Positions 1 to 64,000 of a DNA stretch of 64,000 nt are shown in pieces. Source of the stretch: Azolla caroliniana (lineage: Eukaryota; Plantae; Polypodiophyta); NCBI GenBank assembly GCA_043228905.1, contig JBHGNT010000004.1:372001-436000 (forward strand). The letters are read 5' to 3'. Position numbers and translations under genes: made by a program. The notes under the pieces are model-generated. The model saw only the letters and a program-made list of their open reading frames with translations, was not told the DNA's origin and ran no database searches. The first letter of the stretch is position 1. Every line of letters starts with the position of its first letter.

Positions 1-2227
1 TCTAGCATACTTTCTAATTAAAAAAAACTTGAATCCAAACCAATGATCTTGGAAAATATATGCTTTTTTGGTTAATGTATATAGTTGAGTGGATTCAAGT
101 TTTGGCAAACAAAAATATTTTAAGCAAAGTCACTTCTCTATACTATCTTTATAAGTACGTTAATATAAATAAGTTGCGTGTGACAAAAACATGATGCCAT
201 AACACTAAACTCTATAAATTACAAGTAGTTGGTCATAGAACATTAGATCTGATGTGAACCAAAAAACTATACAACGGAAAGCTCTTGATGGAAATGTATT
301 ATATCAATACACAACTTACCGGAGCCATTTGCAAACATCTAAAATAACGTCAACATGTAATGTAATACCAAACACATCAAATAAAACGTTTTGTACTTGA
401 ATATGTGCTTAATTTGTTAGTAGAGAACTATTCAATGTAAGGCAATGTAACTTTCCAAAATGTGGAATTTATGTCATCTTAAGTATGAGGACACAATATG
501 CTCATTTATTGGCATGTTATTTGGCATCCATGCAACTTGTGATGTATTTTCAACAATGATAAATCACAAGAGAATCCTAAGTGATATATTTAAACAAGAA
601 TGCGTTGACACCTACACAAGTGGAAATGAATTTTGCTCCTTAATAATAACAATGGTGTGTTGTCCATAGATCCTAGAATAAGACTCACGCAAAACATATG
701 GCAACAAACTCAAGGTAAAGGTCCTCAAGGCTCAAGTTCCTGATATAAAGGAATTTCCAACATTCATGAGAGATGAAATGTAACCAAGGACAGTTGTTAA
801 TGTGATGCAAAAACTGTATTGTATAGGACAAGCCCATGGTAGATGAAGGGTATTATCTATTGTTCTACAATGCCACCTTCTACAAGTAGCAAACACACTT
901 TTCCCTTGATTGTGACAACACATCAACTCTCTCTAATTGTGGACTCAAATTTGTGTTTTGTAAAAAATGGTGGGTCATCGATACACTACTACATTGGGTG
1001 TGGCTTATGGTTTAGGGTGCTCTTTTGGAGGTTGATTTGTGCATTTCCTCTCTTTAACATTCAATTTGCTCATTGAGCCCCCATTATTTTCTCTGACCCT
1101 TCGTCTACTTCTCTCCAATTGGAGCATTTACACTCTCCAAGACCCAAAAAGTGTTCGCCAAGAAATGCCCATCAAATGCATTCTTGTCTTGAAACCTACT
1201 AATAAACCATTTTTGCATGTGTGGGATGTGAATTGAAACCCGCAAAACACTAGTAAGTATCTTTCATATACTTCCCAACAAAACAATTCTTTTCTTTTTT
1301 CTTTTTCCAAAAAAACTAAACAATTCTTCTTTCACTATTCAATTTTAGAGTATAAATTTCTTATTGCATAATAAGGAATGACACATATGGTCCATATATA
1401 CTTTTCTCCAATAGCACACAAATGTGTTTTAGACTAGTAAAGATGGTCATAGACGAAAAGTGGTTAGCTTCACTGTATATTGATATAAATGTGACATAAA
1501 CATGCACTTTAAAGCTTCTTTCAAACTAAACTTTGACATAGCATACTATACATTGAAGATTTAATTAAGGGGAGGATAGAAAGCGACAAATAATATAATT
1601 TTAATTTAAAGATCAAAATATTCATGATATAGAGATATTGAACAATGATCATAATTTTTTAATGCACTCGAGAGGCAACACATGATTTATAAGACCCAAA
1701 AAATTTACTACAAGAAAGTATCGAGAACATAGTTGATGGTTGGAAGCATATTCATTCATATGGTCATGAACTATTCATATATAGCTTAATGTGCATCTTA
1801 TCTTGATCTCCTCCTTAGAGCACAATGTTCAAAGTCATTTGCTCTAGTTAGTCCCTCCAAGAATCATTCAATTTCAGGATCATGAGGTCATGCATGAAAG
1901 ATGTTGATTTTCCCTTCTTTTGTTGAATGGCATGGGGACGAGAAGGTGTGGTTGGTTATGTCCCATCATCTCCTTGTAGGTGGTCCAACATCGTGGGTTT
2001 CTTTGAGTGTCAATAGTATTACAATTTATTATTCTTTGTGCACCTATTATATTTGGCAATGAGTGAATTTTGTTTTTGTGCGTTTTGTTGCTAGCACCCC
2101 AAGCTTGGACTGGTAGGAAATGTTCCTTTGGCTTTTAGTTTAGTTATGCACCTATGGTCTCACACGTGTTGCGAGGAGTATCATTGAAATGTGTAGTTGG
2201 CTTGACTAGGAGCCACTCTCATCAAAC

Positions 2228-2229
<2 letters not shown>

Positions 2230-2294
<65 letters not shown>
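2230..2294. repeat. compound (GT)n(GA)n microsatellite
   Basis: Directly visible dinucleotide runs. Confidence 0.95.
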
Positions 2295-2297
<3 letters not shown>

Positions 2298-5200
2298 ATT
2301 TGATAAAGAGTGATGCCTATGAATATGAGGTAATGGGTTCAAACATAAAATTGTTCTAATGGATGCACCGCTTGAAAAAGAGTTAAAGATTTTTCTAGCA
2401 TATTTAGCATCAATATAGATGTAATCATTCATTTATCATGTTTACAATTATCACACACCATTAAGATGATCATATTGAAGCAAAAATGTACCCCGTGCCC
2501 AAAATCAAAATCACAACCTTAGGATGATCAAGGTGATGCAATAAAGTGCATAACATCAAAGTCAATATTTGAACCTTGAGTACTTAGAGATAATTGAGGA
2601 GGAACAAACCAACCCCTAGCTTTGAGTTGTGCAAGATGGCCCTAGTCTCTCTAGTATTTCTTGGACTATCAAGTTCTTTTCTCTATTAAAATGTTGTAGA
2701 TAATACATTGGACAAGAAAAGGGAGACATCATCCTCTCGAACATTTTGTGTAGATGAGCCTAGTAAGCCCTAACATATCTAAGAAAAGACAATGATGCAT
2801 ATTTCTTGCAAATGATTGACACAAGGATGATTGAAAGATGATCTAACTTGTATTGATGTTGGTTTCAAAGGTGAGCACACTCTCCTTATGTTAGTTGGTA
2901 AAGAATGACTTATTGTCATGCAAAAGTTTAAAAATGTTCTTATAAGACGATGATATTTAGTAATGAAAGTCAGCTAGGTTGCCAATAGTGTCGACTTCTT
3001 AGTATAATTAACCCCTCTTTCCAAAAACAAATGGAAAAGAACAAAAGATTTCAAGAGAGACGTTTAGTGATACTTGACAGACTCCACAAACTTGGGTTGA
3101 TAAGGTTTGTGTTGTGTTTCATTATTCTTGAATTGGAAAATCATCATTATAATGGCCACTGACGCCAACTTGTAATTTATGTTGTTTTCAAAAGTATACG
3201 CCCTCTCCTTGCATTAGGCATTGATGTCCTAAAAACTTTCTCATAAAATGATGGTGTTGAAGTTCCCATTTTCAATATAAAGTAATTGTCCAAAACTAAA
3301 CATATTCAATGCACTCAATAATCTATATAATGAGCATTGAGCACCTCGCATAAAATACTAATCATGAATGGCTTGAATTGTATGCATATTGATATGCTTT
3401 CAAATTAACAAATGTTGAGCTGAAAAAACTATCAATAAAGTGTTGATAACTATGTCAACTATTAGGGAGTTAAGTTCTCATGCTTTGTGAAAGAAATAAC
3501 TTGCGAATTGTATTTTGTCGTTTCGTGGTTGACGTTTTCAACACGTTCAACTTGGGGGAACATTATAAAAACACGATATTGATTGGGAATGTGACACACA
3601 ATATCTTTAAAAAAGAAAGAAAGAAAGAAAGAAAGAAAAAAACCCACAAAAATACAAATGTTTTGAAAAATGGTGAAGTGTTCTTTAAAAGGGTAACTAT
3701 GTGCTATAAACATATTGTAAATTTGATGAAGTTTGAAATTAAAATGCACACTAATGGTAAAAATATCTTAAAAGAACAAAGGTTGTGTAGTGTCTTGAAT
3801 TTGACAAACTAACAAACTAACATTTGCACACGGGGAACACTTCCCTTACTTTTGTAACCAACAATCTAGTCAGTAATGCAAAGATAAGCGAACAATTCAC
3901 ATTAACCTTATCTCATGTAATCTAGTTATTTTCTTCCGGTTCGGCAAAGAATATATGTGTATATTCCAATATATATATATATATATATATCCAAACAATG
4001 CATTTGCAATGAACACATAACCATAAATTATATATGGCCAAGTATATTGTTATGTTGGGCGAAAATGTTCTCCTTGATCATGTAAGGTTTGGTGGCTTCT
4101 TTAGATAAATACTTTGCATTCGCTTTATATTATAGTACCCTCTTTCCATTCATTATAATGGTTTTGTACTTATTATTTGTGATGACACTCACTCATTGTA
4201 CATTTGACCTCAATTTAGGAGAGGGGATGACATTTCTATACCTTTATCACATATCCTTAATGGATAAGTGATAAATACACCTTTTTGAAATTCCCCAAAT
4301 TTGTGATTCTTTATCCATATACGTGGACAGAATTAGATAGAAGTTTTTAAAGGCTGGAAACCTTTCGTGCTCTAAGTGGGTGGACATTAGATACTGGCCG
4401 TTCGATATGTGGTTTACTAGCTATTGCACAAAACCTCAAAGGAAGTTAAACAATCATAGAATAAATAAAGCATGCATGAAACTAGATGGCATACGGAGAG
4501 GTCTTCGATAAATTTAAGGCCCATCTTTGATTTACGTTTGTATGCTTTTCTATTATGTGTAGTCAAATAATCAAGGATTTATGTTCCACGTCATGATTGC
4601 TCATCGAGATATTTTTTGGCTATATTATTATCAAAGAATAAAATGGCATAGATGTCAAGACACCCATCCTTCATTGGATACGACAAACATGCTAAAAAGT
4701 GTGGGGCTATGAAAATCACATTATTTTTCATGAATTGTTTTGTGTTAGGTGGGATATAGCGATGAGCATCTAAGAGTTCAAACATATACAACGAACATTC
4801 ATACCAAATGGATATGGCATATTGTTTTGCAAGGATTAAGCAATTTTGAAGGGTCATAATCGTTTAAAGATAATTATGTTGTGTTGGTGGTTTTTTATGG
4901 CTAGATGACTACTTCATTTATTGTTTCACTTCTACAGAAATGTCATTTAATCATATTCATGAGTGATCCACTAGTGATTTTAATAGACGTGTTGCCCAAC
5001 ATAGTCTCTTGGTTTGATTGCAAATGTCACGATTCATGGTCACCCATATGTGAGTTCAAGCCCTAATAATCATTTTAGACATGACACATTTGAGTATAAT
5101 CTCAAGAAGTCCCTTGGGTGATGGTTTCCACAATATTAATATATTTTGGATTCTTAGTGATTATCAATTTAACAATATTTTAACGTTTAGCTAGGGATAG

Positions 5201-7962
5201 CTAAATAAACATGTGGATAAATAGTCCAAACATGCGATAAATATTTGTTTATGACACATCGTGTTACATGTAAAGTCGGAGCTGAAGTTTTTCACATTAT
5301 GTTCTTGGGATGTAAGACACAAGAAATTTTATTTTTTGTTGTATTAATGGATATCTTGAAGCATTAATCGAGACAAGAAGTTCTTGGATTTATTTGAAGT
5401 ATCTATAGGCCTAATGCTTTGCCACTCTTTATACTAAATACGACAAACCCACTTAAAATGGGTGGTATGGGAAACATATTTTTTTAATATTACAATATGT
5501 AATGCAGCCATATGTAAGGAAAATGGTAAATACACTATATGAAGTACAAGGCTTTGTCATGGACGAGGTAGATTCAGACTTTGTAATTATCTATGTTAGC
5601 TTGTCAAGGACTAGGTAGATTTAGACATCATAAGTGTACGTGTTATCTTGTTTTCCTCGTAAGAATTGTGACTGAAACCATACAAGTTCAAGTTCCAATA
5701 GAAATAGATGCACAATCAAGTTCTCATTTACACTCTAAAGTGATAAGTTTTCTATCATCTTGAAACTTCATATAATCAGGGGAAAAAATGTTTTTGGTAT
5801 GTTTCTTTAATGTGAGCTTCTATAACTTAAGCATGATTGTTGTTCTATTTCTTTTGCAACTCATACCTATCTAGTAGTCACCTTTTACATCTTACAATTA
5901 TACATTTCCTCTTTTAGTTCATGCCTACCTTTGTAAACTTTGAAATTACTTGTGAGAGACTGATGTGGTTTCAACTCTCATTAATGACCAACCATTATAC
6001 ACCAGATGAGGTGCTGATTTGTATTTTATCTCAATATGAAGCCCTGAAAATAGTGCATACAAACTATAAATCGGTGGAGGATGTGTAATCACGTCTATAT
6101 CCATAGGTCCCCCCCCCCCCTTTTTTTAATCAAGTCTAGGAATCTACATGAATATGCATTGGGGTGCAGACTTTAAAAAGGCCACTAATAATACCCTCTT
6201 TTTTGGAGTTATAAAAAGGAAATGTGTGCTCCAAATTATACTTATATGTGAGAAAGGCTAATGGCTTGTTTTAAATCATTTAAACTTCCTTTCGACTTGA
6301 AATACCATGAAGTTTATTTGCATATGCCATTGGTTGATTGTGACTAAAGACATTTTTCTCAAAGAGTATTATTATTTTAAAACATGACAGTGATGTTAAG
6401 GGCAACAAACAAAAGTAGCATTATTCACTCAGTGATGTCAAGGGGCTACAATAGTAAGGATAATGGTCAAGGTTTTAATCAAGCCCCATGCTTGCCTGAT
6501 TAAAACAACAATAATCAATAAGTATTAAGGACTCGTCAAGCTAAATCCCTAATTCTTTCAATGAATTTTCGCTAATCTCTTTGTCCCTGTCTCATAGGTG
6601 TCTTTCATAGTGATGCTCCAAAATCTTCTTTCATTTTGCCTTTTCAATTCATTGCCCTTGACTTTTGTGTAGAAATGGATAAGATTATTTTATTTTATTT
6701 TATTTTAAAACAAGAGTTTATACTAATTGTAGAGCAGGTTCGTTTAGAATGGTGAGTGTGGCCTAAAGTTAAGGATAGTACCAAAAATAGAGTAATTTCA
6801 TTTAAAAACACTCTATGGCAAGGTGTTTTGAGAACCCTTGTTGAGAACCATGTGGGAGGAAACCATTGAGGGTGGCATATTGCCATACAATGACTTTTGC
6901 AATGAAGAAAAGGTTTGGGTGACCCTAGATGGCAAGGACGACCACTTCCACGAAGGCTTCCCTTCAAACTTATCTATTTTGCTAGATGATATAGGGATAT
7001 ATGTTGGGGGTTGAACGCATACTACTAGATGCATGACCTTATGATCTCTCTTGGAAGAAACTTAAGAGTGGGAAACAAAGATGAATGTACATCAATTTTA
7101 GTGTAGCTTAATTAACATGTTGTACAAATGTAGTTAGGGATAAAAAAATGCCGCATTTTTGGAACATCCACAGGATTATCGCGGCTCATACCCAATGTCT
7201 TTACATTGGTAATGCACCAAACAATGATGAGGGAGCTTGACTCAAATGTTGATAATATTCACAACTTTAGAATGTACAACATTATAAATTAAATGTATTT
7301 ACTAGCGATCAATGTCCATTCCTTGAAACATTCATCTCCAACTCCAAACCGATCCTAAACAATGGATGGTTTAATCTTCATGAACTTCTAATATGAGCTC
7401 CAGTAAAATGTGGATTGTGCAAGGCGTTCCTAACATATCACTAGGTGTGATAACACTTTATTTTGATATATCTCAATGCCTAACCTTAGACAAACAAAAG
7501 ATAACCCTTTTAGTGCCAAATGAATGTGTCTCAAACAGAGGCGGGAGAAAAACCTGTCGAGTTCTAGTTGTTGTGGAAGAAGAAAGCACATGAGAATATT
7601 TGTGAATGATATCTAGTTCTAAAATGTACAACATTATATATATTTAATGTATCTACAAATAATTAGTGTCCAACTCTAGTCCTCGAGACCTTCATCTCCA
7701 AGGTGAGTGCTTGCTTGACCACTACTAATACAAACATTCAACATGTTTACCAGATGTCTAGCGACCTAACCATGGTCCATAGTTATGCTTCTCTAACCCT
7801 AGGGAAACCTAACTACAATGAGGACATTCAAGCTTTGTATGATTGTTATATACCTTATGTGCATGTATGTATTCAATGTAAGGTATCTATCTATCTATGT
7901 ATATATGTATGCTATGTACACATTTTCCAACATAATATATGAACAATAGCCTATAAGGCTCT

Positions 7963-10040
7963 CTATACACCCATGGGAGCTCTATGAGGGATGCCTTTTC
8001 TTCGCTTGGGACTCCTTTTGTGTTGCATTGTGAGAGGAGGTGTTGATGGAGAAATAATGTCTTGTTGGTGATGATGTTGCGAATGTTGTAGCAATTGTTG
8101 ATGTTGATGATGATGCATGTCTTCTTTTTTCGTTGTTCCCCATGTCTTCCTATCGTCATCGGAATACGAGTCCACCATCTCCTGGATATTCTCACCATAC
8201 GCACTCACACCAGTGAGCTTCCTATATGACCTTGGCCTCTTTGTCACATTGTTGGTATTGCTCTCAAACGAGTTGCATTCCTCGGAGGTATCGGAGCTAC
8301 CGTTAATATGCTTTGATGGCATCAAGAAGCTCATTTCAGGATGGCGTGATCGAATCCCCTTCAACTGGAACAAACCATTCGACGATATGTCAATGTGAAT
8401 TATCAAAGGACAATGGAGGGATGAAATCTAGTTATTATAGCATATGCGTGTATATGCATTCAATGTGTGTGTATGTATGCATGGATGTATCTTCAATTAT
8501 GTCCGGGTGTCCTGTATTGGGACATATGTCATGATATTCCTCGAGAGTAAGGCAATGCCGACATTCCTCTTGATTGGATGTCAAAAGAGTGGGTGATTGA
8601 GCAAGAACTTCATGCATTGGATTGGGGTTTGTAGTACAAACTTATGTACCACTAAAAAGCAACATTACTTGAGAGAGTCAAAGTTGTGGATTCACTTCAA
8701 AGTCAATAATGTTGTATATGTAAAATGGAGTCTATGTATGATATGTATATATATATATATATATGCATGGATGTATATATGTACAATGCATGGTGTATGT
8801 GTACATATATGTATATGTATACAGTATATGTGTACAAGTATGCATATTATCCATGGTGACATCATGAATGAGTAAAGGAAGAATAGTTGTGTTAATCCAT
8901 GAACATTGATTGTGCTTACCTTGCACCCCAAGGAACAGAATTTGAAGCCATCTAGCAAGCTTCTGTCACAAATCTCGCAGTTGTTAGTGACCCCTTTGCC
9001 CTGACGGAGCTGGGGCCGGCCATTAATGAACACGACGCGCGCGCTGTTGATTATGTAGGTTTGGATGCCAGAGATGTCCAATGCCTTCTGGATCTCGGAC
9101 ACCCGGATAACATCGTGATACGACGATCTCCTTATCTATATATTTGTGAAGAATGTGACATAAACAAGTAGAAAAAAATTTCATTCAAAACACATTCAGC
9201 AATTATTATGGAAGCTTTTTAAGAATGTTTAGAGTGGTAGAGTAGGTTTTAGGGCTTTTTGTATACATACCTGGATAATGTGATGGTCTCTGTGGGAAGG
9301 TAGGCAAGACAAGCAGAATGCTGAGCCCATACAATCCAAGCAATATTGGTTACATTCATTCTTGCTGGAATCTCCATGGAAGGAGCAAGGCATGAAGAAA
9401 TTGGTGTGGAGCAGAGGCTCTAGCCATGGTGGCCCAACAATTACATCCTGCTCATGAGCATTGTTGCAGACACTCTGATTGTGATGATGATTAGCCGACA
9501 TTTTCTTGTCCTGTGAGCTTATTAACGTGGCACCACTCTTTGGATTGGAATTGAGAGGAAGATTAATGTATTTGATGTCCCCATATTGCGTTAGCAACGA
9601 AAGAGGGTCATTCACCTGCACACAAATCAGAGAGCTCAGAATTTGCGGGTACACTAATTTCAATTTCAATGGGACGAAATCCAACATAAAGAAAAGTCTG
9701 GAAAGAAAAGAAAAAGACAATCAGATTAGAGATGAAGGGGATCGGAATGTCTGCTAATTCACATTTTTGGCAATTATAGGATTTAAAACTCCGCCAAGAA
9801 AGAGAACAAACAAATCAAATGAAACCACAGAGAGCGCAACTCAAAGCAGAGATGAGGGGATCAAAATGTTGGGGTATACCGACTCAAATTGTGTGTGAAT
9901 CATGACTGATTAGGGATTAAGAGGCCGGCGAGAACAGAGATTCTTGCAAGAGGCAAATGCCAGAACAAGAAAGGAAGGAGGAGCAATCAAAGAAGCGATT
10001 TGGAAGAGATGGGATTGAATGTGAGGGGGGATTATACCAT
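7963..10040 (-). CDS. PLATZ: PLATZ transcription factor, 4 coding exons (10038-10040, 9271-9510, 8920-9135, 7963-8364), ~286 aa
   Basis: Motifs [12 protein letters not shown]....KNECN.YCLDC....C..C...H..H..IQ / [60 protein letters not shown] and C-terminal [11 protein letters not shown]. All introns are GT-AG and phase 0. The ATG-only first exon (ATG|gtataa ... cacag|GAC) is inferred; an in-frame ATG at 9501 is an alternative start. Confidence 0.95.
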
Positions 10041-10173
10041 GGCGATTTGTGTGGGGTAAGGCAGGCAAGCAGCAGCTGCAGAGAAATCCTTGCAGGGGGA
10101 GGGGAATTGGGGGGGGGGATGCAGAGGACAAAATGCGACGAAACTCTGCAGCAATGAAATCGCTCACCAATAT

Positions 10174-10176
<3 letters not shown>

Positions 10177-10220
<44 letters not shown>

Positions 10221-10590
10221 CAGACAAATTTCAACCTTCTTTGCCTTTTCTCTTCTGTCTGTGTTCGTGGCCGTGTGTGTGTGTGTGTGTGCAGAAAGAG
10301 AGAGAGAGAGAGAGAGTGTGTGTGTGTATAGAGAGAGAGAGTGTGTGTGATTTGTAGAGAGAGAGAGAGTGTGTGTGTGTGTAGAGAGAGATAGAGAGGT
10401 TGTGTAGAGAGAGATAGAGTGTGTGTGTGTGTGGAGAGAGATAGAGTGTGTGTGTGTAGAGAGAGATAGAGAGTGTGTGTGTAGAGAGAGAGAGAGAGTG
10501 TGTGTGTGTAGAGAGAGATAGAGTGTGTGTGTGTAGAGAGATAGAGTGTGTGTGTGTGTGTGTGGAGAGAGAGAGAGAGAGAGAGAGAGG
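10177..10590. repeat. complex GA/GT microsatellite block in the PLATZ 5' UTR/promoter
   Basis: About 400 bp of alternating (GA)n, (GT)n and GATAGA units immediately upstream of the PLATZ ATG. Confidence 0.9.
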
Positions 10591-10632
10591 GATTTGGCCG
10601 GTCTGCCTGTAGGCCGCCCTAGTGTGAACGCG

Positions 10633-10656
10633 GGACACGTGGCACCATCCTATTGG
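10633..10656 (-). promoter_or_regulatory. ABRE/G-box (GGACACGTGGC) plus CCAAT box upstream of PLATZ
   Basis: GGACACGTGGC at 10633-10643 matches the classic Em1a-type ABRE; ATTGG (CCAAT on minus) at 10652-10656; lies in a small GC-rich island. Function is inferred. Confidence 0.5.
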
Positions 10657-13299
10657 CCTCAACTTGTCCACCCACTTCAAACCTCCTCCCCTTTTGCGTC
10701 TCTCTCTCTCTCTCTCTCTTTTGTTCCCATTTGACCAATTATTATCTGTTTTTTTCGTTTATTTATTTCATTTTACAATTTATTTTTTAAGTATTAAATT
10801 TTTTTATTTTATGTGAGTGTGCGTGGATCAATAATTGAGAATTGGTCATCAAGAAACACCCCAAAACACAAACACAAAAGGCTGCCCCAATGAATTTGCC
10901 CCGCCTGCTTCTTCCTCACGTCGGCCTTTTTATTTCCGGCTACGATGAACCATTTCGGAATACATACATTGTATACATACATACACACACACACATACAC
11001 ACACACATACATACATATATACACACATTTTGTTATGGGTGCGAATGTCCGAGAACTATCACCAATGAGGTCATTTACTACTTGTCCACTGTTACCAATT
11101 AAAATCCTCCTTTTTCTTTTCTTCCTTTTTTCGCCGCCCCTTTTCGCCTTCCTTTCTAGAAGCTCCACCTGATCCTCCCTCTCTCTCTTCGCTTGAACCA
11201 AGAGGGAAATACTGTTGGGTAATACCATGCCTCGTGTTGAAATCTTTGGCATTCAGAAAAAAAAGTCGCCCATCTTTGGTGTATTTATTCGGTCATTTGA
11301 TTCTCACAACATGACCTTAGGTTGCAAATGAGGGCAACATTCCTTTTCTTTTTGTTCCTTTCTAATATCCATACGAAATATTTTCAGCTCTGTGTGTGCG
11401 TGATCATATGCATTGCCTAGATATGCACATGCACAACGTTTTTCCTTTCCCCTTCGAATTTCTTTTTATCCTTTTTATAAAGACAAAAAATCAATGACGT
11501 CGAAGTCCATATCCTCTTGAGTAATGTGGATAGCATAGCCACTGAAGACTCGAGAGCTAAATATAATTTGACTTTATCTTTCCAACAACAGTGTGCAATA
11601 CATAAGGTTGTTTGATGCACCAAAGAAACAAAGCCACGATGATGTAAGCATATGCATCATACACAAACTTTTTCAACAAAATAGATTATGTTCCAACTTG
11701 TTGTTAGAGTCGTCATTGCTTCTGAGTAACATTCTCCACACAAAAGCTAGAAGTTACTTTGGAGTAGGCCTTAGGAAAAGCATGAAAAAGATATGATGTT
11801 GGATACCTTAACTTCTCTCTCATGTTCAAACTTGGAAGCCCTGTACATGAATGCTTATAAACATTACCATCTTTATGACACACAATGTGATTATGATAGT
11901 ATGATTTATCAAGGCAATCACTATCATCTAATGGTTTGATCAAGCTTAATATATGGATTTAAGAAGCCCATTGATACGATAATTATGGTCGTATCAAGCT
12001 TTACTTTTGGGGTGACGGGCAAACGGGCTCTTCTTAAATCGTGCAACTTTTTCTTCATCTACTTCATATATCTATAATTGTAAAATCGCGGTGTATCATT
12101 TTTCGGTCCCATATGCCTTGAAGGCATTACGTGGACGTAAATATGATTCTCTTTTTCTTGTTGTTTTGTCCCTCTTTATAATACCTAACGACCCATGTGG
12201 GCCATTTTAGGATCATAGCTATTATTTCTTGCACTTACATGCAATATAGTATTTCTTTCCCCCCTCAAAGGTGCTACACTATAAATTCCTCATACAATAA
12301 TTGTGCACACTTATGAGCACATTCATGCCATACAATATGTGTCAATGACTTGTGATCCACGTTGATATGATACTCTACATAGAAAGTGCCAATTAACATA
12401 AACTAGTGTGATCAAGACAGGTGCTCATGTTCATACAATTGGCTATCCACGAAAATTTCATATAATAAATTTGCAATTAAACTAGATATTATTATGTACG
12501 ACATTTCATGTTGCATTTCTTTTATTTTATATCATAGTATGGGCACCATAATGGTAAGCTACATTTTAATATACCCATGAACTTAAATTTAAATCTCACT
12601 TATTGTACTACTTTAGAGGATGCATTTGTGGAATGTAACGTCCAATTACTAGTCAATGTGGGGTATCATGTACCATAAGATTATCATGCACCAAACAACA
12701 AAACATTTCTCCACCCAATGTCAAGTGAGAGGCTAAACGAAGCTCCCAAGTGAGCACATCCCAACTAGCAAAGTCATCAATTCTCTTGGCACAAAACCAT
12801 ATGGACCATAGGAATATCATGCATGCAAGGTTTTAATGTACCTTGCACAAATATTCCACATGTAATAGGTTGAACACTGGCAGTTGCACATAAACCATAG
12901 GCTGGATAAGAAATTCAATGTCACTTATATGCTTCTATGTTGAAGAGTGGCTAAAGCTTTAGGTGTTACCAAAACATATCATTTGATCCATCCTTGGAAA
13001 GATATTAGTTAGAAGAATCTGGAACACTAATGATGACACAATTTGGAGTTTTGGTTTAAAACTTATAACTGTTTCTCTAAAGGCAACTCCAATATAACAT
13101 CCTTATTGGCCTTCCTCTACAAGTTGGCATACATTTTGAGAAGATTTGAAAAGAATTATATCATGCAATATGAAGGAAGATGGCCATTGAATTTAGATTC
13201 TAGATAATTCTAAAATCCTCCCACACTATCATAAACCTAAACCCTAAACTACACACCATCCTTATCTCGCGTTAGTTTTTACAGTAGTTTTCCACACTC

Positions 13300-13650
13300 G
13301 AGGATAAGAGTGACATGGTTAATTGAGAATGTAAAGAAGGAATGGATCGCATTTAATCCTAGGGGTTGGGACAATTCGCAAGGGCCAAGTGGGAACTTGC
13401 ATGTGGGACATGTGTTTAACTATAAATATGAGGCCTAGCTAACCTCATAAGTCAAGGATTCAATTATGTCAAGGTTGTGATTTTGTGGTAAATAGATTCT
13501 TGGTTCGAACGCACATTGGTGCCAAGTATGACTCGAACCCCATCGATGGTAGTATGGATGCCATTTAGGGCTTGGGTCCATCTCAATACCTTCGCTCAAG
13601 GGTGGTTGAAATGGATTAGGATCCTTCCTTCCTCTATTTCCTCATTTTTC
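13300..13650 (+). mobile_element. degenerate LTR relic related to the chromovirus LTR at 52385
   Basis: TATAAATATGAGGCCTAGCTAACCTCATAAG (13421) vs TATAAATATGAGGCTTAGCTACCCTCATAGG (~52579); GCTCAAGGGTGGTTGAAATGGA vs GCTCGGGGGTGGTCGGGTGGA. Boundaries are approximate. Confidence 0.55.
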
Positions 13651-14072
13651 ATGCTTACATTAGAGACATCCTTAATACATCCTTTATATACCTTCACCAT
13701 AAGCATACAACTCAATCATATTAGACTAGCAAACTCATTCCTCCTCTTTTTTCATGTAACACTTCTCGTTGTACCAATCCTCATCTATTCATATGAGCTC
13801 TTCCTTGGCAAATGTTGTTCTACCTTCCATAAACACTTCTTGGTCCTAAGTGTCACCCACTCTTCTAAAGCCCTTCCTAAGCCAATATCTCATTTGTTTT
13901 TGTGAGCCCTTTCATATGCTAATATTTCACCCATATGTGCATTGATGAAACCATTGAGATTCTTTTATATTGGATTGAGATATGGATATGATGATTTGAG
14001 ATCTCAAAAGAAGAAGTGTTGGAACTTGGAATAAAGAATATGTACCCAAGATATTTGAACCAATTAATAAAA

Positions 14073-14589
14073 GGGAAAAGTACCAGGATACCCTAGAAAG
14101 TTCGTCTATTTACCAGAATGCCCTTGGAAGTTCCAAATTTACCAGAATAAATAGGGTTATTTTGGGTCCATTTCTTCCATCTTTGGTAAATAGGGCTTGT
14201 AGATTTGAGTGTATAATTACTTTATAAAGTGTAATTTTTTGGACATAGGGGTAGTTTGGTAAATTTGGAACTTCTAGGGGCATTCTGGTAAATAAACGAA
14301 CTTCCAGGGGTATCCTGGTACTTTTCCTTGGAAGTTCCAAATTTACCAAACTACCCCTATGTCCAAAAAATTACACTTTATAAAGTAATTATACACTCAA
14401 ATCTACAAGCCCTATTTACCAAAGATGGAAGAAATGGACCTGAATTAGCCCTATTTACCAAAGATTTGAGTGTATAATTACTTTATAAAGTGTAATTTTT
14501 TGAACATAGGGGTAGTTTGGTTTATTTGGAACTTCCAGGGGCATTCTGGTAAATAGACGAACTTTCAGGGGTATCCTAGTACTTTTACC
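14073..14589. mobile_element. rearranged foldback / Mutator-like MITE with long TIRs
   Basis: TIR GGGAAAAGTACCAGGATACCC at 14073; inverted copies end at 14327 and 14589; 110-bp inverted arms 14165-14274 / 14331-14440; no clean TSD. Confidence 0.75.
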
Positions 14590-14732
14590 TAAAATATATA
14601 CCTAAGGAGTAAAAAACCAATGTGATATAAGAAACAATTGTTTTATAGGAATTGAAAGGGTTTGACTACAAAGTGGAGGTATTGGTTGTAGCCTATAGGG
14701 CTAAGAAGGTTAGGAAGCAATATTGGTGTGAT

Positions 14733-14980
14733 CATATATGAACCATACGTACCATACGTGCATTCTTATTCGAGAATGTTTCAATCGTTCGAGTATGGTA
14801 AACACCCTCGAAGTATGGTAAATACCATACTTTTGTATTCATTATTTATTGTAAGATAATTTTTTAAGGTAAGAAAGTTAAGGTAAAAAGTGTAAAAAAA
14901 ACATAAGAATGTTTTGATAACATACACATTCGTATGAAAAAGAATGTTTGCCAATGCATTCGAGTATATTGCGTACTATG
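14733..14980. mobile_element. hAT-type MITE
   Basis: Perfect 8-bp TSD GGTGTGAT (14725-14732 and 14981-14988), CATA...TATG termini, subterminal CCATAC/GTATGG repeats. Confidence 0.75.
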
Positions 14981-15325
14981 GGTGTGATATTTGAGAAGAA
15001 GAATGCTAACCATCCTCCAAAACATTGCCCTTATGAAAGCTCTAACCATTTTGAGGAAAGAGTCACACTCCTTTTCAATCAATTTTCAAACAATTGGAAA
15101 CCAAGGTCAAGGCTTTTATAGTTTATATCGAAGGCTTTTAACCTCTTTTCCTAAGTTTCTAGGTCAACCAAGTGTTGTTGGCAAAAGCATCATGTGTTTG
15201 TGTGAATGTCAAGCGAGATCACGGCGAACCTGAACCAAGGAAGATGGCACTCCTCATAATGTAGGGTAGTGACTTGGATAATGTAGGGCACCCTAATGTA
15301 AATATATGTAGTGGCACTCCTCATA

Positions 15326-15811
15326 ATGTAAATATATGTTGAGCAGCATGGGTAAATCTTCCAAAAAACAAATCCTACAAAAATGGTGCATATGAAGGTT
15401 TTTTTCCTATGAAATTGAGCACTAGAGATCCGAAGTAATGGCCTTGCGATTGGAGAATACTTGATCAACTCAGGTATATGTTAAGGAATAGAAGATGGCA
15501 TGAAAGAATGAGAAGCGAAGAAATGGATTTGGATATGTTTCCGCGTGGAATGCCGTATGATGTGTGCATACCAAGCTATGTGCACAAGCATGGTACGCAA
15601 ACTCGACGAGTCCTTTAGTAGAAAGCTTGAATATTAGTGCAATAATGTGTGAGACAAATCCTTATGAACATGACATGGGTTATTTGCTCAATGGCTTTAA
15701 CTTTGCCTAGCTGCATGACACTCAACAATATGAGCACTACCTTCAATCTTACCCTCAAACATTTTGCACATCCAACGATTCTAAACCCTAAACCCTAAAG
15801 CTATTCATTAA
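15326..15811 (+). repeat. 486-bp direct repeat, copy 1
   Basis: Near-identical to 17046-17531 (one substitution seen, AACTCGACG vs AACCCGACG). Confidence 0.9.
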
Positions 15812-17045
15812 AGTTATTAGTGATGATGACCACTTGAAGCAGCAAGAGTTGTTACTACCTACTCCTTCCACAATACAATGTAGCCATTTTGGTTTATAAT
15901 GTTTCCTTTTGGTCTCCACAATACACTTGCCATCTTCTAACAATTTGATCATTGCCTTGTTTAAAGAAAAAGAAAGAAAGAAAGAAAGATGAATTCCTCT
16001 TGATTATTTTGCAGAACTCAAGAAGATCGTGCAACAACTATGTATAGCTCACCCTTGCAAAAATTTTACACAAAACAAACAATGATTCTATGACAAATTA
16101 AAGACTATGTTGATTTTGATCAGACTTCTATGGATATCCTCCATTCTGTGCTGGTCTCCCATTGAGAATCTCAAAATGGATAAGAAAAGATGCAATAAAA
16201 TGTAATGTTGTAATTAGGGCACACTAAGATCTATCTCAATTCCCTAGTTAGGGGGGGTGGTTGGGTGGAAGCATGCCCTTAATTCCATTTTCTTTCCTTT
16301 TGACTATATGTTTGGTAACTGCTGAATTAGTTGTGCTATCCCTAACATTTAGTTAGATTAGTTAACATTTGGTTCGTGCAATCTATCGGCCCGTGTTACT
16401 TAGGTTAAATGAATATGTTGCCAATCGCCACATCCGAGGCATTGACAAATATGTGGAGCTCTTGATTCAAATCAATTGAGAAACACCATGTATTGCAATG
16501 TAACAAGGGGCAACCCTCATCATGTGTTAATGACTCAACAACAACAGATGGACAATTGCTCTCGTGCATGGATCATTTGCACAAGTAAATATGTCCATTT
16601 TTGGCCATTGAAAGTTTTGATTAAATGCAAGAAGAAGGTGCATTTCTAGGTTCTATAACTATTGTTTGTGTCTTAAAAGCATGTGGGTTCTCAAAACATG
16701 GTTTTCATAACTTTTCACAAACTTGGAGCTACATTACAATCTTTTGATTGACAGATTGCAGGATAATCTGGAAGTTCCCCCCCCCCCCCCGCTTGTTGGT
16801 TGTTTTTCTCTACTGTGGATGTATATAGAATCATTTCCTTAGCTCATTTAAACGAAGGATTCATGGGTAGCCATTGTCTTCCACAAGATGGGCTTGGGAA
16901 GGATAGTCACTTCCTTTCCATCTATTTTGTATGTTGCCGGTGATATGCCTTTTTTAAAACTAATGGAAGGATATTTTGTTTCGAAAAAAAAAGGCAACCC
17001 ACATAATGTATTTTCTAGCATCATGTTTGTATGCATACTTTTAGG

Positions 17046-17531
17046 ATGTAAATATATGTTGAGCAGCATGGGTAAATCTTCCAAAAAACAAATCCTACAA
17101 AAATGGTGCATATGAAGGTTTTTTTCCTATGAAATTGAGCACTAGAGATCCGAAGTAATGGCCTTGCGATTGGAGAATACTTGATCAACTCAGGTATATG
17201 TTAAGGAATAGAAGATGGCATGAAAGAATGAGAAGCGAAGAAATGGATTTGGATATGTTTCCGCGTGGAATGCCGTATGATGTGTGCATACCAAGCTATG
17301 TGCACAAGCATGGTACGCAAACCCGACGAGTCCTTTAGTAGAAAGCTTGAATATTAGTGCAATAATGTGTGAGACAAATCCTTATGAACATGACATGGGT
17401 TATTTGCTCAATGGCTTTAACTTTGCCTAGCTGCATGACACTCAACAATATGAGCACTACCTTCAATCTTACCCTCAAACATTTTGCACATCCAACGATT
17501 CTAAACCCTAAACCCTAAAGCTATTCATTAA
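17046..17531 (+). repeat. 486-bp direct repeat, copy 2
   Basis: Near-identical to 15326-15811. Confidence 0.9.
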
Positions 17532-17907
17532 GTATAAATTAAACACATAAATATCAAGATTGTGGCACTTTTGATAATGGAAATTGAAAATAGTTTTCTG
17601 AGGCTAGTGCAAGATATAGAAATTTCCTTAAATTGAAATGACTTTTCAATAACTGCAAATTATGCAAGAGAATCATTGCTGAGTGGGAATTTGTCTTTTG
17701 AAGATGATAATTGTATCTTTCTCATCATTAATAATTGTTAATCACACAATTAAATGATCTTATACACTATTATGCAACTGAGACCCATATTAGAAAGTAT
17801 GGCATCTCCATATAAGCTAATGAAGAAGTTGACACAAAGAAGGCCCCACATTATATATTCAATTTCAAAACTTTCAAGATAAATTTCCAAATAATGTGAG
17901 TCTTGAC

Positions 17908-18271
17908 CATAGTTGTCAAAAAACGTGTATTCTACATTTAGAATACGTTTTAGAATTCTCTGAATTATTGTACACGTATTCTACATTTTAGATCTACCAT
18001 TTTATAATAATTCATGTATTCTACGTATTCGACTTATTCTACTTATGTTACAACTACGTAACATTTCAAAAAAGTTTAAAGAAATTTTTAATTTTAAAAC
18101 CTAAATTGATTTAAAAAAACTTCAAAATTTAAGAAATATCAAACATATTTTACGCCTATTCTATCTGTATAATCCATATTCTAAGTATTTAAAAAAAAAT
18201 GATAGAATAATTTTAGAATACTTAGCATACGTATTCTACGCGTATTGTATGCTAAGTATTCTACAACAATG
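17908..18271. mobile_element. hAT-type MITE
   Basis: Perfect 8-bp TSD GTCTTGAC (17900-17907, 18272-18279); TIR CATAGTTGT / ACAACAATG; many subterminal GTATTCTA motifs. Confidence 0.85.
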
Positions 18272-19889
18272 GTCTTGACTTCAACCATCATTGCATAAGT
18301 TGGGTCAAATACAAGGGACAACCTAATACAAAATGAGAGAATGGTAACAAAAAAACTTGCAACCTCAAGCTTAATTTTGTGTACATATGTTCTCTACATC
18401 AATGTATGTCCCAATATAGAATGCCTAGTTGATCGGTTAACCATGTTGAATCAATATCTACCAAACTCATGTCATTTTCCCCTACATGTATTTTGGAAAA
18501 TAACATTTTGGCGAATTCATTATATCAAATCTAGCATTAAAAGGTTTAAAATATAACCAATGTTGTTCTATCACTTTCCTAAAATGGTTTTGTTTTGAAC
18601 CAAGGATAGTATATGTCCACCTAATAGGGACATGTTATTCAGATCCAAAAACCCTAATGCTCTAGCATGATTTCCTAAGAGGAGCATGAATACCAATTTC
18701 ATCGTATCGACATAAACTTTACACTGTTTTTCCAAGCATGGCTTTACAAAACTCATATTTTCTTTGTCATCAACTAAGGCTTGGACCCATACCTAGAAAT
18801 AAGGAAAAATAAAGCTAACAAATATTTTTTCTAAGGAGGTCAATCACACGTGAAACAGGTCATGCATGTTGTCACATGACATGTTTCTTTGCTAACTTCA
18901 GGACATGTGTGTGTGGCCATTCTATTTTCATTTTTCAAGGTTTCTATGATCAAACAACACAACCTTTTACTTTCCATTTTCCCAAGAAATGATAAAAAAC
19001 AGCCATGTATCTATTTTTTTATCCAATTTAAACAAAAGGTATTTTTTGCAAAAACAAACAATAATTATGGATGCACTACGTTATTGTATAGGTAATATGA
19101 AAAAAAATAAAAATACCCAAATATTGTATTTCAACTACTGCATTATTTCTTTTTTGAGGGCACTCAGCCATAAAATGCCCTAACACACCACAATGAAACA
19201 AATGTACCCAATTTAAACCGAAAATACATAGAAAGAATATTAGAGTATGCAATTTGCAAACAACTTGGCCTCTTTATAGTTCTATTGTGTGCATTAGCAC
19301 TAGGAGGACCAAGATCTTTCCTGGCTTTTCAATTACTAATTGTAATATTGGCCAAACCATTGAATATGTACACTCTACCTCAACCCATACATGATGCATT
19401 GATACTCTCACTTCAATATATCTTCGTATTCCACTAGTGTCCTCCAAGGAACAATATGAACCAAACTTTTTTCATAAAAAACTGGGAATGTATTGAGTAA
19501 TTTCTCTTTATGCTCTTGCGATACCAAAACAACATAAAACCTACGAGGACTGACATAAACATCTTGAACACAACCAAACTATAAAATCCCACATAACCAT
19601 TGTTTGATTCCCTAAAGGAAAGGCATTTTGCCCATGAAAAACAATACGATCCCTCTATCAAAGAAATTAGCAAATGACCCCAAAAACTCATTGTCGCTTA
19701 TTTCTACATTAGCCACTTCATCGTAACAAAATCCTCAACAACTTTCACATTCTGCCTTATACATTATACAATCTTCCGTTAGAATATTTGTCATGCATCA
19801 TAAATGTTCCCAATGACTATCATCCTTGTCAATATCATCTTGTCTCATTGGATCAACATTAGACATATCATTATTATCACCCCTCTCAA

Positions 19890-19893
<4 letters not shown>

Positions 19894-19921
<28 letters not shown>
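19894..19921. repeat. (CT)n microsatellite
   Basis: Directly visible. Confidence 0.9.
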
Positions 19922-19925
<4 letters not shown>

Positions 19926-21006
19926 AGTGAAGGAACACAAATATATCAATAAACTTGTGAAAAACACTACAATGGTATACTAATTGAGTGTGGTCACCAC
20001 AACACAAGTAGTGTGACATTTTGATTCGCCAATAAGCAAGATGATTACGCCACCAAGGAAATAATTTCTAGTTGATCCAATAAAGAAATTTCCACATAAA
20101 TACTCCGTTCAACTTTTGTAGATATGCTCTGACTCCATACCTACAATCAAACACTAAAGCATTGTGCATATCCCAACTATAACTCAATCTGCAATATCTC
20201 AGAATTAGGAAAACAATCTTCATCTCTAATTTTAGGTCGATTTGTATGAATTGTGGTAAACATCCATTGTCTTGGTGTCAACTAACAATGCGACACAACT
20301 TGCCAAATCCAAGATATGTATCTGTCTCTTCTCCTCCAAAAAACAATTTTATAAAGACATCAAAAGGGCACATATGTATATTTTCCAGGATGGTTGAGAA
20401 TATATAAAAAAGGACAAAGTTTCAAAATGGCACAACTCTAGATTGCAAATGAGTAGCTTTCATGAAAGTCATTTCGTCATGCAATGAAAAGAAGCTTTTT
20501 GATTAAGTATATGCATTGGAATGACACCATAGTTGTAGTTCAAGGAAAATTTGGTTAGATAAGAAATGGCTAAAAAGTACTTTATGACTTTAAATGTAGT
20601 CAAAGATAAAGAAAATTATCAAAAAGTATCTACATGCATAAGACAGTCAAAGAAAGAGAAGAGTCACCCAAGAGAAAGTAAATGCGAATGGAATTTTTGG
20701 GGAAATCTCAAGTGGAAACGTGTTGAGAAATATGACAATTTATGGATTTGTACATCCATTCAAAGAACTTATACAAGCAAGAAAACGCTTGAAAGAAATG
20801 GGTTACATTTGCCTTTCACACTGTTGAATTGACTTGGCCACAATCTTCCTTCTCTCACCGGCTCCTTGGTCTGTGACGCTAGTGGTCCCTCCCCCGTTCC
20901 AACACATTCTCGCGAAAATTCGCGACATCTTTGGTGAACCCAACGTGAAAAGGGGCGGCAAAGGAGCTCAAGATGAGAGGAAGTGAGCAAGCAAAGGCAA
21001 TGGCGG

Positions 21007-22327
21007 TGTCGTGTGAATCTTCACACACTATGTAAAAAAATAATGAAATAATTATCATAGATTAGATTAGTAGCTTACTATAGAAAGATGGATATACTCA
21101 AGAGCTTCAAAATGTATTTTACTATATACAAAATGGAGAAATACATATCAAGTTATGAGAAAATAAAGTTTGATTAGATAGGGAAATTAGAACTATCCCA
21201 CATAGATAGGAAAGTTAAGGCCCTGGCTATATAAACACCTTAAGCTCCCTCATTTTTCATTTGTGCTAAGAGCACTTTGGCCACTTTGTCTTGATGGATG
21301 ATGGTGGCCAAATTCCTTAAAACCGGAAACCGGCTGGTAAGAAAATCCGGAAAACGGGTTCGGTAAGCAAATTTGGAAATGGGCCGGTAAGCAAATCCGG
21401 AAACCGGCCGGTATGCAATTTGGAAACTGGTTGGTATGCAAAACCGGAACCGGAATGGGTATGCAAACTGGCCAGTAAGCAAAACCGGAACCGGAATGGG
21501 TATGCAAACCGGAAAATGACTGGCAAGCAAAATCGGAAACCGGCCGGCAAGCAAAACCGGAACAGGAACGGGAACCGGCAAGCAAAACCGGAATTGGAAC
21601 CGGCAAGCAAACCGGAACCGGAACCGGCAAGCAAACCGGAACTGGAATCGGCAAGCAAAACCGGAACCGGCAAGCAAACCGGAACTTGCCGACAAGCAAA
21701 ATGGAACCGGCTACCGGACGAGGTTGGACGCGGACGGACGAAAGATTGGATCATGCAACAAACTAAAGTAAAGTGAAGAGAACTAAAGTAAAGGCCATGT
21801 GGACGTAAGCAACTAAAGAAGAGAGTGCATGGAAAAAGTAAAGGTCATGTGAACGGTCACATGCAACTAAAAGAAAAAGCTAGGCAACTAAAAGTAGAGG
21901 CCATGCAACAAAAAGTGGAAAGGCTATGATCAAGGGAGAACTCTATATATATTCCATTTTTTTCCTTACACTCAGACTCTCCATATTATCTTAATTTTCT
22001 TCTCAACTCCCTTATCTTAGGGAAGCCATAACTCTCATAAACCCTAAAATTCCCTACGGAAGCCATAATACTCATATAACCTAATCCTAATCTTCCCTAC
22101 GGAAGCCATATCTCTCAAAACCCCTAATTTTTCTTTTCTATTAATCTTAGTAAACCTAAAACTTCTAAATCCCAATCTTGGGACATTGTAATTTTTTTTT
22201 CCTTTGTTAATGAAAATTATTAAATTTCTTCTTTCTGTTAATTGTTAAAAATATAAACGCACAAATGTGATTATCCTATGGTCGGAGGCCCCGGGGTCTT
22301 GCCTCAAAGTTCACGTATCCTCGTCGT
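21007..22327 (+). mobile_element. gypsy LTR in plus orientation, missing the last ~12 bp
   Basis: Starts TGTCGTGTGAATCTTCACAC; inverted homolog of 24346-25730; TSD GCGG at 21003-21006. Confidence 0.85.
21320..21715. repeat. CCGG-rich tandem array (GCAAACCGGAACCG-like) inside the LTR; inverted counterpart at ~25020-25415
   Basis: Directly visible; source of the spurious PVPVP/FRFRF ORFs. Confidence 0.9.
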
Positions 22328-22782
22328 CGCGAAGGTAAGGTACACATCCGCACCAACCCGATTGGAGTTCTCATGGTTGTAATGTCACGACTGTCGACCG
22401 CCAACTGGAATTGATCGTAGCCAGAGTAAAGATCGCCGATGGAGTAGATGGACCGGCCCGCAAACGCCTCGGCAAATTCATCCACACTCGGACCGATTCC
22501 AGCATTCCGAATTGTCACCTTGTTTACGGGTTGAAGATCTTGAATCAATCGCAACGATCCATTCTTCTTTGGCACCGTGAACCACCTATTAGAATAAGGA
22601 GCATTCGATGGTTCTAGAATTCCCATCCTCACCTTCTCCTTTAAGAGCTCGATCAACTTCGGTAGGTGTGCTCTCGGAACCGGTATCGGTTTCAAATTCC
22701 AAGGCACATGCGGCACCGTGAAGATCACCATTGGTTCTACCGTCCTTGGATTAGCACACCCGATTTCTTGTGGAAAAAACGC
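22328..22782 (-). pseudogene. gypsy reverse transcriptase N-terminal fragment
   Basis: PHVPWNLKPIPVPRA...EPSNAPYSNRWFTVPKKNG.LR.IQDLQPVN...DLYSGYDQF, nearly the same as RT at 40487-40975. Confidence 0.9.
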
Positions 22783-22886
22783 TGTCGTGTGAATCTTCAC
22801 ACACTATGTAAAAAAATAATGAAATAATTATTATAGATTAGATTAGTAGCTTACTATAGAAAGATGGATATACTCAAGAGCTTCAA
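22783..22886 (+). mobile_element. third copy of the LTR outer end (first ~104 bp)
   Basis: Matches 21007-21110 and is joined directly to the RT fragment. Confidence 0.9.
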
Positions 22887-22937
22887 GAGATTGACCTTGA
22901 ACCAACTCGTTGGTTCCTTATCTTTCTTCTTCCAATG

Positions 22938-24212
22938 TCACCATGACCATTCTTTCCACCATAACCATGGAGACCATCCAAACCACCAAATCCTTTGTCT
23001 GAGCTTTGCATTGCCATATTTGGTTTTCATGTCCTCTTCTGCCTTCCCGAAGCATAACCCTTCATGCATCATGCAAGTGCTACCTTTATTTCGACCATCG
23101 CCATGGTTAACGCAATTTAGTCTTCCTTCTTTCATCAATCTAGGTTTGTCTTCATTAGACCTCACTTGAACATTGACTTTGACTACTCCTTGTAGCCCAT
23201 GCTTCAAGTCCACGCTCACTTTCAAAATCTGGGATGACCACATTTCATGTTTCCCACATCCACCTTTTTCATGGTATGCTCTCATGTGACAGTTGACCAT
23301 CGTTTGTTTGATCTTCACACTAGAATCCCCTTTTGAGTCAGAGCATGGGATCATATCTCGCGGAATACCCTTAGACTTCACTTGGCTCGCTTGGCCATTG
23401 TCATGCACCATTGTGCTTTGTTTGACCTCTTCATCGTATATATCAACATTGACCTTCACTTCCTCGTTACCACCTTCCATATCTTGGGTCTTTATTTGGT
23501 TCAAGTATGTCTCTTCGGTGATGGCCCTTTCTCCACCGACCGATATGTTCCCGTCTACCATTGCCCAAATATCTTGAAATAGTGGGGAAGAAGTCTCGGC
23601 ACACTTGCCATCCTCCTTCATTGTGTTGTCCATAGCCACCTCCATCTCTAATTCGTTATTTGTGGCCATCTCTTCAAATTCATCGGCCTTGTACCCATTG
23701 ACCTTCTCAATCGAGCAATCCTCGATTATTCTTCCCTCTTCTTTGCATGTGTTAGTTTTGGCCTTCACTTCTTCGCTCATCATTTGCTTCAGTTTTTGCT
23801 CCTTTTGAAGCTTCTCTTCAGCCTCAACTTGCGCCTTTAAGTGCTCGAATGCCTCTTCCATCAAGACTTCTATGTCGAGTATTGTTGAACCTTCCCTCTT
23901 CGAGTTTTCTTCTTTAGGTGGTAATTTGTAGTTGCTTCCCGTCCTATTTTCACCATCCCTAGTACGTTGTGTTGTCACCGATGAGAATCTTGTCTTCCTC
24001 TCATCGTGAAGTCGACATACTCTTTCCACTTTCGTCCAATCTTCTGTGAGGCCATTTGCACCATCGTCATCTTCAAGTCGGATTCCAATGGCATTCCTTT
24101 CCTTCCGATCGATTGACTTCACAAACATTAGGACTTTTTCCACCCCCACCAATCTTTGATCCCGCTCCGAGAGTTGTGCAAAGCGACACTCGAACTCAAC
24201 GAAAGCATGCAT
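22938..24212 (-). pseudogene. gag-derived ORF of the minus-strand gypsy copy
   Basis: EFECRFAQLSERD...VLMFVKSID...GLTEDWTKVERVCR aligns with gag EFEERFARLSALD...FVKSVD...GLTTDWVAVKRVC at ~42900-42750; lies downstream of the PBS at 24325-24341. Confidence 0.7.
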
Positions 24213-24345
24213 CTCATTGATGGGTCTTTAATGATGATACCCATTGATCGAACTCGTATAGTTTGCATCTCTTCGGCTCTTTGTATCTATATGCCTCCAT
24301 GAGATATCCTCCTACCGCCTCGTTTCACGTCGGGTTCACCAAAGA

Positions 24346-25730
24346 TGTCGTGTAAATACGATGAGGATACGTGAACGTTGAGGCAAGACCCCGGGGCCTT
24401 TGTCTAGAGGATATCAAATTCGTGTATTTATATACTAAGAATTAACCGAAATGAGAAAGATTAACAAATTTCATTAATAAAAGGGAAAGAAAGATTACAA
24501 TCAATCCCAAGATTGGGATTACAAAAGTTTTATCTTATGGAGATGATTAAAATAATAGATTAGAGGAAATAAGAGATTATGATTCTTGAGTGTTATAGCT
24601 TTGACGAGGAATTTTGGATTTTGAGAGATTGCTTCCGTATGGAAATTATGGTTTACTTGAGAGATAGCTTCCGTAGGGAAGATTAGGGTTATTGGCTTCG
24701 ATAATATAAGAGAGCTCTCAAAGAAAAGAAAAAAAATTAAGATAATATGGAGATTCTATCCTAGTGTAGGAAAAAAAATAGAATAAATATGGAGTTCTCC
24801 CTTGATCATAGCTTTTCCACTTTTTGTTGCATGGCCTCTACTTTTAGTTGCCTAGCTTTTTCTTTTGGTTGCATGTGACTGTCCACATGACCTTTACTTT
24901 TTCCATGCACTCCCTTCTTTAGTTGCTTGCGTCCACATGGCCTTTACTTTAGTTCTCTTCACTTTACTTTAGTTTGTTGCATGATCCAATCTTTCGTCCG
25001 TCCGCGTCCAACCTCGTCCAGTAGCCGGTTCTATTTCGCTTGCTGGCCGGTTCCAGTTCCGGTTTTGCTTGCCGGCCGGTTTCGGTTTGCTTGCCGGTTC
25101 CGGTTCCGGTTTTGCTTGCCGGCCCATTCCAGTTTGCTTACCGGTTCCGGTTCCGATTTTGCTTGCCGACCGATTTCCGGTTTGCATACCCGTTCCGGTT
25201 CCGGTTTTGCTTACCGGCCGATTTCGGGTTTTGCTTACTAGCCGGTTTGCATACCCGTTCCAATTCTGGTTTTGCTTGCCGACCGGTTCCGGTTTTGCAT
25301 ACCGGCCGGTTTCCGAATTGCATACCGGCCGGTTTCCAGATTTGCTTACCAGCCCGTTTTTAGATTTGCTTACCAGACCCGTTTTCCGGATTTGTTTACC
25401 GGCCGGTTTCCGGTTTTAGGGAATTTGGCCACCATCATACATCAAGACAAAGTGGCCAAAGTGCTCTTAGCACAAATGAAAATTGAGGGAGCTCAAGGTG
25501 TTTATATAGCCAGGGCCTTAACTTTCCTATCTATGTGGGATAGTTCTAATTTCCCTATTTAATCAAACTTCATTTTCTCATAACTTGATATGTATTTCTC
25601 CATTTTGTATATAGTAAAATACATTTTGAAGCTCTTGAGTATATCCATCTTTCTATAGTAAGCTACTAATCTAATCTATAATAATTATTTCATTATTTTT
25701 TTTACATAGTGTGTGAAGATTCACACGACA
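24346..25730 (-). mobile_element. complete gypsy 5' LTR (1385 bp) followed by a tRNA-Trp PBS (24325-24341)
   Basis: On minus TGTCGTGTG...TTTACACGACA, then TCTT-TGGTGAACCCGACGTGA; TSD GCGG at 25731-25734. Confidence 0.9.
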
Positions 25731-26507
25731 GCGGTGACTGTCGACCGCTTGGTGAATGCTCGGGAGAGCGCAAGTGGCATCGACAGGGCCATAGAAACAA
25801 TAGTCAGCGCATCAAGCCGATTCAACGGGAAAGACGTCACGAACTACCTGGAGGCCTTCAAGGCTGAGATACTGATGAGAGATGTCCTGAACGATAAACG
25901 ATTGTCCGTGTTTTCCTGGGTAGTTACACCAAGCATCCACGCTGAGGTGCTCGAGATGCAAGCTGACTGTCGGAGTTGGCCGGAGTTCGAGCAGTAACTC
26001 CTCGAAAGATATGACTTCAATGACTTGCATTGGTTATCGAAGAGGGAGAAGATTGAGTGGGTTGAGAGCCCCTGAAAAGGGAGGAACACATCGGCACTCC
26101 TCCAGGAGTTTGAGAAATAATTCATGCGACTCTTCGCGCTAGACCGGATTGTGCTCGATACGTCGAGCTAGGTCCTATTGTTCATCAAGTCGGGGGATCC
26201 ACTTGAATAGGAGAAGGTGGGTCTCCTCTTGGAGATGGACGAGGGGCTCATGGTTGACTGGGCTGTGATCAAAAGAGTTTGTAGCCGTTTCGACAAATGA
26301 CGAGAATCGAACGATGCAGGGTCGTCGTCGGACGGCCCAGCTACCGGGAGGAAGTCGGAAAAGTCGATTACGACTCGGTCAGAAGATACAAGGAGGTGGC
26401 TCGAGTCGGGTGCGGTTCCAACCAACGTGGTCAAGGGGTCATCCGGGGGTGTAGCTCTGGAGGATCTAACAAAGATGGTACGAGACCTCCAGATTGCCCA
26501 GGCTCAG

Positions 26508-27850
26508 TGTTGTTTGGTCGACAATAACTATTGCCGACACTGTATAGGTCGAACGTTGCTCACCGAACGTTCTATCAATGAATTGTGGTTTTAGACGAAT
26601 AGATACTAAAATGGTTGTAAACTTATCGATGATCAGTAAGCATCGAGATCACTATTTACGTAATAAGTTATAACAGAAAGGAAATAGATTGACAGAACGT
26701 TTCGTACACAGAGATTTCCTAAACTAACTTTATATTACTAAATAAAATGATAGCTCTTTACACTGCCTTCGGTTCCTCTTATTGGCAACCAAAAGGACTT
26801 CCTCATCAAGAAAACATATTGCCAAACATGGCAAGAACTACAAAATCCTGAACTAACTTATAATTTCAATTTCAATTTACTTCGGCCAGATGCTGACTCA
26901 TCGATCCTCTATACCGATCCGAAACCGACTCAGACTCCGAAAGTTCTTCATTTCTGATTACGACACTTCCCCACTTGTCTGGGTAACACTTGGCACGCCT
27001 GTGGGACAGGGCTTTGTCCGGCGAACCCCATGGTACCCCTTCTACTCCTGTTGATCCGAAGGAAGGTCCTCTAATTCATCCTTTGCGTCATCCTGCAGAA
27101 TATCGAACAATGAAGGTTTAGGTTGTTGCATATCCTCCTCGTCCTCGTCTTCGGTTTCTGTAAACGTGTTTGTATCTATGGTCATTGGTCTTGGTTTCTC
27201 CATTGTCGGTGCTTCCAGTCCCGGGGTCTGATTTCGCCTTTTGGATTCAAGGTTATCTAGCTAGATAGTTGTGTCGACATTATGTTTGTCGAATTCTTGC
27301 ATAATGCGACTAACTTCTTCTCAGTGACAAGCTGCTATCTCATACAAGTCTTTAGCAATATCTTCCTGAATAGTTGATATTGCTTCTTCTGTCATTTTGA
27401 AGAAACCTTGGCTGTGAGCCTTCCTATTGTCTCTGTTAGCCTGTAACAACTGAAGTTTAGCTACTTGTGCCGACCAGGTTTTCCAGCCTTTATCTATGAA
27501 CTCATTCACCATTTTCAAGGTGTTAAGTTTATGGCGTCTTAGGATGTCTTGAATTCTTTCCTCGGTTATACTCGCTTGAGAATGTGCTTTTGCTAGTGTT
27601 CTTCGTAAATCCTCAATTTGAGCATTCTTTTCTCCTTCTGTCTGTAACAACTTGTTTTGCGCCAATAATAGGTCAAGTCGCCTTTTTGCCAACACAACTT
27701 CCACTTGTGAACACCATCTTTCCAGAGTTGCTCGCCTTTTTGCCGACACAATTTCTTGGATCGGATTTCGGCTTTTTCAGCTCTAGCTTCCGCCGCCTTG
27801 AATGTTGCTTCTACTTGTTGTAGCTTTTGTTACCATTAACATGTTCGTGT
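26508..27850 (-). mobile_element. 3' end of another LTR element: LTR 26508-26965, PPT, and an upstream degenerate coiled-coil ORF
   Basis: Minus strand AAGTGGGGAAG-TGTCGTAATC ... CAAACAACA; ORF 27321-27749 is heptad-rich and continues past stops toward the PPT. Confidence 0.65.
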
Positions 27851-28195
27851 TCACAAGTGGAAGGATCGCGCATAAATGGAAGGATAAGGGAAATTTTAGG
27901 GCTTTTTCAATGATTTTACAAAACACATTGATACCAGTATCATACATGTTCAAACATACTATGAAAAAGGTTAAAAATCCACTATTTTCGTGATTTAGAA
28001 GTAACTAAAAAAAGACGAATTTCAAAAAGATACATTCTCAATTTATATCACAAACTTTACAACCAATGTTATTTTATAAGAAACGATTTTTTAGAAATCA
28101 TAAGAATTCAAAACACATGCTTTTATATTACTCGATTTGTTACAAGCGGAATGTAGTTACACTTAATAGCCAAATATACATTCATGATCACTCCT

Positions 28196-30979
28196 TTACG
28201 GAGAATCATTACTATAACTAATATACAATGATGATTCCTCCTCATCATCCTCGGATGTACCAATCAGTGCATTATCTTCGTCATAAACCAAATGGTTTGA
28301 CTCTAGATTATATGTAGTAGATCTCGTTTGCCTTTGACTCGAGCCACCTTGTAGACCTGGTAATTTTTCTTTTATTATATCTATTGTTGACTTCCTTAAT
28401 CGTCCGGCTTTTGTAAGTGTGAAGTCGTACACGATGATATCCACATCAGAGATATCAAGGGTCGAGGTGTTACGAATGTTTCGCTTCCTCTTCCTACCTC
28501 CCCTTCTTGTTGGGCATTCAATCATCTCCAATGTATACTTACCTGTAAAAGCATTTGCACTTCTAGTGTTGTACCAAATTATGAACATTTATAGACTTGA
28601 TCGTGTTTTCTATTTCATGCATTAACACTTCTAGAATTTTACCAACCCAAAATTGGTGGCCATGTGAGTTCTCATCAGCCGGCGTTGCAATCAACATCCC
28701 CGCGGTGAGCTCTTGCAAATTGCCTTGCCATCTAACTTCGGCTGCTTTGGTCATCCTTGGTCCCACATAAATGTCTCTTTGTTGTGGATGGACTAAGCTG
28801 TCATTAATCGCATTTACTAGTTGCTCCGGAGTTCTATTTACGCGATCATGTTGCAGCGACCATGTGAATGGCGTTTCCAAATTCCAATTATCAACAGATA
28901 CACAATTGTCTATAATTTCTTTCTGATCACTATAAAATACATCCCACCATGACGTGTCTTGTTGTGCGGCATATTTCTTGGCGGCCTCAATATGCTTTCT
29001 TTTTTCTTCTAAGGCTTGGAGCCATGACCGTTTTTGTTTTGATACCAAGTTGCTCTGCAACTGTCCTTTCTTCTCAATTGGCATTTGCTTAGCTCCATGG
29101 ACAATTGTACTCGGCATACAAAGTAATAACTGGCAACCACCTTCAGGTTCCCATGTTGTAGAAGATGAATATTGTTTAGCATACAAAAGTGTAGAACCAC
29201 TTATTCCATTTTTCTTTATCATAAAAATGTGATTGAAACTTATATTGTTTAACTGAGCAAGCACTTTAACATTCCCACCACCCCCATCTAATATATATCT
29301 CTTAAAGTCATATACCTCCTTCAAGTGTAACACTTTTGGGTGTGGTGTATATGCATCACAAATGACATCAAATAGTTTAGGTAAAGTGAAAGCATCATGC
29401 CGAGACAACTATTTGGAGAATGTGCTAAACATCTGATCTATATGGTCATGTGTGTGGCCAACCAAAAGGAAATTGACTTTCACTTTCCTAAACAATTCTA
29501 GGTTGACCAACATACTTAGATAGCCAAATACAGTTGAATTTTTGTTCTCTCTAGCAGTATTGTCCAATTGAATGTATAGAACAGGGGGGAAAGGTTGGCC
29601 CCAAGACATCAAAACTCGGTGAATCACTATAAGTGTTAGGTTAGGGTCATTGTGAACATTGGGGTAAGTAATGAAGATGTGAGGTCGAACAGACCTATTA
29701 TAAGCCAAGCATCCCACCAAGTGCATTTGAACAAGGCACTCATCATTGACATCTTTGGGGAGCCTCCGCATATGCGGCAAGCATGTCTTCTTCTGGTCCA
29801 TGCCATCTATCATTAAGCACATGTATTGTTCGGGCCTCTTCAAACACTTCTCTCTATGATGCATCGCCTTCTTTCGTTCTAAGGATTGTGCCTCACGATG
29901 CTCTTGTAGTAACTTCTTACTCGTATCCTTTTCCATTGATGTCTTTGCACCTTTAGCCAAACTTTTAAGATTTGCACAAATGGAGCAATACCCCATACGT
30001 ACTTTACGAGGAATAATAACATTTGAAAACCGAGCTCTCCATAATCTTGTGAATTGGCTATAGGTGATAGACTTATTACGTGAGCCCAGCATATCAGATC
30101 GATAGACATCATAAACTTCCCGACGTGTATAATTATTAGAAAGGTGCATCCTACCTGTAGTGACATTACTTCACAATTTAACTGAAAGTAAGTTTTCATC
30201 CAACCAATAGCATGTCTTCCAATTGCACCTTTCATACTTGGAACCTCTTTACAATTGAGCATCTGATCCCCGCTAAGTAGACGTTGTTGTACTCTATGTA
30301 GCCGCATGTTACTAACACATAACGCAATTTTGAATGCAACTCTACATATCTGTTGCACATGGAAGATATAATACTCGAATGATACTTTGATCCCTGTACA
30401 TTTGTCAGATACTAGTTGCATATGTGACCCGAGGTAAGTGTCTTGCTCATCACCAATCATCGAAAAATAGTATCGCCTTAATTCTCGCAACTTTGATTTT
30501 CCAATCATAGACATACAACCACGGGCACAACATATTTTTTTGACATCAAATCCAATCTGTTTATCTGATGTCACCAAGCTAAATCTAGCCAGACGAATTC
30601 TTCGTGGGATTCTTCTAATATGCATAGGGCTCCCAGATTTCTCTTCCTGCATAGAGGTTGGTGTAACCTTGTTACAATCTAATTCTCTGTTCTGACCATC
30701 GCCAATGTTATTCAATGTTTCCTAGGCACTACCTTCATTCTCCGTATCTTTATTAATATCGTATTCTTCAATAGAGAACTCTTCACATGTGTCATTATTT
30801 ACATTCCCTATAGATGAGCTCAGACAATATTCTTCGATAGAATATGGTGAGTCTGTCGACAAACAATATTCTTCAATCGAATATGGTGACTCTGTCGACA
30901 AACAATACTCTTCAGTAGAAAACGATGAGTCTGATGACAAACAATATTCTTCAATCGAGAACGGTGAATCTTCACTCAT
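28196..30979 (-). pseudogene. DDD-type transposase (Sola1-related, DGMDQ family), ~925 codons, 2 premature stops and 2 frameshifts
   Basis: C..C zinc motif (GYCSICANL), MIDGMDQKK, LYIQLDNTARENKN, FLLVGHTHDHIDQMFS. In-frame TAGs at 30722-30724 and 29409-29411; frameshifts near 30160 and 28590. Family name is from my recollection of motifs. Confidence 0.8.
30765..30975 (-). repeat. 36-bp coding tandem repeat (SPYSIEEYCLST) at the transposase N-terminus
   Basis: 4 full units plus 1 diverged unit visible in ORF 30722-30979. Confidence 0.85.
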
Positions 30980-30999
30980 GGCTTAGGGCTCTGTAAGTT

Positions 31000-31810
31000 A
31001 TGTGCTTAGGGTAAGGAAAAAAACTAATAAGCTCCTCTCTAAACATATACTCCTCTCTAAACATAAACTTCTCTCTAAACAAAAGCCAAATCAATAAAAT
31101 GTCTATATTATGTAATATTCTATTAATACAATACATAAAAATTTATTTTTAATAAAGTAATTGTATTTAAAATATCAATTATTATATAAACTACATCTAT
31201 ATGAAGTTAAATCAAGTATAATATAAATCTAATCATTAACAAGCCATGAATATGTTGGATTAATGTTAAAATCATTGGCTAATTAATGGCACCCATTTTG
31301 ATATAGAACCTTTCACTCATTGGTTCTTTAATGCTCACCATTTTAAATATTAGACTTATCAATCATTGGTTAATTCATGCCCACATCTTTAATACACAAC
31401 ATTTGAGAGTCATAAAAATTGTTGCTTTTAGTAATCAATCATTGGTACATTCATGAGCCTCTATCATTGTCTCCTTCATGACCTTTGAAATCATTGCAGG
31501 TTGTTATGACTATAAAAGATTGATCAATATGTTAGTTTGACTTTGTAATCATTAATGCAATCATAAGTTACTCTAGTTAATGTGACTGTGGTTACCAACT
31601 AACTATCCTCAAACTTACCAACCTTGGTTAAGGTGACTATGGTTACTTTAACCAATGTGGTCAATCCCTATAAATAGGAAGACCTCGTCATATTTCACTC
31701 ACAAGAGCGTACAGAGCGTACAGAGCACACAGAACGTACAGAGCACACAAAGCACACAGAGCACAAAGCACCAAAGCGCGATCTCCGCCTACACTGCCAC
31801 ACGATCAACC
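31000..31810. promoter_or_regulatory. probable divergent promoter region
   Basis: AT-rich with repeated (A)TCATTGG motifs; CCTATAAATAGG TATA box at ~31667, ACAGAGC repeats 31704-31770, ATG at 31811. Confidence 0.5.
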
Positions 31811-31896
31811 ATGTCTTCAAAGAGAATCGAGCGCGAGGACTCTAGGTAGGCCTCTGACACTGTGGACATTTTTGTAAATATGTTTTGTCGCTCAAG

Positions 31897-31962
31897 AACT
31901 CGATACGCCGTATCGAGTTCCTGTATACAATACAAACTTTATACAGGAACTCGATACGGCGT
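31897..31962. repeat. palindromic hairpin array, left part (units 1 and half of 2)
   Basis: GAACTCGATACG-C-CGTATCGAGTTC; unit 2 is split by the gypsy insertion. Confidence 0.85.
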
Positions 31963-32663
31963 TGTCGAGGTTTTCCTCGCGGATGCGTGGAATGAGGCGG
32001 GACCTCAGGGGTCCTGTACCGAAGAGCAAGAGAGAAAGGACAAGAGACCCACTACGTGCGAGCGTAGATTCACAGGGACACGGCCCTTCGATGCAAAGAC
32101 GGGAGTGGGACAGCGACACAAAGAGACACGAATGTATGTATGTATTAACAAAGACAACAACAAGAACACGGAAGCAACAAAAACACGAAGTCGGTTACAA
32201 CCGAACAGGCCGACGAACAGATGCCGATGCCTGTTCGTAAACGCACAGAAAGACAGGAGCAAGTTGGAGGTGCTGCTGGAAGCACTCGGGCATTCCTCAG
32301 AGCAGCGCGAGCCTCCCGAAACCTGCACAGAAGGAAGCTATGGAGTTTGCGAACCAGAGAGAGAGAGAAGCCTTCGCACGCAAACCGACAACACTTCGTC
32401 CTCGACTCTCCACGATCCCCTCCCCCTTCTCGTCTCCCTCCTTTTTATAGGCAAGGAAGGAGCTGTTTCCCCTTTACTTCCTACCCACTAAATCTACCCG
32501 CCTAGGATCTTCTATGGACAACATTCGAGAAGAGCCGGTTCCTACGCTCCTGTGCACCGATTCCGCTTGTGGACGGTTTTCTTCACGACATCCGCCCCCA
32601 CCTAACTGCGCATCCACCGGCATGCGCCAAATTGAGTCGAGACGGAGAAAACCGGTCCAGCCT

Positions 32664-35065
32664 TCATTCCCCGCCCGTCGGTTCTTCCTCGGTTTCGGAT
32701 CGTTCGTCGTCGCGGTCTAGGCCAACCGGATCCGGCTCGTCGTCGTGACGCTTCTTGAACGCTTTGATCCGCTTCCCAGCTACCGGTATCGTCATTCTCG
32801 TGTCGTCGAGCTCCGCCAGATGGTACGTCCCGTTGTCGTTGGCGCTTTGTACCATGTAAGGCCCGAACCACCTTCTTGCGAACTTCCGTGTCGCTCAGTG
32901 CTGGTTGTCAAGGCTGCTGTCGTAGACTAGCACCCAGTCGCCTTCCTCGATCTTCTTCGGTCGGAGCCGGTGTGTTCGGTCGAACCAGGCTTTGTTCCTC
33001 ATCCTTGCTTCCCGAAGCCTTTCCGCAGCCTGCTCCACGTCCTCCGGTCTTCGCTCGAGCTGTCGTATACGCGCCGTCAACAGTTCCTCCCGGCTCATCT
33101 CGTCTCTCCAGTCCACGGTTGCCCACGAGGAGATCGTACGTTCCATCGGCATGACCGGCTTCTGCCCAAACATGAGTTCTGCCGGCATGAATCCGGTTAC
33201 CGAATTGTGCGTAGTTCGGTCCGTCCACAACGCGTAAGGCAACAGCCGCGGCCAGTTCCCGACTTGACCTCCGCATGCCCGAACTAACGCCTTGACGATC
33301 GGTCTGTGTCCGCGCTCCACCTTCCCATTCGCCTCCGGATTGTACGCAGTGGTAAGCGAGAGCTTGACTCCTAGCCGGTCGAACAACTCCTCGGCCTCTT
33401 CGGCGTCCAACTCCCTGCGATCAGCCACGATCTTCCCGACACACCCGTACCGGCATATCACGTCCTCGATCAGGAACCGACATACGGCCGCGGTCGTTTT
33501 GTTCTGATGGGCTCGGCCTTCCACCTGGTTCGTCAGATCTTCTCGAGCCAGGACCAGATACCGCATCTGTCCTACTCCCATCGGCATCGTCACCAGGTCT
33601 ACCATCCATTTGAAGTGGATGGTCGGAGGGTATGTAGGGTGAAGCTCGTCCCGATGTCGGACTACGGAGTGCATCTGACAGCTCTCGCAAGTCGTCACGA
33701 ACCGATGCACATCCCGGTACAGTCCCGGCCACCAGTACTTCCCCTTTATCTTCGCGAACGTGGCCCACGTTCCACGGTGTCCGGCCCAAGGGTGTCGTGG
33801 TAGCCCGTCAACAACTCCTCCTGTTCTTCCTTCATCGCCACCACCCGGAGCGGGACGCCGTTCCTCTTCTTCGGGTGCTTCCATAAGTATCCGTCCCGGA
33901 GAAAGAATCGGTAAGCTTTCTTCCGGATCCGGTTGGCCTCGTCCTTCGTCCACGATGCATCCGGCGTCATCGTCCTCAAAAATCCACCGATCTGGAGCCA
34001 CTTGCCGTCGTACTTGCTCTCGTCGAAGTCGTTAAGTGCCGGAGTGCTCGTCCCATCGGTCGTCACGTACGCTGCCTCGAAGAAGTCCACGCCGACTTCT
34101 TGATCCTCCGAAACCATGCCGCCCTCGTCATCAAACCTCGCCCTCGAAAGCATGTCGGCCATGGCGTTGTCCTTTCCGGAAATGTGCCGTATTTCCGGGT
34201 CCAGGGACTTGATGTACGCTATCCACCTGAGCATTGCCAGGTTCGGTGTCCCGCATCCGGAAACCATGCCGAGAATTGGGAGGCAATCCGTCTCGATAAT
34301 CACTTCTGTCCCGATCAGGTAGTCTTTGTCGGCCTTTACTGCCGAAACGATACCCCAGAGTTCGCGTTTAACCTGGGCGTACCCTCGCTGTCGCTCACTG
34401 AGGACCTTCGCGCCGAATCGGATCGAGAACCGAATGCCGTCCTCGTCTTCTTGGTTGACGACCCATCCGATCCCGGTTGGACTCGTATCCACCATTATGT
34501 ATACCGGGGTACCCTTCTCGTAGACAGCCTTCTGGAGCGCCGGTGCTGCCGCAAGAGCTTCCTTCAGCTTCCGGACCGACTCCGTGTGCTCGTCTCGCCA
34601 CTCGAAATTTCGCCCTTTCTTCAGCAACCCGTATAGCAGCTCCGCCACGTAGGTGTAATGCGGGATCCATATGTGGTAGAACGCGCATGCCCCCAGGAAC
34701 CTCCGAACTTCCGTAACCGAGCTACAATCGGTCTTCATCGCGGAGATGGCTTCTACCTTTGCCGGAGATGGCTTCCGGCCATAAGGTCCACATAGGTGTC
34801 TGACCACCAGGATTTCCGATTGCCCGAAGGCCGATTTCTCCCCGGAGAAGGTGAGCCTCGCATCCTCTAGCCTTTGTAGCACCTTCTCGCAGTCGTCAAT
34901 GTGTGTCGCCACGAATCGCCGGCATCCGTCCGGCCCAACTGTCTCGTCCTTCTCCTCCACCGGGCACCCCTTGATCGGGATGTCGTCTAGAAACGGCATG
35001 GTGATGTCCGGGATGCAATCCCTCAGTACCTTGTTCATTGCATTCACCATGTGGGCTACCGAGTT
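32664..35065 (-). pseudogene. gypsy pol 3' part: RT (FLDD), RNase H, integrase; frameshifted
   Basis: MPFLDDIPIKG, VDTSPTGIG, ETDCLP, WAGHRGTWAT..C..CQ, WMVDLV, IVADR, NGKVERGH. Confidence 0.9.
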
Positions 35066-35070
35066 GGTCC

Positions 35071-38000
35071 TGTCGAATACAAGTGTATAATGGACGTATT
35101 CACACTATCCCTTTGTATAGCTCAAGTTTGGGCCATTTGTGTAATTAGCATAAATGGTAGTTGCCCTAAGTTTGTCACTATATAAAGTGACCTAGTAACC
35201 TTTTTGTAAGGTTGGTTGTATTATTGTTTTCTATTGAATAGAAAGAGTCTTGTGTGCCTCCTCCTCTCTCTCTCTCTCTCTCTATCTCTGTGCACGATCG
35301 TGGAAACTGTCATACGCAGGTACTCAACTAGAATCGAATGCTACTTGATCTTCCGCATTGACGGCCTTGTCTTCAACATTTGGTATCAGAGCGAGGTTCC
35401 TCAACCCGCTGTCGGCCGTCGTCTCAGCCTGCACAGCATTCGGTTCTTCGCTTCATCGCAGCCTGCACAGTATTCGGCCTTTCGCTTCATCCTAGTCTGC
35501 AAAGCATTCGGCCTCTTGCGTCATTCGAAGAAACAGAGAAGAAAGTAGGCAAACACAAGCTTAAATCTCGCTGCATTAGATCATCACTCGGAGTAAGCCA
35601 GTCGGCTGTACTCTACTTCCCTGATCGTAACTGCTTGAGGTGGGCTTTCTGCACAACGACGACTTCAAGGACAACCCCAGTTCGCGTTTCATTCGATTGG
35701 ACAATAATCGGAAGGACCAGTCGGTTCCATTGCTCTCACCGTTGAAGTCAACCGAAACCGAATCGGCTTGAAGTACTGTCGGATCGTTAAATCTAGGTTC
35801 AACTCGACTAAGACAGTTGTCGGTAGTCAATCCGAACCAAATCCCCGATTCTCCGTAATCAACATCACTTGTGTCCAACTTCGGCTAGAACGACACTGAG
35901 TGGGCCAAACCGCTGCACTTCACCAAAGTTCGTAGCCGACTTAGTGCAGAGTCATGACATCAACATCCGGCTCGTCAGAAATGAGTCTACGAAAGTTCGA
36001 TGGATCGAACTTCAACTTCTGGAAGGAGCAAATGCAGGACTATCTCATAGTCAAGGGGCAAATCGATCCCATCGAAAATGAAGAACCTCCAGAAGGATAC
36101 AAACCAATTGAGTGGCAGAAGCTGGACAGAATCGTCCGCGCCACGATTCGGATGCACCTATCGGAATTGGTATACTTTACGGTGCAATCGTGTACGACAG
36201 CATTCGAACTGTGGAAAACACTGTCGGACACCTACGAGAAGAAGGTCGCTGCAACGAAGATGTTTCTGATCCGGCGCCTCTACAACTTGCGGATGAAGGA
36301 ATCAGATTCGGTTCAAGCACATCTCAATGAGTACGAAAGCATAAGCTCCCAAATCTCATCTCAGGGGACGGCAATCGAGGATGAACTCAGAGCAATGATA
36401 CTCATGAGCAGCCTTCCCTCATCATGGGAAACTTTCGTCACAACTGTGTGCAACGCGTCAACCACGGCTGTTAAATACTCCGAAGTCACGAGCGCAATCC
36501 TGACCGAAGCAGCTCGGAGAAAGTCTTTCGCCAAAGACTCAACAGACGACGCTTATGTAGTACAAGGTTCGACAGACCGATCGAACATACGAGGAAGAGA
36601 TTCCTCACGGCAGCCGAACAATCAGCGAAGACGGAGCCAGTCACGGGATAATCGAATCTGCAACTATTGCAAGAAACCCGGACACATCAAAGCCGACTGC
36701 CGCGCACTCAAGAACAAGAACGACAAGTCTCAGAAATCAGACAAGAAGAGTGGCCGGCATGAGGAGATCAATTACGTCAGCTTCTCAGCTGATGTGCTAC
36801 CAAACGACCCGAATATACTATCAATCGAAAATCCAGTCGGATCAGAAGTTCTGCTCACGACTGAAGAATCGAGCACATGGCTCTTAGATTCGGGCGCGTC
36901 ATTTCACGTGACTCCTCATCGATCCCAATTTCGGCAATATACGATCCGTCACTCCGACTCAGTTCGAGTCGGCAACTCGCAACACTGTGACATCATTGGA
37001 ATCGGCACAGTAGAGCTCAACCTTGCAGGTGGCTCTACACTTGTACTTCACAATGTCCGACATGTACCCGAGCTCTCAAGGCCATTGATCTCAGTCGGAC
37101 AACTAGATGAAGACGGCATTCGTGCCGGTTTTTGTTCGGGAGGGTGGACACTCCACAGGGGGAACCTCCTGCTTGCTAGAGGACCCAAGATACACTCACT
37201 GTATTCGTTACATGTTACGCTCAGAGAGGGTAACCTGTTTTTGGTGGATATTCCTGTGTCATCACTATGGCACAGAAGATTAGGACACCTCAGCAAGGCC
37301 GGCATTACGCACCTATCTAGAGCCGGATACATCCCTAAACTCTCCTTCTCAGACCATCAATTCTGCGAACATTGCCAGTATGGCAAACAAGCAGCCGCAT
37401 CACACCCGACATCAGCACCAAGAGAAACGAGACCTCTCGATTTAGTCCACTCGGACGTCTGTGGCCCAATGCCGCATCAGTCTCTCGGCGGTGCCTCTTA
37501 CTTCGTCAGTTTTATTGACGATTCGACTCGAAAGGTGTGGGCTTATCCAATTCGCACCAAAGATCGTGTCTTCTCGATCTTCTCCGACTGGCTCGCTATG
37601 GTAGAAAATCAAACTGACCGAAAACTGAAATGCTTTCGGACCGACAATGGGGGAGAGTTCAAATCAGAAGAATTCGTCAAATTCTGCCGACAACGCGGCA
37701 TCCGACGTGAATTTACGGCACCACACAGTCCGGAGCAAAACGGGATTGCAGAACACATGAATCGGACAATCCAAGAACGGATAGTTTCCATGCTCCAACA
37801 CTCCGGATTGTCGGATGGCTTCTGGGCAGAGGCTCTACTCACAGCAGTACACATAATCAATATGTCGCCAAGCAGACCTCTAGGACTTCAAATTCCTCAG
37901 GAACTATGGATCGGCAGTAAGCCGAATTACGACAAGCTGAGGATCTTCGGATGCGAGGCGTACGCCCTTATTCCGAAAGATGATCGCCGAAAACTTGCAC

Positions 38001-40486
38001 CTCGGTCCAGGAAATGCATTTTCCTTGGATATGGATCAGACGGCGAAATGGGATACCGACTCTGGGACCCCGAACGCAGACAAATCGTTCGAAGTTCGGA
38101 CGTTGTGTTCAACGAGTCGGCTATGAATCCATCAGTCGAAACACCGATCGAAGTCCGAAGGGTAACATTTTCCGATGTGCCGACCCTTCAAGAAGGCCCC
38201 GCTCTTAACACACGGTCAGCTTCACGGGTAGCTGAACCTTACACTACCGACTCGGACAACTCTGACTCGGCACAGCAGAATAATTCGCTCTCGGACCATC
38301 CGACCTCGATACCCGATACGACCAGTCCAATCATACCTCGACGATCCGAGAGACTGTCGCAACCTCCGGAGAGGTATTCTCCTGGAATTTTCTTCACCGA
38401 CGCCGGCGAACCGACGTCTTACGAAGAAGCATCGACATCTGTCGATTCAGCCACCTGGCATCTGGCGATGGAGTCGGAAATGCACTCCATTCGGGCAAAC
38501 AAGACTTGGGATCTGGTCGAATTACCTAAGAATCGACGTGCTCTTCCTTGCAAGTGGGTTTATCGACTAAAAGAGACGTCTGATTCGACCACCCCAAAGT
38601 ACAAGGCCAGATTAGTTGCGAAGGGCTTCCGACAAGAATATGGCGTCGACTTCGACGAGATTTTTTCACCAGTGGTGAAAATGACAACCCTTCGTTTTCT
38701 ACTCGGCGTAGTGGCAGCCGACAACTTGGAGCTGATTCAGCTAGATGTCAAAACAACCTTCCTCCATGGCGATCTTGAAGAGGAAATTTATATGGAGCAG
38801 CCAAAAGGCTTCGTGGCAACTGGCCAAGAACATCTAGTCTGCCGACTCAGGAAGAGTCTATACGGCCTCAAACAGGCACCGCGACAATGGTACAAGAAGT
38901 TCGACGACTTCATCCAATCGATCGGCTTCTCAAAAAGCGATGAGGACCATTGTCTTTTTACCAACACAGCTCAAGATGGATCACCCATCTTCCTCATCAT
39001 TTACGTGGACGACATGCTAATTTCTGGACGCCACGCGGGCGAACTTGCCGATCTCATTCGGCAATTGCGGTTGAAGTTTGCCATGAAGGACCTCGGTCCG
39101 GCACGACACATACTTGGCATGAAGATTAGTCGGCATCGCGATAAACGACATCTTTTTTTGTCTCAGACCGACTATATCGGACGTGTCTTGGAACGCTTCC
39201 ACATGCAATCGGCCAAATCTGCTTCAACCCCGCTCCCCATGAATCTTCGGCTCTCTCAGCGAGACTGCCCGACATCCGGTCTGGAGGGGGAAGATATGAA
39301 GTCGGTACCGTATGCACCGGCAGTCGGCTCCCTTATGTACCTGATGGTCGCGACACGGCCTGATATTTCTCATGCCGTAGGAGTCGTTAGCAGATTTATG
39401 CACAATCCTGGCCGATCGCATTGGAACGCAGTCAAGCATGTGTTCAAATATCTGGCTGGCACAAAAGACCACGACATTCTTTTCGGTCCGAACTCAACCT
39501 CAGGCGTAGTCGGTTACACCGACTCGGACTTCGCCGGCTGTATAGACAGTCGGAAATCAACAACTGGATACTGCTTCAAATTCGGCAATGGAGCAATTTC
39601 GTGGAAGTCGAAACTTCAGGAGTGCACAACGACCTCAACGACCGAAGCAGAATATGTAGCTGCGTCCGACGCTGCAAAAGAAGCTTTGTGGCTCGGCCGG
39701 CTGGCGCACACGTTTCGACAAGTCGACCATGACTCGGCCCCAGTTGTCTATAGCGACAGTCAAGGTGTTGTTGCCTTGTCGAAAAATCCGGTTCACCACA
39801 ACGCCTCCAAACATATCGACGTTCGATATCACTTCGTTCGGGACTGCGTCATTTCAGGGAAAATCGGTCTAGAGAAAATATCCACAACCGACAATGTCGC
39901 AGATGGAATGACCAAGTGTCTTTCGGCAGACCGCTTTCAGTCCCTTCGGCATCAGATGGGCGTAACAACAAACCAGTCCGGTTAGAGCTGGACACAGCGC
40001 AGGATGGTTTCAGACAACCGACATCAGTTCCTTAATGATCGGCTTCAACTCTTCCGACCCGACCAGTCCGGCCTTCTGCCTTCGGACCCTGCCGACTCGA
40101 ACAAAACTGATATGCCCGAGAACCTAGGTTTATACCTGTAATCTTAGATAACCCATGTATACGCCCATTACGGGGGAGTGTCGAATACAAGTGTATAATG
40201 GACGTATTCACACTATCCCTTTGTATAGCTCAAGTTTGGGCCATTTGTGTAATTAGCATAAATGGTAGTTGCCCTAAGTCTGTCACTATATAAAGTGACC
40301 TAGTAACCTTTTTGTAAGGTTGGTTGTATTATTGTTTTCTATTGAATAGAAAGAGTCTTGTGTGCCTCCTCCTCTCTCTCTCTCTCTCTCTATCTCTGTG
40401 CACGATCGTGGAAACTGTCATACGCAGGTACTCAACTAGAATCGAATGCTACTTGATCTTCCGCATTGACGGCCTTGTCTTCAACA
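35071..40486 (+). mobile_element. intact young Ty1/copia LTR retrotransposon nested in the gypsy RT
   Basis: 308-bp LTRs 35071-35378 and 40179-40486 with one mismatch seen, 5-bp TSD GGTCC, PBS TGGTATCAGAGC (tRNA-iMet), PPT GGGGGAG. Confidence 0.97.
35954..39985 (+). CDS. copia gag-pol polyprotein, 1343 aa, uninterrupted
   Basis: CNYCKKPGHIKADC knuckle, WLLDSGAS protease, WHRRLGH..CEHC, HSDVCGP/RTDNGGEF integrase, YKARLVAKG and YVDDML RT, YTDSDFAG/TEAEY RNase H. Confidence 0.97.
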   Translation: MTSTSGSSEMSLRKFDGSNFNFWKEQMQDYLIVKGQIDPIENEEPPEGYKPIEWQKLDRIVRATIRMHLSELVYFTVQSCTTAFELWKTLSDTYEKKVAATKMFLIRRLYNLRMKESDSVQAHLNEYESISSQISSQGTAIEDELRAMILMSSLPSSWETFVTTVCNASTTAVKYSEVTSAILTEAARRKSFAKDSTDDAYVVQGSTDRSNIRGRDSSRQPNNQRRRSQSRDNRICNYCKKPGHIKADCRALKNKNDKSQKSDKKSGRHEEINYVSFSADVLPNDPNILSIENPVGSEVLLTTEESSTWLLDSGASFHVTPHRSQFRQYTIRHSDSVRVGNSQHCDIIGIGTVELNLAGGSTLVLHNVRHVPELSRPLISVGQLDEDGIRAGFCSGGWTLHRGNLLLARGPKIHSLYSLHVTLREGNLFLVDIPVSSLWHRRLGHLSKAGITHLSRAGYIPKLSFSDHQFCEHCQYGKQAAASHPTSAPRETRPLDLVHSDVCGPMPHQSLGGASYFVSFIDDSTRKVWAYPIRTKDRVFSIFSDWLAMVENQTDRKLKCFRTDNGGEFKSEEFVKFCRQRGIRREFTAPHSPEQNGIAEHMNRTIQERIVSMLQHSGLSDGFWAEALLTAVHIINMSPSRPLGLQIPQELWIGSKPNYDKLRIFGCEAYALIPKDDRRKLAPRSRKCIFLGYGSDGEMGYRLWDPERRQIVRSSDVVFNESAMNPSVETPIEVRRVTFSDVPTLQEGPALNTRSASRVAEPYTTDSDNSDSAQQNNSLSDHPTSIPDTTSPIIPRRSERLSQPPERYSPGIFFTDAGEPTSYEEASTSVDSATWHLAMESEMHSIRANKTWDLVELPKNRRALPCKWVYRLKETSDSTTPKYKARLVAKGFRQEYGVDFDEIFSPVVKMTTLRFLLGVVAADNLELIQLDVKTTFLHGDLEEEIYMEQPKGFVATGQEHLVCRLRKSLYGLKQAPRQWYKKFDDFIQSIGFSKSDEDHCLFTNTAQDGSPIFLIIYVDDMLISGRHAGELADLIRQLRLKFAMKDLGPARHILGMKISRHRDKRHLFLSQTDYIGRVLERFHMQSAKSASTPLPMNLRLSQRDCPTSGLEGEDMKSVPYAPAVGSLMYLMVATRPDISHAVGVVSRFMHNPGRSHWNAVKHVFKYLAGTKDHDILFGPNSTSGVVGYTDSDFAGCIDSRKSTTGYCFKFGNGAISWKSKLQECTTTSTTEAEYVAASDAAKEALWLGRLAHTFRQVDHDSAPVVYSDSQGVVALSKNPVHHNASKHIDVRYHFVRDCVISGKIGLEKISTTDNVADGMTKCLSADRFQSLRHQMGVTTNQSG

Positions 40487-43330
40487 GGTCCCTCCTTGTG
40501 GCAGGGTACACATTTGCACTAGGCCGAGGGGGGTTCGCATCGTCGTACTGTCTCTGCTCTCCACGGCTAGCTGGAACTGGTCGTACCCCGAGTACAGATC
40601 ACCGACCGAGTAAATCGACCTTCCGGCGAAGGCCTCTGCGAACTCGTCTATGGTCGGTCCGATTCCTGCGTTCCGAATGGTCACTCTGTTGACCGGCTGC
40701 AGGTCCTGAATGAAGCGCAATGTTCCGTTTTTCTTTGGTACGGTAAACCATCGGTTCGAGTATGGGGCACTCGACGGTTCGAGAATGCCCATATCGACTT
40801 TTTGCCTCAATAGCTCCATCAACTTCGGGATGTGGGCTCTCGGTACTGGAATCGGCTTGAGATTCCATGACACATGTGGTACCGTGAATATCACCATCGG
40901 CTCCACAATCGTCGGGTCTACGCACCCGATCTCTTCCGGCGAAAACGCGAAGGCTTTCCCGTGCCTTCCGAGCATTCTCCGAAACCGGCCTTCCTCCGCA
41001 GGCAGTAGGACCCGCCCCCACCGATCTTGAGCCCCCGGAGCGTCCCGTCGGTGAAGGTGTGTCCTATGCAGGCCGGATCTCGTAGACTGGGGTCCGATGC
41101 AACCCCTCTGATTCGGGACTCGCTGCCCTCCGGTAAGGGTGCCGCGACGGGCCTTACCTTCCGGTCCACAGTTTTGTACTTCGTGCTAACTCGGGCCGTC
41201 CGATCCGACCTGAGCCCCCGACTGAAGTTCGCGATGACTTTGTACATCTCTTCAGAACATACCGGTATCGTCCGGTCTTCATTAAGGTCTTCTCCGGCTA
41301 CCTCCCCTAGCATTCCCAAGGTGTCGTCGAATGAGACCGCCTCCACAGCTCCGCTGATTTCCTTGTCCGGGCCGAGAACTCCGCTCGCTCGAAGTCGCAC
41401 TTCCGCCCTTGTCTTTTCTCGGCCGACGATGCCGACTATCATGCACCCTCTGTTCGGGCAGGCCCCGTGCAGTTCCTCGGTGGCGCGCGTCGCCGCCCGT
41501 ATCTTCCACACGTGCTTGGTGTTGATCGGCCACTTTCCCTTCTTATAGAAGTCCATTGACATCAGGTTTATTTCCGAACCGTGGTCCACCAATGCCACCA
41601 CCGGCTCCTGAACATCTCCGATCTTCACCGGGGTCTCCGTGGTTGCTCGGGCCCAGTGAGGCCTTGAATAGTGGCTCTCCGCCCACTCATCTTCCAGCGC
41701 CATGTCGTCGATGTGCGTCGTCCGCACTTCCACCGGTCTTTCCGGTTCCGTCTCCGTTGACAACCTCTTCTGTTTCACCAGGTCTACAATGGAGTCGTGG
41801 AACTCCTTCTTGGCGATCCCTAACACCTCTCGCAATGACAGCTCCACTTTGCTGTCGAGGATCCGTTCTTCTAGGACCTTTCGTAGGTCCGTAGTCCTTT
41901 CTATCTCCGTCCCCAGTCGGTATCCGCCCTTCCTGGGGTTATCTCGCGAGCTGGACCTGCCGGCATCGTTCCGTCGTTGCCCGAATCGGGTCTCGTACCG
42001 TTGTGAGGGCCCGGCCGCTCCGGCTTTCCCCACTCGTTTGTCTTCTACCAGAGCTTCGTAGTTCCGGCAGGCGGCTTCTACGAAGCCCGTCTTCTCCTCG
42101 ACCGGATCGCTCCACCCGGTTATTTCCCGGACCCGTCTCTCAGCGCGGTCCGTTTCATCTTTCCTTAGCCGTGCGCCGGTAAGACCTTCCAGCATTGCCG
42201 ACCAGAATCCGTCTTTGCCCTCTGTTCGGGCCTCGCTGCCCCCGACCCGAATTCCGGCCGACGCCGAGTAGTGGATGGTCTCTACGTGTCGGGCCGCTGC
42301 CTCTTCCATCAGTCTCTTCATACCTCCTCGCCCGTCGTTTCGGTTCAGGGCCCTCCTGGTGTCGCCGGCGTGCACCCGGCCTTCCCACAGGTACACCACC
42401 CGGTTCCTCAACGCCTCTGCGAAATCGCCGCAGTCCTTCCGAATGTGGCCGACCTCGTCGCACCACATGCACCTGTTCCCCGCTGCCGGCCGTCGGTCAC
42501 GAGCCGGTTCGCCGCCTTCCCTTCGAGTCTGGGCGATCTGGAGATCCTTTATCGCCCGCGTCAACTCCTCTAGCGCTGCTCCTCCGGACGAGCCATTGAC
42601 CATGCCGGCCGAAGCCGGACCGGTTTCGAGCCATTCCCGGGTTTCTTCCCTTCGCACTTGCGGTGCCGGTTCAAGCCTCCTTGCTGTGACAAAGCCCGCA
42701 CCGGCCGCCCCGTTGTCAGCCCATTCTCGCCGTTTGTCGAAACGGCCACAGACTCTCTTAACCGCAACCCAGTCGGTTGTCAGCCCGTCTTCGGTTTCCA
42801 GCAAGGAGCCAACTTGATCTCTGTCCCGCTCGTCCACCGACTTGACGAACAATAGGACCCGGCTCGTATCCAGAACGGTTCAGTCAAGCGCCGAAAGGCG
42901 CGCAAAGCGTTCTTCGAACTCCCGGAGGAGTGACAACGCGTTTCTTCCCTTGCCAGGGGACTCCACCCATTCCATGAAGTCCCGTTTCGAAAGCCGGAGC
43001 GCGTCGTCCAACCCGTATTTTTCTAGGAGTCGGCCTTCGAACTCCTCCCAGGTACGGCTCTCCGCCCGCACCTCGAGCACCTCCGCATGGATGCTCAGCA
43101 TCGCCACTCGAGGAAACCCGGCAAGACGTCTCTCTTCCGGAATGTCCCGCATCAGCATTTCTGCCCCGTAGGACGCCAAATACTTCGTGGCATCCTTTCC
43201 GCTGAACCGGCCGATCGTACCGATGACCGCCTCAATGGCTCTGTCGAGGGCGCCGGTGCCCTCGCGTGCACTCAATATCCGATCCACGGCCGAAGCCATG
43301 GCCTCTGCAAGATCCGACCCCTTCATCTTC
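40487..43330 (-). pseudogene. gypsy gag-protease-RT 5' part with stop and frameshifts
   Basis: CMWCDEVGHIRKDC knuckle, ALVDHGSEIN protease, RT start PHVSWNLKPIPVPRA; TGA at 42880 and a frame change near 41000. Confidence 0.9.
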
Positions 43331-44003
43331 TGCTCTTCTGCCGCCTCCTTCACGTCGGGTTCACCAAGATGTCGAGGTTTTCCTCGCGGATGCGTGGAAT
43401 GAGGCGGGACCTTAGGGGTCCTGTACCGAAGAGCAATAGAGAAAGGAGAGGGAAAAGACCCACTACATGCAAGCGTAGCTCCACAGGGACACGGCCCTTC
43501 GACGCAAAGACGCGAGTGGGACAGCGACACAGAGAGACACGAATGTATGTATGTATTAACAAAGACAACAACAAGAACACGGAAGCAACAAAAACACGAA
43601 GTCGGTTACAACCGAACAGGCCGGCGAACAGATGCCGATGCCTGTTCGTCAACGCACAGAAAGACAGGAGCAGGTTGGAGGTGCTGCCGGAAGCACTCGG
43701 GCATTCCTCAGAGTAGCGCGAGCCTCCCGAAACATGCACAGAAGGAAGCTATGGAGTTTGCGAACCAGAGAGAGAGAGAGAAGCCTTCGCACGCAAACCG
43801 ACAGCACTTCGTCCTCGACTCTCTGCGATCCCCTCCCCCTTCTCGTCTCCCTCCTTTTTATAGGCAAGGAAGGAGCCGTTTCCCCTTTACTTCCTACCCA
43901 CTAAATCTACCTGCCTAGGATCTTCTATGGACAACATTCGAGAAGAGCCGGTTCGTACGCTCCTGTGCACCGATTCCGCTTGTGGACGGTTTTCTTCACG
44001 ACA

Positions 44004-44130
44004 GCGTATCGAGTTCATAATTTGTTTTTGCTTTTTAAACAGGAACTCGATACGGCGTATCGAGTTCCTGTTTAAAACCTACACTTTAAACACGAACTCG
44101 ATACGGCGTATCGAGTTCGTGTTTAAAACC
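44004..44130. repeat. palindromic hairpin array, right part (rest of unit 2, units 3 and 4)
   Basis: TTTAAACAGGAACTCGATACG-G-CGTATCGAGTTCCTGTTTAAA and TTTAAACACGAACTCGATACG-G-CGTATCGAGTTCGTGTTTAAA. Confidence 0.9.
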
Positions 44131-44137
44131 TAAACTT

Positions 44138-44722
44138 TAAAATCATGTCTTTTTTGTTAAGTTTTAAGTTATAAGTTATAGCGAAATAGTCATCAGTAGC
44201 TAATTAGCTGTACAAATGTATTTACAATAGTATGCCATGGAATTTGTAGCTACAAGTAGCACTTACCATGTTCTCTTGTAAAACAAACATGTATTTCGCG
44301 AAAACAGATCAATAAATTCGTTTGGAATCAATTTCTTGTATACAGTCTGCTTTCTGTGCTTCTTTCTCAATAAAATCATGTCTTTTTTGTTAAGTTTTAA
44401 GTTATAAGTTATAGCGAAATAGTCATCAGTAGCTAATTAGCTGTACAAATGCAGCTAATTAGCTGTACAAATGTATTTACAATAGTATGCCATGGAATTT
44501 GTAGCTACAAGTAGCACTTACCATGTTCTCTTGTAAAACAAACATGTATTTCGCGAAAACAGATCAATAAATTCGTTTGGAATCAATTTCTTGTATACAG
44601 TCTGCTTTCTGTGCTTCTTTCTCAATAAAATCATGTCTTTTTTGTTAAGTTTTAAGTTATAAGTTATAGCGAAATAGTCATCAGTAGCTAATTAGCTGTA
44701 CAAATGCAGCTAATTAGCTGTC
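44138..44722. repeat. ~235-255-bp tandem repeat, ~2.4 copies
   Basis: Unit starting TAAAATCATGTCTTTTTTG at ~44138, 44371 and 44626. Confidence 0.9.
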
Positions 44723-44851
44723 AATAGCTAAATAGTCATCAATAGAATGAAATCAACAATCTGCAACATATTCCTCAAATTACACAGTAGATAAGTACAG
44801 TGGGAACAAGTAATTAAATTCTTCATTGAATAATGTCATCTCTTTACATAT

Positions 44852-45906
44852 TTATAAATTACCATTGGAAATGTCTACAAATCTCCTATAAACAGCTAAG
44901 CTCTTGCTAGTCAGTGGAACGAGTCTACATATATTATCCGCATATTGAGCTCGGTATGGAGTCCACAACCATGCACCTAGTTGGCAGCTCACTGTTTGCA
45001 CCAGGTACTGTTCAGGCATTTCCTCGGGTAGAATGAGACAGCATCTCCGAATATTGAAGTAGTGTCGGAAATGTTCTGTATCCAAAATCAATGTATTGTC
45101 AGCATTATATTCAGGCCAAGTAGCCCAAAAATCAGAAAGCCTCTTGAATCTTGCAGCTTCCATCTGCTCACAATTTTCTCGTGCCCATTGACCTTTAAAA
45201 CGACTTCGCCATTTTGGGAAGAATCTTGCCAAACACTTCCACACATCTGATTTTGGTTTTTCACTCCAAATAAACAAATCGAAGTACTCCACAACCCACT
45301 CTAGAAACTGATTTGCGTCCCTCCTTGGCTACATATATCTCACACTCATCAAGACTTTATCCAGCTCCAAGATCAAGGCTCTTCGCTCGACTTCTAGTGG
45401 TTTAGGTTTCCATTCCTGAAACTAAGCCGCTGTTACACCATTTTCTGGTAGGATACGATCAATCTCAATCAGCTCAGGTTCGGCTGACACAACTGGTGTC
45501 CTTTTCCTCTTTAAACCCCTAGTCGACTGTGTTGGGCCTAGCTTCACATTCTGGTGCTCTTGTTTTGTCGACTTAGTTATCAATCCTTGGATTACCTCAG
45601 TGCATGTAGCTACTGTTCTGCTCGATATCAGTCCACTGGTATCACATGCTGCATCTACCTGCAACACCAAGTCATCCGTGCTACATGTTGCATCTACCTG
45701 CAACACCAAGTCATCCGTGCTACATGCTGCATCTACCTGCAACACCAAGTCATCCGTGCTACATGCTTGATCAACTTGTGTGACCAGATCACTTGTGTCA
45801 GTTGCTACATCTACTTTCAAGATGGGGCCCTTTAAACATGCCGCAACATCAACAGTATCCACACTGCCATTGGCCTTACGAGCAATAGAATCAAACCCTT
45901 TAGACT
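44852..45906 (-). pseudogene. 13-aa repeat region fused to an FCP1/NIF-like (HAD) phosphatase-homology domain; one stop and one frameshift
   Basis: RALILELDKVL...RRDANQFLEWVVEYFDLFIWS...WARENC...FKRLSDFWATWPEYNADNTLILDTE...N...CLIL follows the NIF pattern (LDLD.TL..RP...FL....F...IWS...W.R..C...K.L..VW...Y...NT..IDD). TAG at 45422-45424, frameshift near 45328. Confidence 0.65.
45640..45790 (-). repeat. 39-bp coding tandem repeat (TDDLVLQVDAACS)
   Basis: 3-4 units visible in ORF 45422-45985. Confidence 0.9.
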
Positions 45907-46155
45907 CTGCAACATCAGAAAACACCAACATATTCACACTCACAAAGTAACTACTAGTCTCACAAAACAATATCCTGAACATCAAAGAGTTTCAGTCATA
46001 GAACAACACTCTTCAAATTATCTTGGAAAAACATCATAGAGTTCCATTACATAATGTGGATCAAGCAACAACCAATCTGAGGTTTTACTTGTCCAACAGG
46101 ATAGTAAAACTTCATAAAACCCTAGCAAAATCCCTAAGCTAACGATCATATCCAA

Positions 46156-49100
46156 CTAAACAGTATTTCGCTCCACTACGTCTGGGCCCCTTGACCGAGT
46201 AACTGGTCTTGTTCCCGATCGTGGCCCCTTCTTCAGCCTTTTTCTGGTTGGTTCCCCATTTAGCCTTGCTTCTAGGACCCAATGCGCAAGTGTGTCCTCC
46301 TCCGACAACCTTCCCATCGCCTCAGCAGCTAATTGCACATCAGCCGTTTCTTGAACTAGCTTTTCAAGTACAGAGGGATCTGTTTGGACATTTTCAGTAG
46401 TTGGGCTCGGTGGGGTGGAATCAAGGTCTTGAGACTCGAAGAAATGTTGCATCAAGTGTTCATAAACACTGTTGTTGTGAACCTCAGTTTTACATGTTGT
46501 TTCCACTATTTCATGGCATTTCACATCGTTGCCTAATTCAGTACACTGTTCCAAAAGAATAGGGTGCAGCTGATCTGAAGGAGATGTGATAGCAGGACTC
46601 TTACTTTCAGCCACATTGGCAGTAGTATCCTCATCTGTTGCAGCATCATCAGCACCAGACACATCATGTGCCGTCCTTAATCCACAAGATTCTACAATAA
46701 CATGACAGTTATTTAGGATAGCTAATTAGCTACTTTACTAAACTATGGTAGAAGCTAGGATAGCTAATTAGCTAGTACGATAGCTAATTAGCTAGTATGA
46801 TAGCTAATTAGGTACTTTACTCAACTATGGTAGTAGTTAGGATATCTAATTAGGTACTTTACTCAACTATGGTAGTAGTTAGGATAGCTTATTAGCTACT
46901 AGGACAGCTAATTAGCTGCCAGTAGCTAATTAGCTACTAGGATAGCTAATTAGCTGCCAGTAGCTAATTAGCTACTAGGATAGCTTATTAGCTACTTTAC
47001 ACAACTATGGCAGTAGCTACTAGGATAGCTAATTCGCTAGGATAGCTAATTCGCTAGTAGGATAGCTAATTAGCTACTAGGATAGCTAATTAGTTGCCAG
47101 TAGCTAATTAGCTAGTAGGATAGCTAATTAGGTACTTTACTCAACTATGGTAGTAGCTAATTAGCTAGTAGGATAGCTAATTAGCTACTAGGATAGCTAA
47201 TTAGCTGCTAGTAGCTAATTAGCTACTAGGATAGCTTATTAGCTACTTTACACAACTATGGCAGTAGCTAATTAGTTACTAGGATAGCTAATTAGTTGCC
47301 AGTGGCTAATTAGCTAGTAGGATACCTAATTAGCTTTTTTACACAACTATAGTACTAGCTAATTAGCTAGTACCATAGCTAATTACCTACTAAGATAGCT
47401 AATTAGCTAGTAGGATAGCTTATTAGCTACTTTACACAACTATAGTAGTAGCTAGGATAGCTAATTAGCTACTTTACTAACTATGGTAGTAGCTAGGATA
47501 GCTAATTAGCTACTTTACTAACTATGGTGGTAGCTAGGATAGCTAATTAGCTACAATGAAAGCTAATTAGCTACTTTCTCAACTATGTAGTAGCTAGGAT
47601 AGCTTATTAGCTACTAGGACAGCTAATTAGCTGCCAGTAGCTAATTAGCTACTAGGATAGCTTATTAGCTACTTTACACAACTATGTCAGTAGCTAATTA
47701 GCTACTATGATAGCTAATTAGCTAGTAGGATAGCTAATTAGCTAGTAGGATAGCTAATTAGTTGCCAGTAGCTAATTAGCTAGTAGGATAGCTAATTAGC
47801 TTTTTTACACAACTATGGTACTAGCTAATTAGCTAGTACCATAGCTAACTAGCTACTAGGATAGCTTATTAGCTACTTTACACAACTATGTCAGTAGCTA
47901 ATTAGCTAGTAGGATAACTAATTAGCTAGTAGGATAGCTAATTAGCTAGTAGGATAGCTAATTAGTTGCCAGTAGCTAATTAGCTAGTAGGATAGCTAAT
48001 TAGCTTTTTTACACAACTATGGTACTAGCTAATTAGCTAGTACCATAGCTAACTAGCTACTAGGATAGCTTATTAGCTACTTTACACAACTATGGCAGTA
48101 GCTAATTAGTTACTAGGATAGCTAATTAGTTGCCAGTGGCTAATTAGCTAGTAGGATAGCTATTTAGCTTTTTTACACAACTATGGTACTAGCTAATTAG
48201 CTAGTACCATAGCTAATTAGCTACTAGGATAGCTAATTAGCTAGTAGCTCATTAGCTGCCAGTAGCTAATTAGCTAGTAGGATAGCTAATTAGAAAAGAC
48301 TAAGCTTATTAGCTACAGTATGGTATACCTGTTTGTTTTCTCCACTCATTTGGTAGAGTTGTACTGCAATCTCCCAAACAGAATGCAGCAATTCGACAGG
48401 CATGTTGAAAACAAAGCAGATGGTATGTGTGGTTGCATGGTTGTAGGTGAACCAACAAAGACGCAGTTTTGTCCTCCACACCTAACCCGCAAGCGATGCA
48501 ACGTGCTTGAACTGTCAATAAATCATTTTCTGGTTCTACTTCATTTGGTAAGGGAGCAAGAATGTTCAGGTCCAAATCCTGTCTGGTCCTTACCATTCCC
48601 TCCACAAAATGTAGCTTCTTCTTAAGGCAGCTAACTACCTGTTCTTGATGAATGTATTGTTCCTTCAACGCAACAGAGAAATTTACCGATTAATTATTCT
48701 TGTTGTTGAAAGATACACCAACTTTGCTCAGGAATCGTTAACTTACTTGAAGCTTATCCAAATTGTAATCTGCAACAGTATTTACACCTAGAAGGTCCAG
48801 GTTCATTGAAAGAACCTGGATCTCTATTTGCAGTTCTATTTTACGCTGGGGATCCAGTGGCCCCTCTAATTCAAGCTCCTGTTGCGCAACCTATTCCAGA
48901 TAATGCTTGATTAGCACATTTTACCCGTTATTTATAACACAATCACATACCAGCAAAACAATAGTTACCTGAATCTTAATTCTAATTGTTGTAACAACAG
49001 AAGTAACTTTGCTCTCCATTGCAGAAGCCATTGTGGCTTTCTCTAAATCAGTCTTAAAAAATGCCAATGTCCTACAGGCTTCATGGACATTTTTTAGCAT

Positions 49101-50235
49101 ATAGCTAACCAATGTCTCACCTGTATCATCGACATTGGCTTTCCTTGGGTGTCGGTGTGGTGTATGCCCCCGGTCTTGCTGGGAGTCGGCAGTTGCATCA
49201 ACAGCTGCCATGCTCCAAAATCTGTCTATTTTTTGTGCCAAGGTCCCCATCTTTCGGCATCTTTTTACCGATGCCTCACCATAGACTGCCCAAGCTACCC
49301 TATACATTTCAGGGTCTCTAGATTCCTTCGCTGTTTTGCAGTACTCATATGCAAATGCTCTAGCAAATGAAATTGACAACTCATTGTTGACTGGGATCTC
49401 CTGATGAACTTTCTGGTGCAGTCTCATGCAGTCATCGTACAAGTCGGCTCGTACATGCTTCAGCTTGACCTTGCCTTTGACTCTAGGCACTGTATATACT
49501 GTCATCCAGTCTATATCACTGATCAATTTATCACTTAGGACAGCAGGGTCAACACCCTCGAGTGACAGACCATAGGTGTTGTGGAAGTCCTCCTTTGTCT
49601 CGCAAAATTTTGCGAAGTTTAGCACTCTCGTATACGGAGGAACGAGCCATCTGAAATATCATTTCAGAAATCAGAAATAGTGCAAAATCAGAATATGTGA
49701 GAATCAAAAACCCCAATCAACAACAACAAAAATGGTGCAAAATCTTTAACTTAGCAAATCAGAAACCCTAATCATAATTTGTATTCAGAAATTTGAAATC
49801 AGAAACCCTAATCAAAATCTGTAATCAGAAGTTTGAAATCAGAAACCCTAATCAAAATCTGTAATCAGAAGTTTGTAACCAGAAACCTTATTCAGAAATT
49901 CTAATCAGAAATTTATAATCAAAAACCCTAATCAGAAATTTCAATCAGAAACCCTAATAAAAAATTTCAATCACAAACCCTAATCAGAAATCCTAAGCAG
50001 AAATTTATAAACAAAAACCCTATTCAGAAATTCTAATTTGTAATCAAAATTTGTAACCAGAAACCCTATTCAGAAATTCTAATCAGAAATTTATAATCAA
50101 AAACCCTAATCAGAAATTTCAATCACAAACCCTAATCAGAAATTTCAATCACAAACCCTAATCACTAAAGACAGGATTAAACACAAAAAAAGTAATATAA
50201 ACACACCTGTTGCTACTCCCCGATTTGCGAGACAT
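46156..50235 (-). CDS. spliced accessory gene, 574 aa: unknown N-terminal domain, coiled coil, RING-like zinc finger, acidic tail; exons 50207-50235, 48969-49650, 48747-48890, 48329-48662, 46156-46691
   Basis: Four GT-AG introns with matching phases (2,0,0,1) give a stop-free 1725-nt frame. RING-like CIAC...PCNHTYHLLC...C...C. It may splice further into 44852-45906, but I found no clean phase-1 donor. Confidence 0.75.
46715..48295. repeat. palindromic minisatellite built on TAGCTAATTAGCTA
   Basis: Dozens of copies of the 14-bp perfect palindrome with TAGGA / TTTACACAACTATGG linkers; fills intron 46692-48328. Confidence 0.95.
49755..50165. repeat. AATCAGAAACCCT-type degenerate minisatellite (telo-box rich) in an intron
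   Basis: Repeated AAACCCTAATCAGAAATT units inside intron 49651-50206. Confidence 0.85.
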
Positions 50236-50701
50236 CCTTGTATGGGACTCCAAGGACTTCGCCCTATTCGATTTTGGGGAAATATGAATCGGCACCAAAG
50301 TTCAGACAGTAGTCAAAAAGAAAAAACAAATGTTTGGGGTTTCTGTAACTGAAACATACCTGGACGATGATCGAGCGGGTTCTGTGTTGTAGCTCTCAAT
50401 CTGCAATGTCGATTTTTTGCTGTTGCGGGAGCTACGTCTGCGTTCGTGCTCTGAGTACTCCATCTGCGTTCAAAATCAGACTTAGGCTAAACAGGAAATT
50501 GATGACATTGAAGTCGACCTTAGATGATGGTGATATTCCCCAAGTTCCACTACGTCTGAAACAGAAGTTCAAATATTTGAGTTTTTTCATAAATTAGTTT
50601 TTCAAATATTTGATTTTCCCACAAGAAAGACTAGCTAAACAAATAGCTAATTAGCTATGGCCATTTTAGTAGCTAATTAGCTATAATAGTGTTTCCACTC
50701 G

Positions 50702-51780
50702 CATGCTTTTACCCAGCAAGCTATCCGAAAGAGTCCAATGTCCGAAGATGAAGACGGAGAATGCTAAGATGAGTAAGTTCCCCTATACCTCAACAGTTGG
50801 AAGCCTGATGTATGGGATGGTATGTACCATGCTGAACATCGAATACGCAGTTGGTATCGTCAACGGTATATGAGCAATCTCGAAAGAGAGCATTGGGTTG
50901 CAGTGAAGTGGATACTCCTGTGCCTAAGAGGCACCTCAAGCATGGGTCTCCGATATAGCTTAGGTAACCCCATATTAGAAGGTTTTACTGACGTGGACAT
51001 CTCAGCCGATGTGGATACCAACTGATCCACGTTCCGATATGTGATGACATATGGAGGGGAGCCATCTCGTGGCAATGAAGGTTGTAGAAGGTTGTAACAC
51101 TATTGACCACAGAAGTGGAGTACATGGCTGATATTGAAGCCGGCAAGGAGATAATTTGGATGAAGGACTTCATCGGTGAGTTGGGGATTCAGCAAGAGGA
51201 ATTTTGACTCTACTGCGACAACCAAAGTGCCATTCAACTTGTAAAGAATGTCGCCTACCACTCCAGAACTAAAAAGCATATCTAGAGGAGATACCATTGG
51301 CTTAGGGAGAGGGTAGAAGAAAAGGATTTTACTCTAATGAAAATCCACACGGAGGAAAATGGATCAGATATGTGGACGAAGGTGCCCTTGGCAGAGAAGT
51401 TGAACATGTGGCAGCAAAGGGTCAGATTGACAAAATACCCCATATCGGGGTGAAGGAGAGTTTGTTGGGAAACAAGTCCCTCTAGATGGGAAGAGAATAC
51501 TAAATGAATTGGAGTCTAAAGTCTAAGAACCGGATTGGAGGGGTCCGAACAAGATAGAGACCCGATACAGAGTCAGACCAGCTCGAAGGCATCCGTTCGG
51601 ATCCGAAGAGGTATCTAGAAGTGAACATATTTGTAAATAGCCCATAGTATGTATTAGTATAAATAAATCTAGGGCAAGTTGTGCATCAAAGAGTGCAACT
51701 AGAGTGTAGGAATTAGATTTAGAATTAGAATTATTTATCGTCCATAGGGAGACCAATTTTGACCTATGGGACCGGAGTAT
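50702..51780 (+). mobile_element. degenerate copia RT/RNase H fragment, PPT and partial 3' LTR (from 51463)
   Basis: PYTSTVGSLMY, HWVAVKWIL..LRGT, TTEVEYMA, YCDNQSAIQL; GGGGTGAAGGAGAG then TGTTGGG. Right boundary approximate. Confidence 0.8.
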
Positions 51781-51899
51781 ATACATGTGTTATTGATATG
51801 TTTCTCCTTCCTAAGAAGGGGTATTCATACATTGAAGCACAAAGTCTCTATGTGTGAATAGAGCATCCACATATGAGTTCAACCTTCTAGGTAGTGTCT

Positions 51900-52384
51900 T
51901 AATTATGGCACTTAAGTTATCACTCCCTCTTAGTATGTCAGCATATCTTGAACGAATTGCACTCTATGTCGAGCATGTGAAGAGCAAGTGACATTCATCC
52001 TCTACCATGCCTTCATTGCATACTTTACATGTCTTCAAATTCATTACATTTTGATACCATGATACAACTTCAATACCTAACTTGTGAGATCAAGTGTGAA
52101 GGAGTGTAAGGGCTCGACGATCATTACTACTAATATTGGTAATGAGATAAGGTTGGAACAATCAATAGGAATTATTGCTTTATATTGAGACCAACATTCA
52201 AGGTTGACATTTGCAATGTAGTATTCTAGCTTTGTCCTCTTAGCATCCTCCCACTCCTTAAAAACATCTTTTGAATTTTCTCAATCTCATTCCATGCATT
52301 AAGAGACATGGTGTCACCCCATACTTCTACTCCATAAAGCAATACTTGATTTACCATGGCATTGAACAAAATTAGTTTTACTTC
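51900..52384 (-). mobile_element. LINE relic, 3' part
   Basis: KLILFNAMVNQVLLYGVEVWG...IEKIQKMFLR continues in frame from 59493+ across the chromovirus TSD. Confidence 0.7.
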
Positions 52385-53099
52385 TGTTATGTACACATAA
52401 CGTTGGTGAGGGTAGGTCACTAATATTTACATTAGTGAAGGGTATGTTCACTATTATTAAAAAGGGGACTAATGATTGGATAGAATGAATGATATGTGCA
52501 TGCACTATCATGATTTAGACAACCAATGAATAGAGAGCCTTTTAGAAAGGCACATCTATTCAAGGGGCCTAGGAAAAGGTATAAATATGAGGCTTAGCTA
52601 CCCTCATAGGGATCACGTCGGAAGGCTGCTGTCGTAGACACCGGTGGTGCGGGCTAGGCTTTCGTCTCGACGATCGTGTTTATCTCTTCCAAGGTATTAG
52701 TCATCCTAATATCCGGCGGTATGGGACGTCGGTGGTAGGTTGGCTATGTCTAGATCATAGCTCGGGGGTGGTCGGGTGGAACGGGTTCTTCTATCCAATC
52801 TATTTTCTTCCTTTTTACTTGATTTGGTCTATTGATTAGTAATAGACTCTTAACAGTGGTATCAGAGCTTTTACTAACAATTTTTTTGTTGTTTTGATGT
52901 TTTTTGCGTGTGAGCGAGGGGGATCTAACAAGGCTCGTCATGCTCTTCTCAGGATCAAAACAACACTCTAAACCCGGTACTCTTCTTGTTTGATCTCTTC
53001 TCTTTTTCTATTATGCGTTCTTTATGGTCGAATCAAATTGGTATTACGTTTTATTCTCTTTCTTTCTACCTCCTACTACGCTACGATTTTACTTATTAT

Positions 53100-53620
53100 T
53101 ATGCATCGAGCCGAGCGTGTTTGCACTAATCGCACACGCTCAACTCATGGCCTTTTGCATATTGCGATATATATCCCACTCTCTCCTCTCTTGAACTCTT
53201 ACGATAATAATTATTCTTGTGCATTGGGTCGAGCGTGTTTGCTCTAATCGCACACGCTTATCTCATGGCCGTTTTGCATATGATGTTGAGTATACCACTC
53301 TTCCCCTCTATTGAGCCATCACTTGGCCGATTCTAAGGGATGATGTGGCCTTGACGAGGTGTATGTTGCCTACCTATGCCACTCTACTCTCTATTAAGCC
53401 ATCAATTGGCCGATTCTATGGGATGTTGTGGCCTTGACAAGGTATATGTAGCTTACATATGCCACTTTCCTTTTTAATTAGCCATCAATTGGCCGATTCT
53501 AAGGGATGATGTGGCCTTGACGAGGTATATGTCACTTACCTATGCCACTTTCCTCTTTAATTAGCCATTACTTGGCCGATTCTAGGGATATGTGGTGGTC
53601 TTGAGGAGGTGCATGTCAAC
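53100..53620 (+). repeat. tandem repeats in the chromovirus 5' UTR (2 x ~120 bp, then 4 x ~83 bp)
   Basis: GAGCGTGTTTGC.CTAATCGCACACGC twice; GCCAT....TTGGCCGATTCTA.GGGAT four times. Confidence 0.85.
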
Positions 53621-54610
53621 TACCCTAGGGTTTCGTATCTTAGGGCATGTTTGATTCCATACACCTAATTGTTGATTATTCTAATTAAATTTTAATTTCA
53701 TAAGTATTGTTTCACTTAAATGATTTTCTAGTAATTATTATTTACCCGCCCACAATTAACTATCCTTTTTCCACTTCCTTTTCATGTATAAAGTATTTAC
53801 ATCGTTTATTTTTAATGTAACCTTTACGTGTAGACTATTTTTTTCGTATGGAGTGGCTTGTTGAACGATTTTTTTTCAACGGGTCATCTAGGTTTAACTC
53901 TTATCATCAAGCCTTAGAAAACGAGTAAAACCATATGAGTTCCCTTATTGATGTTTTACTCATGGATTGAGTATTACATCTTTGCGCACAACACCGTCAT
54001 CACTTGTATCAATTTGTGGCTTATGTCACAATTGTGCAAGTTATAACAATCATATTGGGATGTATATGTGCATACCATGCACTTCCCATTTATTTGGGAC
54101 ATTGTTTTTTTCGTAGGTAACACATGGGTTCTTTTTTTTTTTACCCTTGTTTTCGACACTACTTAACTCTTATGAGTAGTGCCTTATTTTATCATTTTAT
54201 CATCACGTTTGCTTATTGCTCGCAAGACTAGAATATTACTTGTGAGTGCACTTGTTTTTTCACGTAATACACTTTCTCGACCATATAATACATGATGGGT
54301 TGGCATTAATATAAGGCTATCTAGGAAATTTCATTGATGTAAGAACCATGGTTGAGCCTCGGGGAGCCGCCATGATTACTCAAGATAGAGATCCGAGAAA
54401 TACATCTTAGCTATGTTTTCCCCCATGGTTTTTAAAACACCATAGTGTTACCATAGTTATCGGATCTCGAATCACATCTCAAATGTCTAGAGGGGTAAAG
54501 ACATGAGATACTTTCTTGGATAAAGTTCTTACAATCAAAATTTCAAGCATTCATTTTGCTTGTGTATTTTCTGAACCTCCTTATTTTATTGCATACCCAC
54601 AGCGTGCATC

Positions 54611-57600
54611 ATGGAACAAGTTTTGAACGCAGTTGGAACGATCTCTCCAAATGAGACCTCTCAACCCCAATCCGCATCTCGCACACAAGCTGAGATCACT
54701 ATTGAGCAATTGCTCACTACTACCTTGAATCAATTGGCCGAAATGAGACAGGCCAATATGGCATTGGAAAAGAAATTCCAAGAATTAACTATTGAGTCCA
54801 AGAAAGAAGGTGAACCTTCCTTCGTAGTCACGCCTTTCAAGGGAGATAAGAAAGAAAGAACCGAGGAGGCCATTAGCACTTGGCTTGGTCGTTGGGAGTC
54901 TCACTTTGAGCTTCATCCCAAGCCCCATGCAGTAAAAATTGGTTATGTCGGTCGTGAGTTAGGTGGCCGAGCTGCTGCTTGGTGGCGTGGCCTAAGGACC
55001 GCAAAAAACTTACCCACAACTTGGGAAGGTTTCATTGATGTTTTTAAGAAACAATTCTTGCAGCCACCTTCTCAAACCGAACAAGCGCAACACTTGCTCA
55101 CATTGTCTAGTAAGCCATTTACCTCTCTCGAGGATTATGTGCATCACGCTCGGACCCAGATCCAAAAATCGGGACTTACGGGTGAGAAATGGTTTATCGC
55201 TTGTTTTTTGAATGGTATTCCCAATGGGGATTATCATTGGATTGTCCATGACAAGGACCCCACAACTTTCGAGGAAGCTATCAACATTGTGCTGCGATAC
55301 CATAGGACTTCCAAGAAAGACCACAATAAACCTGAGTTCGCCAAAACTCCGAATGTCAAGTTCATTGGGAAACGTAAGCAATCCAGTGACACTCTTGACC
55401 GCGACTCAAAGAAACCGAACCTCTTCTGTGCATATTGCAAGAAGCGGGGCCACACAAAGGATACCTGTCGTCGTCTTGAGAGGAAGTCAATGAACACCCC
55501 TCCTCAAGACAAATCTACGAGTCACACAGGTGAGTCTTTTGATATTGTTGAAGTTCATACCAATCACTTAAGTTTATGTGAATGCACTTTTCCTTCACAT
55601 TTACTTGGACCTAATGATTTACTCCGAGCAGTCGGATATATCAATGGAACACAAGCACATTTCTTGTTTGATTCCGGTAGTTCTCACAATTTTCTTAATG
55701 ATCACTTTGTGCAGCAAATGGAGCTCCACATAAACGCAAGTGATCATATCTATCAAGTTCACATGGCAAATGGAAACGTTCAATACATCAGTGGCATTGT
55801 TTGTCAACTGCCAATTCAAATAGATACTTATTTGGAGAAGCTTGACTTTCATGTTATGAAATTACAATCCGCAGATGTCATTTTAGGATATCCTTGGTTT
55901 TTTAATAAAAACCCTTCTTTGTCCATTGATTGGGTTAATCACTCAATCACATTTGAACTTAATAATTGTAAACATTTTATTCAATGTTCCAAACTTCCTT
56001 CTCATTCACTTGTGTCTTCTAAATCTTTAAGTGAGTATTCTAGTTCATTAATTTATTCGTGTGTAATTGATCATGCGGTTCAATTTTATTATTTTAATAT
56101 TGACGCCACACAATTACCACATTTTGAGCAACGATTACTCGACTCTATTTTAGAGGATTTTCAAGATGTGTTTCCTACTGAATTACCGCTGACTTTACCA
56201 CCTAAACGTAATGTGGACCATCAAATTGAACTCATCCCTGGGGCTGCTCCTGTGAGCATTCCACCTTACCGACTTAGTCGATTAGAAGAGGATGAGATCG
56301 CTAAACAACTTAAGGAATACTTGAGTATGGGCCACATTAGGTATAGTAAATCACCTTGGGGTGCGCCAGTTCTATTAGTCAAGAAGAAGGAAGGTTCGTG
56401 GCGAATGTGTATCAATTATCGCCGTTTGAATAAAATGACAATTAAGAATGCATATCCATTACCTCGTGCCGATGATTTGATTGATCGTTTGCACGGGGCT
56501 CGATATTTTACGAAAATTGACTTACGAACTGGTTATCATCAGATTCGCATCGCCGAGGATGATATTCCTAAAACCGCTTTTCGTACGCGCTATGGCCATT
56601 ATGAGTTTTTAGTCATGCCGTTTGGGTTGACTAATGCTCCAGCCACATTCCAACAAGCGATGAATGATGTTTTCCGAGATCAACTCGGTGATTTTGTTGT
56701 CGTCTTCTTGGATGATATTTTGATATATAGCCGTACCTTGCAAGATCATGTTCAACATGTTCGATTTGTTTTGCGAAAGTTGCGTGACAACTCTTTCTAT
56801 GCAAAACATTCAAAATGTGACTTCTTCCAAAAATCTATTGTGTACCTAGGTCATTTAATTACAGAAAATGGCGTTGAAATTGAACCTTCTCGTATTGAGA
56901 AGGTTAAACTTTGGCCCATTCCTCGTAATATTCGTGAACTTAGATCATTCTTAGGGTTTGTTGGATTTTTACGAAAATCAATTCGTAACTATTCCAAATT
57001 GACTACGCCATTAACTGACCTTTTAAAAGGTCATCCATGTAAGTCTGTCAAACCAATTTCATGGAATGAACAACTTGACAAATCATTTGAGACACTCAAG
57101 GAGCATGTGTGTCAGGCTCCCACTCTTCTATTACCAGACCCTTCTAAGCCTTTCTCAATTGAAACCGATGCTAGTGATTATGCTATTGGTGCCGTTCTTT
57201 ATCAAGGTGGTCACCCTATTGCTTTTGAAAGTAAGAAGCTTGATGCTGCTCAATCTCGGTATTCGGTTCAAGAGAAAGAGTTGTTTGCGGTGATACACGC
57301 ACTTAAAACATGGAGGCACTATCTGTATGGAAATAAATTTGTGGTTACAACAGACCATCAATCATTAAAGTATTTTTGTGACCAGCCCGATCTTGTTGGT
57401 CGTAAAGGCCGTTGGGCTGACCTTATCCAAGATTTTGATTTTTCCATACGATATCGCAAGGGTTCTATGAACACCGTTGCTGATGCTCTTAGTCGCATTA
57501 AAGAAGTTAACATGCTTAGCTTCACGGAAATAAAATCTGATCTTTTAGATCACCTTCGAGGGAAATACCTTGATGACAGTTATTTCTCAAAATACTGGAC

Positions 57601-59014
57601 GAAAGCCGAATCTGGTTTAGATGCCGATACTAGCACCCTACCCTCGAAGGCGACCTTTCACATTACAAACGGTTTGCTCTACCGTAGTGGAAAGGTCTGT
57701 GTTCCAGATTTACCAAATGTTAAACAGAAAATTTTTCATGAATGTCATGATGCACCATCTGCTGGTCATCCTGGAATACAACGCACACTCGTTCTCATCT
57801 CGTGTACTTTTTTCTGGCCTAAGATGCGCTCTGACGTGCATAAATACGTAACTCAATGCTTACAATGTCAGATTAATAAGTCGGAACGACTTAAAGCTGC
57901 TGGTCTTTTACATCCCTTAGATATTCCCAACAATAAATGGGAAAGTATCTCGATGGATTTTATTGTTAGTTTACCTCGTACACAGAGGGGTCATGATGCC
58001 ATATGGGTTGTCGTTGACAGGCTAACAAAATTAGCTAGATTTATTCCTACAAAAACCACGGTAACCGCTCAACAGTTGGCTTATCAATTTGTTGATGAGT
58101 TATTTCGTTTTTATGGATTACCGATGGATATTGTTAGTGATCGAGATTCCAAGTTTACTAGTGACTTTTGGACTCAGGTCTTTAAGAAACTAGAAACTAC
58201 GTTGAGCATGAGTTCCGCAGATCATCCTCAGTCTGATGGACAAACTGAACGAGTTAATCAAATTATTGAGGACATGCTTCGAGCTTATGTAGCAAAAACC
58301 CCTTCTAAGTGGGAGCAATACCTTCCTATCTTAGAATTTGCCTATAATAGCTCTAAACATACATCCACTGGATATAGTCCTTTTATGTTGATGTATGGTT
58401 TTCAGCCACGTGCCCCAGTTGATGTCACGATTCATCGTGATACATTAGACAGTACACGCAATTTTTTGCAAGACATGAACCAAATGTTGCATATTGCCAA
58501 AGAAAATGTCAAGACAGCTCAAGATCGTGCTCGATTTTATGCTGATCAGGATAGACGTCCTCGTGCATTTACTATTGGTCAAAAAGTTTTTTTGCGTGTC
58601 CCGACTGATTCTACGTCATTATCTACGGGCAAGTGCGCTAAGTTAGCCCCACGATATTGTGGCCCATTTGAAATCCTTAAGCGAGTTGGGTCATCTGCTT
58701 ATCACCTTGCCTTACCTCGTAACGTTGGTATTCATCCTGTTTTTCACGTCAGTCGTCTAAAACCATTTTTAGGCTCTGGTGATAACACCATCACAATCCA
58801 AGATCTTGTAACATTAGAGGATTTTTCTTACAAACCTCATGTTCCTGAACGAATTCTTGATTCTTGTACTAAACGTTTACGTTCTAAAGAGATTCGGCTA
58901 TTCAAGATCAAATGGATGGATAAACCTATTGATGATGCCACGTGGGAACGCGAGCATTCGCTTAAGGCACAATTTCCTCACTTTATATTGCAAGAGTGCA
59001 ATCTTTTGAAGTAG
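54611..59014 (+). CDS. gypsy gag-pol polyprotein with C-terminal chromodomain, 1467 aa, uninterrupted
   Basis: [68 protein letters not shown] motif, PERILD...IKW......ATWE chromodomain. Confidence 0.97.
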
Positions 59015-59492
59015 GGGAGTATGTTATGTACACATAACGTTGGTGAGGGTAGGTCACTAATATTTACATTAGTGAAGGGTATGTTCACTATTATTAAAAA
59101 GGGGACTAATGATTGGATAGAATGAATGATATGTGCATGCACTATCATGATTTAGACAACCAATGAATAGAGAGCCTTTTAGAAAGGCACATCTATTCAA
59201 GGGGCCTAGGAAAAGGTATAAATATGAGGCTTAGCTACCCTCATAGGGATCACGTCGGAAGGCTGCTATCGTAGACACCGGTGGTGCGGGCTAGGCTTTC
59301 GTCTCGACGATCGTGTTTATCTCTTCCAAGGTATTAGTCATCCTAATATCCGGCGGTATGGGACGTCGGTGGTAGGTTGGCTATGTCTAGATCATAGCTC
59401 GGGGGTGGTCGGGTGGAACGGGTTCTTCTATCCAATCTATTTTCTTCCTTTTTACTTGATTTGGTCTATTGATTAGTAATAGACTCTTAACA

Positions 59493-59870
59493 ACTTCCCA
59501 TCCACAAGTATCACTTTGGTTGCATTGGTTCTCCAAAAGGTAATATGATTTCCAACCGGCTTGGAGCCAAGAATCAAAGCATGCACTCCATTTATTTGTG
59601 GCATGTACGTCAATACCAAGATATTTAAAGCTTCGAACAAATTGTATATGTTCACCTCTATATGTGATCATAGGGTAATGATGAGCTTGGATGGTTTGCA
59701 CTACCATCAATTTTGTTTTCTCCACATTCACTGCTAGTCCACAACTATGGCAAAATTCTTCTAATACCCCAAGTAAATGTTGCATAAGTTATCAACATCA
59801 TATGAGAAGAGTACCACATCATTTGCATATAGATGCAATAAGATAACACATTGCATCAATTTGGGGGCAT
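59493..59870 (-). mobile_element. LINE reverse transcriptase relic (RTE-X/L2-like)
   Basis: HLYANDVVLFS (YADD motif), FC...GLAVNVEKTKLMV, FKYLG; frameshifted. Clade assignment tentative. Confidence 0.75.
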
Positions 59871-60069
59871 TCAATCCCCCCGCAAGGAACCGAGGAGATG
59901 GTATACGTGCAAGTAAAAGGGGAGGATGAAGATGTCGAAGTACGGGATGGATAAAGGTGCATCGGATCACGGAGAATCCGACACCAGCCAAAGTGAATAT
60001 GGACCTCAAGAGTTGAGGTCGGATGCGGCCAAGAGGGACCTCAAATTGGCGAATGAGAAGCTACGTTGA

Positions 60070-61034
60070 TCAAATCGGTTTGCATTATGCTATGTGTGGA
60101 CGACCTGGTCGTCACCAACCCCGACCCTGCTGAAATTGGCGGAGTTAAGTCGCAATTGTCAAATGCATTCGAGATGAAGGACCCGGGGAAGCATGAAGGA
60201 TCGAGGACTGTTATACTGACACGGTGTCCTGAAGATTTTCGTCCATAGGGGGAAACTGGGGTGGAATGGGCAAGTCGGTGGTGTGCAACATGTCCACACG
60301 TATACTAGGGAATGGTGTATAGAAATAAGATGGGAAATTTTATCCCACATTGTAAGGTCCCTCCCTCCTTGGGCTATAAAAGGAAGGGAGGGGTCACTTA
60401 TGAAGGGGTTACCTATTTTGCGTATGAGAGGTATACCACGTAGTCTAGAGTTCTTACCGCTTTAGGGTTAGGGTTTCGGTTAGGGTTTTCTCATAGTTTG
60501 GTGCGGTCCATGCGGCCACCATTGTTGTAATCATTCGTTCGTTTTAATATAACTTGAGGATTTTCTTGCCTCCATCGATCTCTCCTTCTATGTCATGGTC
60601 TTATTCTTTCCTCTTCTCCTCTTGAGCTAAGCCTCCATATCATGTCTTATTCTTTCTCCTCTACTCCCTAGTCCGAGACCCCCGTGGTCACGCCCCTTCT
60701 ACACGCACGCGCGTAACAACACGACAACGGTATAGCCGAACAACTAATCAGCTATATTGATGCCGATTGGGCTGGCGATGTGTCGAATCATCGGTCAATA
60801 TCAAGTTTCATGTTTTCTCTTGGGAGCGCAGTTGTAGCCTAGAGTAGCAACAAGCAGACAACAGTGGCCTTGTCAAGCATCGAAGCTGAATATCGAGGCG
60901 CCACAGTTGCAACTTGTGAGGCTATATGGCTTCGGCGATTGCTACAAGATTTATGGGTCGAAGTTCCTACTCCGATTCCGATCTACTACGACAACATCAA
61001 TAGCATGCAATTGGCAAAGAACCCCGTTTTCCGT
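60070..61034 (+). mobile_element. degenerate copia RT/RNase H fragments interrupted by a lone LTR
   Basis: CVDDLVV...FEMKD.G, then DADWAGD..RS, VALSSIEAEYRG..ATCEAIWLRRLL..DN..S.QLAKNPVF. Confidence 0.8.
60209..60718 (+). mobile_element. lone LTR without TSD
   Basis: TGTTA...TAACA termini, TATAAAA at ~60375; 3' end CTACTCCCTAGTC.GAGACCCCCGTGGTC is shared with the LTR at 61035. Confidence 0.7.
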
Positions 61035-64000
61035 TGTTGCGGAATTCCGTGAGTACGTGTAGGATCCAAGGCGGGACCACGGGGGTCTTAGACTAGGGAG
61101 TAGAGGGTACCGGGAGACTAACTCCCTCCGTGACCGACCGCACCAGAGTAGCACAAAATCGGAATGTTACCGGTTTGGGTACAGGAGGCTACTGAATGGA
61201 AAAGAGGGCGAGATGGATAGAGAGAGAGAGAGAGCACGCACGCACACAACACCGGCCTAACTTACGCCCTTATGTAGAGAGAAACGAAAGAAAGAGAACA
61301 CTAAAGACACCCACACAAACACCGAACACCGAACCTTCCACATGTAAATTTACAAGAACAAGATACAATACCGGCTTCGAGCCGGACCTAGGAAGCTCAG
61401 GATACAACAGTTGTCTACTGCCAAGCCGTCGGTCGGGGAGCTCTCGCGCTCGTCGCGCCGAGCGAGGTCTGGCACAGGAGACAAGGCCGGAACAGAACCG
61501 CTAGATGCCAGGACTCACTCGCACAAGACAATGAAGAAGAAGAAGAACTAGATGAAACCCTAGGCAAAATAAATAAATAAAGAGAAATAAAACTTACTTC
61601 GAACCTAACGGTATACCCTCCTAACACAAAATGCGCAACCCCTTTACAAAGGGCGCTCCATTCCTTTTATAGAACAAGGAGAGGGATGCGTAACAACGTG
61701 GGATAAATCCCTTATTACATGGGATCCTTTGTCCCAAATTAACTAATGTCCGGTGCCATAATGGCGCCCCTATCATTTACACAATTTGTACAAGGGTGAG
61801 TGCACATGATGCACCCCACTGATTCTTCCGATATTCCCTGATTTCTCAGTATGGCTCGGAATCTTCACAACATCCGCCCCCACCAAACCGCACGTCCACC
61901 GGTACGTGCCAAGTTCGGAGAAGGGTGAGAGATTCCGGCCGGTGAGGAACCGGTCTTCCGTAATCCGCATTCCGGCTATGTGTTAGCCTCGCCGGTCCGA
62001 CTCATCGGCTCTGGTTCATTCTCTGCGTTTGCCTCCCCATAGGCTTGTTCGACCCGTCGATAGGTCATTCGCCGTGATCCCGTAGTGCGCGTGCTTCCCG
62101 TTGGCCCTTCTTTCGACCACATGCACACTTCCCGTCCCTTCCGATACACGGTGTCCTCCGTCCGAGGAGCACCCGTGATGGCCCTCTTGGCCTCTATCGA
62201 CCTTCGCGTCGTCCCGGTTCTCGTTCTGCAGTGATCTCCACCGCCTTCGTCCCCTTTCCGCCTCCTACCTTCTCCTTGGTCTTACGTTGCCACTACGGCC
62301 GAACTACCAAGATCTCCGAAACCAGAGTGGAGGTTCCCTCTCTAGCCTTCTGTGCGAGATCACCTGAACCGGCAACCCGTCTTTGCGCCTATATTCCCGC
62401 TCTGGCACCTCCGTGTGCCGCGCACCCCCCTTCTCGTGTTCGGCTCTGCCCGTGCCGAACTCTTGTTACTTCCCATGCTCACGTCGTCGGCCCTCGCCCG
62501 ACCAGATCGTGCATCGCCGCTTCTCCGCATACTGGTGTCCTCCGCGTCTGAGGAACACCCCGTAGTAGCCCACTTGGCCACTTTCTTCTTGCGCTGCTAC
62601 CACCGGTTTGCAACCTTCCGCTTGGCGTCGTCCCCTCGCCCCCACCAGCTTGTTACCTCGGGTTCGGCTTACCACGCCAGTCGTTGCCACTCCGACTGGG
62701 CCGCCTAGATCTCCGAAGCGGGTGTGGAGGATCATTCTCCGGCCCTTGATCCTGTTTCCGGTCTCCAATCCGCGTAGTTTGTTACGCGCCCGTGCTCTCG
62801 TTCCCGACACCTCCGTGTGCCGTCTTCCGCCTTCCTTGTTCAGCACCGCCTGTGCCGAACACCGTCCCCTACTCGTGCTTCGCTTTGGCCCTTGATGGCC
62901 ACTCGCACGTCTTCCGATCCGCTCTCGGGTGTGCCCTTTTCGGCTCGGCCCACCGCTCCTTGACCGGGTGTCCCCAACAGCTTACCGGAAGATCACCCTT
63001 GTCGTATTCTGGCCTGCATGGCCTCCTTTGTTCGCGTGACACCTCGGTTATTCGGTGCTTCTGCTGTTGCCGCCTTCGTCCCCTTGCCGCCACCTTCCAT
63101 TACCCTTGGTCTCACGTTGCCACGTCGGCCGAACTGCGAGGGTCTCCCGACAAGTGTGAAGGATCCTTCTTGGGCCTCCGATTTGTTGGGTCACCGACTC
63201 GTGTACCGAGCGTGTTCAATCTTTGTCTTGCCATCTCTACCGGTCTGGTTCGTATCCGGTTCGTGGTCGCGTCGCCGGCCTGATACCTCTTTCCACTCTT
63301 TCGGCTCTTGCTTTGTCGGATCCCGTTCACCTGCCACCTCCGCCCTTCTCTCTAGGTCTCACGTTGGCTCTTGGGCGAACTGGTAGAGTCTCTGGATCAG
63401 TGTGAGGATCGCCGTAGGATCGCCCATCCGCACTTCCCGCATCGCCGGTTCCCGTTTCCTGTCACCACCATCCTTCTCACTCGGTCTCACATTGCCATGT
63501 CGGCTTGAACTGCCGGTGTCTCCGGATCAGTGTGAGGACCCCAGAGGACCGTCTTCCGCACTTCTATGCCATATCTTGGGATCCCGTTCACCCGCTGCCA
63601 CCATCCATCTCTCTAGGTCTCACGCCGGCTCTCGGGCCGACCGTCGGAGTCTCCGGATCGGTGTGAGGATCGTCGTTGGATCGACCCATCGCTTCCTTTG
63701 CCCTCGTCCCCTTTCAGCCACCATCAGTCTCTTGGTCTTACGTCGGCCCCGTTCCCGACCACCGAAGTCTCTAGATCTGGTGTGAAGGATCCTCCTCGGG
63801 CCCTTAATTTGTCTTCCCAACCCTGTCCTGGGCCGTCCTTCTCCGCATGCCGAGAGGGTGGCTCGCTCCACACCACCTCCCGTGGTACCAATGTACCGTG
63901 TTCCCGGCCTCCCTATAGGCTTGTTTCTTCTTCCCTTCGAGATCGGTTATCCGGAAGTCCGCTTCGCCTGGTTCTCGTCCGGGTCCGTCCGTCACTCCAC
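61035..64000 (-). mobile_element. 3' end of a gypsy element: LTR 61035-61872, PPT, GC-rich degenerate internal region running off the window
   Basis: TGTTG...CAACA; PPT TCCGCCCCCACC (61873-61884) identical to that at 32591; internal GGTCTCAC...GTGTGAGGATC repeats. Confidence 0.8.

What the first reader, a model, noticed from the sequence alone, without database searches (positions are those of the whole stretch)
27854..50701. Candidate giant Sola1-like DNA transposon carrying its own regulatory cargo (RING protein, pseudo-phosphatase, hairpin transcript)
Seen: removing the nested 31963-44003 insert leaves one contiguous ~10.8-kb block. It holds a DGMDQ/QLDN/GHTH-DQ transposase, a divergent promoter with a hairpin array, and a multi-exon RING gene plus an FCP1-like domain. 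The TAGCTAATTAGCTA motif occurs at ~44200-44720, 46715-48295 and next to the right end (50644-50683). The block is bounded by CAAGTGGAA / TTCCACTCG (8/9 inverted match; the mismatch fits CpG decay), where unrelated retroelement sequence resumes. Known: Sola elements are DDD transposons usually described with the transposase alone, and some plant DNA transposons carry anti-silencing accessory genes (VANC of VANDAL Mutators). Inference: this is a multi-gene autonomous family with E3-ligase/phosphatase-like accessory factors that I do not recognise as described. The link between the transposase half and the cargo half rests on contiguity and the short TIR only.
Basis: partly seen in the sequence, partly recalled or inferred. 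Interest (0 to 1): 0.85.

Follow-up and report, generated by a model that had tools for sequence, protein, structure and literature searches.

The report
Two cargo transposons fused by deletion
This stretch is not one giant jumping gene but a one-off fusion, likely made by a deletion, of halves of two common plant transposon families; the RING-finger and phosphatase-like genes belong to the second family, which has kept them under selection and would likely use them to recognise its own repeats and escape silencing.

Summary
The pieces are real, but they are not one element. The left half (27838-44141) belongs to a Sola1-like family A of about 440 copies. The right half (44138-50714) belongs to a Sola2 family B of about 320 copies. 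Each family has its own TIRs and 4-bp TSDs (10 of 10 and 6 of 6 full copies). None of 20 A copies carried RING/NIF, and none of 20 B copies carried the A transposase. The junction has 4 bp of microhomology and occurs once in the genome; the window's TSDs do not match. The proposed 9-bp TIR is a chance internal match. Intact A copies carry a ParB-amino-methyltransferase gene, a design already published for Ectocarpus Sola1-1. Intact B copies carry a Sola2 transposase plus a convergent gene (domain X, coiled coil, RING) and a motif-degenerate NIF ORF. This cargo is under purifying selection and recurs beside Sola2 transposases only 30-49% identical. I did not find it in my literature searches. 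Domain X has a weak DUF1985/PMD (VANC-type) lead. Self-recognition and anti-silencing are untested. This scan noted both families before, on other DNA of this genome.

The parts
27834..27837 (.). Left 4-bp target site (CATT) of the family A insertion, inside an unrelated repeat family; its partner copy is lost
   Evidence: the host repeat continues past this CATT in 5 of 5 other copies examined
27838..27866 (+). True left TIR of family A (Sola1-like), about 29 bp
   Evidence: 874 exact terminus matches genome-wide, 0 for the reversed control
28196..30979 (-). Family A Sola1-like DDD transposase (DUF7869), pseudogene here: two premature stops, two frameshifts; a 927-aa open frame in copy L056
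31811..31845 (+). Predicted first exon of family A's ParB-amino-methyltransferase gene, head-to-head with the transposase; the rest of the gene is absent from the window
   Evidence: splice phase fits exon 2 of intact copy L042 (read from sequence, no RNA)
31893..31962 (.). Family A palindrome array (GAACTCGATAC..CGTATCGAGTTC), left part, in the predicted intron 1
   Evidence: 3-9 units in 3 intact A copies, 0 in 3 B copies
31963..44003 (-). Nested gypsy-like LTR retroelement (TSD GCGT; LTRs 95.4% identical), itself holding a copia element at 35071-40486 (LTRs 99.7% identical); not part of either family
44004..44141 (.). Family A palindrome array, right part, cut off at the junction
44138..44141 (.). 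A/B junction: 4-bp microhomology TAAA, single copy in the genome
44138..44735 (+). Family B 255-bp tandem repeat between the convergent genes; each unit holds the last codons of the missing Sola2 transposase (CIYNSMPWNL-stop at 44217-44249)
44852..45931 (-). NIF/FCP1-like ORF of family B. Motif I reads ELDKV in place of DxDxT. Two premature stops here (45424, 45331). Likely a separate gene, possibly the last exon of the RING gene
46156..50463 (-). Family B accessory gene, predicted six exons (50463-50360, 50263-50207, 49650-48969, 48890-48747, 48662-48329, 46691-46156), about 618 aa: domain X, coiled coil, RING-H2-like finger, acidic region, basic tail
   Evidence: exon borders inferred, no RNA
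46713..48293 (.). TAGCTAATTAGCTA palindrome array in predicted intron 5; a second such array lies in the Sola2 transposase intron of intact copies
   Evidence: 58-69 motifs in 3 B copies, 0 in 3 A copies
49757..50164 (.). AAACCCTAAT-rich 13/40-bp array in predicted intron 2
50690..50714 (-). True right TIR of family B (Sola2; GGG..CCC termini), with two array motifs just inside it at 50644 and 50670
   Evidence: 635 exact terminus matches, 0 for the control
50715..50718 (.). Right 4-bp target site (AGCA) of the family B insertion, inside a copia RT frame; its partner copy is lost

Best explanation
The block is a single-copy fusion of the left half of a Sola1-like element and the right half of a Sola2 element, likely joined by a deletion repaired at 4 bp of microhomology, and the RING and NIF genes are conserved cargo of the Sola2 family whose domain-X protein would likely bind the family's own palindrome arrays to counter silencing. 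Shown: two families, each with its own TIRs, TSDs, transposase, second gene and private array; a unique junction; purifying selection on the B cargo; the same convergent layout beside distant Sola2 transposases. Inferred: two independent insertions (A into one repeat, B into a copia element) were joined by loss of the DNA between them, so the hybrid has mismatched ends and is immobile. Predicted and untested: domain X is a remote DUF1985/PMD-type DNA-binding module; it dimerises through the coiled coil on the palindromes and brings a RING E3 to the element's chromatin; the NIF protein is a catalytically dead binder of phospho-proteins such as the Pol II CTD.
For: Chimera: 0 of 20 and 0 of 20 cross-links; TSDs in 10 of 10 A and 6 of 6 B full copies; junction 1 match; 0 of 45 mixed pairs. 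Cargo integral to B: X in 20 of 20, RING in 19 of 20, NIF motif in 16 of 20, Sola2 motif in 17 of 20 copies. An older subfamily has the same layout with TIRs and TSD TTAT. dN/dS is 0.22 for NIF, 0.25 for the X exon and 0.15 for the transposase. Amino-acid changes were 31 vs 50 expected (NIF) and 80 vs 108 (X), 0 of 2000 context-matched simulations as low. X-RING-NIF relatives are expanded in Adiantum nelumboides (77 of 77 hits). 14 of 80 metagenome Sola2 loci had X, RING or NIF hits, all downstream on the opposite strand. A profile from distant loci alone matches fern X (hhalign 97.4%, E 1e-11). Related elements carry different arrays at the same intron position. ESM Atlas lead for X: DUF1985 0.86 and PMD 0.83.
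Against: The DUF1985/PMD link is below the Atlas's 0.9 lead threshold. Neither family appeared among the 25 families listed for 48 and 52 X relatives. No TIR-plus-TSD pair was found in 19 distant loci, so cargo and transposase being one element there rests on orientation. 17 of 28 distant loci with at least 3 kb downstream had no cargo hit. The copies sampled were top hits to the ends, so they favour young copies. The junction is seen in one assembly only. No binding, ubiquitin-ligase, expression or methylation data exist.
Confidence: 0.55

Rival explanations
1. The chimera and the cargo assignment are right, but the B accessory proteins act in transposition rather than anti-silencing. X-coiled coil-RING would be a partner that binds subterminal and internal motifs and helps assemble, target or degrade the transposase, as TnpA does for CACTA or the Myb protein for Harbinger.
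For: Array motifs sit just inside both TIRs (window 50644, 50670; left end). The cargo is kept in nearly all copies. RING ligases can control transposase turnover (general knowledge).
Against: Most motifs lie in kilobase-long intronic arrays far from the ends, as for VANC targets (PMC5735166). Sola2 elements with other or no second genes are reported (PMC3627910).
Confidence: 0.25
2. The A/B junction is an assembly mis-join between two repeat-rich places, not a real deletion.
For: Both breakpoints lie in tandem arrays of high-copy elements, and the junction is in one place only.
Against: The join is clean at 4 bp of microhomology between unrelated arrays, with no shared long repeat to mis-assemble on. 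The missing halves with the matching TSD and host sequence were not found elsewhere: 0 of 4 and 0 of 4 candidate termini (exact patterns only).
Confidence: 0.08
3. The RING and NIF sequences are captured host fragments riding passively, Pack-MULE style.
For: NIF motif I is degenerate; many copies are broken (NIF intact in 11 of 18); no expression data.
Against: Purifying selection between subfamilies and species. The same position and orientation beside transposases 30-49% identical. All 10 of the long X relatives looked up are unnamed or TE-like hypothetical proteins, and none is a recognisable single-copy host gene.
Confidence: 0.07
4. One reading: a mobile Sola1 family carrying RING and NIF.
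For: Contiguity in this window and a shared AGTGGAA within the two TIRs.
Against:: no second copy, no TSD, ends from two families, transposase dead.
Confidence: 0.02

Closest known systems
Sola2 DNA transposons (Repbase; alignment in PMC3627910 Additional file 10, part 1 of 2 read; passages)
   Same: Family B transposase has the CxCxxH, DF(A/S)ENY, Q..HW, SDG.A.Q(F/Y)K and (S)HGK..DG.G..VKR motifs; short TIRs; 4-bp TSD. Some Sola2 elements carry a second gene (Fanzor1).
   Different: The second gene is X-coiled coil-RING (plus NIF in fern-like elements), convergent and spliced, with kilobase palindrome arrays in introns. TSDs are not strictly AWWT.
Sola1-1_Ec32 of Ectocarpus (PMC12477816; passages read)
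   Same: Sola1 element with an opposite-strand gene fusing a ParB-like domain to an N4/N6 DNA methyltransferase, proposed to bind and modify its own sequence. This is the design of intact family A.
   Different: Family A is about 9 kb, in a fern-like land plant, with about 440 copies and relatives in Ceratopteris and Ginkgo. The gene body is absent from this window. No direct sequence comparison with Ec32 was possible.
VANDAL/VANC anti-silencing Mutator elements (PMC5735166; passages read)
   Same: Accessory gene plus family-specific short motifs in tandem arrays within introns and termini, turning over between related families.
   Different: Different superfamily; family B motifs are palindromic; cargo has RING and NIF. 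Homology of X to DUF1985 is only a lead, and binding and demethylation are not shown.
Plant mobile domain proteins MAIL1/MAIN with PP7L (bioRxiv 10.1101/2024.09.27.615353; passages read)
   Same: TE-associated domain reported as structurally similar to VANC DUF1985, acting with a phosphatase-like partner against silencing; X's Atlas neighbours include PMD.
   Different: X is about 130 aa, has no PMD profile hit and is paired with a NIF-family rather than a PP7-family protein.
Plavaka PAG2/PAG3 accessory genes of Bostrychia (bioRxiv 10.1101/2025.02.11.637652; passages read)
   Same: ParB-domain accessory gene next to tandem inverted repeats, proposed self-binding; parallels family A's palindrome array.
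   Different: Different superfamily and domain pairing; no RING or NIF.

Membership tests
   Ends AACACG.. and ..TTTACCC come from two families; the 9-mers are internal and out of register
   CATT vs AGCA
   0 of 20 and 0 of 20; junction 1 match; 0 of 45 mixed pairs on C1-C2
Sola2 (family B) | Sola2 transposase signature motifs | tested here: met
   By-eye match of the ORF to the Repbase Sola2 alignment; invariant D221, D304, D345, H339 in 45 relatives
Sola2 (family B) | TIRs and 4-bp TSD | tested here: met
   6 of 6 full copies and one older-subfamily copy; 4-bp TSD per PMC3627910
Sola2 (family B) | Phylogenetic placement among Repbase Sola2 | not testable with these tools
Sola1 (family A) | Sola1 catalytic motifs | tested here: inconclusive
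   Second-Asp motif QLDNTARENKNS fits the profile's DncagqNkns. The first-Asp region IDGMDQKKTCLP fits fdlqkvlslP only loosely. The third-Asp part of the profile was not read.
Sola1 (family A) | TIRs and 4-bp TSD | tested here: met
   10 of 10 full copies; 4-bp TSD for Sola1 is recalled from Bao et al. 2009, which was not held
Beta-class amino-methyltransferase (family A cargo, outside the window) | Motif IV before motif I, PF01555 | tested here: met
   PF01555 34.3 bits, above cut-off; DIPY in 9 of 11 copies holding that exon; Ginkgo relative hits CcrM, MboIIA, RsrI
Beta-class amino-methyltransferase (family A cargo, outside the window) | Methyltransferase activity and target base | not testable with these tools
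   DIPY departs from DPPY and SPPY (PMC8885841)
FCP/SCP (NIF) phosphatases | NIF domain | tested here: met
   PF03031 E 3e-7; weak UBLCP1 hit, E 0.98
FCP/SCP (NIF) phosphatases | Catalytic DxDx(T/V) motif (recalled) | tested here: not met
   ELDKV in both subfamilies; relatives read DLNGV/DLNGL
RING-H2 E3 ligases | C3H2C3 metal ligands | tested here: inconclusive
   CxxC..CxHxxHxxC..CxxxC pattern present; Pfam RING hits weak: E 0.096 here, 8e-4 in a relative
VANC-type anti-silencing factors | DUF1985 domain | tested here: inconclusive
   Atlas 0.86 DUF1985, 0.83 PMD; not among listed Pfam families
VANC-type anti-silencing factors | Family-specific motif arrays in non-coding parts | tested here: met
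VANC-type anti-silencing factors | Sequence-specific binding and hypomethylation | not testable with these tools
   Needs EMSA, ChIP and methylome data

The most novel reading that the evidence does not exclude
Sola2 transposons of seed-free land plants carry an ancient self-recognition gene: a remote DUF1985/PMD-like DNA-binding domain joined to a coiled coil and a RING E3, with a dead NIF phosphatase added in ferns. It binds each family's private palindrome arrays and ubiquitinates silencing factors or histones there. The VANC/MAIL-type anti-silencing domain would then predate flowering plants, move between transposon superfamilies and come with a built-in enzyme.
Probability: 0.25. Interest if true: 0.82.

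Novelty: new variant of a known kind. Interest (0 to 1): 0.5.

Why it matters
The element as proposed does not exist, which matters for annotation: contiguity plus a 9-bp inverted match joined two families. The right half does expose a Sola2 accessory gene that is under selection and recurs across distant plant Sola2 elements, and my searches found no description of it. If domain X is related to VANC's DUF1985 and binds the arrays, it gives a testable system for how transposons counter silencing outside angiosperms. VANC's mode of action is, as I recall, still open, and here an enzyme domain (RING) is attached. The left half adds a land-plant case of the published Sola1 ParB-methyltransferase design.

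Tried and rejected
RNA evidence: no RNA holder listed. Three contig sets were laid with no piece bridging the junction and no splice joints; this is no evidence either way. Fold searches of the X plus coiled-coil model (pLDDT 87.6) gave no Foldseek match at E <= 0.001 in PDB or BFVD. VIA-align returned only coiled coils for residues 170-244, so X itself was barely tested; hmmsearch against PDB sequences likewise. The Atlas gave no usable hit for the window's own exon. PMD had no match in the own genome, with a control that rang nowhere; the three weak DUF1985 hits (E 0.7) lie in retroelement pol frames and are spurious. The fern X profile alone did not reach the distant loci (best E about 1); one search used a wrong reading frame and was redone. 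Linkage in Adiantum by neighbouring locus tags failed: only one A. nelumboides hit among the 120 listed Sola2 relatives. No TIR-plus-TSD pair in 19 distant loci. A single fused X-RING-NIF model gave no solution with strong splice sites; in-frame joins need weak sites. The reciprocal halves of the two elements were not found. The TIR shuffle test allowed offsets up to 2 while the shared 7-mer is offset by 3, so it does not test that 7-mer. One 'Sola1' flag for copy L004 is a chance 4-residue match; DNA comparison shows none. Bao et al. 2009 and Yuan and Wessler 2011 were not held.
Full report
Observation. The window lies in a 523-Mb genome whose nearest named protein relatives are from ferns (Ceratopteris, Adiantum). 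The listed pieces are present: a DUF7869 transposase, dead here; a nested LTR element at 31963-44003 with TSD GCGT; a palindrome array; RING-like and NIF ORFs; and TAGCTAATTAGCT at 38 places. The best 40 of 1115 and of 651 candidates stop at 27838 and 50714.

Linkage test. I extended 20 of 29 fetched left-end loci and 20 of 29 fetched right-end loci by 10 kb, choosing mostly those on large contigs. These are top hits, so young copies are favoured. None of the 20 left-anchored copies matched the RING/NIF half, and none of the 20 right-anchored copies matched the left transposase. Each set is self-contained. Family A is about 9 kb with termini AACACG..CGTGTT; 10 of 20 had both ends in reach and all 10 had a 4-bp TSD. 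Family B is mostly 10-12 kb with GGG..CCC termini; 6 of 20 had both ends in reach and all 6 had a 4-bp TSD. Exact terminus counts were 874 and 635, with 0 for the reversed controls. On C1 and C2, 45 of 45 facing pairs were A-A or B-B.

Junction. Family A sequence runs to 44141 and family B sequence starts at 44138, sharing TAAA. A 31-mer across it matches once in the genome. The window's target sites differ (CATT, AGCA). The left flank is a separate repeat family and the right flank a copia RT frame. Four candidate termini with each target site did not continue the expected host sequence. The simplest reading is two independent insertions joined by a deletion. An assembly error is not excluded.

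Family A. Intact copies carry, head-to-head with the transposase, a spliced gene with a ParB-fold part (Foldseek to ParB and Noc, E 1e-5) and a beta-class amino-methyltransferase part. The ParB exon was in 15 of 20 copies and a methyltransferase motif in 13 of 20; DIPY was intact in 9 of 11. Relatives occur in Ceratopteris (60%) and Ginkgo (38%, fused to PF01555). The window keeps only the predicted first exon and part of the intron-1 palindrome array. This design is published for Ectocarpus Sola1-1_Ec32 (PMC12477816, passages). An earlier scan note led me to that paper.

Family B. Intact copies encode a transposase whose motifs match the Repbase Sola2 alignment. Relatives include Ceratodon, Calypogeia, Cryptomeria, Taxus and marine animals. 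Convergent with it is a predicted six-exon gene of about 618 aa: domain X, coiled coil, RING-H2-like finger, acidic region and basic tail. A NIF ORF follows. I favour NIF being a separate gene (about 65%), because joining it needs weak splice sites and the preceding exon ends in a similar basic tail and stop in four relatives. Adiantum gene models fuse them. NIF motif I is ELDKV in both subfamilies, so it is likely inactive.

Is the cargo functional? An older subfamily has the same layout. Between majority sequences of 18 and 30 copies, dN/dS is 0.22 for NIF and 0.15 for the transposase. The X exon gives 0.25 against locus L122, and the RING exon 0.45 against one decayed copy. Copies against their own majority also show dN below dS, so I ran a context-matched neutral control. 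Observed amino-acid changes were 31 vs 50, 40 vs 76 and 80 vs 108, with 0 of 2000 simulations as low in each. Domain X has 138 relatives at E <= 0.001, and a full-length Adiantum relative gave 77 of 77 hits in that species. Among 80 metagenome Sola2 loci (best 80 of 426), 14 loci (12 distinct places) had X, RING or NIF hits, all downstream and on the opposite strand. That includes 11 of the 28 with at least 3 kb downstream; three of the RING hits are weak (E 0.009-0.03). A profile grown from one distant locus, seed chosen by eye and no fern rows included, aligns to fern X at 97.4%. I could not find the ends of those distant elements (0 of 19).

Mechanism. Related Sola2 loci carry different tandem arrays just upstream of the large transposase exon, as VANDAL families do for VANC (PMC5735166, passages). 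The Atlas placed an X relative near DUF1985 (0.86) and PMD (0.83) clusters, a lead only; Pfam scans did not support it. PMD and DUF1985 are reported as structurally similar (bioRxiv 10.1101/2024.09.27.615353, passages). I commit to X binding the family's palindromes as a dimer and bringing the RING to the element's chromatin to counter silencing. I am about 90% sure of the chimera and the cargo assignment, about 55% that X binds the arrays in a regulatory role, and about 25% that it is a DUF1985/PMD homologue.

Novelty. Ten full-text searches (listings and abstract starts, with passages where cited) showed no description of a Sola2 element with an X-RING or NIF gene. Sola2 with Fanzor cargo is known (PMC3627910, passages). 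Repbase, Bao et al. 2009 and Yuan and Wessler 2011 could not be read, and bioRxiv supplements are closed, so an existing library entry is possible. Other papers seen as passages only: PMC8885841, PMC4738411, PMC5751038 (supplement search and parts 56 and 59), PMC4455052, PMC5753468, 10.1101/2021.02.12.428880 (40), 10.64898/2026.08.24.746577 (94), 10.1101/2025.02.11.637652 (102). The scan had already noted family B once and family A at least eight times in this genome; those notes are not independent support.

Verdict. The proposed element is a chance chimera. Its halves come from a known design (A) and from an apparently undescribed Sola2 accessory-gene system (B). Interest 0.5; new variant of a known kind.

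Noticed in passing
window 27854-27862 and 50693-50701: The TIRs of the two unrelated families share AGTGGAA, 18 and 15 bases in from their ends. It may be coincidence or a shared host-factor site; my shuffle test did not cover that offset.
   Followed up: partly
window 31963-44003: The gypsy-like insert has LTRs only 95.4% identical, although it sits in an A copy about 98% identical to its family. This may reflect CpG decay or a recombinant element. It inserted into the palindrome array with a 4-bp TSD.
   Followed up: partly
L051 and L038 flanks (G000:C3:4.90-4.92 Mb; C19:4.38 Mb): Family A copies are inserted into the motif arrays of older family B elements; L051 lies within a duplicated B left half.
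   Followed up: partly
window 21034-25702: Long inverted repeats (420 and 296 bp arms, 94-95%) with 24-bp AACCGG-rich arrays around a 429-aa ORF (22938-24227, minus strand) with no Pfam hit; a possible foldback or Mutator-like element.
   Followed up: no
window 14072-14590: Cluster of 76-132 bp inverted repeats and a 30-bp tandem unit; hairpin-like or MITE-like.
   Followed up: no
window 52385-59321: Chromovirus-type gypsy element with a single 1479-aa open frame and LTRs identical over the 300 bases compared, so very young.
   Followed up: no
window 15326-17345: Direct repeat of at least 300 bp, 100% identical, 1720 bp apart; a small LTR-like element or local duplication.
   Followed up: no
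window 26168-27837: The left flank belongs to another repeat family of at least 40 copies (71-93% identical) with a 151-aa minus-strand ORF that has no Pfam hit.
   Followed up: partly
(ParB-like part of Ginkgo relative P0029): Nearest Atlas clusters (0.95-0.96) are unnamed proteins of molluscs, sponges and cnidarians, plus fungal DUF3723, so similar ParB-like proteins may be widespread in eukaryotes.
   Followed up: no
L157 13234-13605, L167 12693-13335: Sola1-like transposase fragments (HDKMDHSK motif) lie next to Sola2 loci in distant metagenome contigs.
   Followed up: no
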